Made by a program: the position numbers and the translations under genes. From NCBI GenBank assembly GCA_964497635.1, contig CAZCDB010000004.1:1-43574 (forward strand): a stretch of DNA of 43,574 bases, given 5' to 3'. How positions within the stretch are numbered: the stretch's first letter is position 1; every line of letters starts with the position of its first letter. Of this stretch, positions 1-43,574 are shown piece by piece. The notes under the pieces were generated by a model. That model saw nothing but the letters and a program-made list of their open reading frames with translations, was not told the DNA's origin and ran no database searches. Source of the DNA: an uncultured Planctomycetia bacterium. GTDB taxonomy: Bacteria > Omnitrophota > Gorgyraeia > 2-02-FULL-51-18.

Positions 1-3000
1 CCAACCGCGCGCCGCTGACAGACGCGTCTACAAGAGCGGTAAATCTTTCTTTTGTCATCTGCTCTGATGAAAGCCCATCGAGGGTTTCTACCTCATTTAG
101 AATCTTTTGAAGAATAGTCGCGGCGCCTTCTCCCGTAGACGATTGGATCAGATGTTTTGAAACAATCGCTCGGCGATCAGCCGCATCCAACACAGACGCC
201 ACAAAACGACCATCCCCGCTTTGAGCATCAGTCCCCAGAAAATCAACAGCGATGATAAAACTTCTCTTTGGACTCTCAATACCCAAAGACCGAGTAATCG
301 CTTGAGCCGTGCGGCGGCTGCCTAAACGCGCCTTAAGATCTGCCAATTGGGCTTGTATGGCAAGAACTGTCGGTCTTGGCACCACAGTCCCGGAATCTTT
401 AAGAGCTCCAAGAAGATCGTCGTTTGTGGGCCCCAAAAGTCCTTCCAATATATCGGAGACATCGGCAAATGCCTTTTGTTGAACACTCAAAGGTTTTGCG
501 CGGTCATAGGGCAAGGCTCTGGATTCTAAAATAGTAAGATACCCAAATTGCGCGGTCTCGTCTTTTTTAAGCTCGAACATCCCATCACGTTGGTAAGGAA
601 TCATTTTTTCTTCCCTCAAGTCCAACATGTACAAAGTGTATGGCGCCCGCGAAAACAAAACCTTTGAATCACCATTGGGCTGCTGCTCTGAAATAAATTG
701 TACGATTTGCACATAAATTTTCTGCTGGGTGGAATAAACAGTCACTAGCTTATCCTTATCCACTTGCGCGGTAAAAATGTAATCATCGCCATTCGGAGAC
801 GTTTCCCATTGCTCCAAAGGCAAGGAATCCAAAACCTTGACGCCATTGTTGCTCTTTTTTTGTAATGAAGCTAGCACGCCCTGATGATGACGAATAAAAC
901 CGAACGGCTCGGTAAATGGGATTCTGGAAGAATCAGGCGCTGTGGCTCGACCCAAATAAAAACCACCGCCTGCCAAAGCCAACCCTGTGGCCAAAAAGCC
1001 CCTTCGCTTTACTACCCCAGAAACGAGGCGTTCCTCAATGGACCGAGTATCCCTACTAGTTGTGCTAGATAGTCGTGCGGCCCCAAACCTGACCGCAAAA
1101 TATCCCTCATTGTTTATATTGTCGACCAACATCGTGGCTTGAGATTTAGGAGGCTCCAAGACCTTGGGTTTCAGCGAAGGAAAAATCGTGGCCCTTTGGA
1201 GAGCCGCCGTAATTTCAGGTTTGTTTGCGCCATTCAAAAGAATTACATTAAAACTTTGTGAGCCCATAGATAGGAATAAAATGGCCACAGGACTCTTCTT
1301 GTCCAAAAGCACTCGAGCTTTTAATCCTGAGGCAGGCACGCTAAAACCATTAATGTACCTAGAAACAAGCTCGCTAAAACTACTACGAGTGGGGATATCC
1401 TGCAGATCAATCGTCCGTACCAAAAAGGCTCGCGCTGAGGTTAAATCAGGATTTTGCAATTGACGCTGAGCAACCGTTTTAAAACTCAACCGCGCGCCGC
1501 TGATTTTTACAGTTCCGGTAATATTTTCAAATAGAAACTCAACTTCTTGGTTGGCGCTGTAGCCTCCGACGGATTTATTTAGGACCACTCTAAAATAAGT
1601 GGGCTTGCCGTCCGACTTATTTTTGCCAACAGCAGTTACCTGTCCTGAATAAGTTTCGCCTTGATAGTCGAAAGATATGATTCTGTCTGGCACCAATCCT
1701 TGCCGGACAATTCTGTCATTCTCTGCAATCTGATCAGGCTTGGGATCATCTCTGTCAGGCTCAGGTTGTGGCTGAACAGGCGGTATTGTCGGAGAGCTTC
1801 CGACCTTGCGCACCAGGATAGGCTCACCAAATACAATCTCCCTAAATTGGGCGCGTGCCCCGTTTGGATTCCGATCATTTACAACGGTAAAAGACCCCGA
1901 AGAAACAGACGCACCGACCGACTGAACTCCGGTAATCCGCCCTACAAACAGTCTTCTATCAGTGGTCCTATTATTAATGTAGTAGCCTGGCGCAAATGTA
2001 AACTGAACCTCCACATCGCTTTTTCCGACAGCTGATTGGATTAGCGCAACGACAGCTTCCAAGCGTTGAATTTGTGTATCTTGAGGCAATTTCTCTGTGT
2101 GCCCACCCACCACTTGAAGCACAAGGCCTCTATTTAGATTTGTATACGGATCGGGCACGATTTTTCCATGAACGATCTGTGAGCCGTATTTTACATTGAC
2201 CCACTGACCCTCAAGCTTCGCCAGATCCGACTCCGAGGCTGTGTAGTAAATTTTTGTTTCAGAGGTCGGGGGTGGCGGCGGATCCACAGGAGTGGGTTTT
2301 TTAAAATCCGGATTAGGGCTTCCCAAAAAGTCCGTTAATGTAAAAACATTTCCATTATTAAGCAAGCGCAGGGTTGTAGAGGTCATCGAAACCACTTGCC
2401 CGCTTGCAGAATAAGCCTTAAGAGCCTTCATCTGCTCTTCGGTTAAGCCGATAGGCCCTCCCAACAGTCTTCCAAGACCCGGTACAAAATTAAAGCTGGC
2501 AAACTTTCTGGAACCCAGAGGACCCACCGGCTGATAAGTCAAAATCATGCCACGACGGTTTTGGGCGAATCTTACGATACTAAAAATCGGAATAGTCACC
2601 TTGGTGATAGACCCATATTTCATGAGGGTGACATGATCGCGATCAAGCGCATGAAGAATGCCGTTGGTATAATAATATTTACCATCGGATGCCACCCAAA
2701 TCAATCCAAGAGTATTGGTCGTGTAGGGCTTTAGAGCCTGGAAATTTTCAAAAGTTGGCCTCGCAAAAGGTTGAGTCGTAACGACCGAAGTATCCGCTGC
2801 TTGCAACTCTTGAATCTGGACGTCCGCCTGAGCTCTTTCTCTGCTTAGAGTTTCCAGGGAATTGGCAATCACTCGGTCAAGGGGGATAAGCACAACCTGA
2901 TCCCCGGAGCTCTGTGTTCCCTGAAAAGTGTCACTGCTAAGATCAAAACGATCCACCCGCCCCACAAATGGACTCGCTATGCCACGCTTTTGATACTCTA

Positions 3001-6000
3001 GAACCACTTCGGTGCCCGTCTTCATAGCACCGACAAGTTCCTGTCTTAATTGATCCAAATTCAGCATCTGACGGGTAATCACATCGAAAGTGATCTTGAT
3101 TTTTGCGCCTTCCGAGGTTCTCAGCTGGATTGAATTTTGATCGACGGCCTCCACACGACCTTGAACTCTCTGCTCCTGCTTTTGTTTTTTGACGGTAACC
3201 GTCCGCCAAAGAACCAGCTCGGCCCCACTCTTTTTAAACAATTCAAAATTTTTCTGAGTCGGGTCCGCATACACCTGAGAAAGAAGCTCTTCATCAGTTC
3301 TATTGTTATCTTGCACAGTTAGCGCTTGGGTCTGAACACTCCGCTGACTCACAGGCTTTTCTTCTATCTCTCTTCCCGGATCCTGCCCAAATAAGCTAGC
3401 CCCAGACGTCACCGCCACTGCCGCTGCTGCAGCAGTAAAACTCCCACTCCAGCGACGAAGTCTATTGGATAAACCTTTCCCGAAAATACTCTCGAGTAAA
3501 ATTGTAAAATCGGATAGTTGAAAGTCATTCCCTTTCAACTTTGAACTTTCACCTTTCAACTCAGGATCCGCCAACCGTGCGGCGCTATCCGGAACCGTTT
3601 CCTTGGCACCCTTTGATTCTGGCTCCACCAAGCGCAAAGCCGCAATCGCATTGTCAATAGAGGCTTTGGCTCTCAGATAAATATCCGCAAGACCCTGCAC
3701 ATCTTCTCTTTGTTGTCCCCCAAGGCTCTGTGCAAATCCAGAAAGACCGACTTGGGTGATGGCGACTTCATTTTCTATGCGGGAAAGAATCCTGAAAGCA
3801 GAGCTATAAGCTTCAGTAGAAAATCCTGCAGAAAAAGACCTTGCACCAGCCTGAAGTCGCTCCAGATAACTACCGGTCAATTCATTTAGTGACGCCTGAG
3901 AACCATCGCTTGGCAAGGTATACCCTTGGCCTACTTCTTTGGAGGCTGTGAGCTCCTTTTGAGCTTCTACAAGGTGCCTATAAAAATCGTCCCTGGCAGT
4001 AAGCGCTTGTGCAGACGCCAACCGTGCGCCAGCCAAACCGTTGCCGTCTTGATTCATTGCCCAAGGCTTTCCCAACCGCCTTACATTCAGCCATTTAACG
4101 AGAGTCGCCAAAGGACGGCTATCAGTATATGCATGTAATTTAGTCTCAACGCTTTGAAGCGTTCCATCAGAGTTAATGGTTATCGTTAGATCATCGAACT
4201 CACTTCGACCAATCTGATAAGTAAGAACTTGGCCGACCGGTTCGTCCCTAAGATAAATTTCAATCTCTTCGTTTCCATAAAATTTAAAGTTTGCGCTTCT
4301 CACAACCCCTGATGCTGTATTGGATCCTTTTATCTCAAGGGGTACGATGCTGGAATTCATCAAAACAATAGTCCCCTTGTGCTCACCTTCGTTTCTCTGC
4401 AAATCAACTATCGGCTGGACATATCGAATCGATTCATCGCGGGGAAGCAAGGTATCCAATGTCCTCCGAAGTGTATCGGGCCCTTCTGCTGAGCCGGACA
4501 GATAGGTTATGGGCTGGGTCTTATCCAAAAAGCTTATGTTCAATGTCAATGTCCACATGACTCCCGTATCAGTCATTTCCGCGCCAACAGCGCGAACAGT
4601 CTCGTTGATCAGCTCTTCACGAGAAAGGGGTTTTGCCAACCGTGCGGCATGGGATACTCGCATCTCCACTGCTTCCTGCATTGCGACTGCCATGGCCAAG
4701 GAACTGCTGGCTCCCGCAAACATGGCTTGAGGCAAATTCTCAGTGCTTAAAGGCCTCCCCTCCACATCGGTAGGATTCAGCTGAACGTAAAATCGGACCT
4801 TGGGCTCGGTGCCAGAAGGTCTGGCGGTGACATAGTCATTGCCATCGATCCCTTTGGGACCAAAATAAAATCGGACACCCTCCTCAGGAAAAAAGTTTAA
4901 AAGACCCTCGGGATTATCACGCCACCGTGGCTCGTTTAACAATGCTTTCAAATCTTCATAATACTTATCGACCGGAAAATGCTCCGAAAACTCAGGGTCC
5001 GTATTCTTCTGATCAACTGGGATCATAACTTGGACACCGGTAACTTTTTTCTTAACTACTTCGCCATTTTCAAGCACATCTAAAAATATTTCACGCCCTT
5101 TAGCAAAATCCCTGGCCATTTCCAAAATAGCTTTGATCCACGTGTATTTTTCGATGGTCCCTGCCGGGCCATTATCAAAAGTTTTGGGTTGATTGGTATC
5201 CGGAAAAAGTCCTATCTCCTGCTCAAGATACATGTCTTTAACCAGATATTCATGCAGTGTCATGCCCTTTTCCTTGGCATAGGCGAGTACTTCCAAAAGA
5301 AGGAAGGAGGCCATCGGACCGTCTTTGTCCAGCGTATGACCCATATTGCCCATTTGGTGAGGAATGAAACCAAAAGTGGGATCCCCATGCGCCGAACCAG
5401 GCGTTTCCACGGCCAAGCTCCTTAAAGGAGTCCAAAACTCGTCGTGGGACGCGGTGCGTTTTGCGGCATAGGCCCTGGAAAGCTTGAATCCGCCATCGGC
5501 TCTTTCCAAAACCCCTTCCTCTGATAAAAACTCAAGGGTATCTCTGAGCGATTGTGCGGAGTAATGATAATATTTTGCGACCTCCGTGGTCAAAAGACCG
5601 CTGACTTTGTTGTTGGCAACGATTTGATCTCCTGAAATCCTCAGGTTAAGCCCGTCGATCTTTTGAAACTGACTCATGATCAGGTAAAACGGCGGCGGCG
5701 CTCCCATATAACTAAATCCGCCGCTTTCCTCAGCCATAGACAAAACCACTTTCCCTTCTTCCCAGGCTCGCTTGCCTTTCTCGGCAAGCAGTGAAAATCC
5801 GACATAGGTGTTATCGATTTCCACTTGAACGCCTCTTTTTTTCCCATAATTTACCAAAGCTTTTAAGGCATCCGTAGTGACATGGCTTTTGATGATCACG
5901 AAAGGCGTGTCTTTCTCTATCGATCCAGCGGCTATTTTTTCGGCAAAACGGTCTATGCGGTATTTTGTGATCAAAGTCCATTTATCATTGGCGGACAATA

Positions 6001-9000
6001 AGCGCAGACCGCTAAAGCCCAGGCGCTTTGCCGCTTCTGGATCCCCAGCCGCATATGAAATAAGAAGCGCCCGCCGCTGAGCCTCCTCTTTAGGCAAAAA
6101 TTCTTCCGGTATGGGCACGCTCGCTCCGGCACGATCCGCATCAGGATCCGTTCCTATCTGAACGTCTATGCCTCCGAGAGCTTCGACAGGATCATTGTTT
6201 GTATCCTGAATATGCTGCTGGATTGCCATCTCGACAGCGTCCGCGTTTCCCTTTGAACTGCCTGGATCCGGGATCTGGGGGTTGCCTTCTGCGTCCAGCT
6301 GATTGGAAAAGATGGGAAACCGTCCGTCCATCCGGGCTACTTCCTTCGCGATCTTGACATTCTCATCTTTAAAACCCAATTCTTTCAAAACTCGAGTGAA
6401 TACCCGTAGACCAACCCCATAAAAAGGCATGTATAAAAGCTTGATATTGGGTGCCTGGCGACGAACCAGATCTAGATCCGCAAATTGGTTGAGAACGTGC
6501 TTCACATAAATGGAAATAATATCTATTTGGGCAGGGGTCTTGGCGTCTCCGGCATTATTTTTTTCTCCCAGAATAGTCACCTGTCTGGGGCTGCCCTCAG
6601 AAAATTGCCTCACCAAGGGTCCGCGATAAATATTTTGTTTTAACGTCTCCGGGGTATATGCGTCGGATTCAACTTGCGCAGAAGCACTGAGCACCTCTTC
6701 AATATCATTCAGTTCCACGGGAGGGACATAATCTTTCGCACCCACAGCCCCTTTCCCATAAGTGTGTTCAATGACCCCATTACGCTCATTAGGACCTAGC
6801 TGAGCGCCGTCCCCTCCAAAAACCTTAAAACCTCCGTACCGGTAATCATTGTGAGAAGCGCTCAGAAGTATCCCCACGTGCGACTTCACGTAAGCGGCAC
6901 CAAAAGAAAGGACCGGTGTCGGGGAGGCTTGGTCAAAAAGATAGACATTAAAACCATTTCGGATGAATACAGCCGCAACAGCATCAGCAAACGCCGGATT
7001 TTGAATACGGCTGTCATAAGCCAGCGTCATCACGGGAGGCCGCCCTTGTTTTTCAGCGACCTTCTTGTAGTAACGGGCCGTGCCTTCCGCCAGCCTCATA
7101 AAAGTAATGCTGTTGATGGTCTTCGGCCCTTTCAGGATTTCAGCTTGAAATCCTTTTTCTAGCAACTCATTGGCTTCTTCCATATTAAAAACAGTGAACT
7201 GCCTAGGGCCGGCCGTTCCAAAAACCACCTTACTGCTGTGAGCGGCGGTGATATGGCCAAAACGTTGTTGAGCGAGAGCCTTCAACAGACCTAACTTCGT
7301 GTATTTGTCAATAGCAGGGCTCTGAAGCCAGTCCATCACGCTTTTGACGGTAACACTCACAATGCTATCACTAAGTTTCTTTCCCTTTCTTTTTTCATCT
7401 TCAACATATTTGCCAACACCAACCTGCAAGCGAGTCCGAATCCTCTTTTGTTGATTGTCGATAAGTCCATTCAACCTCTGTTCGGAGATAAAAGAATTTA
7501 TATTTTTTCCAAGAAGGTAATAAGATGCCAACCGCGCGCCGGTAGGATCCTCTTTGGAGAGCCGTGCGGCCGCCAAAATAAATTGCTCACCACGTACAAC
7601 ACCAGCTTGATTGGCTAAATTTTCAACCGCCTCGGGACGAAGAGCCAAAGCAAGAGCCCTCTGCCCATCCACTCCGGCCTTCAAAGCGCGGCCTTGCACC
7701 GTTTGCACTATTTTGATTTGTTTGGCGAGGGGTGAAAGAAGCACTTTTTCATACTTGGCTTGATTGGTCTCGGAGGTGACATTGGGGGCCACCACCACAT
7801 ACGAATAACCCTTTTCCCTTAAGAGCTTGGCCAAATGACGGGTGTGGTAGCCGCCGGCGATAAGAGCAGCTATTTTTTTGTTCTTCATCACCTTCTCTAC
7901 ATTTTTTATAAAAGCAAAATCTCGCTCATCCACCACCCGATAAAACTTCTCAAGTACCTGGCGGCCTTCTTCGAGATGCCTTTCAAGCGGGATAAAGCTC
8001 TCCGTCAATCCTTCATCAAAAAGAGCTTTATTTAGGAGAGCTTGCCAAGAAATGGTGGGAAAATCGGGGGTATTTTCTAAAAAAGAAGCAAATTCATCTG
8101 AGGTCATCTGGATCCGATAGGCGGTCTCAAGAAGTGAGAGGTAGCGATCTACGGCGTGCAAAGTGTGCGCCTGGGTATGATCCAAGAGTTGGGTATAAAC
8201 CATCTGCTCAAGCTTCTTGGACTCTTCTAAAAGCTTCTCCATATCAAGCTTTGAAAACTTTTCAAGATAGACAAAATAATTTTGAAATTGCGGAGTTGCT
8301 GAAAGACTTAAACCGTGTGCTTTGGCAGCCTCCGCGATCTTTTTAAAATAAGCCAGCTGTCCCACTCCCTTTTGCTTGGGCTGGAGAGCCAATTCCTTGG
8401 CAAGATTCCCAGAGTCTTTGGCACCGACTTTTTCAACCAAAGAAGCAAGCTCAAGCTGAGCTAGGGAGAAATCAATTTTTTTCTCTTCGGCCAAAAGAGC
8501 GGAGAGCCTTGTGATTTCTTTAAAATCAGAAAATTCGATCCCCTGCCCCTGAGCCAACTGAGCCAGTTTTTCAGGCGAGCTGATGCGCCCGGACGCTTTT
8601 TCATAAGCAAGTAAAGCGTGGGGATAATGTCTTTTTTTAAGCTGTTCGACGGCCGCTCGTGAGCTGACTAAATAATTCAAAATAGTTTCGCGCTTCTGCG
8701 CCAAATCCGCATAGGCCAGAAGACCCTTTGAATACAGATCGAGATCTTCAATGCCGGTAAGCTTCATGTCTCGTGAGGAGGTAAGATTGAGATACTCTTC
8801 TCCCGAGATCTGGGCTTCACGTAGAAAGCGCCCAGCGACTCGTTTGATAACAGAGGCGTCCGCAAGCTCTCTTAAGGGAGTCAGGGTGACATCCCCCTCA
8901 CCACCCTCCACAAACACGTCGGAAAACTGATAACGATCCATCAAGGCATCCAGCGTCTTGGCCAGATTTTCCTGCCCCGAAAGATTGGCGTGCGCGTCCT

Positions 9001-9265
9001 GAATCAGAACCACCAAAGGTGCGGGGACTCCGCCACGCATGGGCGCTTGATAACCCTCTTTGTACTGACTAAATTGAGTGGGGACTTGAAAGGAAGAAAG
9101 ATCAAGAGCATTCAAGGTCTTTTGAGATGCTCCGGACGCAGGAAAACCCGAAAGAGAGGCCGCGTGAAGAATATCGGAAGAAAGAAAGGAGCAGAGGAGG
9201 AAGAAAGTAAGAGGTTTAACAAAGCCTACTTGAAAGACTCGCTTCCAATCCGTATTCTTGTTCAT
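1..9265 (-). CDS. Giant multidomain exported/membrane-associated protein 'A', 3'-truncated by the window edge (>=3088 codons visible). Absent from the supplied ORF track because no stop is reached.
   Basis: ATG at 9263-9265 is preceded by GAGGGCGAGGAA. Manual translation of this minus-strand frame runs to position 1 without a stop. None of the supplied minus-strand ORFs in 1..9265 (1636..1878, 2943..3209, 5250..5435) lies in this frame. The N-terminus MNKNTDWKRVFQVGFVKPLTFFLLCSFLSSDILHA|A is signal-peptide-like. The first ~535 aa are paralogous to ORF B. Confidence 0.85.
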   Translation of the reverse strand, partial: MNKNTDWKRVFQVGFVKPLTFFLLCSFLSSDILHAASLSGFPASGASQKTLNALDLSSFQVPTQFSQYKEGYQAPMRGGVPAPLVVLIQDAHANLSGQENLAKTLDALMDRYQFSDVFVEGGEGDVTLTPLRELADASVIKRVAGRFLREAQISGEEYLNLTSSRDMKLTGIEDLDLYSKGLLAYADLAQKRETILNYLVSSRAAVEQLKKRHYPHALLAYEKASGRISSPEKLAQLAQGQGIEFSDFKEITRLSALLAEEKKIDFSLAQLELASLVEKVGAKDSGNLAKELALQPKQKGVGQLAYFKKIAEAAKAHGLSLSATPQFQNYFVYLEKFSKLDMEKLLEESKKLEQMVYTQLLDHTQAHTLHAVDRYLSLLETAYRIQMTSDEFASFLENTPDFPTISWQALLNKALFDEGLTESFIPLERHLEEGRQVLEKFYRVVDERDFAFIKNVEKVMKNKKIAALIAGGYHTRHLAKLLREKGYSYVVVAPNVTSETNQAKYEKVLLSPLAKQIKIVQTVQGRALKAGVDGQRALALALRPEAVENLANQAGVVRGEQFILAAARLSKEDPTGARLASYYLLGKNINSFISEQRLNGLIDNQQKRIRTRLQVGVGKYVEDEKRKGKKLSDSIVSVTVKSVMDWLQSPAIDKYTKLGLLKALAQQRFGHITAAHSSKVVFGTAGPRQFTVFNMEEANELLEKGFQAEILKGPKTINSITFMRLAEGTARYYKKVAEKQGRPPVMTLAYDSRIQNPAFADAVAAVFIRNGFNVYLFDQASPTPVLSFGAAYVKSHVGILLSASHNDYRYGGFKVFGGDGAQLGPNERNGVIEHTYGKGAVGAKDYVPPVELNDIEEVLSASAQVESDAYTPETLKQNIYRGPLVRQFSEGSPRQVTILGEKNNAGDAKTPAQIDIISIYVKHVLNQFADLDLVRRQAPNIKLLYMPFYGVGLRVFTRVLKELGFKDENVKIAKEVARMDGRFPIFSNQLDAEGNPQIPDPGSSKGNADAVEMAIQQHIQDTNNDPVEALGGIDVQIGTDPDADRAGASVPIPEEFLPKEEAQRRALLISYAAGDPEAAKRLGFSGLRLLSANDKWTLITKYRIDRFAEKIAAGSIEKDTPFVIIKSHVTTDALKALVNYGKKRGVQVEIDNTYVGFSLLAEKGKRAWEEGKVVLSMAEESGGFSYMGAPPPFYLIMSQFQKIDGLNLRISGDQIVANNKVSGLLTTEVAKYYHYSAQSLRDTLEFLSEEGVLERADGGFKLSRAYAAKRTASHDEFWTPLRSLAVETPGSAHGDPTFGFIPHQMGNMGHTLDKDGPMASFLLLEVLAYAKEKGMTLHEYLVKDMYLEQEIGLFPDTNQPKTFDNGPAGTIEKYTWIKAILEMARDFAKGREIFLDVLENGEVVKKKVTGVQVMIPVDQKNTDPEFSEHFPVDKYYEDLKALLNEPRWRDNPEGLLNFFPEEGVRFYFGPKGIDGNDYVTARPSGTEPKVRFYVQLNPTDVEGRPLSTENLPQAMFAGASSSLAMAVAMQEAVEMRVSHAARLAKPLSREELINETVRAVGAEMTDTGVMWTLTLNISFLDKTQPITYLSGSAEGPDTLRRTLDTLLPRDESIRYVQPIVDLQRNEGEHKGTIVLMNSSIVPLEIKGSNTASGVVRSANFKFYGNEEIEIYLRDEPVGQVLTYQIGRSEFDDLTITINSDGTLQSVETKLHAYTDSRPLATLVKWLNVRRLGKPWAMNQDGNGLAGARLASAQALTARDDFYRHLVEAQKELTASKEVGQGYTLPSDGSQASLNELTGSYLERLQAGARSFSAGFSTEAYSSAFRILSRIENEVAITQVGLSGFAQSLGGQQREDVQGLADIYLRAKASIDNAIAALRLVEPESKGAKETVPDSAARLADPELKGESSKLKGNDFQLSDFTILLESIFGKGLSNRLRRWSGSFTAAAAAVAVTSGASLFGQDPGREIEEKPVSQRSVQTQALTVQDNNRTDEELLSQVYADPTQKNFELFKKSGAELVLWRTVTVKKQKQEQRVQGRVEAVDQNSIQLRTSEGAKIKITFDVITRQMLNLDQLRQELVGAMKTGTEVVLEYQKRGIASPFVGRVDRFDLSSDTFQGTQSSGDQVVLIPLDRVIANSLETLSRERAQADVQIQELQAADTSVVTTQPFARPTFENFQALKPYTTNTLGLIWVASDGKYYYTNGILHALDRDHVTLMKYGSITKVTIPIFSIVRFAQNRRGMILTYQPVGPLGSRKFASFNFVPGLGRLLGGPIGLTEEQMKALKAYSASGQVVSMTSTTLRLLNNGNVFTLTDFLGSPNPDFKKPTPVDPPPPPTSETKIYYTASESDLAKLEGQWVNVKYGSQIVHGKIVPDPYTNLNRGLVLQVVGGHTEKLPQDTQIQRLEAVVALIQSAVGKSDVEVQFTFAPGYYINNRTTDRRLFVGRITGVQSVGASVSSGSFTVVNDRNPNGARAQFREIVFGEPILVRKVGSSPTIPPVQPQPEPDRDDPKPDQIAENDRIVRQGLVPDRIISFDYQGETYSGQVTAVGKNKSDGKPTYFRVVLNKSVGGYSANQEVEFLFENITGTVKISGARLSFKTVAQRQLQNPDLTSARAFLVRTIDLQDIPTRSSFSELVSRYINGFSVPASGLKARVLLDKKSPVAILFLSMGSQSFNVILLNGANKPEITAALQRATIFPSLKPKVLEPPKSQATMLVDNINNEGYFAVRFGAARLSSTTSRDTRSIEERLVSGVVKRRGFLATGLALAGGGFYLGRATAPDSSRIPFTEPFGFIRHHQGVLASLQKKSNNGVKVLDSLPLEQWETSPNGDDYIFTAQVDKDKLVTVYSTQQKIYVQIVQFISEQQPNGDSKVLFSRAPYTLYMLDLREEKMIPYQRDGMFELKKDETAQFGYLTILESRALPYDRAKPLSVQQKAFADVSDILEGLLGPTNDDLLGALKDSGTVVPRPTVLAIQAQLADLKARLGSRRTAQAITRSLGIESPKRSFIIAVDFLGTDAQSGDGRFVASVLDAADRRAIVSKHLIQSSTGEGAATILQKILNEVETLDGLSSEQMTKERFTALVDASVSGARL
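2..13 (-). other. [AG]ARL[AS] boundary motif, copy A8 (GARL, cut by window edge)
   Basis: The minus strand reads ggc gcg cgg ttg g.., in frame with ATG 9265 (residues 3085-3088). Confidence 0.8.
1067..1081 (-). other. [AG]ARL[AS] boundary motif, copy A7 (AARLS)
   Basis: gcc gca cga cta tct, in frame (residues 2729-2733). Context FGAARLSSTT. Confidence 0.8.
1484..1498 (-). other. [AG]ARL[AS] boundary motif, copy A6 (GARLS)
   Basis: ggc gcg cgg ttg agt, in frame (residues 2590-2594). Context KISGARLSFK. Confidence 0.8.
1511..3298 (-). other. Region of loosely repeated small beta-rich (SH3/Tudor-like by pattern) units inside ORF A
   Basis: About six recurring segments of the type GRVEAVDQNSIQLRTSEGAKIKITFDVI, GKIVPDPYTNLNRGLVLQVVGGHTEKL and GQVTAVGKNKSDGKPTYFRVVLNK. 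This is similarity by eye only. Confidence 0.3.
3569..3583 (-). other. [AG]ARL[AS] boundary motif, copy A5 (AARLA)
   Basis: gcc gca cgg ttg gcg, in frame (residues 1895-1899). Context PDSAARLADPE. Confidence 0.8.
4016..4030 (-). other. [AG]ARL[AS] boundary motif, copy A4 (GARLA)
   Basis: ggc gca cgg ttg gcg, in frame (residues 1746-1750). Context GLAGARLASAQ. Confidence 0.8.
4634..4648 (-). other. [AG]ARL[AS] boundary motif, copy A3 (AARLA)
   Basis: gcc gca cgg ttg gca, in frame (residues 1540-1544). Context VSHAARLAKPL, directly after the phosphohexomutase-like module. Confidence 0.8.
4773..7228 (-). other. alpha-D-phosphohexomutase (PGM/PMM)-like module inside ORF A
   Basis: Family signatures are all present and in canonical order. 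Phosphoserine loop SASHNDYRYGGFKVF (Ser codon 6854-6856). Metal loop GTDPDADR (~6129-6155). MAEESGG. Phosphate-binding loop ARPSGTEPKVRFY (~4788-4826). Confidence 0.8.
7526..7540 (-). other. [AG]ARL[AS] boundary motif, copy A2 (GARLA)
   Basis: ggc gcg cgg ttg gca, in frame (residues 576-580). Confidence 0.8.
7556..7570 (-). other. [AG]ARL[AS] boundary motif, copy A1 (AARLS)
   Basis: gcc gca cgg ctc tcc, in frame (residues 566-570). It sits at the position equivalent to copy B1 in the paralogue. Confidence 0.8.
7661..9097 (-). repeat. Paralogous N-terminal domain, copy in ORF A (partner 15272..16708)
   Basis: Colinear with ORF B residues ~58-536. Long identical runs include LIQDAHANLSGQENLAKTL, YQFSDVFVEGG, KKIDFSLAQLELASLVEK, LSLLETAYRIQMTSDEF and ALIAGGYHTRHLAKLL. 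By eye roughly two-thirds of residues are identical (not computed). The similarity is visible at DNA level too. Confidence 0.9.
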
Positions 9266-9298
9266 TTCCTCGCCCTCTCTCTTTTTCTTCTTAAGTTT

Positions 9299-12200
9299 TT
9301 AAGCCGCGATGTCCAGAGCTCGCATCATGCGCTCAAGACGTAGCGCTTGCTCAAGCGTCACACGTACCAGAGGCACAGCCCAAGCCTGAATCCATCCTTG
9401 GGCGTTTTGGACTTCACCGCTTAAAAACGCGATGATGGCCGGGCGGGCATCTCCGGTATCAACACCCACAGGGAAGAAAGAAACGTGCTGGGCAACAAAT
9501 GCCGCCGAGGGATCCTTGGGATTTTGTAAAGATGCTGTTAGGGTGTGGAAAATATCTCGGGTGTAAATGCTGGTCGCCTCTCCATCTTCGGTGAAGGCTT
9601 TGAACGGCAAGTACCCTTTGCCCTGCACAAGGCTGGAGAGATTTGCGGTGGATGCCATATTAAATTCTTCGGCCACCCGTCCGGTTGTGGGATCTACCAC
9701 CTTCTCATCCATCCCCACGACAACATTTTTTGAAGATAAAATGTTCAAAAACACTTGGACCGTTTTATCCGCAAGCAATTCTCTGCCGATCTCGACGCGA
9801 AAGCGGAAATTGGAAACATCTTTCGCGTTTGAGATCTGAAGAAGCGCAAACAACTGACCCACCAACAACTGCTTCTGGCGCTCCAAAGACTGGACTTGCC
9901 CCACGCGATCAGCAATTCGAATCACACGAAGCGCGTTGGTCTTGAGAACCGCTGTCTCTTCTAAGGTGGCATCAAAGAGCCCAGCAGCTGCCTGGATCTG
10001 AGCCTGGCTTCTTTGGGAAACCTGTGTTAAGGCTTCGGTGTCCTGATCCTTCTCATCCACTGCCTTTTGGTCCCTGTCTGTCGGGGCGTACAAAAGCTCA
10101 GCTCCATCCGTACCACCCACAAACACATTGCCCCTACCATCAGGCCTGGCCGATACGGAAAAGTCTCTCGTCCCCGATGCCAAAGCAATGGCCGCACTTG
10201 GCAACCCGCTTTGCGCAATGGCGGTCAAAACAGCTCCATTACCAGCAAGAGTCAAAAATGGTTGTACAGACACCCTTCCAACAGGGGCTGGTAAAGTAGC
10301 GTTGGCCGCAAATCTAATACCCGTCGGCTTCGTCGATGACTCAAAACGCTTTGCAGCTGATGGAGACGCCAAGCGTGCCGCAGCAATGGCGGCTTGCACA
10401 GTGTCAATGGTGCTCTTTTCAGCAACCCTAAAAGCCTCTGCCCCATCTTTTAAAAGCCTATCTCCAACCGCATCGATTGAAGTGTTGTTGGGACCTAAAA
10501 CCAGCTCGTTCAAATCCAAAAGCACCTGATCCGCGGTAATCGTGTCCTCACTATCCAGCTCACGGCCATCTCGCAGCAGAATCTGGCGCCAGACATCGTG
10601 ATTGTCAGCGGTTTGAATAAGCTTTGGTAGACCCTTGCGGACCAACTGCTTGTCCGCTACATTTTGCAGTTGCTCATCCGACTGAGATTCTACGTAAAGC
10701 GCCGTCGCTTCAAATGCATCTTGGGGAAGCGTGTTGAGATTTCTATCACCCAAAAGAGGCAATACGTAGCTCAAAGGATCGGCGTAGGGCTGTTTATCTT
10801 TCTTGGTGCCGCTTGAAGCGATCAGAAGTCTCTGTGGATTGGCACCTTGCAAACGAAGCGCGCTAAAACGTCCGCGGAGATCCTCGATTTTTTCAAGAGT
10901 CGCCGGATCCAAAAGACCCGGTTGAAGAGCAAGGTTTTCGTTTGAATAAATGGACTGAATCACGCGGTAAGCCAGCTGAGTTTGCGCAATCGCCACTTTG
11001 CCACGAAGCATGCTGATTCTCTCCTTTATTTCTGGCGTGCTAGCATCTCCCTCTGCTTTTAGGATCAGAGGATCCACAGCGATATCCACCCGGCTCACAA
11101 AAAGCGAAAGCACGGAATGAATATTGGCTAGAGGATTGCCATCCACATTTCGATTTTCAAGACCTTGGATATAAGCTTCAATGTTGTCTAGAACATGCTG
11201 GGCCGTAAAAAGCAACGTCACATTGACGCTGATCCCCTCACGAGTTGCAAGCTCAACAGCCTGGACCCCAACCTTACGGTCTGCGTCAACAACATTTCCG
11301 ATCTTAACGTAACCAAATACGCCATTGGCTCTAAAATTCTCATGAATGGTGCGTGCCTCCGCCAAGAGCTCTTGAGGATCCAGGGTATTTGGCGAGGTTT
11401 CATGTGAAGCTCGGCCTTTGTTGACTCTTAAAAGCTGGGCAGCTTGAACAGCCACTTTGGCGTACAAGGCCAAATAAATATCGCGAGCGCTATTGCCAGC
11501 TGCTTTGCCAGTCATCGCCTGTTGATAGATTTCAGATTTTGGATCTGAAATATACTTTTTGATCACCGCATCAATAAGACTTTGATTGGTCGTAATATCT
11601 TGAGCACCCAACTCTTCAATAAAAATTCGGACATAATCCTGCCACGAAAGATTGGGGTCTCTAAGACGCTCCTGAAGAAGCTGGTTTAGCTGCGGGCTGT
11701 TGATCTTAGAGGGTACGCCATCCAGAACAAAGGCATCATGATGAAGGCCGTTGGACTGAAGCCGTGTCAGCCTCAAAACAGAAGTTTTCGGAAGATCTTT
11801 TGCTGGAATAAATATGCGCGGCGTCCAAAAGAAGCCATTCTGGTCAAGCTCTTCAAACGCAGCCTCTGCCGCAGCCTCCGCAAACGAAGCAGAAGACGTT
11901 TTTAATTTAAAACTGATGTAGCTCTGAGGAGTCAATTCCCCATTCTGAGCTTGGGCCAAAAGCTTGGGCTCTAAGATCACATTTTCATAAATAACTTGAG
12001 CATTCGGACTAAGGGCCAAGCGTGCCGCAACAGCTTGAGTTATTTCCTTCTTGATCTGTCTTATTTCTTTGACAGGAACCCCAAGAACCGTCCAGAACTT
12101 TTTGTTCTGTACAGCTTCTTCCAGCTGCTGATAGTTGTGATAAACAATCCCGTCTCGACCTAGATTTGAAAGGATCCACGCCAAAGAAATAATCCGGGCT

Positions 12201-15200
12201 TTTTCTTCGGGGGATTTATCAGGCGCCAGAACTTTATCAATGCTGGATAACTCGTTGATCGTTTGTACATCGGTACCCACTGGATGAAATATTTTGCTGG
12301 CAGTGATAAATAGGGGGTTTTCACCGGGGACATCCAAAAGATAAGAAGCCTGCCTTTGGGCTTTGATGACCGCTTCTATATTTTCGAATTTTTTTCCTTC
12401 CCACTGGGAGGTTAACTGCTTAACAATAATCACTCTTAAGGACTCCTTGGGATCTGATTGAGTGACTGCATTTAAGATATCCACAAAAGGAACTTTGTAA
12501 GCATCCAACCATGTACCGCGACCAGAAAAAGATCCTGTGGCTCCCTTGATATTCTTAGCAAAAAGCTGGAAGCGGCGAGCAATCGTGCCTGGATTTCCAC
12601 CACTTAGCATGAACATCAGACGTTTGCCAACAAGGTCATTAAATATTTTAAGCCACTTTATTTGGAGTTTTTCATCCGCAATGTCGCTTCCGGGAAAATG
12701 CTCTTTATCGATATCGGCATCAATGCCAAGTCTGCGAATCGCTTGGATCATCTTGAGCGTGTTGTTGTAAGCCCATTCACGACCCTCAAAGGTTTCGAGG
12801 TATTTTTGACCATTAAGGGTTGGAACAGCATTGACAGCATCAAGATTGATTTCAGTGGATCCATCTGCCGCATAGCGACGGGTCTTAGCATGAAGCACTT
12901 CAGGGGTGACAAGAAAACCATTTTGATGGCCGATTTTAACGATATCTTTAACCGTTGTAAAAACAGGCTCAAGCCTCTCATCTGGCACAGAAGAATCCAA
13001 GTACACCATGATCTTGAGAGCTTTTATCTGCTGGATATGAGAAATGGCTTTTAAGAAATCATCCAGAGTTTTAAAACCAAGATCCTCGTGAAGAGTGCGA
13101 GGAGCGTTCCCAATCTCACGACCGGCCTCAGGCGCGCCATCCTTTAGGGCACCGTTGGGGGTTTTGCCGGATTCTAACTGAATAAAAAATTGGGAATCAG
13201 CGAACACAGGAAGATCTGGGTGAAGAATGATTGGCCCATACTCAGCCTCGGTAATCGCTCCCGCTTTTTGAGCGGCAATAATATCTGGGTGGCTGAGCGA
13301 AAGAAAAACATTATTTTTCACATAACCCATCATATTCTTCGGACTCACAAGAATCGCATGGTTATAGTCGGATATACCAGTAAACAAGCTGAGCTGGAGC
13401 TGCGGCTCGGTCAAACCAGAGCTTTTAAGCATCTCCCCTAGAAAATAAACAGCTCCCTGGTCGCCAGGGGTTACATTGCGATGACCCTCGGGCATCAAGC
13501 TCACGAGAGCTTTCCGCCGACCCTCACCAATCTGCTTCCACCAATCGGCGCCCTCGACATAAGGCCCATCGATGTGATCAAAAGGCTGACGTGCGAGACG
13601 AGCCGCAACAGTCGGAGCATAACTGCTTCTGGAAATATTCATACCGCGGCTATTCACAACAAGCGTTGAGACGTTGAGGCTGCCATTCAGCGATTCAACA
13701 CCGTTATCCGGAACAACTTGACCTTGTTCCGTTTTAAAAGTATTGGAAGAAGGAATGATGAAAGTCTGATAAAAATCAGCCGGAGGGACACTTTCAAGTG
13801 TAAATATTTTTTCTCCACTTTGAATGGCCTGGATATCCGCTTCACTGAAATAAGGTTGCTGGGTGGTCGGGTTGATGCGTGAACGAAGGGCTTCTAGATC
13901 TTCCGCTGAAAAAGCGAGTCGGTTATCCATATCTGTACTTGTCCGAGTGGACGAAGTTTTGACATAAACACCACTGCCCGCGGCTGTCTCCTTAACACCA
14001 TAGAAGCCTTGGTCTGAAACAATCTGTGCCACGCCTTTTGCGCCGCTCGAGGCTAGATTTCCTGCCGCTTGAAATGCGCTCATCGTCTCGGTGGCACCAG
14101 CAATTTGGCCGTAAACATGGCGGTCGTCAATAGCCGCGATCAACTGCGGAGTAATGGACCCTGATCCATACGTCGGCACCTTGACTCCCAAAGCGATCAG
14201 CTTTTTATACAACCGCTGATGCCGATGAGGTTTGGATCCATCCACAAGCTCTTTGCCCATGAGCTCAAAAGTGATCTCACTTAGAGGGATATTCGTTGCC
14301 GCAGAATGTGCTTTGAGCCAATCAATAACAGCATCTTCAAGAGAAAGCTTCCCGTCTCTTCCTACCTCAGCGGCATTGCGAGCAACTTTTGAAAAATCAA
14401 AAGTAACCGACCCTTTATAGACCAAAGCAAATGTTCGCAAAGTATCCGGAATAGGGATTATTTCTTTTGCGACCAAAATAACAGAGGTACCACGCCCTTC
14501 ATTTTTTGCAGGGTTTGTGGGATCAAAATTGGCCGTATTATTGGTGCCATCCAGCCCATCATTGCTGATCATGTAGGTAGCCGTGGACTTGCCGCTCACA
14601 GGCTCAAACCTTTCACCCTGTTCAATATAATAAGATCTTGGGTCTCCAACAAAATCAGCAACATCTTTCAACCCTTCAGAGTTGACCGCTACAAACGTGA
14701 CCTGAAACTGATCCGCGAGTCTTTGAAGACCTTCACGATGAATCCGTACCGCCAGCAAATCAAGAGTGTTTTTATCACCCTTTCCAATAAGACCGGACAA
14801 GTGAATCGCCAAGGCTGTTTCTTCTGTGATCTGACGCAGAGAAAATGGGATAAGATCCGCTGACTTAGGCGTTAGATTTGTAGCCAGACTATATTCGCTT
14901 GAACCAAGAGCAGGTGTTACCATCTGTCGCGCTCTTGCAATAATTTCATCAAAATCACTGGTCGTCCCAGGCTTGATAGCCGCAGGAACCACCGATCTAT
15001 TCCCTGGGGTCACCTGCAATGTTGGTGATGGCTCCCTTCCATCAATGAATGGGCTGGTATAATCGTTGGATCTCAGCGGAGATAACGTTCTAGGCAAACC
15101 GCTTGGAGCATTTTCTGGAGCAAAACGCTCTGGATCTTGCTCTGGATCTTCATCCGCCAACCTCGCCGCTGCAACTGATTTATCTACCAATCCCGCGACA

Positions 15201-16867
15201 GCCAACGAAAGTTTTGGGTTTCCGGCTTCCTCTACAAATCTTTGGGGAATCCGGTATGCTCCCGAAAACGTTCTCTGCCCGTCTATTCCGGCAATCAGGG
15301 CTTTTCCGTTAACCGTTCGCACGGTTTTGATGGGGCGCTTCAGAGGAGATAAAAGCACTTTCTCATATTTGGCCTGGTTGGTTTCAGAATTGACGTTGGG
15401 TGTGACCACGACATACGAATACCCTTTTTCTTTCAAAAGTTTTGCCAAGTGACGCGTATGATAACCGCCGGCGATGAGGGCGGCCATTTTAGAGCTCATC
15501 CCTTTTTCCAAATTTTTGATAAAAGCAAAATCTCTTTGATCCACCGCGCGATAAAATTTTTCGAGGGCAATACGACCTTCCTCAAGGTGTTTCTCAAGAG
15601 GGATCAAGCTATCGGTCAGGCCCTCTTCCAAAAGCGAGCGATTTAAAAAAGCTTGCCATGAAACGGTAGGAAAATCAGGAGTGTTCTCAAGAAAAGCAGT
15701 GAACTCATCCGACGTCATCTGAATGCGATAGGCTGTCTCTAAAAGACTCAAATATTGGTCAACCGCACGAAGCGTATGTGCAGCCTCATGAGTGAGAAGA
15801 CGCCCATAAACCACCTGCTCAAGTTTCTGGGACTGCTCAAGTAACTTCTCCATATCAAGCTTCGAAAACTTTTCCAAATAGGCCATGTAGCTCTGAAGCT
15901 TGGGTGTCGATGAAAGCGCGATATTCCGCTCTTTTGCCTGGGTAACGATTTTTTTAAGATACGCAAGCTGACCCACTCCCTTTTGCTTGGGCCCCATGGA
16001 CAATTCACGGGCAACATTTCCCGCGTCTGCAGCGCCAATCTTCTCCACTAGCGAAGCAAGCTCCAACTGCGCGAGGCTAAAATCAATCTTTTTTTCTTCG
16101 GTCAAAAGGACCGAAAGCCCGACAACTTCTTTAAACTGAGAAAAGCCCACGCCTTGTTTTTGCGCCACATCGACAAGTTTTTCGGGGGAGACGGTTCTGT
16201 TGGCCGACTTTTCATAAGATAACAAGGTGTATGGGTAGTGTCTTTTTTTAAGTTTTTCAACCGCCGTACGGGAGCTAGACAAATAATCAAGAATTTTTTC
16301 CCGCTGGTTGGCCAACTCAGCGTAGGCCTTTAAACCCTCCATGTACAAATCAAGATCCTCAACCCCTATCAACTTCATCGGCTGGGAAGACGTCAGATTG
16401 AGATATTCTTCCCCGGAAATTTCGGCATCACGTAAGTAACGGCCTGCGATACGTTTCATGGAAGAAGCGCTCATCAGCTCACGCAGAGGCCCCAAAGTCA
16501 CATCCCCACTTCCACCCTCGACAAAAACATCGGAGAACTGGTATCGATTCATCAGTTCTTCAAGAGTCTTGGCAAGATTCTCTTGTCCCGAAAGATTGGC
16601 ATGCGCATCCTGGATCAAAATCACAAGGGGTGCCGGGCTTCCGTTTTTTAGCGGGGCCTGGTAGCTTTCTTTATATTGACTGTACTGTGTCGGGACTTGA
16701 AAAGAAGACACATCGACAAAAGAAGAGGCTTTTGAAGACACCACGGGATTGGAAATTCCTGCGAGAGTGGCGGCCTGAGCTAAGTCAGAGACTGAAAAAG
16801 TAACGAGGAGTGCGAAGCTTAAAGACTTCACGATGGAGGAGGGACAAGACTTGTTTGATAGTTTCAT
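9299..16867 (-). CDS. Giant multidomain exported/membrane-associated protein 'B': N-terminal domain, then GlpX-like, LacD-aldolase-like and transaldolase-like modules, then a C-terminal domain
   Basis: Supplied ORF 9299..16879 (2526 aa). The track start at 16879 is a TTG. The ATG at 16865-16867 (MKLSNKS...) has GGAG 6 nt upstream, so I prefer it. The N-terminus ...SLSFALLVTFSVSDLAQA|A is signal-like. Confidence 0.9.
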   Translation of the reverse strand: MKLSNKSCPSSIVKSLSFALLVTFSVSDLAQAATLAGISNPVVSSKASSFVDVSSFQVPTQYSQYKESYQAPLKNGSPAPLVILIQDAHANLSGQENLAKTLEELMNRYQFSDVFVEGGSGDVTLGPLRELMSASSMKRIAGRYLRDAEISGEEYLNLTSSQPMKLIGVEDLDLYMEGLKAYAELANQREKILDYLSSSRTAVEKLKKRHYPYTLLSYEKSANRTVSPEKLVDVAQKQGVGFSQFKEVVGLSVLLTEEKKIDFSLAQLELASLVEKIGAADAGNVARELSMGPKQKGVGQLAYLKKIVTQAKERNIALSSTPKLQSYMAYLEKFSKLDMEKLLEQSQKLEQVVYGRLLTHEAAHTLRAVDQYLSLLETAYRIQMTSDEFTAFLENTPDFPTVSWQAFLNRSLLEEGLTDSLIPLEKHLEEGRIALEKFYRAVDQRDFAFIKNLEKGMSSKMAALIAGGYHTRHLAKLLKEKGYSYVVVTPNVNSETNQAKYEKVLLSPLKRPIKTVRTVNGKALIAGIDGQRTFSGAYRIPQRFVEEAGNPKLSLAVAGLVDKSVAAARLADEDPEQDPERFAPENAPSGLPRTLSPLRSNDYTSPFIDGREPSPTLQVTPGNRSVVPAAIKPGTTSDFDEIIARARQMVTPALGSSEYSLATNLTPKSADLIPFSLRQITEETALAIHLSGLIGKGDKNTLDLLAVRIHREGLQRLADQFQVTFVAVNSEGLKDVADFVGDPRSYYIEQGERFEPVSGKSTATYMISNDGLDGTNNTANFDPTNPAKNEGRGTSVILVAKEIIPIPDTLRTFALVYKGSVTFDFSKVARNAAEVGRDGKLSLEDAVIDWLKAHSAATNIPLSEITFELMGKELVDGSKPHRHQRLYKKLIALGVKVPTYGSGSITPQLIAAIDDRHVYGQIAGATETMSAFQAAGNLASSGAKGVAQIVSDQGFYGVKETAAGSGVYVKTSSTRTSTDMDNRLAFSAEDLEALRSRINPTTQQPYFSEADIQAIQSGEKIFTLESVPPADFYQTFIIPSSNTFKTEQGQVVPDNGVESLNGSLNVSTLVVNSRGMNISRSSYAPTVAARLARQPFDHIDGPYVEGADWWKQIGEGRRKALVSLMPEGHRNVTPGDQGAVYFLGEMLKSSGLTEPQLQLSLFTGISDYNHAILVSPKNMMGYVKNNVFLSLSHPDIIAAQKAGAITEAEYGPIILHPDLPVFADSQFFIQLESGKTPNGALKDGAPEAGREIGNAPRTLHEDLGFKTLDDFLKAISHIQQIKALKIMVYLDSSVPDERLEPVFTTVKDIVKIGHQNGFLVTPEVLHAKTRRYAADGSTEINLDAVNAVPTLNGQKYLETFEGREWAYNNTLKMIQAIRRLGIDADIDKEHFPGSDIADEKLQIKWLKIFNDLVGKRLMFMLSGGNPGTIARRFQLFAKNIKGATGSFSGRGTWLDAYKVPFVDILNAVTQSDPKESLRVIIVKQLTSQWEGKKFENIEAVIKAQRQASYLLDVPGENPLFITASKIFHPVGTDVQTINELSSIDKVLAPDKSPEEKARIISLAWILSNLGRDGIVYHNYQQLEEAVQNKKFWTVLGVPVKEIRQIKKEITQAVAARLALSPNAQVIYENVILEPKLLAQAQNGELTPQSYISFKLKTSSASFAEAAAEAAFEELDQNGFFWTPRIFIPAKDLPKTSVLRLTRLQSNGLHHDAFVLDGVPSKINSPQLNQLLQERLRDPNLSWQDYVRIFIEELGAQDITTNQSLIDAVIKKYISDPKSEIYQQAMTGKAAGNSARDIYLALYAKVAVQAAQLLRVNKGRASHETSPNTLDPQELLAEARTIHENFRANGVFGYVKIGNVVDADRKVGVQAVELATREGISVNVTLLFTAQHVLDNIEAYIQGLENRNVDGNPLANIHSVLSLFVSRVDIAVDPLILKAEGDASTPEIKERISMLRGKVAIAQTQLAYRVIQSIYSNENLALQPGLLDPATLEKIEDLRGRFSALRLQGANPQRLLIASSGTKKDKQPYADPLSYVLPLLGDRNLNTLPQDAFEATALYVESQSDEQLQNVADKQLVRKGLPKLIQTADNHDVWRQILLRDGRELDSEDTITADQVLLDLNELVLGPNNTSIDAVGDRLLKDGAEAFRVAEKSTIDTVQAAIAAARLASPSAAKRFESSTKPTGIRFAANATLPAPVGRVSVQPFLTLAGNGAVLTAIAQSGLPSAAIALASGTRDFSVSARPDGRGNVFVGGTDGAELLYAPTDRDQKAVDEKDQDTEALTQVSQRSQAQIQAAAGLFDATLEETAVLKTNALRVIRIADRVGQVQSLERQKQLLVGQLFALLQISNAKDVSNFRFRVEIGRELLADKTVQVFLNILSSKNVVVGMDEKVVDPTTGRVAEEFNMASTANLSSLVQGKGYLPFKAFTEDGEATSIYTRDIFHTLTASLQNPKDPSAAFVAQHVSFFPVGVDTGDARPAIIAFLSGEVQNAQGWIQAWAVPLVRVTLEQALRLERMMRALDIAA
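10367..10381 (-). other. [AG]ARL[AS] boundary motif, copy B4 (AARLA)
   Basis: gcg gca cgc ttg gcg (residues 2167-2171). Context AAIAAARLASPS, directly after the transaldolase-like module. Confidence 0.8.
10400..11512 (-). other. Type-2 (long) transaldolase-like module inside ORF B
   Basis: GRASHETSP, GYVKIG (Schiff-base Lys context), EGISVNVTLLFTAQ, HSVLSLFVSRVD, RGKVAIAQTQLAY, GANPQRLLIASSGTK, PYADPLSYV and NLNTLP appear in the same order as in actinobacterial-type transaldolases (recalled from memory). Confidence 0.8.
12014..12028 (-). other. [AG]ARL[AS] boundary motif, copy B3 (AARLA)
   Basis: gcg gca cgc ttg gcc (residues 1618-1622). Context TQAVAARLALSP. Confidence 0.8.
12320..13072 (-). 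other. Class I (LacD/tagatose-bisphosphate-type) aldolase-like TIM-barrel module inside ORF B
   Basis: By-eye match to LacD segments. ALKIMVYLD matches AVKFLLYYD. GFLVTPEVL matches PFFLEVLTY. IDADIDKEHFP matches VDVLKVEVP (Lys). LMFMLSGGNPGTIARRFQLFAKNIKGATGSFSGRGTW matches [37 protein letters not shown]. Confidence 0.55.
13592..13606 (-). other. [AG]ARL[AS] boundary motif, copy B2 (AARLA)
   Basis: gcg gct cgt ctc gca (residues 1092-1096). Context APTVAARLARQP, directly after the GlpX-like module. Confidence 0.8.
13616..14830 (-). other. Class II fructose/sedoheptulose-bisphosphatase (GlpX)-like module inside ORF B, with insertions
   Basis: TEETALAIHLSGLIGKGDKNTLDLLAV matches GlpX ESAALAGYKWLGRGDKNTADGAAV. 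ISNDGLDGT matches AVDPIEGT. KPHRHQRLYKKLIALGVKV matches KPRHDAVIAEMQQLGVRV. YGQIAGATET matches YGIGGAPEG. STLVVNSRGMNISR matches TETLLIRGKSRTIRR. Confidence 0.65.
15155..15169 (-). other. [AG]ARL[AS] boundary motif, copy B1 (AARLA)
   Basis: gcg gcg agg ttg gcg (residues 571-575). Context KSVAAARLADED, at the end of the N-terminal domain. Confidence 0.8.
15272..16708 (-). repeat. Paralogous N-terminal domain, copy in ORF B (partner 7661..9097)
   Basis: See the partner entry. The order is the same and there are very few indels. Confidence 0.9.
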
Positions 16868-16960
16868 TAGAATCTCCAATTTAATGCAGGTTTACAATGA
16901 AAGATAGTGGAATTGTACATGAGGCTTCCTCACAAAACAAGAGCAGAAAAGTTAAAAATT

Positions 16961-17563
16961 TTACTTTTTTTTAAAAAATAAGATTATCTTTTTTTTAGCT
17001 TTACTAAGCGCTTTTGAGCGATGGCTAATTTTATTTTTCAAGTCTTGTGACATTTCGGCAAAAGTTTTTTTACTGCCTGACGGAACAAAAACTGGATCAT
17101 ACCCAAAACCATGTTCGCCCCGAGGCTCGGTGGCAATATGTCCGTGGCATTCCCCTCTCACACAAGCCACAAATTTTCCACGATCGTAGAGCGCCATACA
17201 AGAAACAAACTTCGCCTTACGCGAAATACCCGGCTTCTTAGCCAAAAGATTTAAAAGTTTTTTGTTGTTGTCCTGATAGCTGCAGTCCTCCCCCGCAAAC
17301 CGTGCCGAATAAACCCCCGGCTTGCCGTTGAGTGCGTGAACCATAAGTCCCGTGTCATCCGCTAGTACAACACTTTGGGTAAAAAGAGAATAGGCTCGTG
17401 CCTTTTTGCGAGCGTTGGCTTCCAAAGTCTTGCCATCCTCCACCGCCTCAGGACAACCCGGAAACTCCGCCAGAGACCGTACGCAAATCTTGCTTGCCTT
17501 TAACAAGGCTGAGATTTCGCGTAGCTTGCCTTTATTGTGCGTGCCCAGAACAAGTTCCTTCAT
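16961..17563 (-). CDS. rdgB: Non-canonical purine NTP pyrophosphatase (RdgB/HAM1 family)
   Basis: 200 aa. Carries THNKGKLREI, VLADDTGL, GKPGVYSARFAG, EPRGEHGFGYDPVF and KNKISHRSKA, which are typical family motifs. Confidence 0.9.
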   Translation of the reverse strand: MKELVLGTHNKGKLREISALLKASKICVRSLAEFPGCPEAVEDGKTLEANARKKARAYSLFTQSVVLADDTGLMVHALNGKPGVYSARFAGEDCSYQDNNKKLLNLLAKKPGISRKAKFVSCMALYDRGKFVACVRGECHGHIATEPRGEHGFGYDPVFVPSGSKKTFAEMSQDLKNKISHRSKALSKAKKKIILFFKKK

Positions 17564-17669
17564 CCCGCTCTCCTAGATTTTGTGCCATAGCATGGGGACC
17601 TGACAAACCCCTTTTTTTGGTAGTATACGAAACGAAGGCCTCTGAAACAACAGTCAGATCATGCCGCGT

Positions 17670-19073
17670 TTAAACCTTCACATCCCAAAGCGGTATCTTA
17701 AGATGCTGTCTAAAATTCTCACCTTTCAGTGGCTGCATCTTCCTCTGAGAAAAATCCCCTCTCTGGCCCAAATGCTGGCGATGCTGCCTCAAGACATCGC
17801 TTGAGGCAAGATGAAGCGTGTGTTTGCCATACATGGCCGCGGCCTCATCAATGGTTTTTGAAATCTCGCGCAATCCTGTGATTTTGACAGGATCATCAAA
17901 TAAATCTCTTTGGACTTCTAGCCCATACTCAAGGTCATGAAACCACACACCTGTCGCTCTGTACTTTGTCCCAGATTGAAAAAGTGAATCAAAAAGCTTG
18001 GAGACAATCTCAACCCCCTCAAGAGGCGAGTCTGTATGCCGCTTAAGCTCTGCAAAAAGACCCTGGCCTCGATAATCCTGATTTTTAAGATAGACTCCTA
18101 TCCCTTTGGTGCGCAGATGGTGGCGTCTTAGCTTAATAAACGCCGACTCCATATTGCGTATCAGCTGAGCCCTTACAAAATCCCGATCGCTGGAGGCGGG
18201 TGTAAACGTCTTGGTTTTACTCAAAGACGCCTGCGCCTCTTTCTTTTCTGTAAGAATCGGATAAATAGCTTCCCCTCGCAGCTCATGCCAAAGCTCAGAG
18301 CCAATCTTACCCAAGAGTTTTCTTGCAAAAGCTTCCGGCTTTTGAACATATTCCCAAACTGTATGAACGCCGTGCTTGGCCAAAAGTGCCGTACTGGCTG
18401 GCCCAAAACCACAGACACGCTCAACGGGGACCGTCTTAAGATAATCTCCTAGTTCATACCCTCTCACGCAAGTAAACCCCGATGGCTTGCCGTCTTTAGA
18501 GCAGATCTTGGCGAGCGCTTTGGTAAGGCTAAGGCCAACGGACACGGTGATCCCCAGCTCCTTTTCAATTGTATTTTTGATATCAAAAGCAATGGCTTCG
18601 TAAGAGCTATGATAAACACGCCGCAAACCCGTAAGAGACGCAAACGCTTCATCGATGGAGTATTCTTCTACCTCAGGAGTAAAGCGTCTTAAGATCGCAT
18701 AAAATCTCTGAGAAAATAAGCTATAGGACTCATAGTCGCAGGGCAAAAAAACGGCCTCTGGGCAAATTTTTTTGATCTCAGACAATCGCATGGCCCGCAC
18801 CACGCCTGCGCGCTTGGCTTCATAACTAAAAGCCGCTGCGATACCTCGATCCTTTCCCACAATCACAGGCTTTCCTTTAAGGGCTGGCTTGAGAGACTGC
18901 TCTACGCTAGCAAAAAAAGCATCACAATCGACATGAATAATTGCTTTTGGAAGAGAGTGGAGACTGATCAAAGATTGACTATTTGTATTTTCGGACAACG
19001 GCGACAATGACTCCTCCGATTTTAAGCTCTTCTTTGGGTTTGATCGGGGCGTATTTCTTATTGGCGGCAACAA
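17670..19073 (-). CDS. Y-family (DinB/UmuC-type) translesion DNA polymerase; 5' end unresolved
   Basis: IIHVDCDAFFASVEQ and SIDEAF motifs. The maximal ORF starts at a TTG at 19073 and overlaps lexA by 95 nt. An in-frame TTG at 18969-18971 lies just after the lexA stop. There is no in-frame ATG before the catalytic core. Confidence 0.85.
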   Translation of the reverse strand: MLPPIRNTPRSNPKKSLKSEESLSPLSENTNSQSLISLHSLPKAIIHVDCDAFFASVEQSLKPALKGKPVIVGKDRGIAAAFSYEAKRAGVVRAMRLSEIKKICPEAVFLPCDYESYSLFSQRFYAILRRFTPEVEEYSIDEAFASLTGLRRVYHSSYEAIAFDIKNTIEKELGITVSVGLSLTKALAKICSKDGKPSGFTCVRGYELGDYLKTVPVERVCGFGPASTALLAKHGVHTVWEYVQKPEAFARKLLGKIGSELWHELRGEAIYPILTEKKEAQASLSKTKTFTPASSDRDFVRAQLIRNMESAFIKLRRHHLRTKGIGVYLKNQDYRGQGLFAELKRHTDSPLEGVEIVSKLFDSLFQSGTKYRATGVWFHDLEYGLEVQRDLFDDPVKITGLREISKTIDEAAAMYGKHTLHLASSDVLRQHRQHLGQRGDFSQRKMQPLKGENFRQHLKIPLWDVKV

Positions 19074-19560
19074 GACTCACTTCTTTGCCATTTTTTTCAT
19101 AGTATTTCATCGTCCACTCATGATCCACTTCCGCAATCACAATATCGCGATGCTTTGGCTGCCTTCCTCGTTCTACCAAAACAAGGTCGCCCTCGTGAAT
19201 GCCCGCATCGATCATCGAGTCACCCGATACTTTGATAAGAAAAGTCTGGTCGGGGTGTCTGACAAGATATTCATCAAGGCTCATGGTGTCGACAAGCTCT
19301 TCTTCCGCCGGGCTTGGCCATCCAGCTTGCACCGTGCCCAGAAGCCTGATACCCCCCAATGAAGCAAAAAGAATCTTGCCTTGCTTATCTTTTTTTAGAA
19401 AACCTTTATCAACGAGCTTGTCGACAAGCCAGAAGGCGGCGTTCTTGGATTTATACCGGAAGAGCTTGCGAAGCTCCTCAAAACTAGGCGGGCGTTTATT
19501 TTCTTGAGAAAATTGACGAATCTTCCGCGTGGCTTTATTTAAATCGATGGTTTTTGGCAT
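18979..19560 (-). CDS. lexA: LexA-type SOS repressor (N-terminal winged helix plus S24 self-cleaving peptidase)
   Basis: 193 aa. Cleavage-site context VQAGWPSPAEE (A-G), VSGDSMIDAGI (catalytic Ser) and WTMKYY (Lys). An ATG at 19558-19560 has GAGAGGG upstream. Confidence 0.85.
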   Translation of the reverse strand: MPKTIDLNKATRKIRQFSQENKRPPSFEELRKLFRYKSKNAAFWLVDKLVDKGFLKKDKQGKILFASLGGIRLLGTVQAGWPSPAEEELVDTMSLDEYLVRHPDQTFLIKVSGDSMIDAGIHEGDLVLVERGRQPKHRDIVIAEVDHEWTMKYYEKNGKEVSLVAANKKYAPIKPKEELKIGGVIVAVVRKYK

Positions 19561-19580
19561 GGATAATCCCTCTCATGCCG

Positions 19581-19609
19581 ATTATATTGAACGAACGTTC
19601 AAATGTCAA
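19581..19609 (-). promoter_or_regulatory. Sigma70-type promoter of lexA with a GAAC-N4-GTTC (Cheo-type) SOS box in the spacer
   Basis: The minus strand reads TTGACA (19604-19609), then a 17-nt spacer tTTGAACGTTCGTTCAA, then TATAAT (19581-19586). The inverted repeat TTGAAC-N4-GTTCAA is at 19587-19602. The lexA ATG lies 21 nt downstream of the -10 element. Confidence 0.75.
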
Positions 19610-19639
19610 TCAAGCGCTCAGATAAGTCGCAAAGCTCGT

Positions 19640-20548
19640 CTATTTGGATCCCAAAATATCGCTCAAAGCTTCTTTAAGAACAGGGAATTTAAAAACAAAA
19701 CCGTGTTTAAGAAGTTTTGCAGGCACGGCTTTTTGACCGCCCAATAACATTTCTGACATTTCACCGAGAAGCATTTTTAAAACAAACGCTGGGACCGGCG
19801 CCCAAGAAGGTCTTTGGAGGACCTTGCCAAGCTCATGGCAAAACTGACTCATCGTCACCGGATTGGGAGCGGTGGTGTTGACCGCTCCGGACAGAGACTC
19901 ATTTTCTAAAGCAAATAAAATAATCCGGACCACATCCTCCCGATGGATCCAGGCAAACCACTGCTTGCCCGACCCCAGCGGCCCGCCGGCAAACATCTGA
20001 AAGGGTGTCAACATTTTTGAAAGAGCACCCCCACCCCGCTCAAGAACAACGCCGATTCTTAAACACACCGTCCTGAGCCCCAAAGCTTCCGCGGCGCGAA
20101 CCTCCTTCTCCCAAGCATCGCAGGTCTCTGCCAGAAACCCGCTTCCTTTTGGATGGGTTTCGCTTACTTCGCCCTCAGACACATCGCCATAATAACCCAC
20201 CGCCGATGCATTGATGAGGACTTTAGGTTTTCGATCGGACTTTGAGATCGCCTCGACAATAGCGCGGGTGGCAAGGAGGCGGCTTTGGACAATTTTATTC
20301 TTTTGGGCGGGACTCCACCGCTTCTGGGCAATCGGCTCCCCGGCCAGATTGATCACAGCGTTGACAGCTCCCATCTCCTTCGCCCACAATCCAACCGATT
20401 CCCCATCCCACGGAAGATAGTGGATCTTGGGATCCGCGCTCTTTCTTTGGCTTCGAGATAAAAGAAACACCTCGTGATCTTTTTTTCTTAACTCAGAGAC
20501 AAGCTCCCCGCCAATAAACCCCGTCCCTCCGGCTATCATGATTTTCAT
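19640..20548 (-). CDS. TIGR01777/YfcH-type NAD-dependent epimerase-family protein (DUF1731 C-terminus)
   Basis: 302 aa. MKIMIAGGTGFIGGEL Rossmann motif. An ATG has GGGAGA upstream. Confidence 0.75.
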   Translation of the reverse strand: MKIMIAGGTGFIGGELVSELRKKDHEVFLLSRSQRKSADPKIHYLPWDGESVGLWAKEMGAVNAVINLAGEPIAQKRWSPAQKNKIVQSRLLATRAIVEAISKSDRKPKVLINASAVGYYGDVSEGEVSETHPKGSGFLAETCDAWEKEVRAAEALGLRTVCLRIGVVLERGGGALSKMLTPFQMFAGGPLGSGKQWFAWIHREDVVRIILFALENESLSGAVNTTAPNPVTMSQFCHELGKVLQRPSWAPVPAFVLKMLLGEMSEMLLGGQKAVPAKLLKHGFVFKFPVLKEALSDILGSK

Positions 20549-20566
20549 CTTAAGTCTCCCGACTGC

Positions 20567-21499
20567 TCATTCCTCTTCTGCTCTTACTAGAACAACCGAT
20601 ACCGCCACAGACACAAATAAAATCAGCGCAATGATGGAGAGCGAAATACCAATAGGAATCTTATAGATATCCGTTATCAACATTTTCACCCCAACAAATC
20701 CCAATATCGCCGCCAAACCATAATGCAAGTAACGAAACATTTTCATCACTCCGGCCAAGGCAAAATAAAGAGACCTGAGTCCCAAGATCGCGAAAATATT
20801 GGAACTGTAAACAATAAATGGGTCCTTGGTAACCGCCAGAATTGCCGGAATCGAATCCACAGCAAAGATCACATCGGTCACCTCAACCAAAACGAGAGCC
20901 ACAAAAAGGGGCGTGGCCATCTCCCGCCCGTTTTCTTTAACCCAAAACTTAGGACCCTCATAGCCATGTGCCACAGGAACAAATCGATTGAATAGTTTGA
21001 GCGCCGGGTTTTTGGCAAGATCTGAATGACCGGGTTCATGCTTGGCCATCTTGATCGCCGTTATGATGAGAAATCCACCAAATACGTAGATGATCCAGTG
21101 AAAGTTTTTTATTAAAGCCACGCCCCCCGCGATAAATCCGGCCCGCATAATAATAGCGCCGAGAATACCCCAGAAAAGGACTTCATGCTGATAACGTGGC
21201 GCTATTTTGAAAAATGCGAAGATCATCGCAAAAACAAATACGTTGTCTACGCTGAGTGATTTTTCAATCAGGTAGCCGGCCAAAAATTCCATGGCCGGTT
21301 CCTTACCCTTTACCAGATAAAGACCCCAGTTAAAAATGAGGGCTAGACCGATCCAAACAGCGCTCCAGGTAATCGCTTCTTTAAACTTTATTTCTTTGGG
21401 TGTCCGGTGAAAAATGCCTAAATCAAGAGCCAGCATGATCAAGACAAAGCCATTGAACAGGATCCAAGGCCATAAGTCGGGCGATATGCTAAAGCTCAA
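20567..21499 (-). CDS. TerC-family integral membrane protein
   Basis: 310 aa and multi-pass hydrophobic. Carries the LSVDNVFVF and AVDSIPAILAVT motifs. A TTG start has GGGGAG 7 nt upstream. Confidence 0.8.
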   Translation of the reverse strand: MSFSISPDLWPWILFNGFVLIMLALDLGIFHRTPKEIKFKEAITWSAVWIGLALIFNWGLYLVKGKEPAMEFLAGYLIEKSLSVDNVFVFAMIFAFFKIAPRYQHEVLFWGILGAIIMRAGFIAGGVALIKNFHWIIYVFGGFLIITAIKMAKHEPGHSDLAKNPALKLFNRFVPVAHGYEGPKFWVKENGREMATPLFVALVLVEVTDVIFAVDSIPAILAVTKDPFIVYSSNIFAILGLRSLYFALAGVMKMFRYLHYGLAAILGFVGVKMLITDIYKIPIGISLSIIALILFVSVAVSVVLVRAEEE

Positions 21500-21721
21500 G
21501 TTTTTCTCCCCTCATAATTAGAATTCGGTTGTATTTCTTTCCGCTCCCGGATTCAGAACAGGAAACACCAAGCGCTCTGCCCGGATCACAACTTCACACC
21601 CTCCGACGACTGAGCGGATCATTTCTTCGGCTCTCACAAACCCTCTTTGCTCTTTGATGGAACTCAGCGACTCAAATTCCTCGTAGGTGACCCGAGCCAA
21701 TACCCCAATTTTGTTATTGTA

Positions 21722-22237
21722 TCACGCTGTACTGGCCGGGCTTTTGAAGATTGAATCGATCACCTGTTGTCTATATTGGAATATCCTCTCAACATCATTG
21801 GCCACAAACCTTCCAATAATCATGCGGCCCACAAAACCCAGCGGTGGTTTGTAATCTACTCTATCACGCATCCAAGTCCCGCCATCCTCCGGCTCAAACA
21901 GATGCCGATGGCACCAGTATCGATAGGGTCCTGATATCTGTATATCGCTAAAAGAACTGGGCTCATTCCAATCCGTGATACGGCTAGTCCATCGGACGGG
22001 CACTCCATGCACCTTGAGCTTGTAGTGGATCTCGGCACCCTCTTCCATCTTAGGCGTGTTCATAGAAAGAACTTTGAAGTTGAGGAATGGAGGTGTCAGG
22101 CGTTCCAGATTATACGCATCAGAGAAAAATTTAAAGACGCGCTCCTGATCATGTGGCACCCATTGATCAGAAGTTACGACACCCTTGTCGGCGTCGACTG
22201 TGAGCGAGCTACGTTTTAATTGTATAGATGATTTCAT
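21722..22237 (-). CDS. SRPBCC-superfamily (COG4276-like) ligand-binding protein
   Basis: 171 aa. FKFFSDAYNLERLTPPFLNFKV and GPYRYWCHRHLFE are typical of this family, which is often linked to YfcH-type genes. Confidence 0.65.
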   Translation of the reverse strand: MKSSIQLKRSSLTVDADKGVVTSDQWVPHDQERVFKFFSDAYNLERLTPPFLNFKVLSMNTPKMEEGAEIHYKLKVHGVPVRWTSRITDWNEPSSFSDIQISGPYRYWCHRHLFEPEDGGTWMRDRVDYKPPLGFVGRMIIGRFVANDVERIFQYRQQVIDSIFKSPASTA

Positions 22238-22298
22238 TATCTTTTATAAGAAATTTTAATTTTGGCTATAATAATATTTCCGAAAGATCCGTAGGTCC

Positions 22299-22445
22299 TC
22301 AAAACGCTCTGGAGACCTCCGCCTTAGGCCCCTTGAGCGAGAGCTTTGTATCATTATTGATCATGGTTGAGCATCCTGAAAGGATCGCCATCATCACAAT
22401 AACCCCCAGAATCCTAATACTACTTGAAAGAGTACTATTATACAT
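22299..22445 (-). CDS. Mini-lipoprotein (48 aa), paralogue of 23494..23616; below the ORF-track size cut-off
   Basis: Minus-strand translation is MYNSTLSSSIRILGVIVMMAILSGCSTMINNDTKLSLKGPKAEVSRAF*. It has an LSGC lipobox. The mature part is 20/24 identical to the second copy, with many synonymous differences. Confidence 0.6.
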   Translation of the reverse strand: MYNSTLSSSIRILGVIVMMAILSGCSTMINNDTKLSLKGPKAEVSRAF

Positions 22446-22496
22446 TTAAAAATCCTTTGATGTTTGATGCAAAAAATGATTGTATCCCAATTTGTT

Positions 22497-23024
22497 TTAG
22501 ATCTTTCTGCTGTCATAGGCCCAATGAAGCAAGGCTTGGCGTTGACGAGGGCGACACTTTAAATCATGTGGGTAACAATTATTTTTAATTTGGCTGATGT
22601 GTCTTCGGATGGCCAACCAGCGTTTTATCTGCCAATCATCTTCTTCGGGCAACCGACGACCCATATAATATCGACAATACCATTGGAACCATCCGCGGGG
22701 ATCCTCCGGATAAATCCATCCTTTTTTTCGCCATACGGACAACGGTTGGCTGGCATTGACCCCAAAATAATTCAACGATGCATCATGCTTTTCTGGGCAA
22801 AGCTTTGCTTCTGTGAACCAGTCGGCAGGAAATTCTTTTTTGCAGTCGGTCATGTATTTGCCGCCGAAGACCCCCAGCTTCAACATCCGCTTGGGAGTTA
22901 GCTCCGGCTTAAAGCGCGGATCAAAGTTCTTTCCTGGGGCCTGCGTCAATTCATAATGATAATTCTTCTGCATCTTGTCGGTTACGGCAACTATTTTGCG
23001 CAGTTTTTTCATCGATTGAGCCAC
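22497..23024 (-). CDS. Conserved hypothetical protein (Trp/Tyr/Arg-rich, GWFQWYCRYYMGRR motif)
   Basis: 175-aa ORF with a 16-nt overlap with the end of tspO. I cannot name a family. Confidence 0.6.
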   Translation of the reverse strand: MAQSMKKLRKIVAVTDKMQKNYHYELTQAPGKNFDPRFKPELTPKRMLKLGVFGGKYMTDCKKEFPADWFTEAKLCPEKHDASLNYFGVNASQPLSVWRKKGWIYPEDPRGWFQWYCRYYMGRRLPEEDDWQIKRWLAIRRHISQIKNNCYPHDLKCRPRQRQALLHWAYDSRKI

Positions 23025-23497
23025 CAGATCGCCAAATTAAGATAAGTTGCGAAACTTACCCAGAGAAGATAGGGCGTCAAAAAAATTCCTGTCCACCGAT
23101 CAACGCGGTAACTACGGCTCACAAAAAAAATAAGACAAACCTCTAGCGCGACAATGTCGGCAAGAGCTATTCCCGGATTGCGCAGCCCAAAAAACAAAAA
23201 CGACCATACACCGTTAAGAATAAGTTGCAGGACAAAAAAGAGCTTCAATTTCTTTGTTTCCGGATTATCGCCGCTCCAAATGCGCCACCCAGCGATCGCC
23301 ATAAAAATATAAAGCGTCGTCCAAACAGGGGCAAAAACCCAATCCGGAGGATTTAGCAAAGGCTTTTCAAGAGCGGCGTACCAGGACGTCCGGGATGACT
23401 CCGTGACTGCCCCGCCAAACCAGCCGACAAGAAGGCAGATAAGTACAAATACGAGTAATACGGTTATACGTTTTAGGGTTTCAAATAATCGTATCAA
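23009..23497 (-). CDS. tspO: TspO/MBR tryptophan-rich sensory protein
   Basis: 162 aa with five hydrophobic helices. Carries LNPPDWVFAPVWTTLYIFMAIAGWRIW. A TTG start overlaps the stop of the upstream mini-lipoprotein. Confidence 0.85.
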   Translation of the reverse strand: MIRLFETLKRITVLLVFVLICLLVGWFGGAVTESSRTSWYAALEKPLLNPPDWVFAPVWTTLYIFMAIAGWRIWSGDNPETKKLKLFFVLQLILNGVWSFLFFGLRNPGIALADIVALEVCLIFFVSRSYRVDRWTGIFLTPYLLWVSFATYLNLAIWWLNR

Positions 23498-23616
23498 AAT
23501 TTCCTCGAGAGCTCTGCCTTCGGCCCTTTAAGAGATAGCTTGGTGTCCTTATCTATCATTGTGGAGCAGCCTGACAGGAGTATAGATAAAATTAAAGCCC
23601 ATAAAATAAGGCTCAT
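23494..23616 (-). CDS. Mini-lipoprotein (40 aa), paralogue of 22299..22445
   Basis: Internal ATG of track ORF 23494..23739 gives MSLILWALILSILLSGCSTMIDKDTKLSLKGPKAELSRKF*. This start lies downstream of the stop of the PepSY-like gene. Confidence 0.6.
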   Translation of the reverse strand: MSLILWALILSILLSGCSTMIDKDTKLSLKGPKAELSRKF

Positions 23617-23644
23617 TTTCTCTCTTCTGTAAAATTCGTAGCTG

Positions 23645-24058
23645 CTATTTACCGCCAATGTGTTTGAGCGTTTCGCCCGTGTCTGCATCAATAAATACAA
23701 ACAAATCACCACCCTTAACGCCCTGCGCTTTTGGCGCAAAATAAACGGATTTATATTCTTTATCTTTCAGCTCTGGGTACTTTTTTTCGGGCGTAGTCGG
23801 CATGGCAGCATCCCATTTCTGGGTAGCTTCATTATAAGTAGATTCTCCATTACGCGTTAGATGCTTTTTAATGAAATTATTGCCTTCATTATAAATTATA
23901 TTCATTTCTTTGGTCTTGTAACCAAGTTCTTGAGCTTTTTTGACAGCGATCTGAATTATTTTTTCTTTTGTTAATTTATCGGTCTGAGAAAAGGCCACTG
24001 AAGATGCAAAGCACAAAACAATAAGAAGTAGCAACGAGAATAATCTATTAGACATCAT
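23645..24058 (-). CDS. Small secreted protein, PepSY-like by pattern
   Basis: 137 aa. Signal peptide MMSNRLFSLLLLIVLCFASSVAFS|Q. The C-terminus GGDLFVFIDADTGETLKHIGG resembles the PepSY beta-hairpin. AAAGGAGAA RBS. Confidence 0.6.
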   Translation of the reverse strand: MMSNRLFSLLLLIVLCFASSVAFSQTDKLTKEKIIQIAVKKAQELGYKTKEMNIIYNEGNNFIKKHLTRNGESTYNEATQKWDAAMPTTPEKKYPELKDKEYKSVYFAPKAQGVKGGDLFVFIDADTGETLKHIGGK

Positions 24059-24183
24059 TTCTCCTTTTTGCCGGTCTGACTAACGAAGCCTAACGCTTCC
24101 TCTGCGGACGGCGTCCAACATGAAATTTCATTTATAGAAAATAACATGTAGTTGTTATTTAAACCGGTTATATAACATAGGGG

Positions 24184-24924
24184 TCAGGTCTTTACATTTA
24201 ACAATCGTTTAATTCGGCCGCTGTCGCAATAACCACTCAGGCGATCTTCCTCTAAAAATCGCTTATTCATCAGCGAAATAGCCGCCTGACTTAAAATTTT
24301 TGTTCCTTCGAGCTCCCTGGCAATCTCCATCAAGGATAAGGGGGTGTGGGTTTTAAGATAATGAACCAGAAATTTTTTTTGCCGGGCCGGATCCGCTGTC
24401 ATGCGGCCGATTTGCTGCTTAATAAAAGAAATATCGGACGGCTTTTGAAGTCGTCTTAGATTGGAAATCGAGGGATCCTTTTTCCTAGGTAAAAATTTCT
24501 CTTTCATCTCTTCAATAAACGTATCCGACCCCAAAAGGCAGCCGCCCTGACACGCCCGACTGGGATCCCAGGGTCTAGAATACCCCTCCAAGGTAAATTG
24601 ATGAAACAATGTTAAATCTTTAAACTGAGAAAGAATAAAACTTGTGTCCATAAAAGCGAAGGTCTTGCGCTTTTTATAAAACTGCCCATAACTAGACCAT
24701 GGGTAGCTTTCCGGTGACTTGGCAAGACCGGCTTTGACAGGATTTACATGGATGTAGCGGGACAGCTCGAGGGAATAGCTGTCGTGGTCAACCAATATCG
24801 CCTTGTAGCGTCCCTGAAAAAGCGGCCCCACTCGCTTGCGTCGGCGGTTGAAGGTCTGCGTGTAAAGCCCATTAAGCTCACGCATGATCTTCGAGAGATT
24901 TGGCTTTGGAGTTTGTAAATACAA
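24184..24924 (-). pseudogene. 5'-truncated REP-associated/IS200-like Y1 transposase (RayT-type) with DnaA-C-like HTH tail
   Basis: Begins at ..YLQTPKPNLSKIMRELNGLYTQTFNRRRKRVGPLFQGRYKA...YIHVNPVKAGL..YPWSSY. The HUH-containing N-terminal half is missing, and an in-frame TAA lies 18 nt upstream. Confidence 0.7.
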
Positions 24925-24942
24925 ATTGACCCTCCCCCTGAA

Positions 24943-25149
24943 TTAAACCACCCGTAAGTAGAGTCCCGGGTTTTGTTGTTGGTATTTTTTCATGAATTCT
25001 TCAGGGGTTAGGTTGTCCAAAGAATCATGAGGTCTTAACGTATTGTACTCGATCCGCCAGTTTTCAATAACCTCCTTTGCTTCGTTTAAATCCAGGAAGT
25101 AGTTCTCATTCAAGCAGCCATCCCTGAATTTGCCGTTGAAAGACCTCAC
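24943..25149 (-). mobile_element. IS3-family transposase (OrfB) C-terminal fragment, ~68 codons only
   Basis: SFNGKFRDGCLNENYFLDLNEAKEVIENWRIEYNTLRPHDSLDNLTPEEF is the extreme C-terminus of DDE IS3 integrases. No catalytic core lies upstream. Confidence 0.75.
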
Positions 25150-25217
25150 CCTTTTTCTTTTACGCCGTCTAAACTTTTTGATTTCTGACTTCGATGCTGT
25201 TTTACGGGGCTTTCTAA

Positions 25218-27767
25218 CTAAAATACTTCGATCAGACGCCTGGCCTCGTCCATTCTTGATAAAGAAACGGGCAATGTATCCCCAATGCTCACATTAGATT
25301 GAGCTTTGTTTGTCCCTTCCGCTGATGACGAAACAAGAATTGCCTGAATAGAATTTTCATATTCCAATATAAATTGCCCCTGCCTATTTTGCCCGACAAC
25401 CTTCATGCTATAAGGTTGGCCATATTTAAAAAACTGGTGATTTGGAAATTTTTTTTCGAAGAACAACTTCCTGGATAAAACTACTCGCCTACGAGTTGCA
25501 TCCAAGTCTTTTATGACAAAACCATATCTACCATCAAGCGCCAGCAGGTCGCCTACCTTGGTCACAAAGAACAAATTCGTTAATTCACCTTTTGGAATCA
25601 CACACTCAAATTCGGCTGGCTTGCCATCTAATTTGATAATTGCCCCCCAATTTTCTACTTTGGATACATTGCCCGTAACAAACTCCCCAATCTTAAAATG
25701 TTCTTGAAACATCACCAAGGGGTTCGGCAGGGTGCGTTTTCTACTTGCCCATATCATGCTTCGGCTTGAATCCAGGTGTAACAAGCGCACACGGACTTCG
25801 CTGCCAGGTGGAGTCAAGCGCCGAAGATCGGGGACATAATTCCAATCTGCTTCTGATATCAAAACAACCCCAGAAATATTATCCTCAAATACTAAATTAA
25901 ACGCTCCCCGATTCACATTCGATACTTTGCCAACCACCTCGGCATTTTTATGTTTTTCATAAAACTGCTCCACAGGATTAGGAAGCGCTTCCTTTCGACT
26001 TAAAAAGATAGATTGGTTTTCTAAATCAATTTTTATAATTTTGACTTTAACCACCTGATCGATTTCAAATTTTAAATTATCAATTACCCCTTCCATCCAA
26101 TCCAAATTATTCTTAAAAATCACGCCCTCAACCCCCACCTCCAACTCACAATAAAGTCTTCTTTCTTGAATTCCGCAAACCCTTACGTCAACGATATCGC
26201 CCACGGTATATTTTGTTGCCACCAATTGCCATGGCTCAGGTCTATTTTTTATTACCATCTTTAAACTTTTATAGCGCGGGTCGAATCCAACGGAGCTCAC
26301 TTGAATATTTTGTCCAATAGAATATTGCGCTTTTAGATCCCTCGAGCGACTGTAACTGGCGTTACCGTATGATACAAAGCCCTTCATGCCATCATCTAAT
26401 CGCATGACCAGACCTGAATCAATAATCGATTCAATATGTGCAGAAATTGATGCATCCGAAGAATACTTTTTTTCGATTCTGTCAATCGGGTCAGTTTCAG
26501 TTCCCACATTTGAAAGGATGATATTTGACACATCCTGGCAGTCTAGAACCCGCAATCTCAACTCATCTTCATTATGAAAATACAGCTCGGGCTTTGGCAT
26601 AGTTGATTTACTTAGCTGATTAACTGGAATTTTAACGGTCATCCCACCTACGTCCACTTCAACGCCTGCGCTATTCACCCTCGTAATAAGTGCTTCGACT
26701 TGCTCGCCCTTATCCTTGGCCTGTTGAAGCGATTCCTTGGTTTCGTTCAGTAATCCCTCATAGTCCAATTTAAATAACGCAACTACGACAGGAATGTCTT
26801 TGGAGTAGTTCTTTTTGAAGAGAATTTCGTGGTAATTCTTATTTACATGCAACGCTTTCCTGATATCTTCCAATAACTCGGATTGCCAATCCCCACGTGC
26901 AAAAAAATAAAAAGTTTCAATTCCGTTTAAAGTTAAATATTTTATTCTTTGTAGATACGCAGTCATTCCAAACTCCTGGAATGTTTCACGCTTTGAAACA
27001 AGAATTATCCCGAGCTTGATATGTTTTTCAGCAAACTTTAGTTGGCTTTTTTCGTCTTTGCGTCTTACGGACAAACTATGCATAAACTTAAAAAATTTCT
27101 CGGATTCTTGCACGTGAACTTCGGTTGTCAGATTAGGGAAGATTGCTTGCCCAAAATCTTTATATTCTTTAAGCAGCACTGTCCCGAGATATCCAGCTTC
27201 GTCAATTTCATTTACCTGAAGGTAAAGCGTTCTCAACCCTTCTTTTGCATCTAAAGCTGGCTTAAGATAACTATCATCAAAATATCGAATACCTTCCTTT
27301 TCATTGTTTTTAAGTAGGGCCTGTCGAATAACGCTTAAATCTATTGCTTGGGAAATATTAGGACGCAGATACGGCTTAACTTCTCGGAGCAGTGCAAAAT
27401 TAACGTAACTAACGGTTGCCTTGACCAAGTTTTCTGTATTGTCCCTCGAAAACTTCATCCGAATTATTGGGGTCTTGTTGTCCAATAACGCCTTGATATT
27501 GTCTTCATCAGCAACTTCAACTTTTACACCAGGCAGTATCAGATCCTTGTAATCCTTGTTGATGAATTTTGTAAAAAGATTTAGACTGCCCTCAATTTTA
27601 TTTTTAACACTTGATTTTCTGAAATATTTTCCGCAACCGCCCAATAAGCCACATAAATCGCCCCAAATCTTTTTAATAGTGTCGTAATACTTGAAGCATG
27701 CCCAGATAGAAAGCGCCCAGACAGGGATAATAGTTAGGGTTAATCCATAACCCTTAAAAATAAACAT
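25218..27767 (-). CDS. Membrane-anchored protein: N-terminal TM helix, ~330-aa unassigned domain, then six tandem S1/OB-like repeats
   Basis: 849 aa. TM segment LTLTIIPVWALSIWACF. The repeats (residues ~354-849, nt 25221..26708) each have the shape G-x-V-x-G-x-V...G-x-x-V...G-x-x-G-x-I/V...V-x-V-x-I...R-x-x-LS-R-K. Examples are VGDIVDVRVCGIQERRLYCELEVGVEGVIFKNNL...VVKVKIIKIDLENQSIFLSRKE and IGEFVTGNVSKVENWGAIIKLDG. The gene is visibly more AT-rich than its neighbours. Confidence 0.75.
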   Translation of the reverse strand: MFIFKGYGLTLTIIPVWALSIWACFKYYDTIKKIWGDLCGLLGGCGKYFRKSSVKNKIEGSLNLFTKFINKDYKDLILPGVKVEVADEDNIKALLDNKTPIIRMKFSRDNTENLVKATVSYVNFALLREVKPYLRPNISQAIDLSVIRQALLKNNEKEGIRYFDDSYLKPALDAKEGLRTLYLQVNEIDEAGYLGTVLLKEYKDFGQAIFPNLTTEVHVQESEKFFKFMHSLSVRRKDEKSQLKFAEKHIKLGIILVSKRETFQEFGMTAYLQRIKYLTLNGIETFYFFARGDWQSELLEDIRKALHVNKNYHEILFKKNYSKDIPVVVALFKLDYEGLLNETKESLQQAKDKGEQVEALITRVNSAGVEVDVGGMTVKIPVNQLSKSTMPKPELYFHNEDELRLRVLDCQDVSNIILSNVGTETDPIDRIEKKYSSDASISAHIESIIDSGLVMRLDDGMKGFVSYGNASYSRSRDLKAQYSIGQNIQVSSVGFDPRYKSLKMVIKNRPEPWQLVATKYTVGDIVDVRVCGIQERRLYCELEVGVEGVIFKNNLDWMEGVIDNLKFEIDQVVKVKIIKIDLENQSIFLSRKEALPNPVEQFYEKHKNAEVVGKVSNVNRGAFNLVFEDNISGVVLISEADWNYVPDLRRLTPPGSEVRVRLLHLDSSRSMIWASRKRTLPNPLVMFQEHFKIGEFVTGNVSKVENWGAIIKLDGKPAEFECVIPKGELTNLFFVTKVGDLLALDGRYGFVIKDLDATRRRVVLSRKLFFEKKFPNHQFFKYGQPYSMKVVGQNRQGQFILEYENSIQAILVSSSAEGTNKAQSNVSIGDTLPVSLSRMDEARRLIEVF

Positions 27768-28009
27768 TAGACTGATCCTTCGGAGAACTTCTCATGACAA
27801 ATGGGATCGCTACAAACAAATTTATAACTTTTATCTTGCGCGGAGAAAATCGCCAGCAGATTGGAATCGTCGAGTATAGAAGAACAATAGACGCACTTAA
27901 GATCCCTTCCTAAAAACCGATCATAGACATCGATAGCTATTAGCGCCTTCTTCAGATCTTCGTCAAGCAGGGCCCCAATTATTCGTTTATCCATTCTTTC
28001 TCCACCCAT
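27767..28009 (-). CDS. Small Cys-rich (Zn-ribbon-like) protein coupled to the S1-repeat gene
   Basis: 80 aa (75 aa from the ATG at 27994). CVYC...CSDPICH. Its TAA shares one base with the ATG of the 849-aa gene (TAATG). Confidence 0.55.
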   Translation of the reverse strand: MGGERMDKRIIGALLDEDLKKALIAIDVYDRFLGRDLKCVYCSSILDDSNLLAIFSAQDKSYKFVCSDPICHEKFSEGSV

Positions 28010-28099
28010 GAGGTGTCGCCAACTGTATCCCAGTTGTATCCGAAGCCAAATTTTGACTTACAAATACCTTAACTTTACCTTTGATATCAATCACTTGCG

Positions 28100-28837
28100 T
28101 CATCTTACCCCCCAGATTTTGTGCATCTGAGGGATCACGCGCACATCAAAAAGCTCTTTTTTAGCTTCAGCGAAAAATTGGTTTTCGATGAGTTTGAGTG
28201 AAGTAGTATTAATTCCAAAGGGGTCGCTCAAGGGTTGAAAAATAAAAGGGAGCTTGGCGTTTACGTTTTTGACCAGACGGATGCATTCCTTAATTTCGCC
28301 CAAAGCGGTCGTGGGAGTCACCACAATTTTGACAAACACTTCTTTTTCAATCGCGATTCTTAAAAATTCTTCGTGCTCGCGCGTAAAGTCACGATCCCCT
28401 GTGCTCGACGACGGCTTCAGATCCATCGCGATGATGTCGCACCAGCGGATCACCTCTTTAAGCTGTCCTGGCAAAGTACCGTTGCTTTCAAGATAAGTCG
28501 TGATCCCCCTCTCCTTCAGTCTCGGCAGAAGATTGCAAAGAAAAGGGGTATAAAAAAAAGGTTCTCCCCCGGTCAGAGACACCGAGTGATGAGCGCCCTT
28601 TTCTTTTTCAAAATTGTCAACCTCCGCCAGCACCTGATCCAGCGAATACACCGAAAAGTTTTCAGCCTTCATTTTTTCCAGCTCATCGCAATACCCGCAG
28701 TGCATATTGCAACGCCCAAAGCGGACAAAAATCTGCTTCACTCCCAAGTACGGCCCTTCCCCCTGAATCGAGGAAAAAATCTCGGAAATCTCGGTCTCTG
28801 TCGCCCGATCCATAATTTTATTTTTCATAACTGGCAC
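28100..28837 (-). CDS. queE: 7-carboxy-7-deazaguanine synthase (radical SAM)
   Basis: SSIQGEGPYLGVKQIFVRFGRCNMHCGYCD (CxxxCxxC). The track start is a GTG, and an ATG lies at 28828. Confidence 0.85.
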   Translation of the reverse strand: MPVMKNKIMDRATETEISEIFSSIQGEGPYLGVKQIFVRFGRCNMHCGYCDELEKMKAENFSVYSLDQVLAEVDNFEKEKGAHHSVSLTGGEPFFYTPFLCNLLPRLKERGITTYLESNGTLPGQLKEVIRWCDIIAMDLKPSSSTGDRDFTREHEEFLRIAIEKEVFVKIVVTPTTALGEIKECIRLVKNVNAKLPFIFQPLSDPFGINTTSLKLIENQFFAEAKKELFDVRVIPQMHKIWGVR

Positions 28838-29192
28838 ACGCGTCCGGCGTCTCCCAAACGGTTACTTTTGAAATTCGGGCACTGGTCGACTTGACTCGAA
28901 GTCTTAGCTCCTCATAAATCAAGCGGGCAATATTTTCCGTGGAAGAGTTGACCCCCGTATTTTTAAATCGCGGATGTTCATTGAGCGAAGTCAGATGAAG
29001 AGTCGACAACACCTCTCGTAGAGCCGGTTTTACCATTTCAAAATCCATTACCACCCCCATCGAGTCCAGCGCCTGAGCCTCGGCTTTGACCGCGACTTTC
29101 CAGTTGTGTCCGTGACGATGCTCCCAGCTGCCATCATAAAGCTTCAAAGCGTGGGCCGCAGAAAACTCATCCTCGATCACTATTTCATACAT
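28818..29192 (-). CDS. queD: 6-carboxy-5,6,7,8-tetrahydropterin synthase
   Basis: 124 aa. FSAAHAL...HGHNWKV, the PTPS-family His triad pattern. Confidence 0.85.
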   Translation of the reverse strand: MYEIVIEDEFSAAHALKLYDGSWEHRHGHNWKVAVKAEAQALDSMGVVMDFEMVKPALREVLSTLHLTSLNEHPRFKNTGVNSSTENIARLIYEELRLRVKSTSARISKVTVWETPDACASYEK

Positions 29193-29209
29193 ACAGATTC
29201 CTCGACTCG

Positions 29210-30049
29210 CTACCGCTCGCTCGGAATGACACTAGTTTCAAAATAATCCCCCACCTTCGCCACCGACTGAATCGACTGACCCAAAAATCTCTCTCCCAAC
29301 GCACGAAACGGCTCCGGCTCATCCGAAACATAAAAACGAAGCTGGGTAGACTTTTTTTCGTCTGAACTCAAAAGCTTCATTTGCGCCAACAAACGTTTCG
29401 CCTCTCGCGAGGTTTCTTCCGCAGAGTTCACCAGACGTACGTGCTCACCCATGATTTTCCCAATCACGCCAGCAAGCAAAGGGTAGTGAGTGCAACCCAA
29501 AATCAGCGTATCAATATCGAAAGTCTTCAGCCCCTCCAGATAGGTACGTGCCACCTCCGAAATAATCTCACCCTCCACCCACCCCTCTTCCGCAAAAGGG
29601 ACAAAGAGAGGACAGGCTTCGCTATACACCTTAAGCTTCGGATCCAGTTTTTTTAGAGAAGCTTCGTAGGCCCCACTGCCAATCGTGGCTTTGGTTCCAA
29701 TCACCCCCACGCGTCCGTTACGGGTAGTCGCCAACGCCGCCCGCACGCCCGGCTCAATCACGCCAATAATCGGCATCGAAAAATTTTCCTTCATCGCCTC
29801 TAACCCAAGCGAAGAAGCCGTGTTGCAAGCCACGATCACAAGTTTCACGTCAAAATTTTTTAAAAAGCGGATATTGTCTAGTGAAAAACGTGTAATCGTC
29901 TCTTTAGATTTAGTTCCGTAAGGTACATGCGCCGTGTCTCCAAAATAAACCACATCCTCGGCAGGCAGATCACGCCGCACTTCCCTTAAGACTGTAAGTC
30001 CGCCGATCCCAGAGTCAAAAATGCCGATCGGTGAGCGCGCTTCCGTCAT
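29210..30049 (-). CDS. murI: Glutamate racemase
   Basis: IGIFDSGIGGLTVL, VIVACNTASS and LGCTHYPLL. Confidence 0.9.
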   Translation of the reverse strand: MTEARSPIGIFDSGIGGLTVLREVRRDLPAEDVVYFGDTAHVPYGTKSKETITRFSLDNIRFLKNFDVKLVIVACNTASSLGLEAMKENFSMPIIGVIEPGVRAALATTRNGRVGVIGTKATIGSGAYEASLKKLDPKLKVYSEACPLFVPFAEEGWVEGEIISEVARTYLEGLKTFDIDTLILGCTHYPLLAGVIGKIMGEHVRLVNSAEETSREAKRLLAQMKLLSSDEKKSTQLRFYVSDEPEPFRALGERFLGQSIQSVAKVGDYFETSVIPSER

Positions 30050-30798
30050 GATTGGACAAATCCTTTTGTTTTTTCGTACTGTTGTCTGTATTCCAAAATT
30101 CCGTTGGCAATCGCCTCGGCCAGCCGGCGCCGGTAATGAGGGCTTCTTAGCTTATTTTCATCCTGATGATTGGTCCCATAGCCCATCTCAATCAAGACTG
30201 CCGGACACTCTGTGTTTTTTAAAACATAAAAATTGGCGGACTTGATCCTCTGCCCTTCCACCAGAACTGAGCGACCCACGCGATCGCTGATCCAGCGAGC
30301 CAGAAGTGCGGATTCCGCACGATTCTTGGCTTCTTTGAGAAGCCAGAGAATTGTTTTTAGGTTGTTGTCCACAAACCTTTCAGGAACCCCGTGAAGTTCT
30401 TGGGGTGGGCCTTGCGTGCGCCCCGAAGTCTCCGAAAGAGTGTACACTTCAAATCCCTTCAGCTCTTGACTTGGAGAGGCATTGGCATGAATACTGACAA
30501 AAAGATCCGCCTTTTTTTTGTTGGCAATTTTTGAGCGATTGGGCAAAGGAATAAAAACATCCGTATCCCGCGTCATCACCACTCGAAGCCCCTTACTAAG
30601 AAGCTCTTTTTGGACTCGGGTGGCCACGTCCAAAGTCAGCTCTTTTTCAAGAAGACCGGAGGGATAGATTGCCCCTGAGTCTTTCCCACCATGACCGGCA
30701 TCAATGACAATCTGTCGGATCGCCAAAGAAGGTGGTGGCGCCTGCACCGGCATCGGCCGGCTTCCCAGCCAGAAACTTGTCAAAAGAATAAGCAGCAT
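30046..30798 (-). CDS. N-acetylmuramoyl-L-alanine amidase (Amidase_3)
   Basis: IVIDAGHGGKDSGA, FVSIHANA and LIEMGY. ATGA overlap with murI. Confidence 0.85.
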   Translation of the reverse strand: MLLILLTSFWLGSRPMPVQAPPPSLAIRQIVIDAGHGGKDSGAIYPSGLLEKELTLDVATRVQKELLSKGLRVVMTRDTDVFIPLPNRSKIANKKKADLFVSIHANASPSQELKGFEVYTLSETSGRTQGPPQELHGVPERFVDNNLKTILWLLKEAKNRAESALLARWISDRVGRSVLVEGQRIKSANFYVLKNTECPAVLIEMGYGTNHQDENKLRSPHYRRRLAEAIANGILEYRQQYEKTKGFVQS

Positions 30799-30852
30799 TG
30801 TGTTTTCCTATTTACTTTCTCCGTATTTTGCCCTAAGAAATCAGGGTTGTCA

Positions 30853-30860
30853 TGTATAAT
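30853..30860 (+). promoter_or_regulatory. Extended -10 element (TGTATAAT) upstream of the helicase gene; possible leaderless start at ATG 30868
   Basis: TGTATAAT ends 7 nt before the ATG at 30868-30870. There is no convincing -35 element or RBS. Confidence 0.3.
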
Positions 30861-32841
30861 GTTGCCCATGCGTTACGACCCTTTTCAACAACAAGCCATG
30901 GCCGCCATCGACGCCGAAAAATCGGTGCTCGTTTCCGCGCCCACAGGCTCGGGCAAGACCGTCATCGCCGAGTACGCCATCGACAAAGCGCTTTCCCGGA
31001 ACGAACGCGTCATCTACACCGCCCCCATCAAAGCCCTCTCCAATCAAAAATACCGCGACTTTTCTTTGCGCTACTCCGACCAAGTGGGCCTTTTGACCGG
31101 CGACGTTTCCTTAAACCCCGACGCCCCCATTGTCATCATGACCACTGAGATTTATCGCAATCAGCTTTTTGAAAACGCAGCACGCCTTAAAAACACTTCT
31201 TGGGTCATCTTTGATGAAGTGCATTATCTGGACGACCCTGAACGGGGCACGGTCTGGGAGGAAGCGATTATGTTCACACCAGAATCAGTACGCCTTGTCG
31301 CACTCTCAGCCACTGCTCCCAACATTGAAGAGTTGGCCGCATGGATTCGAAGTATTCTCAACCACGAGATCGCGGTGATTATCGAGACACACCGCCCCGT
31401 CCCCCTGGTCAACTTTTTCCAATGTCAGGGAGCTATTTTTGCGGATACCCACTCACTCAAGAAACACGGCTACCTGGACCGGGAAACTTGGCCCTCCGAC
31501 TTTGGACGCGGAAATCGTTTTGATCATCGCAAACGCTTCCAGCGGGGCTCTTACCACAAGCTTTTGCGCGCCAAACCCAGCCGAGCAGATGATCTCACCC
31601 GCCATCTCGAATATAAAAAGCAGCTCCCCTGCCTTTATTTTGGCTTTGGCCGAAAACGCGTGGAAGAGCTGGCCTGGGACCACGAGAAATTTGATTTTTT
31701 AAATCCCTCCGAGAAAATAGAAATTGAAAAACGTTTTGATGAGCTCTGTGTCAAATTTGACCTGACTCAAGAGTCCAGCGCCATCGATATGAAGCGCCTG
31801 ATTCTACGCGGCGTTGCCTTTCATCACGCCGGCCTTCTGCCCACACTCAAAGAAGTGGTCGAGCAGCTCTTTACCTCCAAACTCATCAAGCTTATTTTTA
31901 CGACGGAGACTTTTGCCATCGGGATCAACATGCCTGCCAAAACAGTCGTGTTTGATGAAATGAAAAAGTTTTACGGCACGCATTTTGGATTTTTAAGAAC
32001 ACGGGATTATTTCCAGATGGCGGGTCGAGCCGGGCGCCGCGGCATGGACGCGGAAGGTTATGTTTATTGCCGAGTCAACCCTCATCAGATCCCCCTCTCT
32101 TCCCTGTTAAAAATTGTTTACGGCAAGCCCGAGCCCATTGAAAGCCAGCTCAACTCCTGCTACGCGACTCTTTTAAACCTCTACGCCGAGTTTGGTTCAA
32201 AGCTGATGGAGATCTACCCGCGCTCGTTTCATTATTTTCAGTCCAATCGCAAAGACCGCCTCAAAGGCGCCGCGCTGATCGAAAGAAAGCTTGCCCTCCT
32301 AAAAGAACTAGGCCACTTGGGGGATGAAAAGTTAACAGCCAAGGGAGAATTTGCCTCTTGGATGTACGGGTATGAACTGCTTCTATCGGAAATGCTGGAG
32401 GATGGCTCTCTGGAAACTTTGGATGAGGTCAAGCTATCGGTTCTTTTATGCGCGCTTGTTTTTGAGCCCCGCAAAAATCAGGAACCCAAAAAACTTCCGC
32501 CCCATCTGGAGGTCGTGGAAAAGCGAGCGTTTAAAAGCCTTCGTGTGGTTCACGCCAAAGAAATCGCGCAAAAAGTCTATCCGCAGACCAAGCTCCCCTA
32601 TTTTAATCTATCCAAAGCGCTGGAAGCCTGGATGGCCGGATGCAAGTTTCAAGACCTTCTGGAGCTAACGGATGTGGATGAGGGGGAAATCATCCGCTAT
32701 TTTCGGATGGTGATCCAGCTTCTGCGCCAGCTAAAACAAGCGCCTCAAGTCAGCGATCGTCTTCGGCAAGTCGCCAAAACCGCGCAAGCCAAAATCAACC
32801 GAGACCTCGTCGACGCCGAAAAACAACTCAGAAATATGTAA
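30859..32841 (+). CDS. Ski2/HelY-like superfamily-2 DEAD/DEAH-box helicase
   Basis: SAPTGSGKT, IFDEVHYLDD, LSAT, FHHAGL and QMAGRAGRRG. The track start at 30691 would overlap the divergent amidase gene by >100 nt, so the start is more likely ATG 30859 or 30868. Confidence 0.85.
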   Translation: MLPMRYDPFQQQAMAAIDAEKSVLVSAPTGSGKTVIAEYAIDKALSRNERVIYTAPIKALSNQKYRDFSLRYSDQVGLLTGDVSLNPDAPIVIMTTEIYRNQLFENAARLKNTSWVIFDEVHYLDDPERGTVWEEAIMFTPESVRLVALSATAPNIEELAAWIRSILNHEIAVIIETHRPVPLVNFFQCQGAIFADTHSLKKHGYLDRETWPSDFGRGNRFDHRKRFQRGSYHKLLRAKPSRADDLTRHLEYKKQLPCLYFGFGRKRVEELAWDHEKFDFLNPSEKIEIEKRFDELCVKFDLTQESSAIDMKRLILRGVAFHHAGLLPTLKEVVEQLFTSKLIKLIFTTETFAIGINMPAKTVVFDEMKKFYGTHFGFLRTRDYFQMAGRAGRRGMDAEGYVYCRVNPHQIPLSSLLKIVYGKPEPIESQLNSCYATLLNLYAEFGSKLMEIYPRSFHYFQSNRKDRLKGAALIERKLALLKELGHLGDEKLTAKGEFASWMYGYELLLSEMLEDGSLETLDEVKLSVLLCALVFEPRKNQEPKKLPPHLEVVEKRAFKSLRVVHAKEIAQKVYPQTKLPYFNLSKALEAWMAGCKFQDLLELTDVDEGEIIRYFRMVIQLLRQLKQAPQVSDRLRQVAKTAQAKINRDLVDAEKQLRNM

Positions 32842-32895
32842 ATCAGCGCCATTCCGAGCGACCTCGCCGGATGGCGGGGAAGTCGAGGAATCTGA

Positions 32896-33204
32896 CTATT
32901 TTACTAGCTTTTGTAATTCCCCACTTTCGTACAGCTCGTGCACGATATCACAGCCCCCCACTAGCTTCCCATCGACAAACACCTGGGGAAACGTCGGCCA
33001 CTGAGAATATTCCGGAAGCATCATCCGAATATCCGGATTGGAAAGAATATCGACCGATTCAAAAGGGACATTCATCCGCCCAAAAAGATCCATCACTCTT
33101 TTTGAAAATCCACACATCGGCGCTCCGGGAGCACCCTTCACAAACATCACCACTTTGGAGGAGTGAATTGCTTTTTCTATTTTCTCTATCGTTGGATTGG
33201 ACAT
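32896..33204 (-). CDS. grxD: Monothiol (CGFS) glutaredoxin, Grx4 family
   Basis: VVMFVKGAPGAPMCGFS...WPTFPQVFVDGKLVGGCD. The ATG at 33204 has AAGGAAAAG upstream. The track ORF extends to 33240. Confidence 0.85.
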   Translation of the reverse strand: MSNPTIEKIEKAIHSSKVVMFVKGAPGAPMCGFSKRVMDLFGRMNVPFESVDILSNPDIRMMLPEYSQWPTFPQVFVDGKLVGGCDIVHELYESGELQKLVK

Positions 33205-33283
33205 ACTTTTCCTTTCTTTTGAAAGCTTATTTAAAACCACATTCTACTCCAAAACAGATGCTTTTGATATACTATCGCTACCG

Positions 33284-34123
33284 ATGAAAACAGCGCACAC
33301 CAAGATAACTTTTTTATTTATTCTTCTGTTAGCCCCCGCAGCCCTAGCTACGGAAAACACAGATCCTTTTGCCCGTCGCTTGGGCCGAAGTCTAGAAGTC
33401 AATCAATCCCTGCGCAACCAGTATCAGTCGGAATACATCCAAGCAAAAACAGAGCTGCAGATCCACTCAACCCCCGCCTTGCTCCGAAAAATAAAAGACA
33501 TTGAAGATAAAATCAAGGTGCTTGAAAATGACTCGGAAGCACTCCAGTCCTTCCTGCCTCCAGGCCGACAAGCTCAAGGCTTTCTGGTCGACATGATCAC
33601 ACAAAAAACCAATGCGGAGAGGCTAAAACAGTCCGAAAAAGCGGTCGATTTACTTCGAGAAACAAGCCAGCGCCAAAACTCTCGGATTGGCACCGCTCAT
33701 GCCGAGCCCATTTACCGCCTCCACGAGCGGGCTCTTGCCCTTGTCGCCGACAAGGAATTTGACCGAGCACTTTCAATTTATGAGGACATTGTCCTAAGAA
33801 ACCCGGAAGATGATGAGGCTTACATCATTATGGGGCACACCTACCTTTTGACGGGCCGTTACGAGAAAGCAGAGAGGGCTTTTCACAATGCGGCCAGCAT
33901 TGACCCCGCCAACATCCAAGAAATCACCCCTTTTTATGAGAACTTGGCTCTGCAAAATCCAAACGATGACAAAGCATTTGCGGATTTGGGTTATGCTTAT
34001 CTGATCATCGGAGATTTTCTCAAAGCGCAGTCTGCCTTCAAAGAATCTTTGGCAATCAATCCTGCCAACCCTTCGGCGCAAGCCGGCGCCTTTCATACTC
34101 AGCGTTTAATGAAAAACGTCTAA
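33284..34123 (+). CDS. Secreted TPR-repeat protein
   Basis: The internal ATG gives signal peptide [22 protein letters not shown]|T. The C-terminal half has TPR-like units ([60 protein letters not shown]). Confidence 0.7.

Positions 34124-43574: not shown

Follow-up and report, generated by a model that had tools for sequence, protein, structure and literature searches.

Two adjacent giant genes of an Omnitrophota bacterium encode modular proteins punctuated by a short recurrent peptide, possibly as exported polyproteins

The window analyzed here is a stretch of 43,574 nt from an uncultured Omnitrophota genome. Two giant genes, A and B, lie adjacent and co-directional on its minus strand, to which all positions below refer. 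The frame of ORF B spans 9299..16879 (2526 codons counted from a TTG), and translation probably begins at the ATG at 16867, which has a GGAG 8 nt upstream and gives 2522 aa plus a stop codon (9299..16867). The frame of ORF A is stop-free from 9298 to the window edge at position 2. From the ATG at 9265, which is preceded by a purine-rich RBS and lies 33 nt beyond the stop codon of B, it encodes 3088 aa (2..9265) and leaves the window. A 44,357-nt sister contig carries gene calls of 3433 aa for A and 2522 aa for B, so that the window holds the first 3088 of the 3433 residues of A (the remainder is taken from the sister contig, entry P0170). In the cluster look-up, B was found on both the 43,574- and the 44,357-nt contigs, in ENA and NCBI (entries P0023, P0168, and P0169), and A at 3433 aa on the longer one. 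RdgB flanks the giant genes; it was found on six contigs, all of which read as similar places, and the contig shown has a B of 2522 aa and an A of 3433 aa with its own stop codon. The ORFs are real, and the initial annotation, which had described two adjacent co-directional giants (B of 2522 aa, A of at least 3088 aa), is borne out by the frames and the sister contig. Its remark that the ORF track misses A is true of the window, but the cause is that A leaves the window; on the longer contig A is called normally.

The layout of B is a signal peptide, a head domain, three cargo modules, and a tail domain. Both genes are predicted to start with a Sec-type signal peptide, at aa 1-32 of B (16772..16867; MKLSNKSCPSSIVKSLSFALLVTFSVSDLAQA, then A) and aa 1-35 of A (9161..9265; ...FLSSDILHA, then A), as judged by eye and hydropathy from the sequences and the family N-termini. 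The signal-like form noted previously (..DLAQA-A and ..DILHA-A) is thus present in both ORFs. Among the complete N-termini of the family (n=132), a hydrophobic 11-mer is present in 128 and is preceded by K or R in 123, while most members have a small-x-small site after the hydrophobic core. Past the N-terminus, no further strong TM segment was found in A or B.

The head domain occupies aa 33-512 of B (15332..16771) and aa 36-520 of A (7706..9160). A paralogous N-terminal domain of ~480 aa had been claimed; the paralogy is real, but the shared region is larger, A15-574 and B12-575 being 69% identical over 568 columns. Alignment and AlphaFold modeling of the B head gave an alpha/beta core interrupted by a ~280-aa helical insert (pLDDT 82), with aa 55-510 folded and aa 513-566 disordered. 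In the family alignment, D87, H89 (in D87-x-H89), E117, and H470 of B are invariant; A has D90, H92, E120, and H474. This Asp-x-His/Glu/His set matches the 2His/2Glu active site of the TIKI superfamily, differing in that the first Glu is an Asp, and the His-to-Glu spacing of 28 equals that of RRSP (H3902/E3930) and Bcr135 (H85/E113) (PMC6254334). PF04187 and PF01963 gave sub-threshold matches and Foldseek gave fold matches to 3b55 and 6xcs, although nothing in the Foldseek search was significant (best relevant probability 0.25). On the motif, the spacing, and the sub-threshold matches, the head may tentatively be taken as a TIKI-superfamily-like hydrolase or protease domain. It is matched by 9,822 cluster representatives at E<=1e-3; among the best 150 of these listed, the domain is N-terminal and the proteins reach 7364 aa. 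In GTDB genomes there are at least 570 loci, several per genome. At some loci the gene is split, a separate head ORF lying directly upstream of a motif-bearing giant ORF. No conserved secretion or protease gene was found in the neighborhood of the head-domain giant genes.

It was found that a pentapeptide, [G/A]-A-R-[L/M]-[A/S], marks every module junction of A and B, with 12 sites in the window. In B, AARLA occurs at aa 567-571 (15155..15169), directly after the disordered stretch of the head model, and at aa 1088-1092 (13592..13606), 1614-1618 (12014..12028), and 2163-2167 (10367..10381), the last directly before the tail domain. In A, the sites are AARLS at aa 566-570 (7556..7570), GARLA at 576-580 (7526..7540), AARLA at 1540-1544 (4634..4648), GARLA at 1746-1750 (4016..4030), AARLA at 1895-1899 (3569..3583), GARLS at 2590-2594 (1484..1498), AARLS at 2729-2733 (1067..1081), and a twelfth, GARL(A), at 3085-3088 (2..13), which is clipped by the window edge and completed by the sister contig. 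B has 4 ARL triplets and A has 9, where about 1.4-1.6 would be expected; 12 of these 13 are junction marks that split both ORFs into modules, and the thirteenth, KARLG at aa 2978-2982 inside module 7 of A, departs from the mark. Relatives contain GARLA 120 times (0.5 expected) and GARMA 35 times (0.1 expected). A logo of 260 sites has unconserved flanks, and the median spacing is 294 aa. The motif occurs 1.2-1.4 times per 1000 aa in ORFs longer than 1200 aa, compared with 0.011 in ORFs shorter than 500 aa of the same loci, a difference of about 100-fold. In 146 cluster representatives the density is 1.28 per 1000 aa, and the first site has a median position of 599, just past the head. None of the sites falls within 10 recognized Pfam domains (P = 3.5e-4, random placement), and the motif-bounded segments bracket Pfam domains at whole-protein size.

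The cargo of B consists of a GlpX-like module, an orphan, and a transaldolase. Module 2 (aa 571-1091; 13595..15157) begins with a P/S-rich linker and continues as a GlpX-like class II FBPase fold with a DGLDGT motif. The GlpX-type assignment made earlier holds in part: the isolated module matches FBPase_glpX (PF03320) at E 8e-6, but its 25.4 bits lie below the gathering score of 27, and no PDB sequence matched. Module 3 (aa 1092-1617; 12017..13594), previously called a LacD-type aldolase, is an orphan instead; nothing was found in Pfam, NCBIfam, or PDB, nor any homologue among 5.8 billion proteins, and its single-sequence AlphaFold model (pLDDT 36) is unusable. Module 4 (aa 1618-2166; 10370..12016) is, as proposed, a type-2 transaldolase, here with a ~110-aa N-terminal extension (TAL_FSA, PF00923, at B1750-2065, E 4.5e-24; NF002881, E 4.5e-41). 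Against PDB 3r5e (E 8e-18), its Lys and Glu are aligned and one catalytic Asp appears replaced by Asn.

The cargo of A is a phosphoglucomutase and five orphans. Module 2 (aa 580-1543, 964 aa; 4637..7528) is an alpha-D-phosphohexomutase with large insertions. The four signatures reported for it are present as loops in an alignment to PDB 1tuo (SASHND, DPDADR, EESGG, and RPSGTEP) and PGM_PMM_I (PF02878) matches A715-834 at E 4.9e-24, but domains II and IV are weak and under the gathering score, and domain III was undetected by the Pfam HMM. Module 3 (aa 1544-1749; 4019..4636) has no Pfam match, and module 4 (aa 1750-1898; 3572..4018) no significant one. Module 5 (aa 1899-2593; 1487..3571) has faint YolD and SH3-like matches only; close to its start lie an RR and a hydrophobic stretch rich in Ala, and small beta-rich units recur within it. 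Module 6 (aa 2594-2732; 1070..1486) is an orphan by Pfam search, and module 7 (aa 2733-3088; 2..1069), for which a homologue search found none, has a Tat-signal-like start, KRRGFLATGLALAGGG. The third reading offered initially, enzyme folds recruited as binding scaffolds, is weakened for the phosphoglucomutase by its intact loops but may still apply to the transaldolase, in which one catalytic Asp appears replaced.

The tail domain of B (aa 2167-2522; 9302..10369) ends in ...RMMRALDIAA, and that of A comprises 345 aa after the GARL(A) mark on the sister contig. The two tails are 27% identical, aligned end to end (E 5e-15), and that of B matches the family tail profile in hhalign (E 4e-4) with the exact C-termini aligned. 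A profile of 20 tails matches the C-terminus in about 40 long relatives. A C-terminal [AS]A is found in 89 of 124 long relatives, against 8 of 409 control ORFs. In both genes this conserved tail measures ~350 aa and closes with small-small-Ala-COOH (...LDIAA).

Glycolytic and PGM domains in Omnitrophota giant proteins are a known theme. TPI, GPI, FBPase, PGM/PMM, and FBP-aldolase domains were reported in predicted extracellular parts of such giants (West-Roberts et al. 2023, bioRxiv 10.1101/2023.11.21.568195), and a 2026 preprint (10.64898/2026.06.07.730766) defines a "multi-enzyme metabolic cluster" class that includes PGM Pfams; the initial claim that enzymes of this kind had not been described as joined in any family is outdated. 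The layout of head, cargo, and tail with a junction mark was not found in either preprint, and the invariant [G/A]AR[L/M][A/S] mark, the protease-like head, and the conserved tail go beyond the initial annotation.

That one five-residue mark recurs from junction to junction suggests cutting into separate proteins. B and A belong to one very large unnamed family. Beyond the directly observed architecture, motif statistics, and family size, I infer, with a probability of roughly 0.5, that the two genes are paired in an operon and encode exported pre-pro-polyproteins. The whole chain would be exported by Sec and cut at or beside each mark, the prime suspect being the head domain in cis and the alternative a protease that reads C-termini; individual proteins would then be released outside the cytoplasm. 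The processed polyprotein, one of the readings first proposed, thereby gains support from the marks, the head, and the tail, with cleavage still presumptive. As a counterpoint to export, it is not obvious what substrate sugar-phosphate enzymes would meet outside a cytoplasm.

The strongest competitor, though an unlikely one, is an unprocessed giant exoprotein or surface scaffold, in which GAR[L/M]A is a linker-embedded docking or recognition peptide and the chain is one tethered multi-enzyme. A chaperone, a secretion component, or HEAT/TPR partners may be suggested as docking partners. Omnitrophota giants figure in earlier work as expressed proteins of the coat or surface (PMC10066038), HEAT repeats are frequent among the cargo, and of the 107 relatives that exceed 1500 aa, 28 lack the motif and keep the same architecture; either these lineages use a different mark or cutting does not occur throughout the family. 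However, the mark is short and invariant with unconserved flanks, the one modeled pre-junction stretch is disordered, the spacing corresponds to whole-protein sizes with domains strictly avoided, the mark also stands directly ahead of the tail, and the protease-like domain is retained in cis across thousands of clusters.

It is improbable that the chains are cytoplasmic or inner-membrane-tethered polyproteins or metabolons serving the cell's own central metabolism, with the hydrophobic N-terminus as an anchor only. The enzymes require sugar phosphates, other cargo requires ATP, GTP, RNA, or DNA, the PGM catalytic loops are intact, and cytoplasmic-face readings are favored for giants with TM helices and without a signal peptide (10.64898/2026.06.07.730766). 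On the other hand, K/R before the hydrophobic core and small-x-small after it, in most members, predict N-in with the bulk outside, and A and B lack a further strong TM segment. Orphans abound among the modules, which diverge strongly and show no conservation between the paralogues, unlike housekeeping enzymes. Moreover, characterized TIKI relatives of the head (Tiki, TraB/PrgY, and ChaN) work outside the cytoplasm.

Still less probable is a mark acting mainly in DNA, as a junction or microhomology of ~15 nt (GGC GCG CGG CTG GCG) for cassette-like module shuffling, the peptide having no role. Module content is almost completely different among paralogues and relatives, and the codons are strongly biased (CGG 57% versus 22% background; CTG/TTG 77% versus 41%), so that a signal in the nucleic acid itself could also be present. 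Nevertheless, GARLA sites use all six Arg and all six Leu codons, the Leu/Met alternation is a chemical rather than a nucleotide equivalence, an AR[LM]-related element is 10-fold enriched in the C-terminal tail, and paralogous A/B sites keep the peptide with CGG CTC versus AGG TTG, which places selection at the level of the peptide. An artefactual origin through assembly or annotation (a contig chimera or lost stop codons), which a metagenome assembly and an ORF at a contig edge might raise, is hardly credible given the contigs described above, the even GC content across the region, and an architecture common to thousands of relatives.

The exported polyprotein reading also bears on the fate of the cargo. 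In relatives, this includes DnaJ, CsrA, HTH, Pkinase, PP2C, FHA, RelA_SpoT, HD, LOG, methyltransferases, and HEAT. Omnitrophota are thought to be predatory or parasitic. Because of the cytoplasmic-type cargo (kinases, PP2C, RelA/SpoT, DnaJ, CsrA, and HTH) and this lifestyle, it may be proposed, more speculatively, that the proteins, once released, work inside or on the cell of a host or prey organism. The exported or injected effector array suggested at first accords with the family-wide signal peptide and such cargo, and would stay conjectural. If the released modules do act in host or prey, A and B would follow a polyprotein logic like that of the MARTX toxins.

Two giant ORFs lie next to each other on the minus strand, as revealed by the ORF listing and translation. 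ORF B occupies 9299..16879 (2526 codons); its likeliest start is the ATG at 16867, which has a GGAG sequence 8 nt upstream and gives a protein of 2522 aa. ORF A stays open on the same strand from 9298 down to base 2, and its start is the ATG at 9265, which is preceded by a purine-rich RBS and lies 33 nt after the stop of B. Thus, the anatomy described in the initial annotation, with two co-directional giant ORFs, was largely right. Upstream of both genes and on the same strand are lexA, dinB, and rdgB. This SOS-type trio (16961-19560, minus strand; LexA with Peptidase_S24, a Y-family polymerase with IMS, and RdgB/Ham1) directly adjoins the giant genes, and no functional tie between them is evident. 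The flanking rdgB was found on six contigs. One of them, a 44,357-nt ENA contig, has B called at 2522 aa and A at 3433 aa, and a cluster look-up returned B on the 43,574- and 44,357-nt contigs, in ENA and NCBI, and the full-length A as a protein of the collection (P0170). The GC content is even over the giant-gene region. The A/B arrangement is more than the accident of a single assembly. The two proteins are 69% identical over A15-574 and B12-575, and a signal-like hydrophobic stretch at the N-terminus is the sole such segment in each.

It was found that the triplet ARL occurs four times in B and nine times in A, against about 1.4-1.6 expected. Twelve of the 13 sites fit [G/A]-A-R-L-[A/S] and lie at module boundaries, while the odd one, KARLG (A aa 2978-2982), is off the consensus and falls within module 7, for which a homologue search gave no match. 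The marks divide B into segments of 570, 521, 526, 549, and 356 aa and A into segments of 579, 964, 206, 149, 695, 139, and 356 aa, with 345 aa more past the window. The same mark abounds in relatives: in 82 ORFs of the related loci, GARLA was counted 120 times (0.5 expected) and GARMA 35 times (0.1 expected). A logo of 260 sites shows no conservation beyond x-[S/A]-G/A-A-R-L/M-A/S, and the median spacing of the marks in this set, 294 aa, is the size of an ordinary protein. The density is 1.2-1.4 marks per 1000 aa in ORFs longer than 1200 aa versus 0.011 in ORFs shorter than 500 aa of the same loci. An exhaustive HMM search supplied 146 representatives, in which the median position of the first mark is 599, right behind the head domain. 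In five proteins with ten recognised Pfam domains in all, no mark lies within a domain (P = 3.5e-4 for random placement), and the bracketing segments are of whole-protein size (274 aa for a methyltransferase and 280 aa for a histidine phosphatase). The hydrophobicity falls around the mark, and the 50 residues ahead of the first mark of B are disordered in the AlphaFold model.

In A, twin-arginine and Ala/Gly-rich hydrophobic stretches are present 20-35 residues past two junction marks, namely KRRGFLATGLALAGGGFYLGRA (A aa 2753-2775, window 941-1009, minus strand) and RLRRWSGSFTAAAAAVAVTSGASLFG (near A aa 1935-1960, window ~3380-3470, minus strand). By sequence, they resemble Tat signals at would-be post-cleavage N-termini. 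Hydrophobic or TM segments after the marks as a general trait were considered and dropped as evidence; they were counted within 50 aa in 14 of 53 cases, which by a rough estimate is not clearly above chance.

A head profile of 19 sequences matched 9,822 representatives of clusters at 50% identity at E<=1e-3, of which 6,627 reached E<=1e-30. The head domain is N-terminal in the best 150 of the 9,822 matches, and the host proteins range from ~470 to 7364 aa. Omnitrophota/Omnitrophica MAGs account for nearly all named homologues of the N-terminal region and for most of the related loci, and many of the remaining ones are titled 'uncultured Planctomycetia'; the GTDB genomes contain at least 570 head-domain loci, with at least seven in one MAG. 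A basic n-region and a hydrophobic core of 11-15 residues, usually followed by a small-x-small site, were found in 128 of 132 complete N-termini, which is the form of a predicted Sec signal peptide.

What is the head domain? The TIKI superfamily takes in Tiki, TraB/PrgY, GumN, ChaN, erythromycin esterases, and RRSP. The AlphaFold model of the head (pLDDT 82) has a strand/helix alternation at aa 63-170 and 461-490 with a helical bundle of ~280 aa between them, and the residues invariant in the 19 sequences include D87, H89, N91, Q95, E117, E153, E154, R445, and H470. TIKI proteins have a parallel-sheet core and a 2His/2Glu site, whose residues are E3900, H3902, E3930, and H4030 in RRSP and include H85 and E113 in Bcr135 (PMC6254334). 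The head has a D-x-H motif formed by D87 and H89, a Glu, E117, exactly 28 residues past the His, as in RRSP and Bcr135, and a distal His, H470. It differs in that its first acidic residue is Asp, where the TIKI motif has Glu, and in the insertion of the ~280-aa bundle into the fold. Its matches stayed below thresholds: E 0.007 to PF04187 in two of the 19 members, E 0.12 to PF01963 (TraB_PrgY_gumN) for the head without the insert, and Foldseek probabilities of 0.25 for 3b55 and 0.15 for 6xcs with E>0.2, where the helical insert dominates the alignments. Since no significant match to the TIKI superfamily was found in Pfam or by Foldseek in the PDB, the head is treated as TIKI-like and not as a proven member. 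Tiki is said to cut Wnt3a between Leu and Ala, which is not counted as evidence here.

In four related loci (L022, L027, L034, and L052), the head is a separate ORF of 547-1426 aa, and a motif-rich giant ORF follows directly or overlaps the head ORF in another frame. The giant ORF of L052 (6713-15787) has 15 marks. These separate head ORFs could result from split genes, frameshifts, or sequencing errors. Their position just upstream of motif-rich giants speaks for a functional connection of the head with the cargo.

The lengths of the sequence following the last mark form two clusters, at 4-17 aa and at ~240-450 aa. Twenty of 42 tails belong to one BLAST family, and a profile made from these 20 finds a domain of ~345 aa at the extreme C-terminus in about 40 long relatives; no relatives of this profile were found in Pfam or the PDB. 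The C-terminal consensus of the long proteins is L-[RKQ]-A-[VI]-G-x-[AS]-A-COOH. An [AS]A end is present in 89 of 124 long proteins versus eight of 409 control ORFs and none of 34 short head-only proteins, and 8-15 residues before the C-terminus, an AR[LM]-like element is enriched 10-fold. B ends in ...RMMRALDIAA, and the full-length A ends in ...RTRMASLDIAA. The terminal 356 aa of B and 345 aa of A align end to end with 27% identity (E 5e-15), and the tail of B aligns weakly with the family tail profile, reaching the exact C-termini.

The initial annotation had read four sugar-phosphate enzyme modules in A and B, and this was partly confirmed: HMMs recovered the transaldolase and the phosphoglucomutase (PGM), while the GlpX-like module stays just under the cut-off and the LacD-like module was not recovered. 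The transaldolase lies at B1750-2065 (Pfam E 4.5e-24; NF002881 E 4.5e-41), with a TAL_FSA score of 85.7 bits versus a gathering score of 27; the transaldolase models of NCBIfam likewise all match, each under its equivalog cut-off. Compared with PDB 3r5e, the Schiff-base Lys (VKIG) and the Glu (SHETSP) are retained, and an Asn stands at the position of the WLD Asp in a poorly aligned, low-confidence stretch. In A, domain I of PGM (A715-834, E 4.9e-24) is above the Pfam gathering score, domains II and IV are under it, and domain III was not detected. Three of the four loops align with PDB 1tuo, so that the phosphoserine, metal, and phosphate loops are in place (SASHND, DPDADR, and RPSGTEP), while the sugar loop EESGG was read from the translation. 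The PGM module is as long as 964 aa because of long insertions. The isolated GlpX-like module scored 25.4 bits versus a Pfam gathering score of 27 and 18.6 versus 259 for TIGR00330, and a PDB sequence search gave no match. For B1092-1617, Pfam, NCBIfam, PDB phmmer, and a search of 5.8 billion proteins were all blank, and the single-sequence AlphaFold model (pLDDT 36) is useless. A LacD/DeoC class I aldolase was thus not recovered for this module, for which these searches gave no profile match, sequence match, or homologue; GRGTW and the like would be local resemblances to LacD/DeoC.

Most of the modules are orphans: a confident Pfam match was obtained for only about 12 of the 108 segments between marks. 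The cargo of relatives includes DnaJ, CsrA, HTH, HATPase_c, Pkinase, PP2C, FHA, RelA_SpoT, HD, ABC1, LOG, His_Phos_1, M48, methyltransferases, and HEAT, and it is almost never common to paralogues or relatives. In a BLAST comparison of the window cargo with 80 related loci, matches were confined to the head domain; thus, the modules of the window are not shared with these relatives. Partners were found later solely for the tail of B (P0044) and the transaldolase module (P0131). No protease or secretion genes are conserved in the neighbourhood. The one recurrent neighbour is a nuo (NADH:quinone oxidoreductase) operon, which is divergent beside about 10 related loci of one syntenic subgroup. In the public gene call for the family protein P0019, the first ~220 aa of the head domain are fused to NuoC/D, which is probably a chimeric call or assembly.

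Elsewhere in the window, a 552-aa protein (36088-37746, minus strand) has a hydrophobic segment at the N-terminus, and its aa 441-494 match Peptidase_S74 (E 6e-13); a GGDEF diguanylate cyclase gene (35096-36091) lies beside it. In phage tail spikes, the Peptidase_S74 domain acts as an intramolecular chaperone and cleaves itself, and the 552-aa protein is a candidate for another self-processing surface protein in the same genome. The GC content goes down to 0.39-0.43 at ~24-28 kb. This region (24184-27767, minus strand), which may be an acquired island, encodes an 849-aa protein in which an N-terminal hydrophobic stretch precedes at least four S1 RNA-binding domains. A 246-aa ORF in the same region looks like a truncated Y1/REP-type transposase and has no match in a Pfam search. 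An rRNA operon lies at the window end on the minus strand; 5S rRNA spans 42354-42470, and of the 23S rRNA, which the window edge cuts, the 3' 970 nt are present at 42598-43574. No tRNA gene was found in the whole window.

In summary, a signal peptide, a head, marked junctions, variable cargo, and a tail form a fixed architecture common to A, B, and thousands of Omnitrophota proteins. In the furthest-reaching reading, these would be phylum-wide polyproteins with a cleavage code of their own: a signal peptide and a TIKI-like processing protease, swappable protein-sized cargo, [G/A]AR[L/M][A/S] cut marks, and a tail with an ...[AS]A-COOH end would make up chains that are exported, cut into free proteins, and possibly used as effectors to reprogramme a host or prey. 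I give this reading a tentative probability of roughly 0.4. The marks would be candidate sites of proteolytic processing, the head domain would be a candidate protease, and the processing may take place after Sec export. By analogy with MARTX toxins, it can be speculated that the freed proteins, which are of cytoplasmic type, act inside the cell of a host or prey. Alternatively, the protease may be one that reads C-termini, since a cut at the Ala-Arg bond would yield ...[G/A]A-COOH ends, similar to the natural ...[AS]A-COOH. Among the readings offered in the initial annotation, the processed polyprotein is the one favoured by the junction mark, the TIKI-like head, and the conserved tail.

Some observations count against cleavage, among them the sub-threshold level of the TIKI matches of the head. 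Of the 107 family members that exceed 1500 aa, 28 have no [GAS]AR[LM][ASG] sequence, and the neighbouring genes include no conserved secretion or protease genes. In the strongest rival, the chain is an uncut scaffold and the mark is a docking motif. The placement of the marks between segments of whole-protein size fits cleavage, and the mark-less long members may carry another junction mark. Examples of such members are P0025, P0031, P0053, P0055, P0060, P0063, P0070, and P0076, and most of these examples end in ...[AS]A. A second rival keeps the product inside the cell, as a cytoplasmic metabolon or polyprotein. The cargo protein types, which are normally cytoplasmic, would suit it, and the predicted Sec signal peptides speak for export.

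The mark might also be a recombination scar, and the codons bear on this rival. At the marks of the window and of the 80 related loci (L001-L080), GARLA is biased toward GGC GCG CGG CTG/TTG GCG, with CGG at 57% versus 22% in the background and NTG Leu codons at 77% versus 41%. This bias could be caused by translational pausing, microhomology for module exchange, or a recent common origin. However, all synonymous codons are still found at the mark, and paralogous A and B sites have CGG CTC and AGG TTG, respectively. Selection therefore acts on the peptide; a secondary role of the mark at the nucleotide level, for example in module-shuffling microhomology or translational pausing, is possible. 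An internal translation start at the L/M codon was rejected, since 23% of the GARLA Leu codons are non-NTG and an SD-like sequence is absent upstream. The weakest rival is an artefact; the recovery of the A/B pair on a second contig stands against it.

Giant proteins have already been described in Omnitrophota, a phylum that Seymour et al. 2023 argue to be mostly predatory or parasitic. According to two preprints, the 'Archaeovorins' of West-Roberts et al. 2023 (bioRxiv 10.1101/2023.11.21.568195) have TPI, GPI, FBPase, PGM/PMM, and FBP aldolase domains in predicted extracellular regions, with cleavage suspected and the cleavage points stated to be unknown, and a 2026 preprint (10.64898/2026.06.07.730766) reports giants of a 'multi-enzyme metabolic cluster' type, in which PGM Pfams occur and signal peptides are frequent. 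Thus, the stringing of sugar-phosphate enzymes in a giant exported ORF is a described trait of the phylum, and the claim in the initial annotation that it was an undescribed phenomenon was too strong. A and B, with their transaldolase, PGM, and GlpX-like modules, have this concatenation. They share with the published giants the phylum, the linking in one ORF of many enzyme domains that are unrelated to each other (FBPase, PGM/PMM, and aldolase types among them), frequent signal peptides, a largely unannotated sequence, and suspected post-translational cleavage. In contrast, the giants in the two preprints have genes of >90 kb (West-Roberts et al.) or proteins of >=10 kaa (2026 preprint), many TM helices, an N-terminal C39 or S8 peptidase, and SecA-like domains, while A has 3.4 kaa and B 2.5 kaa. 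The published giants are 4 to 40 times longer, and no Pfam match to C39, S8, or SecA-like domains was found in A or B. In a term search of both preprints, neither the TIKI-like head nor the junction pentapeptide nor the conserved tail domain turned up. In the wider literature, 'GARLA' returned surnames alone, and no relevant work on Omnitrophota polyproteins was found.

If the polyprotein reading is true, the junction code would be the cleavage map that West-Roberts et al. call lacking for the giants of this phylum. Giant multi-enzyme ORFs are a recognised puzzle in Omnitrophota. Whether and where cleavage occurs, which is open in the published work, becomes directly testable with a fixed junction peptide: the peptide gives candidate cut points, allows in silico splitting for structure prediction, and defines neo-termini that can be searched in proteomic data. 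Real cleavage would mean a new mode of bacterial gene expression, a cellular counterpart of viral polyproteins, in a family of 9,822 clusters (50% identity). Effector arsenals contain proteins of the same kind as this cargo, which includes kinases, phosphatases, (p)ppGpp-type synthetases, and enzymes of sugar phosphates. There is also a consequence for annotation, as the genes of this family are unnamed in the collection searched or named after whichever single domain an HMM finds.

Three other known systems resemble the family in part. Porphyromonas gingipain/HagA is a polyprotein cut at Arg/Lys into domains after export. Like gingipain/HagA and other type IX cargo, the A/B family consists of large multi-domain proteins, predicted to be exported, with a Sec signal and a conserved C-terminal domain; its tail, however, is ~350 aa long and has no known fold, whereas the T9SS CTD is ~80 aa and belongs to another phylum, and no T9SS genes were seen. 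In viral polyproteins (picornavirus and coronavirus, 3C/3CL), complete proteins are split at short repeats read by a protease of the same chain. The A/B family likewise has one ORF with several whole proteins and a short repeated sequence between them. In contrast to the viral case, its genes are cellular and chromosomal and have no homology to viral proteases, its product looks exported, and its cargo combinations number in the thousands. The MARTX toxins (Vibrio RtxA) are also secreted proteins of several thousand residues, with conserved N- and C-terminal regions around shuffled modular effectors. Their built-in protease cuts the linkers between the domains after Leu and so frees the effectors (PMC5218395), and one of the effectors, RRSP, is a TIKI-family endopeptidase (PMC6254334). 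No Pfam match to RTX repeats or the C80 cysteine protease domain was found in A or B. While MARTX toxins have a C-terminal type I signal, the A/B family has an N-terminal Sec-type signal; it further differs from them in its fixed pentapeptide mark, in the N-terminal position of its candidate protease, and in its presumed targets, which would be microbes and not animal cells.

Follow-up and report, generated by a model that had tools for sequence, protein, structure and literature searches.

A recurrent five-residue motif as a putative proteolytic processing site in giant modular proteins of Omnitrophota

Picornavirus, potyvirus and alphavirus polyproteins yield many mature proteins from one ORF and carry a short junction motif with uninformative flanks; the chain includes its own protease, whose specificity co-varies with that of the sites. 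Recurrent short cut sites also yield several functional pieces from the gingipain and adhesin polyproteins of Porphyromonas gingivalis (RgpA, Kgp and HagA), where gingipain, a same-chain protease, cuts after Arg or Lys, and from the adhesins of Mycoplasma hyopneumoniae, which are processed at S/T-X-F↓X-D/E. TIKI1 removes SYPIWWSL from mature Wnt3a by cutting between Leu and Ala. Like TIKI1, the MARTX effector RRSP is a site-specific endopeptidase (PMC6254334). The TIKI superfamily (TIKI1/2, RRSP, TraB/PrgY, ChaN, Bcr135 and EreC) has a described 2His/2Glu signature, spaced H85...E113 in Bcr135 and E3900-x-H3902...E3930...H4030 in the endopeptidase RRSP, and it includes non-proteases, namely the haem binder ChaN, the erythromycin esterases and PMT, the last of which is without the motif (PMC6254334). 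The C80 cysteine protease of MARTX toxins has Leu at P1 followed by a small residue, and prefers to cut the same molecule (PMC2900308). MARTX toxins free their modules by cutting themselves at several short sites, which lie in unstructured stretches between the modules.

The 43,574 nt stretch analysed here (the window) comes from an uncultured Omnitrophota bacterium and carries two giant genes, each encoding many unrelated protein units in series. ORF A and ORF B start alike, with a signal peptide and an N-terminal domain (NTD) of approximately 530 aa, and the two NTDs are approximately 70% identical. The genes neighbouring the giant ORFs are ordinary ones, on a cellular bacterial chromosome. 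The main features are:

9299-16879, minus strand: ORF B, 2526 aa
15341-16867, minus strand: ORF B signal peptide and NTD
16595-16612, minus strand: ORF B QDAHAN, with putative catalytic D91-A-H93
16511-16522, minus strand: ORF B VEGG, with putative catalytic E121
15455-15469, minus strand: ORF B GGYHT, with putative catalytic H474
9302-10366, minus strand: ORF B C-terminal domain, 355 aa, with a terminal helix and ending ...RALDIAA-COOH
2-9265, minus strand: ORF A, at least 3088 aa, cut by the left window edge
7727-9265, minus strand: ORF A signal peptide and NTD
8984-9001, minus strand: ORF A QDAHAN
8900-8911, minus strand: ORF A VEGG
7841-7855, minus strand: ORF A GGYHT

Both ORFs are punctuated by [AG]-A-R-L-[AS], with 11 complete copies and a 12th clipped by the window edge, all in frame. 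An earlier note on this DNA had reported these 12 copies, and its coordinates are exact throughout. They are:

15155-15169, minus strand: B1, AARLA, aa 571-575, in the tether downstream of the NTD (AF2 pLDDT <50 for the linker)
13592-13606, minus strand: B2, AARLA, aa 1092-1096, end of the GlpX-like module
12014-12028, minus strand: B3, AARLA, aa 1618-1622, end of an orphan 526-aa module
10367-10381, minus strand: B4, AARLA, aa 2167-2171, end of the transaldolase-like module
7556-7570, minus strand: A1, AARLS, aa 566-570, first of a double site downstream of the NTD
7526-7540, minus strand: A2, GARLA, aa 576-580
4634-4648, minus strand: A3, AARLA, aa 1540-1544, end of the phosphoglucomutase-like module
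4016-4030, minus strand: A4, GARLA, aa 1746-1750
3569-3583, minus strand: A5, AARLA, aa 1895-1899
1484-1498, minus strand: A6, GARLS, aa 2590-2594
1067-1081, minus strand: A7, AARLS, aa 2729-2733
2-13, minus strand: A8, GARL, residue 5 lost at the window edge

With one exception, all ARL tripeptides in ORF A and ORF B lie inside the motif, and a six-frame search of the remaining 27 kb of the window returned no copies. The motif matches none of the known signals for sortase, exosortase or rhombosortase, nor had the earlier note recognised it as one. Proteins rich in the common residues A, R and L could in principle generate such a pattern. However, composition predicts only 0.082 copies in the two ORFs against the 11 observed (Poisson P(>=11) ~2.6e-20), the shuffled background that the note had proposed gave a maximum of 2 copies in 2000 shuffles, and relatives hold hundreds of instances. 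These counts refute an artefact of chance or composition, which is ruled out (P ~3e-20).

Close homologues of the ORF B modules were absent among the 5.8 billion proteins searched, and conservation of the motif can therefore be tested across paralogues and family members only, not across true orthologues. The NTD defines a family that numbers at least 10,113 protein clusters. All named relatives seen come from Omnitrophota-type MAGs, with several paralogous polyproteins to a genome. The longest family protein has 7,364 aa, and a single protein can hold as many as 22 copies of G-[AST]-R-[LM]-[AST]. In 79 loci from Omnitrophota-type MAGs there are 176 strict instances, with information limited to the five residues and no conservation of flanking residues or flanking DNA; an independent set of 142 representatives contains 538 instances (1.41 per 1000 aa, at most 22 per protein). 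NTD ORFs carry 1.72 motifs per 1000 aa versus 0.127 elsewhere, and most copies counted as elsewhere are in missed NTD ORFs or continuations of NTD ORFs. Roughly one in four long family members lacks a detectable recurrent motif. The motif is restricted to the NTD clade in which the NTD is fused; at two loci (L071 and L074) the NTD is a stand-alone gene between giant ORFs that have their own signal peptides and a different punctuation, [RK]SELR (16 and 7 copies in L071). The family consensus G-[A/S/T]-R-[L/M]-[A/S/T] most likely signals the junctions between units of a bacterial polyprotein.

The copies lie at unit boundaries. None of approximately 17 Pfam domain regions scored in nine polyproteins spans a motif, and for the first 14 of them approximately six crossings were expected. 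The earlier note's placement of the motif at module boundaries is borne out to this extent, but its spacing of 0-10 residues is not, as the phosphoglucomutase profile match in ORF A stops approximately 28 aa ahead of the motif and the transaldolase core in ORF B approximately 50 aa ahead. The note's GlpX-like module in ORF B does have a match, albeit a weak one (E 8e-6, under the curated cut-off), and its aldolase-like module (B 1097-1622) could not be supported. In P0126, HATPase_c, His_Phos_1 and RelA_SpoT domains occupy separate motif-bounded segments. Modules are shuffled and unrelated between paralogues, and several BLAST alignments between shuffled modules stop at -1 or 0 relative to the motif. 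The copies are placed in short exposed stretches between units: hydrophobic residues fall to 0.22 from 0.32 and disorder-promoting residues are enriched, within five residues either side only, and the NTD-proximal copy is in a region of pLDDT <50 in the AF2 model. A helix-cap role is not supported across the family, in which Pro, Ser and Thr abound at positions -4 to -1.

Modules have a median length of 295-348 aa, matching ordinary whole proteins, and several begin as whole proteins do. The J-domain in L045 starts 5 aa past GARLA, exactly as at the native DnaJ N-terminus. Hydrophobic signal-like segments occur in the first 30 aa past 22 of 87 motifs (8% expected) and, in a second count, 35 of 213 (7.5% expected, p = 1e-5), with no enrichment ahead of the motif. 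Some modules carry a signal peptide of their own, of Tat, Sec or lipoprotein type, and textbook Tat signals occur downstream of the motif (SRRNFL, SRRRFL, SRRDFL and SRRGFF). ORF A contains a Tat-like signal and a further signal-like segment:

944-1009, minus strand: Tat-like signal KRRGFLATGLALAGGGFYLGRA, A aa 2753-2774, starting 20 aa past A7
3386-3466, minus strand: signal-like segment NRLRRWSGSFTAAAAAVAVTSGASLFG, A aa 1934-1960, starting 35 aa past A5

Each protein keeps to its own variant of the motif. Position 4 (L or M) is uniform per protein (p < 2e-4), as is position 1 (G or A; p ~2e-4), while position 5 varies freely within proteins. L022 has M at eight of nine sites and V at the ninth, and its relative in the NTD tree, L004, has L at 11 of 11. 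L-type and M-type paralogues can coexist in one MAG. Further variants are GTRL (13 copies), GSRV, GARAA and [AST]RFTE.

The NTD, overlooked in the earlier note, is the best candidate for a reader or protease. The NTD fold is always followed, 40-110 aa on, by one or two motif copies, and double sites such as A1/A2 are common in relatives. The AF2 model of the ORF B NTD (pLDDT 86) has an alpha/beta core interrupted by a helical insert of approximately 290 aa. A D-x-H, a Glu 28 residues on and then a His are invariant or at least 90% conserved in NTD alignments, with Asp, not Glu, as the first acidic residue. Foldseek searches with the model returned Bcr135 (3b55), EreC (6xcs) and ChaN (2g5g), all weakly (E 0.13-1.6, TM 0.17-0.23), and PF04187 (ChaN/Tiki) matched six of 47 NTD members, at best with E 0.007 and under the gathering score, so that the TIKI assignment falls below significance in every single test. 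We propose, tentatively, that the NTD could be a distant TIKI/ChaN/erythromycin-esterase-like domain and the leading protease candidate. Apart from the NTD and the C-terminal domain, no part is universal in family proteins, and the [small][small]A type of tail, as at the C-terminus of ORF B, is kept across complete members. Another candidate protease did not emerge: no recognised peptidase family recurs among the scanned polyprotein modules, and the giant ORFs are adjoined by no proteases other than self-cleaving S24 and S74 proteins.

The earlier note had left three readings unranked, namely cleavage site, docking or sorting tag, and linker cap; the comparative evidence favours the first. The motif is, on balance, probably a proteolytic processing site of bacterial polyproteins. 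This reading is favoured because Tat or Sec signals or native N-termini open modules directly past the motif, and because each protein has its own motif variant. Each ORF consists of a Sec-type signal peptide, the NTD, a series of unrelated units and the conserved C-terminal tail, and endoproteolysis at the motif would release the units as separate proteins. The NTD, which retains the superfamily endopeptidase signature acid-x-His...(28 residues)...Glu...His, may read the motif, cutting the tether at its own C-terminus first and downstream sites afterwards. The cut would fall after Arg, after Leu/Met or after the final Ala.

Cutting in trans, by one of the bacterium's own housekeeping proteases in the cytoplasm or membrane or by a protease of a target cell, is unlikely but deserves consideration; the NTD would then have a role in membrane targeting, export, esterase activity or binding. 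The topology speaks for it and against cutting by the NTD. With its Sec-type signal peptide the NTD is predicted to lie outside the cytoplasm, while many modules are cytoplasmic in type, and the Tat-like module signals imply release in the cytoplasm, where a periplasmic NTD would be unable to cut. The non-proteases of the TIKI superfamily and the separately encoded NTDs of L071 and L074 point the same way. However, a single trans-acting enzyme is hard to square with variants that are uniform per protein and can differ between paralogues of one MAG, and the universality of the two terminal domains, the invariant acid-His...Glu...His set and the lack of a protease gene conserved beside the giant ORFs also count against it. 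We consider it rather improbable that the motif stays uncleaved, as a docking or linker element whose partner is the NTD, the C-terminal domain or something else, and organises a giant beads-on-a-string protein or recruits a modifying enzyme. Linear motifs are typically short and exposed, with uninformative flanks, as is the case here, and uniformity per protein would fit any cis-acting reader, but Tat/Sec signals and a native DnaJ N-terminus just past the motif are sensible only if a new N-terminus forms there. Modules equal to whole proteins in size, and double sites 10-40 aa apart by the NTD that resemble redundant cleavage sites with spacer peptides, also argue against docking.

The motif might instead act at the nucleotide or translation level, as a cassette junction or recombination site, a ribosome pausing or skipping signal or a marker of internal initiation. 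Shuffling of unrelated modules between paralogues and relic Met residues ahead of some Tat signals fit such a role, as does a codon preference for GGC-GCG-CGG-(C/T)TG-GCG, of which the GGC-GCG-CGG part survives ORF-matched normalisation (motif GC3 0.81 versus 0.60; CGG used 122 times versus 52 expected) and indicates selection on something besides peptide identity. Nevertheless, in 225 instances from the family every synonymous codon occurs at each position (six Arg, six Leu, four Gly, four Ala, six Ser) and flanking nucleotides carry approximately 0 bits, in agreement with the earlier note's account of diverse codons and of conservation in the peptide, not in a DNA repeat. The variants are amino-acid-conservative (L/M, A/S/T), Met after the motif is at background level (0.011-0.020 versus 0.019), and we know of no bacterial ribosome-skipping signal. 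A nucleotide-level role is thus very unlikely.

The pieces of the gingipain and Mycoplasma systems, unlike the units here, are domains of one surface complex, and those systems are without a TIKI-like domain or a comparable motif. In contrast to viral polyproteins, which deliver replication or structural proteins, the polyproteins described here are encoded on a bacterial chromosome, several paralogues to a genome, and their modules are metabolic, signalling and regulatory. With the TIKI superfamily, the NTD shares a predicted alpha/beta core with helical additions, and with Bcr135 and RRSP the equally spaced acid-x-His...28 residues...Glu...His; it differs in its sub-threshold similarity in every test, the insert of approximately 290 aa in its core and its first acid, and no TIKI member is known to process a polyprotein of which it is part. 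MARTX toxins are likewise giant modular bacterial proteins with conserved termini and a variable central run of unrelated effector modules, and the L/M followed by A/S/T of the motif, uniform per protein, recalls their sites. However, C80 domains, RTX repeats and type I secretion features are absent from all polyproteins scanned, and P2 would be Arg here and is a small residue in MARTX. In place of the MARTX arrangement there is an N-terminal Sec signal and a TIKI-like N-terminal candidate protease, the modules include whole pre-proteins with their own Tat/Sec signals, and the family, with thousands of members, is confined to Omnitrophota-type MAGs.

The left 16.9 kb of the window is filled by two tandem ORFs, both on the minus strand:

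9299-16879, minus strand: ORF B, complete, 2526 aa
start at 9265 and running off the left edge, minus strand: ORF A, at least 3088 aa

Both open with a Sec-type signal peptide and a shared N-terminal domain (NTD) of approximately 530 aa, which is approximately 70% identical between A and B. The in-frame pentapeptide [AG]-A-R-L-[AS] occurs four times in ORF B and seven times in ORF A, where an eighth copy (GARL, nt 2-13) is truncated. All copy coordinates in the earlier note were exact on re-check. The background comparison it had proposed was made: the amino acid composition of the two ORFs together predicts 0.082 copies against the 11 complete copies present, a maximum of two was seen in 2000 shuffles, and the Poisson probability of at least 11 copies in the two ORFs is approximately 3e-20. 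Thus, chance or composition was ruled out as the origin of the motif. The other 27 kb of the window are free of further copies in all six frames.

A survey of codons in 225 instances supported the earlier claim that conservation is at the level of the peptide and not of a DNA repeat. All synonymous codons are used at every motif position and the 30 nt either side carry approximately 0 bits, so the motif is not a REP- or MITE-like repeat, and a recombination site is disfavoured on the same grounds. The codons inside the motif are skewed towards GGC-GCG-CGG-(C/T)TG-GCG, also after normalization to the usage of their own ORFs (GGC, 126 vs 72 expected; GCG, 142 vs 88; CGG, 122 vs 52), and GC3 is 0.81 in the motif versus 0.60 in the same ORFs. 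Possible causes of this bias include the kinetics of translation, the structure of the mRNA and the way in which the motif arose.

When the NTD was used as a query, relatives were returned solely from Omnitrophota-type metagenome bins, and the nearest have GARLA, AARLA or GARLT right behind the domain. Scanning species-representative genomes yielded 79 NTD loci (handles with the prefix L), often several per MAG. The ORFs that the NTD heads in them are thousands of residues long, with up to 16 motif copies, and many extend beyond the 10-kb flank. The pooled logo of 176 strict instances is G(81%)/A-A-R-L-A(82%)/S, and the flanking positions from -15 to -2 and from +2 to +15 hold just 0.04-0.25 bits each. 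An unbiased k-mer search gave the wider consensus G-[AS]-R-[LM]-[AST] (GARLA 104, AARLA 24, GARLS 24 and GSRLA 13), with GARM present 45 times in the loci set versus 0.8 expected. The motif occurs 1.72 times per 1000 aa in the NTD ORFs and 0.127 times per 1000 aa in every other open stretch of the loci taken together, where most copies lie in NTD ORFs missed by the filter or in continuations of NTD ORFs. The strings YPGR, AVPSL and DALATA, which recur in some relatives, are ordinary tandem or HEAT-type repeats and were rejected as punctuation.

A profile search of 1.84 billion representatives returned 10,113 NTD proteins at E <= 1e-3 (6,962 at E <= 1e-30), and the NTD is N-terminal in every one of the best 150 of the 10,113, which are up to 7,364 aa long. 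An independent set drawn from this search contains 538 motif instances in 381,073 aa, with a maximum of 22 per protein. Searching with the NTD has uncovered a large protein family in which the motif recurs. Conservation was assessed at the level of this family, as a search of 5.8 billion proteins gave no relative of ORF B residues 1097-2526 beyond a generic transaldolase (31% identity).

No Pfam or NCBIfam domain crosses a motif copy in the window. The following domains were identified with Pfam/NCBIfam:

ORF A residues 715-1495: phosphoglucomutase-like (PGM) domains I, II and IV
ORF B residues 680-933: GlpX-like domain
ORF B residues 1750-2065: transaldolase

Their scores are far below the curated cut-offs (transaldolase, 149 vs 367 bits; PGM, 72 vs 439; GlpX, 24 vs 259), and these enzyme-like modules are thus divergent relatives rather than standard housekeeping orthologues. 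Placement of the motif at module boundaries, as described previously, held up, but the distance of 0-10 residues did not, as the gap is approximately 28 aa after PGM and approximately 50 aa after the transaldolase core. Domain searches gave no support for calling ORF B residues 1097-1622 'aldolase-like'. In relatives, segments (median length 295-348 aa) have one domain each, including GT2, methyltransferases, HTH, FHA, HPr, GNAT, J-domain, HATPase_c, histidine phosphatase and RelA/SpoT. None of the first 14 domain regions contains a motif, versus approximately 6 motifs expected by random placement. All-versus-all BLAST of module regions gave 59 alignments, few because the modules are mostly unrelated, and some of these end, anecdotally, at -1 or 0 from the motif. 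Hydrophobic residues are depleted (0.22 vs 0.32) only within 5 residues either side of the motif, where disorder-promoting residues are raised (0.60 vs 0.49). Composition is back at background by 10 residues either side, indicating that the linker is short. The first AARLA stretch has a pLDDT of 35-54 inside an AF2 model of the NTD with a pLDDT of 86.

Hydrophobic signal-like segments cluster in the first 30 residues past the motif. They follow 22 of 87 copies in the loci set (8% expected) and 35 of 213 in the independent set (7.5% expected; binomial p = 1e-5), while segments before the motif show no excess in the independent set (6%). Many of the post-motif segments are textbook twin-arginine signals. 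Examples from relatives, and two signal-like segments in ORF A, are:

GARLA-AGAESRRNFLTTTATAVAGLAVGA: twin-arginine signal in L001, the nearest relative of ORFs A and B
GARLA-KFKLTSRRRFLANAAKLLAGG: twin-arginine signal behind the motif
GTRLA-SQQGLSRRDFLRGGAG: twin-arginine signal behind the motif
GARLA-RAISRRGFFTVLTGG: twin-arginine signal behind the motif
GARLS-GNVPQVTMSRRRFVIGATLLGGG: twin-arginine signal behind the motif
944-1009, minus strand: Tat-type segment of ORF A, KRRGFLATGLALAGGGFYLG / KRRGFLATGLALAGGGFYLGRA, 20 aa past AARLS-2729
3386-3466, minus strand: signal-like segment of ORF A, NRLRRWSGSFTAAAAAVAVTSGASLFG, shortly past a motif copy

If ORF A were one uncleaved chain, its predicted internal Tat/Sec-like signals and its N-terminal Sec signal would contradict each other in topology. 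In the locus L045, a J-domain (Pfam positions 1-63) begins 5 residues past the motif (GARLA-SPKK-DYYEVLGV...), and its predicted start matches the N-terminus of free DnaJ. Targeting signals directly behind the motif argue that a new N-terminus is made there, and this is our strongest argument. Internal translation initiation was rejected as a general mechanism, as Met is not enriched past the motif. Read from the sequence, each unit looks like a protein in its own right whose natural ends fall at the junctions, as is generally expected of a polyprotein.

Within a protein, position 4 is far more consistently either L or M than under permutation (p < 2e-4), and position 1 far more consistently either G or A (p approximately 2e-4), while position 5 varies freely. 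M-type proteins are scattered over the NTD tree, and a single MAG can have L-type and M-type paralogues (L013 with L022, or L027 with L023). M is present at eight of the nine sites in L022, with V at the ninth, and its close relative L004 has L at 11 of 11. Further protein-specific variants are GTRL[AS] (13 copies in P0093, a representative from the profile search), [AST]RFTE (six copies in L058), GSRV, GARAA and SGAAP. As the modules are unrelated, the concerted change of all sites in one chain points to a reader linked to it.

The NTD tree consists of two clades, one made up of stand-alone NTD genes (approximately 520 aa) or fusions that lack GAR, the other of fused NTDs, and GAR[LM]A is confined to the latter. 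In L071, which belongs to a different NTD lineage, two giant ORFs (2073-9914 and 11409-21500) flank a stand-alone NTD gene that has a signal peptide of its own. Both giant ORFs also start with a signal peptide, and they contain 16 and 7 copies of [RK]SELR (0.1 expected). The same [RK]SELR is found in five copies in fragments of L074 (1-2514), which is from another MAG and has a sister NTD. At another locus, L060, a 1310-aa protein (11508-15440) with a phosphoglycerate kinase domain at 630-1052 adjoins a stand-alone NTD gene, and an ORF of at least 3236 aa (18-9728) includes Methyltransf_28, GNAT and many HTH repeats. Metabolic enzymes are thus embedded in long proteins also in lineages without GARLA.

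The NTDs of the window had no match in Pfam or NCBIfam, and a PDB profile search returned only noise. PF04187 (ChaN, Tiki superfamily) matched 6 of 47 family members weakly over the C-terminal core, the best at E 0.0072 and 15 bits versus a cut-off of 27.7. None of the TIKI/TraB/ChaN/erythromycin-esterase family models (e.g. PF04187, PF01963) matched the NTD significantly. The AF2 model has an alpha/beta core (strands 28-34, 46-52, 78-81, 130-134, 426-432 and 449-455) interrupted by a helical insert of approximately 290 aa. Foldseek ranked Bcr135 (3b55) third, EreC (6xcs) fifth and ChaN (2g5g) 39th among 350,542 chains, all with non-significant scores (E 0.13-1.6, TM 0.17-0.23). ORF B includes D91-A-H93, E121 (+28) and H474, a 2His/2Glu pattern in which the first acid is Asp, not Glu. 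Across 47 sequences the E and the distal H are invariant and the D and first H are at least 90% conserved, and all are invariant in sets of 10 and 11 sequences. The NTD thereby reproduces the 2His/2Glu signature and spacing of Bcr135 (H85, E113) and RRSP (E3900, H3902, E3930, H4030) (PMC6254334). RRSP is a site-specific endopeptidase, and TIKI1, from the same superfamily, removes eight N-terminal residues from Wnt3a. TIKI1 depends on metal, and RRSP does not. The assignment of the NTD to the TIKI superfamily is sub-threshold. A Pfam scan of approximately 90,000 aa of polyproteins revealed no recognised peptidase family recurring among the modules, and the genes adjoining motif ORFs are ordinary chromosomal genes (Ham1, DinB, an S24 LexA-like protein, an amidase and others). 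Taken together, this indirect evidence makes the NTD the best candidate reader of the motif.

Complete polyproteins end in an amphipathic helix and a conserved small-residue tail with a final Ala (...RALDIAA, ...AVGSSA, ...AIGSAA, ...AIGAAA). The tail was seen in L001, L013, L018, L023, L024, L028, L029, L032, L044, L047-L049, L078 and P0060-P0190, and in the window:

9302-9391, minus strand: C-terminal tail of ORF B

It resembles, by analogy, an ssrA or Tsp-type C-terminal tag. Apart from the tail, the C-terminal domain of approximately 300 aa is very divergent, with a weak 'GYLP' motif. Its single-sequence AF2 model has a pLDDT of 37, and its alignment is too divergent, with that to full-length P sequences spurious.

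Stretches that resemble repeat elements ('HPERSEGSRSFVASAPQDDG' / 'RHSERSEESHHVGGTQDD') are translated in frame in Omnitrophota ORFs (P0041, P0002 and L045). P0041, which is annotated as NuoD, was rejected as an NTD-NuoCD fusion because it is an apparent chimera joined at such a stretch ('HPERSEGS'), where the NTD stops at approximately residue 215. L045 also contains six copies of 'PSMNP[RG]GSSGSWR' (6650-6930), one with an in-frame stop. Elsewhere in the window (17670-19560, minus strand), the genes for an S24 LexA-like peptidase and a DinB/IMS-family polymerase overlap in an SOS-type cassette, which lies directly upstream of a Ham1/RdgB gene and ORF B. The window's lowest-GC stretch (0.39 vs approximately 0.47) encodes an 849-aa protein in which four or more S1 RNA-binding domains are present (25218-27767, minus strand). 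A 552-aa secreted protein (36088-37746, minus strand), unrelated to the motif, carries at its C-terminus a Peptidase_S74 intramolecular-chaperone domain (E 6e-13), a module that cleaves itself and is characteristic of phage tail fibres and endosialidases.

On balance we favour, with some reserve, proteolytic processing as the role of the motif: an endoprotease would cut the giant chain there into protein-sized products. More tentatively, the NTD may be the leader protease, which would cut its own tether first and then the downstream motif sites. The conserved G-A-R suggests Arg as a candidate P1, and the pattern of L/M followed by a small residue, together with the Leu common to RSELR, suggests by analogy with MARTX processing that Leu/Met could occupy P1. 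The predicted locations do not agree: export is expected of the NTD, while modules such as the J-domain, HPr, FHA, kinase, RelA/SpoT and sugar-phosphate domains, and above all the Tat signals, would imply a cytoplasmic location.

Two ways out can be stated. The chain could be cut in the cytoplasm of the producer, before or without export of the NTD, with the products following their own signals. Alternatively, the entire chain could be exported, and a target cell would receive its units as a MARTX-like cocktail of effectors. In line with this are the conserved N- and C-terminal regions, the orphan, fast-evolving modules, the presence of several paralogues and the proposal that Omnitrophota live as predators or depend on hosts (PMC10066038, 10.1101/2023.11.21.568195). 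The widest form of the proposal, which we regard as speculative and rather unlikely in full, is that a large clade of Omnitrophota makes self-processing polyproteins with a TIKI-like N-terminal leader protease and a co-evolving GARLA-type site, either as a virus-like expression strategy or as MARTX-like effectors delivered to prey. The modules of that clade include kinases, FHA, methyltransferases, J-domain, HPr, RelA/SpoT, sugar-phosphate enzymes and Tat/Sec pre-proteins.

Neither of the two papers that deal with giant proteins of Omnitrophota reports cleavage points, and both treat cleavage as an open question; West-Roberts et al. explicitly left open whether the very long proteins are single chains or give many products. 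The terms 'motif', 'cleav' and 'polyprotein' had zero matches in a 2026 survey of long Omnitrophota proteins, and searches for 'AARLA' or Omnitrophota polyproteins found nothing relevant. The motif is sharply defined and statistically unambiguous, and divides thousands of giant proteins into protein-sized units. It makes the question of cleavage directly testable and tells at once where chains can be split before their structures are predicted or their parts annotated. If processing occurs, in either the expression or the effector version, the motif would supply the missing cleavage points of these proteins. Confirmed cleavage would represent bacterial polyprotein expression or effector delivery at a scale not described before, and a new class of substrate for the TIKI superfamily.

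Sortase, exosortase and rhombosortase signals are single C-terminal motifs with a transmembrane helix and then a basic tail behind them. They were rejected here, in agreement with the earlier note, as the motif is internal, is present in 4 to 22 copies and rarely precedes a hydrophobic segment (10-16% of copies), these segments resembling N-terminal signal peptides. At a C39 double-glycine site, a leader (LSxxELxxIxGG) lies upstream of GG/GA/GS and a C39 domain is found nearby. This type of cleavage was also rejected, as positions -15 to -2 reach at most 0.2 bits without leader conservation; no C39 domain was found in the polyproteins scanned with Pfam. The closest functional analogue is MARTX autoprocessing, which is defined by an InsP6-activated C80 cysteine protease, small-Leu-small sites, RTX/GD-rich repeats and a C-terminal type I secretion signal. 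Neither Peptidase_C80 nor any other peptidase was matched in the approximately 90,000 aa of polyproteins scanned, and the polyproteins have an N-terminal Sec-type signal peptide instead of RTX Pfam matches and a type I signal. MARTX toxins are cut at Leu-specific sites in unstructured segments between effectors, with intramolecular cuts preferred (PMC2900308). In the motif, L/M is followed by A/S/T in a short exposed stretch, and the residue before the Leu is an invariant Arg where MARTX sites have a small residue. Viral polyproteins with leader proteases are the closest conceptual analogue. By these comparisons, we would rate the system as an autoprocessed modular giant protein assembled from new parts and on an unexpected scale.

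Follow-up and report, generated by a model that had tools for sequence, protein, structure and literature searches.

For genes that sit inside type I restriction-modification (RM) operons, a defence role has been demonstrated or argued, as in the case of TgvAB (PMC11411939), and PrrC, cited as almost exclusively RM-embedded, is the classic example of such 'guilt by embedding' (bioRxiv 10.1101/2024.01.29.577857). PrrC/RloC and TgvAB slot between hsdS and hsdR, a position that is shared by relatives of the gene pair described here (L059/L060, L064), and TgvAB is, like the pair, a two-gene unit (PMC11411939). However, there is no kinship in sequence or fold, and in Pfam, NCBIfam and PADLOC searches the pair showed none of the ABC-ATPase, anticodon-nuclease or GmrSD domains of these systems. 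Unlike PrrC, the copy in our window (the whole stretch of 43,574 nt of Omnitrophota DNA that was analysed) follows queE and does not lie in an RM operon.

Two-component abortive-infection systems with a membrane effector, such as lambda RexAB and those of CBASS, Pycsar and retrons, reside on prophages and islands and couple the sensing of an infection cue to a membrane-inserted protein. The logic of the pair is similar, but there is no homology; its sensor-like and membrane parts are found in one single-helix polypeptide and it has no enzyme for a signalling nucleotide. Membrane damage by the pair is only a hypothesis. The pair also resembles type II toxin-antitoxin (TA) systems in having a small first gene whose translation is coupled to that of a larger second gene.

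The larger protein, which we call the core protein, has further likenesses to well-known proteins. Ribosomal protein S1 (rpsA) also contains six S1 domains, and the rpsA models match core residues 341-619 with their mRNA-binding middle part. Nevertheless, the core protein reaches only 205.3 bits against a cut-off of 577 (TIGR00717/PRK06299), over its S1 part only, and stays far under the cut-offs of the other rpsA models; its first 350 residues are unrelated, and its locus is accessory. No housekeeping homologue was found. RNase Y likewise has an N-terminal membrane anchor followed by an RNA-binding module, and some members of the core family carry KH; the HD or any other nuclease domain is absent from the core protein and from 60 longer relatives, and the family is accessory and mobile, not part of the core genome. 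Members of the Alba superfamily (Sso10b, Rpp20-Rpp25), found in archaea and eukaryotes, are small, soluble proteins of chromatin or RNA. Core residues 244-334 are predicted to have the Alba fold and align to Alba in the structure search and, at weak E-values, in the profile search, but here the domain is predicted to sit inside a multidomain bacterial protein with a membrane anchor. Apart from self-matches, the S1 array was closest to P0002 (E=2.5e-38), a GmrSD type IV restriction enzyme that carries six S1 domains and Hfq. The likeness is confined to the S1 array; P0002 has GmrSD_N and GmrSD_C nuclease domains and is without the membrane/Alba core. P0002 shows that S1 arrays have been recruited into restriction-type proteins.

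Table 1. Features of the acquired stretch and its border in the window.
Feature	Position	Strand	Basis or remark
137-aa ORF, signal-peptide-like N-terminus, GC 0.37	23645..24058	(-)	weak DUF6488 match
RayT/REP-associated tyrosine transposase-like gene, 246 aa, 5'-truncated	24184..24924	(-)	NF047646, Y1_Tnp
IS3-family transposase tail, 68 codons (last ~50 residues matched)	24943..25149	(-)	rve_3, NF033516
Core gene, 849 aa	25218..27767	(-)	membrane anchor, helical domain, Alba-like domain, six S1 domains
Six-S1 (OB-fold) array, codons 351-849	25221..26717	(-)	Pfam S1, iterated HMM
Alba-like beta-alpha-beta-alpha-beta-beta domain, codons 244-334	26766..27038	(-)	Foldseek, family profile
Helical family-defining domain, codons 27-243	27039..27689	(-)	AlphaFold2
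Predicted single transmembrane helix, codons 7-26, YGLTLTIIPVWALSIWACF	27690..27749	(-)	Kyte-Doolittle, AlphaFold2 helix 8-26
Partner gene, 80 codons from first ATG	27767..28009	(-)	four-Cys zinc-ribbon-type ORF
Leader between queE stop and partner gene	28010..28099	(-)	conserved with cassette in L005 and L006
queE last 36 nt (final 11 codons and stop)	28100..28135	(-)	island left border

The first-pass annotation of this DNA had described an 80-aa Cys-rich ORF and an 849-aa ORF with S1 repeats, followed by an IS3 fragment and a truncated RayT-type transposase, and we recovered each of them (Table 1). Both genes of the pair are under purifying selection and hence real, given a dN/dS of 0.05-0.13 against an 80%- and a 94%-identical copy (L005 and L006): 0.05-0.07 for the core gene and 0.09-0.13 for its partner. 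The segment at codons 7-26 has a mean Kyte-Doolittle hydropathy of 1.6 over 19 residues and is the sole such segment in the core protein, and a segment of at least 1.6 is found within the first 70 residues in 89% of 150 family members (median 2.3). The core protein is predicted to be held in the cytoplasmic membrane by this one N-terminal helix, with the rest of the chain in the cytoplasm.

Using the family alignment, AlphaFold2 modelled the N-terminal part of the core protein with a pLDDT of 92.8 and a pTM of 0.88, whereas the model obtained without an alignment was unusable (pLDDT 36.8). For codons 27-243 the model predicts helices along with a small sheet (82-104) and a bundle of helices (110-233); nothing in Pfam or NCBIfam matches this region, and Foldseek against the PDB found nothing beyond the Alba part. 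There, most of the top 20 PDB matches were Alba proteins (7dl8, 3wbm, 1h0x, 1udv, 1vm0), with TM-scores on the target of 0.55-0.76 and probabilities of 0.96-1.0. The family profile also placed Alba chains on top (1nfh, 2z7c, 7dl8), at weak E-values of about 0.05-0.13, and aligned the family motif PY..RI...G...YLLARG opposite NYV...G...V.IKARG.AI of Alba. Fold and sequence profile thus agree on the predicted Alba-like domain, with sequence E-values that are weak (0.05-0.5).

The rest of the core protein is the S1 array (Pfam S1, E=1.9e-37). An iterated HMM resolved five clear repeats (351-425, 441-504, 523-592, 607-679 and 694-767), and a degenerate sixth at residues 775-849 was recognised by eye. 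Conserved polar residues of the core protein include N113, E201, R235 and Y287 and point to no known active site, and no enzymatic or pore-forming effector domain was recognisable in it.

The partner gene ends where the core gene begins, stop and start overlapping as TAATG. Its true start is likely the second ATG at 27994, which has GGAG ahead of it and yields the 75 aa that are also called in public assemblies. Four cysteines (C39, C42, C66 and C71) are invariant in the partner family. Searches with the partner protein of Pfam, the PDB (by sequence), PHROG, NCBIfam and PADLOC gave no family match. We also considered that it could be an acidic nucleic-acid mimic; its pI is 4.9 in the window copy but ranges from 4.4 to 9.1 across the family, and the idea was dropped.

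A word-indexed search with the N-terminal 355 aa found no relative of the core protein, and the same search with the full protein was swamped by rpsA. The family was exposed only by an exhaustive HMMER search with the N-terminal 355 aa, which returned 822 members at E<=1e-3 and 489 at E<=1e-10, counted as representatives of 50%-identity clusters. The cassette had been called an orphan in the first-pass annotation, which does not hold in the light of these relatives and of the constant company of the two genes. A zinc-ribbon ORF lies directly upstream of the core gene in all 12 contexts first inspected, and it is also present in 33 of 33 metagenome loci that contain both a core ORF and its upstream DNA. 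As in the window, the two genes overlap or are a few nt apart in the relatives. The remaining locus with a core ORF, L050, has just 34 nt of upstream DNA.

What varies in the family is the C-terminus. Among the 60 longer members, S1 domains were found in 38, KH_5 in 11, and C2H2 zinc fingers and CooT in one each. The constants of the family are the zinc-ribbon gene and the membrane/helical/Alba core, while the C-terminal part is swapped between none, an S1 array, a NusA-type KH and, rarely, zinc fingers. The full-length 849-aa protein is found in near-identical contigs only. Members of the family are spread over Omnitrophota, Bacteroidales-type elements, a Deltaproteobacteria MAG and a Thermotogae phage, and a further one lies on a contig binned to Gemmatimonadetes/Verrucomicrobia MAGs. 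Neither the N-domain nor the small protein of the family matched anything in Pfam, NCBIfam or PHROG. PADLOC-DB v2 (E<=0.1) gave no match for the two window proteins, in agreement with the first-pass annotation, which had matched the cassette to no named defence system; with ten family members as queries, it returned only a chance-level Cas6b for P0245 (E=0.047). In the literature on S1, Alba or KH domains in defence contexts we found no description of the family.

The contexts of the relatives, sampled at a few dozen loci without a matched control, include restriction and other defence genes. In L059/L060 the order is hsdM-hsdS-[pair]-hsdR, on one strand and with gaps of less than 12 nt, and in L064 it is hsdM-hsdS-[pair]-Schlafen AlbA_2; the pair of L041, beside YgjP and an HsdR-like gene (the latter read from its translation), probably also lies between hsd genes of one operon. 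Further arrangements are DUF3732-[pair]-SMEK (L065), RadC-Dcm-?-Vsr-[pair]-?-SMODS/AGS_C, a pair near N6_N4 methyltransferase/NmeDI_C, one near ParE, and one adjoining IS3 remnants and BREX BrxL/BrxC. The pair is also found on mobile elements. In three conjugative transposons of Bacteroidales type it comes immediately after traQ, where the tra operon ends; other neighbours are ArdA (2), RadC (3, and two further loci), ORF6N, integrases and PDC-S05. At L070 it lies beside DnaB and primase, and in Marinitoga camini virus 1 it has the replication genes on one side and the terminase on the other. One protein of a gut siphovirus is a structural match over its full length. Near-identical cassettes (at least 85% aa identity) occur in non-homologous flanks, and one relative (L044/L045) is located among transporters. 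The sequenced plasmids gave no hit in 72,556 records with two family members as queries, the sequenced phages gave one in 50,697, and IMG/VR contained one locus, with no match to P0150 as query.

The window copy itself lies in an island. Its deviant composition, which had been claimed from the letters, was borne out by calculation: GC is 0.397 for the two genes (25218-28009) and 0.409 for 24184-28103, whereas the remainder of the window has 0.474. Over 816 sliding windows of 2792 nt, GC has a mean of 0.467 (sd 0.024), and the minimum of the whole window (0.394, at 25151, about 3 sd under the mean) falls on the cassette. GC3 is lower as well, with 0.39-0.41 in both cassette ORFs compared with 0.54 in queE, 0.53 in queD, 0.54 in murI and 0.47 in tspO. 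A long AT-rich run that had been pointed out, TTTTATAATTTTGACTTTAACC, is present once, at 26031-26052. The helicase-amidase-murI-queD-queE block is kept in 17 Omnitrophota relatives, none of which has the pair, so that core synteny next to queE does not apply. The cargo after queE differs in each of the 17 and includes, by translation, MazEF-like, Doc/PIN-like, methyltransferase, TIR-like and LexA-like genes. Composition, synteny and homology together support the earlier proposal of a horizontally acquired two-component module: the part of the window between about 23.6 and 28.1 kb is an island gained by horizontal transfer, the intact cargo in it consists of two translationally coupled genes that form one module, and the queE 3' end marks the beginning of a recombination hot spot in this Omnitrophota lineage.

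Remnants of two transposases adjoin the cassette. The IS3 product matches rve_3 (E=2.4e-18) over positions 20-67 of 67 and NF033516 over positions 319-368 of 369; it is a C-terminal tail only, and complete OrfA/OrfB with a DDE integrase core were not found at this site. The 246-aa RayT-like ORF matches NF047646 (E=1e-11; 44.9 bits, curated cut-off 80) and Y1_Tnp (E=0.01), and lacks the N-terminal HUH part, since only positions 65-146 of the 146 in the NF047646 model are covered. The IS3 end, which lies 18 nt upstream, appears to have interrupted this gene. The 137-aa ORF, whose match to DUF6488 (E=7e-4) is under the cut-off and which has no homologue in the loci of the relatives, probably belongs to the same low-GC acquired stretch.

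Overall, we regard the pair as a new candidate nucleic-acid-sensing defence or exclusion module, a reading that is inferred from genomic context and that we consider slightly more likely than not (roughly 55%). Relatives in RM operons, beside BREX, on conjugative transposons and on prophages make it a good candidate for defence against phages or plasmids. The defence or RNA-sensing idea of the first-pass annotation thus draws its strength from the relatives; in the window itself no recognised defence gene adjoins the pair. The family would act as a mobile defence or exclusion module, in which the variable S1/KH array and the Alba-like domain probably bind single-stranded nucleic acid of the invader, be it phage transcripts or single-stranded DNA that is entering or being replicated. 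The constant core and the zinc-ribbon partner would then probably turn binding into an output at the membrane: the anchor might bring about growth arrest or abortive infection, or the invader's nucleic acid might be sequestered. Most likely the partner attaches to the constant core and regulates it or senses together with it, because the partner accompanies every architecture, including cores without S1 or KH. A more ambitious version, which we offer tentatively and consider rather doubtful as a whole, is that the pair is the founding example of a new immune module. Membrane-tethered, swappable S1/NusA-KH arrays and a bacterial Alba-like domain would recognise invader transcripts or incoming single-stranded DNA and, with the obligate zinc-ribbon partner, halt infection at the membrane; the module would often be a second line wired into type I RM/BREX loci and be carried between phyla by conjugative transposons and prophages.

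The coupled small upstream gene and the obligate pairing would also suit an addiction module, in which the zinc-ribbon protein neutralises a membrane-anchored RNA-binding toxin and the pair stabilises its carrier elements or islands, with no dedicated anti-phage role. Residence on conjugative transposons and prophages, the proximity of another TA system (ParE) in one context, and a sporadic distribution in non-homologous flanks fit this picture too, yet the repeated embedding in type I RM operons and the BREX, SMEK and Schlafen-type neighbours are more typical of defence genes, the core has no known toxin fold and the partner no DNA-binding antitoxin domain. We consider it unlikely; moreover, it overlaps with a defence role, as many TA-like pairs are themselves defences. 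Similarly improbable is that the pair serves the element that carries it, as a membrane-tethered single-strand-binding protein that handles or protects transferred single-stranded DNA or early transcripts when a conjugative element or phage enters, counters host defences, or acts in entry or superinfection exclusion. Between chromosomal hsdS and hsdR or beside BREX there would be little use for an anti-restriction gene, the family is nearly absent from sequenced plasmids and phages, and no recognisable conjugative element carries the window copy. However, S1, KH and Alba domains are all able to bind single-stranded nucleic acid, and the positions after traQ, in the early/replication region of the Marinitoga virus and beside DnaB and primase, as well as integrases and ORF6N among the neighbours, are in line with such a function; the tra-operon end, ArdA and RadC contexts fit a role in element establishment or anti-defence equally well as one in defence. 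An exclusion role, for its part, amounts to a kind of defence and falls under the candidate defence or exclusion module.

A lineage-specific housekeeping RNA-binding protein, either a membrane-localised S1 paralogue or a protein that, like RNase Y, organises localised translation or the turnover of mRNA, and AT-rich by chance, appears very improbable. The pair is absent from 17 of 17 relatives with the flanking block, its composition is deviant, transposase remnants flank it, and the contexts of its family are mobile or defence-related. A membrane anchor combined with KH or S1 recalls RNase Y and RNase E, but no catalytic HD or RNase domain is present, and the six S1 domains with their partial rpsA matches are far under every rpsA cut-off, with the N-terminal ribosome-binding part of rpsA replaced by an unrelated domain. 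Strong purifying selection and the position of queD/queE on the same strand, with no terminator between, also speak for this explanation.

If the pair is indeed a defence or exclusion module, it would represent a previously unnamed, widespread two-gene system (822 cluster representatives), in which nothing but nucleic-acid-binding modules and a membrane anchor can be recognised. Its constant core has a confidently predicted fold without a solved relative, save for the Alba-like domain that is unusual in bacteria, and the swapping of S1 and KH arrays on such a core would be the signature of a sensor under diversifying pressure. Two ideas would become testable, namely the detection of phages via RNA-binding arrays borrowed from the translation and transcription machinery, and the role of 'embedded' genes in type I RM operons. 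Proteins of the family are likely mislabelled at present as 'S1 RNA-binding domain protein' or 'ribosomal protein S1'.

The final 36 nt of queE are probably a site of recurrent insertion. In L006, a 94% identical cassette is preceded by only these queE bases, with the end of an unrelated gene upstream, and the genes after queE differ from relative to relative. No integrase delimits the island, and the search for borders found no significant flanking direct or inverted repeats and no second copy of the queE 3' end. An 11-nt match to the end of queE, located 12 nt ahead of Ham1, is not significant on its own, as equal scores arise by chance elsewhere in the window. Across the queE stop there is also a 38-aa ORF; it lacks conservation in L005 and was rejected as a gene. 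Between queE and the partner gene, the leader contains a CAACTG-GGATA-CAGTTG hairpin and no terminator-like site; a structured RNA has weak support here, the fold z-score being just -2.2 with no Rfam match. Ham1 is located 10.5 kb away in the window, while in L017 the queE stop overlaps the Ham1 start.

The two-gene cassette downstream of queE consists of a small gene with four zinc-ribbon cysteines and an 849-aa core gene, and lies, like every gene between 19.6 and 30.8 kb of the window, on the minus strand. The first-pass annotation had described both ORFs, the S1 domains, the IS3 tail and the partial RayT-type transposase accurately, and its impression of an AT-rich stretch was borne out by the computed GC and GC3. 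The GC content is 0.397 for 25218-28009 and 0.409 for 24184-28103, compared to 0.474 over the remainder of the window, and the lowest-GC 2.8-kb stretch of the whole 43.6 kb begins at 25151, about 3 sd below the mean (816 sliding windows). GC3 is 0.39-0.41 in the two cassette ORFs and 0.36 in the 137-aa ORF, whereas most neighbours show 0.47-0.58. In public gene calls of near-identical contigs the small ORF is read from its second ATG, which has GGAG ahead of it, and is 75 aa long. A 38-aa ORF called across the queE stop was rejected, being broken in L005, one of the other cassette copies. The 5S and 23S rRNA genes at the end of the window show that the contig is chromosomal; the ORFs listed in this rRNA region are spurious.

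Features of the island and its surroundings, the modelled core and the window end
Feature	Position	Strand	Remark
queD	28818-29192	-	precedes cassette
queE	28100-28837	-	radical SAM
Leader	28010-28099	-	90 nt, between queE and small ORF
Small partner ORF	27767-28009	-	80 codons
Core ORF	25218-27767	-	849 codons; ATG overlaps small ORF's stop as TAATG
Spacer after core ORF			68 nt
IS3-type transposase remnant	24943-25149	-	68 codons; last ~50 residues of transposase; end abuts 246-codon ORF
Gap between 68- and 246-codon ORFs			18 nt
246-codon ORF	24184-24924	-	matches only C-terminal 82 positions of REP-associated tyrosine transposase model
137-codon ORF	23645-24058	-	signal-peptide-like start
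tspO	23009-23497	-	follows 137-codon ORF
Ham1	16961-17563		10.5 kb beyond queE
5S rRNA	42354-42470	-	complete
23S rRNA	42598-43574	-	3' 970 nt, running off window end
Core, helix	residues 8-26		modelled
Core, two further helices	residues 28-72		modelled
Core, small sheet	residues 82-104		modelled
Core, helical bundle	residues 110-233		modelled
Core, beta-alpha-beta-alpha-beta-beta unit	residues 244-334		modelled
Core, linker helix	residues 336-352		modelled

Relatives of queE (59-89% amino acid identity) belong to Candidatus Omnitrophota MAGs, a number of which carry the label Planctomycetia. We found the gene in 17 relative loci, where the order helicase-amidase-murI-queD-queE is kept wherever the contig extends far enough upstream; neither the 80-aa nor the 849-aa protein has a relative in any of the 17. 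The genes after queE differ in every relative and, as read from translations, include MazEF-like, Doc- and PIN-like, methyltransferase, TIR-like, LexA-like and AAA ATPase plus IS21-like genes. In one relative (L017) the queE stop overlaps the Ham1/rdgB start (ATGA), and in another (L022) tspO lies 1.4 kb past queE. Because the contents vary in this way, and queE and Ham1 are directly joined in L017 while standing 10.5 kb apart in the window, the queE-Ham1 interval is a variable hot spot. The low-GC stretch looks like its most recent layer, and across the Omnitrophota relatives the queE 3' end resembles a lineage-wide hot spot for integration. A umuD-like S24 peptidase and a Y-family polymerase (IMS) are also found within the interval (17670-19560, minus strand); such SOS-mutagenesis pairs are frequent cargo of mobile elements.

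The same cassette occurs on two short public contigs, L005 (80% nucleotide identity) and L006 (94%). Its junction with the last queE codons is the same in L005 as in the window, while in L006 (1-180, compared with window 28100-28135) the cassette is preceded by no more of queE than its last 36 nt, with an unrelated gene end upstream. These junctions suggest that the queE 3' end is a recurrent insertion point; the L006 arrangement may reflect either an att-like duplication or a chimeric assembly. At the island borders, no convincing second copy of the queE-end sequence or other border repeat was detected. An 11-nt exact copy of the queE 3' end (GCACAAAATCT), with a score not significant alone, lies at 17575-17585, where the far border of the variable interval is predicted, and is separated from the downstream Ham1 start by 12 nt. 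Both cassette genes are under strong purifying selection, with dN/dS of 0.05-0.13 between the copies. L005 and L006 also preserve the leader, which has a small hairpin (CAACTG GGATA CAGTTG).

The cassette had also been called an orphan, and this did not hold. A word-indexed search with the N-terminal 355 residues gave zero matches, the parent protein included, and with the full 849-aa protein it returned only rpsA-like S1 proteins. When 1.84 billion representatives were searched exhaustively with HMMER, the same 355 residues found 822 relatives at E<=1e-3, of which 489 reach E<=1e-10 and 38 reach E<=1e-30; orphan verdicts from fast word-indexed searches are unreliable for divergent families. 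Among the best 150 of the 822 relatives, 43 are 800-900 aa long, 74 have 300-400 aa and comprise the N-domain alone, and 27 are intermediate. In the 849-aa protein the S1 domains (Pfam E=1.9e-37) form five clear repeats and a degenerate sixth at 775-849. Pfam assigned S1 domains to 38 of 60 longer members, NusA-type KH_5 to 11, and C2H2 zinc fingers and CooT to one each. Since these arrays sit on one core, the sequences indicate a constant core bearing swappable nucleic-acid-binding arrays. No model in Pfam, NCBIfam, PADLOC or PHROG covers the N-domain. An identity as rpsA was rejected: the score is 205 bits against a cut-off of 577, the N-terminus differs and the locus is accessory.

An ORF of 70-96 aa lies directly upstream of the core in every context opened, usually overlapping its start by 1-20 nt. 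This partner accompanies S1-type cores (P0123, P0124, P0125, P0126), KH-type cores (P0199, P0240) and stand-alone cores (P0150, P0203 and UF08_10/UF08_11 of Marinitoga camini virus 1), and is present in three MAG loci. An alignment of eight partners revealed four invariant cysteines (CxxC...Cx4C). A metagenome scan yielded 38 loci. The core ORF was delineated in 34 of them, and 33 of these have an upstream ORF with the cysteine pattern; in the remaining one, L050, just 34 nt of upstream sequence are available. The partner has no Pfam or PDB family match. Because it stands beside cores whether or not they bear S1 or KH arrays, its most likely partner in function is the constant core.

AlphaFold2 modelled the core with a pLDDT of 92.8 and a pTM of 0.88 when given an alignment of 74 stand-alone relatives; without the alignment the pLDDT was 36.8. 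The first helix is hydrophobic and followed by basic residues, and 89% of 150 family members have a comparable segment within their first 70 residues; the 849-aa protein has no second one. From the hydrophobicity and the basic stretch, the helix is probably the only membrane anchor and leaves most of the protein in the cytoplasm. Against the PDB, Foldseek retrieved essentially only Alba proteins, on residues 244-334 (TM-score on target 0.55-0.76, probability about 1). The best PDB matches of the family sequence profile, an independent line of evidence, are likewise three Alba chains (E=0.05-0.13), with a sensible motif alignment. Nothing matched residues 27-243. In BFVD, one full-length structural relative was found, an uncharacterised 346-aa gut siphovirus protein (E=5.5e-20, TM 0.83).

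Neighbourhoods of the pair in loci with enough flank
Locus	Context	Remark
L059/L060	hsdM-hsdS-[pair]-hsdR	same strand, gaps under 12 nt
L064	hsdM-hsdS-[pair]-Schlafen AlbA_2/HATPase_c_4	
L041	[pair], then YgjP-like and HsdR-like helicase	read from translation
L065	DUF3732/AAA_23-[pair]-SMEK	
L029	RadC-Dcm-?-Vsr-[pair]-?-SMODS/AGS_C	
L032	RadC_N, N6_N4 methyltransferase/NmeDI_C, ?, [pair]	
L031	ParE toxin adjoining	
L037/L038	[pair], IS3 remnants, then BREX brxL and brxC/pglY	
L069, L071, L073	traJ-K-L-M-N-O-Q-[pair]	Bacteroidales-type conjugative transposons, inferred from ORF sizes and family counts
L070	DnaB and primase	
L046	phage metallopeptidase close by	
Marinitoga camini virus 1	between SSB/replication genes and terminase	
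L044/L045	among transporters	no defence or mobile gene seen

Further neighbours of the family are ArdA, RadC, ORF6N, integrases and PDC-S05, and cassettes at least 85% identical in protein sit within non-homologous flanks. Sequenced plasmids gave no match, sequenced phages one, and IMG/VR one locus. In the few dozen loci inspected, the neighbourhoods of the pair fit the profile of a mobile accessory module travelling with defence genes. L044 and L045 share one ~15-kb sequence including the pair, in Gemmatimonadetes and Spartobacteria MAGs of one study, which is either a binning error or a very recent transfer.

Embedded candidate families number in the hundreds. The present pair is of note for its large family, confident fold prediction, striking modularity and a directly testable hypothesis. 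It belongs to no PADLOC family, and no description of the family was found in literature searches or by a term search of the 'guilt by embedding' preprint, for which PrrC is the paradigm (bioRxiv 10.1101/2024.01.29.577857). TgvAB, embedded in type I RM operons, has been demonstrated experimentally to act in defence (PMC11411939); with both precedents, type I RM embedding is an accepted pointer to defence. The pair resembles RM-embedded defences in position and two-component abortive-infection systems in logic, but it is unrelated to PrrC, RloC and TgvAB and lacks the nuclease of RNase Y.

The two genes form a conserved, selected unit in mobile and defence-linked contexts, and the core family combines a conserved N-terminal hydrophobic helix and an Alba-like fold with S1 and KH arrays. 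From this context we regard the pair, with its unusual parts, as a candidate module for defence or exclusion. Single-stranded nucleic acid of an invader is probably bound by the S1/KH array together with the Alba-like domain, and the constant core with its zinc-ribbon partner probably transduces binding at the membrane, which could mean abortive infection, growth arrest or sequestration. The nearest non-self relative of the S1 array is P0002, a public protein of 1290 aa in which an RNA-binding array of six S1 domains, plus Hfq at the C-terminus, is fused to the GmrSD_N and GmrSD_C nuclease domains of a type IV restriction enzyme; thus S1 arrays serve elsewhere in restriction-type proteins. No effector chemistry is recognisable in the pair, and no known active site fits the polar residues that are conserved in its helical domain (N113, E201, R235 and others). 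A plain addiction module is a rival to the defence reading, as is a role in element establishment, anti-defence or entry exclusion; a housekeeping membrane RNA-binding protein is least compatible with the data.

Elsewhere in the window, a giant ORF of 2526 aa occupies 9299-16879 on the minus strand. About 6 kb away, 7659-9103 shares 70% nucleotide identity with 1.45 kb of it, so that the region probably comprises a tandem pair of giant paralogues, one of which continues past the left end of the window.

Follow-up and report, generated by a model that had tools for sequence, protein, structure and literature searches.

A mobile two-gene cassette encoding a zinc-ribbon protein and a membrane-anchored S1-array protein as a candidate conflict system

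Tandem S1 domains are the hallmark of bacterial ribosomal protein S1 (bS1, RpsA), so what would an array of six such domains do at the end of a protein that begins with a predicted membrane anchor? This question is raised by a gene on the minus strand of the 43.6-kb stretch of contig analysed here (the window; 43,574 nucleotides from an uncultured Planctomycetia bacterium). The gene belongs to a two-gene cassette in which a small zinc-ribbon gene is followed by the gene for the 849-aa membrane-anchored S1-array protein. The cassette measures 2.8 kb, and identical copies of the 849-aa protein are found on 7 assembled contigs. The two genes and the N-terminal features of the larger product are:
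27767..28009, minus strand: zinc-ribbon partner ORF, 80 aa from the first ATG (ORF call)
25218..27767, minus strand: large gene, 849 aa, encoding membrane anchor, N-module and six S1/OB barrels (ORF, HMM and AlphaFold2 [AF2])
26709..27767, minus strand: conserved N-module, residues 1-353 (phmmer family, AF2, conservation)
27690..27758, minus strand: predicted TM helix, residues 4-26 (hydropathy and AF2 helix)
27645-27686, minus strand: short amphipathic helix, residues 28-41, following the TM helix (AF2 helix)
26766..27038, minus strand: Alba-like b-a-b-a-b-b sub-domain, residues ~244-334 (Foldseek and profile search)

The Pfam S1 model matches the whole protein at 1.9e-37. The units were also scanned singly (PF00575, cut-off 22 bits) and compared with a full-protein AF2 model built on 44 family members (pLDDT 87.3):
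26508..26708, minus strand: S1/OB unit 1, residues 354-420 (Pfam S1 37.2 bits; aligns to bS1 domain 2; AF2 barrel 356-419)
26247..26453, minus strand: S1/OB unit 2, residues 439-507 (Pfam S1 12.8 bits, sub-threshold; colinear with bS1 domain 3; AF2 barrel 441-506)
25992..26201, minus strand: S1/OB unit 3, residues 523-592 (Pfam S1 39.6 bits; aligns to bS1 domain 4; AF2 barrel 525-590)
25737..25946, minus strand: S1/OB unit 4, residues 608-677 (Pfam S1 27.2 bits; aligns to bS1 domain 5; AF2 barrel 610-675)
25470..25688, minus strand: S1/OB unit 5, residues 694-766 (Pfam S1 29.3 bits; start aligns to bS1 domain 6; AF2 barrel 696-765)
25221..25421, minus strand: divergent OB unit 6, residues 783-849 (no Pfam match; AF2 five-stranded barrel 785-848)

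All six modelled barrels are five-stranded, in the order b1-b2-b3-helix-b4-b5, and the divergent sixth is colinear and conserved in the 44 long-form relatives that align with the window protein across all 849 residues. The six S1/OB units counted in the original prediction are real, four being certified by HMM and two by structure and colinearity. Inspection of the sequence shows several of the units to be without the classical aromatic and His surface residues. Does the count of six make the protein an RpsA? The array is colinear with E. coli bS1 over bS1 residues 96-470 (E 6.7e-28, starting at query residue 345), aligning to domains 2-5 and the start of domain 6, and it very probably derives from a bS1-type gene, with which it has in common tandem S1/OB barrels, short helical linkers and 'P-x-P-W/V/L' motifs (TIGR00717 / PF00575 array). 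This colinearity, the six S1-like units and the label 'small subunit ribosomal protein S1' that some database sources give to family members all speak for the organism's RpsA or a divergent ribosome-acting paralogue. Against this stand all 11 NCBIfam rpsA equivalog models, which score far below their cut-offs (TIGR00717 at 205.3 bits vs 577; NF004952 at 194.8 vs 524), and an identity to true bS1 of ~25% over ~40% of the length. Domain 1, through which bS1 contacts the ribosome and S2, is missing and replaced by the membrane anchor and an unrelated 330-aa module, which in other family members carries KH tails or no tail. RpsA is a soluble protein of a vertically inherited core gene, whereas here a TM helix recurs in the family, the GC content is atypical, IS remnants lie alongside, the relatives are mobile and a zinc-ribbon gene is paired with the array gene. 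Because domain 1 is missing and a sixth barrel has been added, agreement in the number of units does not amount to orthology, and the link to RpsA that had been drawn from this count falls with it. On the basis of the equivalog scores, the missing ribosome-binding domain and the mobile context, the ribosomal identity was rejected and can be regarded as effectively refuted. No rpsA gene was found within the 43.6-kb window.

The anchor itself can be followed through the family. Residues 6-25 form an uncharged 20-residue stretch (KD19 = 1.62), which coincides with the modelled helix at residues 4-26 and is borderline, lying at the low end of the family range; an N-terminal segment with KD19 >= 1.6 is present in 134 of 150 family members (median 2.33), which confirms the N-terminal TM helix proposed at the outset. 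The net charge changes from -0.4 before the helix to +3.2 after it, and for this reason the body of the protein is placed in the cytoplasm. The predicted TM anchor and its positive-inside topology are conserved in the family.

What is the ~330-aa region that separates the anchor from the array? It was originally described as unassignable, a description borne out by Pfam, NCBIfam, PADLOC and PHROG, none of which returned a match. With PADLOC v2.0.0 neither protein of the cassette matched any family at E<=1, and PHROGs gave noise only (E>0.02), including an 'antiholin / lysis inhibition' match that covers 17 residues (215-231) and was dismissed. The N-module as a whole is modelled with high confidence (pLDDT 92.5, pTM 0.88) as a series of parts comprising the anchor, a long helix, a small three-stranded sheet (82-104), a six-helix bundle (110-233), the Alba-like domain (~244-334) and a linker helix (336-353). 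Residues E201, R235, G267, Y271 and Y287 are near-invariant family-wide. Foldseek searches of the PDB gave no whole-domain match to the N-module, and residues 30-353 showed no nuclease, kinase or pore fold in the PDB or BFVD, where the whole-domain matches were family members only; a single full-length BFVD match belongs to an uncultured siphovirus. GNAT and methyltransferase folds were rejected, as they were low-probability Foldseek matches with rmsd above 10 A.

The only structural similarity apparent in the models of the N-module is that of its Alba-like sub-domain, and it is marginal (10-17% identity). The b-a-b-a-b-b topology is seen in the AF2 models at residues 251-334, and the top Foldseek matches in the PDB are chains of Alba, Sso10b and Rpp20/25 (probability ~1.0, E 0.02-0.4, 85-100 aligned columns). 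A profile search of PDB sequences likewise had 1nfh, 2z7c and 7dl8, all of them Alba proteins, as its top matches (E 0.05-0.11, profile positions 269-341), so that this is the sole part of the N-module with consistent PDB matches by both structure and sequence profile. Classical Alba proteins, which belong to archaea or eukaryotes, are small and soluble, whereas the N-module version is embedded in a larger membrane-anchored protein and its nucleic-acid binding is putative.

The unnamed N-terminal domain defines a large unannotated family, of which it forms the conserved core. Neither this family nor the Alba-like sub-domain nor the presence of relatives in defence islands, a prophage and an ICE-like element figured in the first reading of the locus. 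The family, recovered by exhaustive phmmer only, numbers 822 cluster representatives at E<=1e-3, with 38 of them reaching <=1e-30; in word-indexed searches S1 proteins crowded out all else for the full-length query, a profile retrieved one protein and the N-module retrieved none. Members consist of the module alone or of the module joined to S1 arrays, NusA-like KH domains or zinc fingers. The C-terminal tails of 63 members include S1 domains in 23, NusA-like KH_5 in 11 and C2H2 fingers in one, and the predicted RNA-binding tails are swapped between family members. Since the same N-module occurs with KH, zinc-finger or no tail, acting as an S1 mimic or decoy, as had also been suggested, cannot be the function of the family. 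Current databases leave the family unannotated or mislabel its members 'ribosomal protein S1' or 'NusA-like'. A peptide-pattern scan of 185,579 species-representative genomes, which detects close relatives only, yielded no close relative and one S1-only locus. Pattern scans of IMG/VR returned nothing, the family was not found in plasmid and E. coli collections, and full-text searches of the literature brought up no description of the cassette.

The small gene is as constant as the module. Its TAA stop and the ATG of the large gene have a single base in common at 27767 (TAATG), as originally reported. Its start is more likely to be the second ATG at 27994, giving 75 aa, than the first; a GGAG lies 8 nt upstream of the second. 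Alignment (20-37% identity) reveals four invariant Cys, C34, C37, C61 and C66 in the 75-aa numbering, and the protein has no match in Pfam, PADLOC or the PDB. In 16/16 loci with upstream sequence, among them the temperate phage MCV1 and an ICE-like element, the N-module gene is immediately preceded by a homologous four-Cys zinc-ribbon gene of ~80 aa, whether the large gene ends in S1, KH or no tail. The zinc-ribbon stop and N-module start usually overlap or abut in these related loci, and this retention supports the coupled expression that the overlap had been taken to imply. The zinc-ribbon and N-module genes are an obligate pair.

Where does the pair reside? In the window, GC content falls to 0.39-0.41 across 25-28 kb compared with 0.43-0.50 in both flanks, and the cassette is bordered by:
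24184..25149, minus strand: decayed IS remnants directly downstream of the cassette (Pfam)
24943-25149, minus strand: rve_3 integrase fragment (Pfam rve_3, 2.4e-18)
24184-24924, minus strand: 246-aa ORF with a weak IS200-like match (Pfam Y1_Tnp, E 0.01)
These remnants are context that marks an acquired region and stand outside the cassette proper. The window flanks contain no recognisable defence system, only generic radical-SAM and SF2-helicase similarities. A promoter and terminator scan of the cassette gave no more than shuffled expectation, and the search for island-bounding repeats around it gave only short imperfect matches at chance level.

The neighbourhoods of relatives are richer. 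In the two closest, the cassette lies between Type II R-M and CBASS operons. One of them (L004) has a Type II MTase (3.9e-73), REase (1.3e-33) and Vsr, then the cassette, then a CBASS 1TM effector (8e-77) and cyclase (8e-169); the other (L019), whose protein is 41% identical to the window protein, has a different REase (9.5e-104) and MTase, then the cassette, then a different CBASS cyclase (2e-129), a 2TM effector (1e-81) and a PLD-type nuclease. The two thus have the cassette in common and not the flanks. Elsewhere a PglX-like methylase lies upstream of the cassette (L006), the BREX genes PglZ and BrxL lie within 6 kb (L009/L010), a ParE pair adjoins it (L008) and a DUF433/DUF5615 TA pair is among the neighbours (L016). 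The ICE-like element (L017) carries the cassette between a serine recombinase and MobC, relaxase and TraG, together with a C-5 DNA methylase seen by Pfam only, and in phage MCV1 (L015) it sits between replication genes and terminase. PADLOC-recognised defence systems occur within 7 kb in 4/14 loci scanned (L004, L006, L009, L019), an enrichment that is only qualitative owing to the small sample and its lack of a matched background; 5/14 (L018, L020, L022-L024) have no defence genes among the neighbours tested, and in L018 the cassette sits among metabolic genes. Only 1/50,697 sequenced phage records carries the cassette, most copies being chromosomal. The family is horizontally mobile, found in a prophage and an ICE-like element and, for several relatives, in defence islands.

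How might these parts work together? We give about an even chance to the hypothesis that the locus is a self-contained, mobile conflict cassette of two genes, with a membrane-tethered product that binds single-stranded RNA. Among conflict roles, abortive-infection- or exclusion-type defence against phage or mobile elements appears most likely. The hypothesis draws on the size of the family, the pairing with a zinc ribbon in 16/16 loci, the interchangeable tails of predicted ssRNA binders, the defence and mobile context of relatives, the low-GC position of the window cassette beside IS remnants and the conserved anchor topology, and on the independent precedent of P0002, a GmrSD-type restriction-family protein with an S1 array. 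Weighing against it are the negative PADLOC v2.0.0 result for both proteins, the flanks of the window and the five scanned loci in which no defence genes were recognised, the failure to recognise a nuclease, pore or other effector fold in the N-module, the S1 units that are short of classical surface residues and the borderline hydropathy of the anchor. Gene 1 encodes the ~75-aa four-Cys zinc-ribbon protein, gene 2 would be translationally coupled to it, and the gene 2 protein would be anchored through its TM and amphipathic helices on the cytoplasmic side of the inner membrane. Its core, a helical bundle followed by an Alba-like, putatively nucleic-acid-binding domain, is extended in the window sub-family by six S1/OB barrels that very probably go back to a bS1-type array (domains 2-6, with one barrel added). 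The Alba-like core and multivalent S1 tail may then capture single-stranded RNA at the membrane (phage transcripts or genomes, with ssDNA possible), and capture would switch on the effector function of the N-module. That function could be membrane perturbation through RNA-templated clustering of anchors; alternatively, the conserved core (E201, R235, Y271, Y287) could have an activity that has so far escaped recognition. The zinc-ribbon partner, presumably in complex with the large protein, might act as inhibitor, co-sensor or co-factor. The earlier idea of a membrane-tethered RNA or ssDNA sensor or trap is compatible with this model and close to it. More tentatively, and with more doubt than confidence, the cassette could be the founding example of an undescribed immune or conflict class, unrelated to CRISPR, CBASS, retrons and known Abi, in which a membrane protein of new fold would detect foreign RNA at the membrane through interchangeable ssRNA-binding arms and act with a zinc-ribbon-assisted effector of unrecognised kind.

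An alternative hypothesis is that the cassette is a TA-like addiction module, in which the large membrane protein would be a toxin acting by RNA sequestration or membrane damage and the coupled zinc-ribbon protein its antitoxin, stabilizing the islands, prophages and ICEs that carry it with no need for anti-phage action. The bicistronic layout, in which a small upstream gene overlaps the large-gene start and which is kept in 16/16 loci, fits this view, as do the copies in a prophage, in an ICE-like element and next to IS remnants and the other TA pairs nearby (ParE in L008, DUF433/DUF5615 in L016). However, no DNA-binding fold of the kind that classical type II antitoxins have is recognisable in the small protein, and an 849-aa multidomain protein with swappable RNA-binding tails resembles a sensor-effector more than a minimal toxin. 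We consider an addiction module unlikely, while noting that many TA modules are themselves defence systems, so that this explanation overlaps the conflict hypothesis without excluding it.

Could the protein instead serve the host, or simply obstruct incoming nucleic acid? A physiological regulator or scaffold that tethers or sequesters host mRNAs or sRNAs at the membrane, with no conflict role, would suit an architecture that joins a membrane anchor to RNA-binding domains of S1, KH and Alba type, an N-module in which no effector fold is recognised and loci such as L018 among ordinary metabolic genes. Membrane-embedded bacterial RNA-binding proteins are also known, an example being RtmR of Vibrio fischeri, which has a TM segment and an RRM, binds many transcripts and regulates biofilm formation (PMC12265689). 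Yet the cassette has a patchy, mobile distribution (a prophage, an ICE-like element, defence islands and, by IS remnants, an island of atypical GC), L004 and L019 preserve the cassette and not its flanks, the peptide-pattern scan for close relatives found none among the species-representative genomes, and an obligate small partner with tail swapping is typical of conflict systems rather than of housekeeping regulators, all of which makes such a regulator rather improbable. A slim prospect is a superinfection-exclusion factor of a prophage or element, a physical trap at the inner-membrane face for incoming phage or plasmid nucleic acid that does not act by suicide. Its appeal lies in the anchored, cytoplasmic, multivalent single-strand-binding array, in the presence of the gene in an uncultured siphovirus and as cargo on the ICE-like element, and in its place in MCV1 between replication and packaging modules, a typical accessory ('moron') gene position; but the cassette's rarity in phage records and mostly chromosomal distribution argue otherwise, most phages inject dsDNA, a poor ligand for S1 and KH, and the conserved zinc-ribbon partner would be left unexplained.

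Should the cassette prove to be a defence or addiction system, the prokaryotic immune repertoire would gain a new family, at least 800 sequence clusters strong and with a hitherto unmodelled core domain, as well as a mode of sensing that few described systems use, multivalent ssRNA binding at the membrane. A family with no defensive role would still represent a large class of bacterial proteins that are predicted to bind RNA while tethered to the membrane and that have an obligate zinc-ribbon partner. The cassette is directly testable in view of its small size, its high-confidence models, the invariant residues E201, R235, Y271 and Y287 and the four Cys of the partner.

Among known systems, RNase Y (TM, KH and HD) and RNase E (amphipathic anchor and S1) are membrane-anchored RNA-decay enzymes. 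With these and RtmR the cassette has in common the concept of an ssRNA-binding domain, S1 or KH, at the cytoplasmic membrane face, and the alternation of S1 and KH in the family mirrors the RNA-binding appendages of ribonucleases. The N-module is unrelated to all three in sequence and fold, having no HD, RNase E catalytic or RRM domain, and the three are chromosomal housekeeping or regulatory genes with no zinc-ribbon partner, whereas the cassette family is mobile. Defence-island pairs (CBASS TM effectors, Kiwa, Abi pairs) resemble the cassette in their compact operon, N-terminal TM protein and modular sensor-like domain, and several relatives of the cassette adjoin R-M, CBASS or BREX genes or lie in a prophage or ICE-like element. 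Unlike them, the cassette has no PADLOC v2.0.0 match and no cyclase or second-messenger component, and for the proposed sensor (S1, KH, Alba) and the N-module fold no counterpart was found among defence systems described in the literature. The GmrSD-S1x6-Hfq fusion P0002, which is uncharacterised, differs in its effector (GmrSD_N and GmrSD_C, Type IV restriction family domains) and has no N-module, no zinc-ribbon partner and no TM anchor noted. Its nuclease domains come first, its S1 array occupies the C-terminal half and an Hfq domain is last; like the window protein it places a six-S1 array on a conflict-type protein, and that array is the best S1 match to the window array (150 bits).

The cassette consists of two genes on the (-) strand of the window, which are given here together with the other features to which the text refers.

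Features of the window
9299-16879, (-) strand: ORF of 2,526 aa
24943-25149, (-) strand: decayed integrase-core fragment of 68 aa (Pfam rve_3, 2.4e-18), directly downstream of the cassette
24184-24924, (-) strand: 246-aa ORF, a decayed IS200-like remnant with a weak match (E 0.01) between its N-terminus and the C-terminal part of IS200-like Y1 transposases
25218..27767, (-) strand: large gene, ORF of 849 aa
27767..28009, (-) strand: small Cys-rich gene directly upstream of the large gene, ORF of 80 aa from the first ATG
42354-43574, (-) strand, right end: 5S rRNA and part of a bacterial 23S rRNA (3' ~970 nt)

The two rRNA genes confirm a bacterial chromosomal origin. The original prediction of a zinc-ribbon partner overlapping the large gene by one base is borne out at the junction, where base 27767 is common to the TAA of the small ORF and the ATG of the large ORF (TAATG); AAGGA lies ~10 nt upstream of the large-gene start. 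The small gene more probably starts at its second ATG (27994), which would give a 75-aa protein, since GGAG sits 8 nt before this codon, and 75 aa is likewise the length in an independent gene prediction for the source contig. Directly upstream of the cassette and on the same strand lie QueE-like radical SAM and QueD/PTPS genes of the 7-deazaguanine pathway (28100-29192, (-) strand). The gap between this region and the small ORF is ~90 nt, and these genes may be co-transcribed with the cassette; the matches of QueE to prokaryotic viperin models are weak and generic (1.7e-9).

Is this pairing a property of the family? Upstream sequence was available for 16 loci related or identical to the window (the window/L001, L004, L006, L008, L009, L012, L013, L015, L016, L017, L018, L019, L020, L022, L023 and L024). 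An ORF of 70-99 aa is found directly upstream of the N-module gene (the N-module being residues 1-353 of the large protein) in 16/16 loci, and in most of them it overlaps or abuts the N-module start codon. The pairing is independent of the tail, such that it is observed with S1 tails (e.g. proteins P0121, P0122, P0123, P0125, P0130 and P0132), with a KH tail (P0197) and with no tail (P0148, P0269 and UF08_11 of Marinitoga camini virus 1, MCV1). The small proteins are homologous with identities of only 20-37%, have in common an N-terminal '(D/E)(D/E)L..LL' helix and four invariant Cys (CxxC ... Cx(2-4)C), and match no Pfam, PADLOC or PDB family. Because a homologous small gene lies upstream in 16/16 loci whatever the tail, the functional unit is the gene pair.

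The large protein matches Pfam S1 at 1.9e-37. In a unit-by-unit scan with a cut-off of 22 bits, units 1, 3, 4 and 5 scored above the cut-off (37, 39.6, 27.2 and 29.3 bits), unit 2 fell below it (12.8 bits) and unit 6 gave no match. The AlphaFold2 model (alignment of 44 full-length relatives, pLDDT 87.3) presents six five-stranded barrels with S1/OB strand order and short helices between them, at residues 356-419, 441-506, 525-590, 610-675, 696-765 and 785-848. The six tandem units that had been parsed by eye are thus real as judged by profile and model: four of the six are HMM-certified, and the other two follow from the model, colinearity with ribosomal protein S1 (bS1, or RpsA) and conservation in relatives.

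The N-terminal region had been described as ~330 aa with no nameable motif, and residues 1-353 indeed have no match in Pfam, NCBIfam, PADLOC or PHROGs. Word-indexed protein searches found no member of the family either, because S1 proteins swamped the candidates or too few common words were available, and on their own would have given the N-module a misleading orphan status. When phmmer was run exhaustively against 1.84 billion cluster representatives, 822 proteins passed E<=1e-3, of which 489 passed 1e-10 and 38 passed 1e-30. By sequence, the region forms a core that is conserved in a large family. Among the best 149 of the 822 representatives, 43 are of 800-900 aa and likely have the architecture of the window protein, 74 of 300-400 aa are likely the module alone, 27 of 400-800 aa are likely intermediate and 5 under 300 aa are likely fragments. 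The long forms are colinear along the entire protein (identity 19-39%), with E201, R235, L243, G267, Y271, Y287 and P427 invariant. A Pfam scan of 63 members placed S1 tails in 23, NusA-like KH_5 in 11 and C2H2 zinc fingers in 1, and found no tail domain in most others; source databases label family members 'hypothetical', 'ribosomal protein S1' or 'NusA-like'.

AlphaFold2 model of the N-module (alignment of 75 stand-alone members, pLDDT 92.5, pTM 0.88)
Residues 4-26: helix
Residues 28-41: amphipathic helix
Residues 47-70: long helix
Residues 82-104: three-stranded sheet
Residues 110-233: six-helix bundle
Residues 251-334: b-a-b-a-b-b unit, then linker helix

Foldseek found no whole-domain PDB match (0 at E<=1e-3), and neither PDB nor BFVD gave a recognisable nuclease, kinase or pore fold. 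The only consistent PDB matches are Alba, Sso10b and Rpp20/25 chains (~90 columns, probability ~1.0) at a marginal E of 0.02-0.4, and when the family profile was compared with all PDB chains, Alba proteins ranked 1-3 at a likewise marginal E of 0.05-0.11 (profile positions 269-341). An Alba-like sub-domain is likely, not proven. The only real BFVD match, a 346-aa uncultured-siphovirus protein (TM 0.81, E 8.6e-22), is itself a family member. The predicted N-terminal TM helix is borderline in the window protein, where an uncharged 20-residue stretch has a hydropathy score (KD19) of 1.62, but 134/150 members reach at least 1.6 (median 2.33), and on these sequences a hydrophobic N-terminal anchor is a family trait. 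Judging from match coordinates, most members without the segment look N-terminally truncated. The 15 residues before the helix carry a net charge of -0.4 and the 30 that follow one of +3.2, which by the positive-inside rule would leave most of the protein in the cytoplasm. The arrangement, an amphipathic helix after a TM helix, recalls TatA; the profile match to TatA is not significant (E 2.1).

Neighbours of the cassette at related loci
L004 (P0121, 39% identical overall): RadC, Type II MTase (3.9e-73), REase (1.3e-33) and Vsr, then cassette, then CBASS 1TM effector (8e-77) and cyclase (8e-169)
L019 (41% identical): different REase (9.5e-104) and MTase, then cassette, then different CBASS cyclase (2e-129), 2TM effector (1e-81) and PLD-type nuclease
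L006: 851-aa PglX-like methylase upstream
L009/L010: PglZ and BrxL within 6 kb, plus IS genes
L017: serine recombinase on one side; C-5 methylase, MobC, relaxase and TraG on the other (ICE-like)
L008: adjoins a ParE pair
L016: DUF433/DUF5615 pair nearby
L015 (MCV1, temperate siphovirus): UF08_10/UF08_11 between replication genes and terminase
L018: metabolic genes around

Comparison of L004:987-8931 with L019:609-10470 reveals closely related cassettes beside different Type II R-M pairs and different CBASS operons, which suggests a variable defence hotspot with the cassette as its constant element. MCV1 (KP836355.1, host Thermotogota) carries the stand-alone form at L015:4234-5456, a 70-aa zinc ribbon and a 336-aa N-module with an ATGA overlap, both annotated as hypothetical proteins. 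The cassette is rare in sequenced phages (1/50,697 records) and was not found in the plasmid collection; no PADLOC match was obtained among the neighbours tested at L020 and L022-L024. In the window, cassette GC is 0.39-0.41 vs 0.43-0.50 in the flanks, which hold no recognisable defence system. In this small sample, taken without a matched control, the cassette resembles mobile cargo that is often inserted in defence hotspots. A 716-aa Ski2-like helicase (DEAD, ResIII, DSHCT) at 30691-32841, (+) strand, matches PADLOC Hachiman HamB models (2.4e-35); no HamA-like partner was seen, and the match is probably generic SF2 similarity of a HelY-type helicase.

What would such a cassette do? What was observed stands on firm ground, and the family is a large, testable one; function and mechanism we can only infer. 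The S1, KH and zinc-finger tails are interchangeable, which together with the Alba-like core suggests that the protein binds single-stranded nucleic acid and most likely RNA; since the anchor is conserved, binding would take place at the inner membrane face. Moreover, a conflict function is suggested by the obligate, translationally coupled small partner, by the mobility of the cassette and by its neighbours in defence islands. We hypothesize, with about an even chance of being right, a defence or exclusion cassette of two genes, where capture of RNA by the tethered protein at the inner membrane face would turn on an effector function of the N-module. The anchors may cluster and perturb the membrane, or the conserved core may have an unrecognised activity; the role of the zinc-ribbon protein would be that of an inhibitor, a co-sensor or a co-factor. 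That conflict proteins recruit S1 arrays is supported by P0002 (L025:5001-8873; 1,290 aa), the best S1-only match to the window array (150 bits), because it is a GmrSD-type protein (GmrSD_N and GmrSD_C, Type IV restriction family) with six Pfam S1 stretches and a C-terminal Hfq domain. Its neighbours are a second GmrSD_N gene (L025:3262-4935), IS1595 and a Polbeta/HepT-like pair, and it looks like an uncharacterised RNA-binding restriction-type protein.

One alternative hypothesis is a TA-like addiction module, which overlaps the defence or exclusion reading and which we hold to be rather unlikely. Less probable again is a physiological membrane-localised RNA regulator, of which RtmR of Vibrio fischeri is a precedent (PMC12265689), and a superinfection-exclusion trap would be improbable.

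The likelihood that the large protein is RpsA itself is close to negligible. The original prediction had linked the two through their six S1 domains; the count stands, but it does not mean orthology. The array is colinear with E. coli bS1 residues 96-470 (query 345-713, E 6.7e-28, search against PDB sequences), a stretch that comprises bS1 domains 2-5 and the beginning of domain 6. Unlike bS1, the protein is missing the ribosome-docking domain 1 in this alignment, and its sixth barrel is extra. No NCBIfam rpsA equivalog comes near its cut-off (e.g. TIGR00717, 205 bits vs 577), and true bS1 proteins are only ~25% identical over ~40% of its length. The array linkers keep bS1-like motifs (PEPW, PNPV and PNPL), and for this reason the array is probably descended from a bS1-type gene.

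Neither cassette protein has a model in Pfam (2025), NCBIfam 20, PADLOC 2.0.0 or PHROGs 4, no solved homologue was found, and full-text literature yielded no description of the cassette. As a compact mobile unit that encodes a membrane-anchored protein and is associated with defence islands, the cassette is of a known kind; judged against these collections, its N-module, its zinc-ribbon partner and its employment of an S1 array are new.
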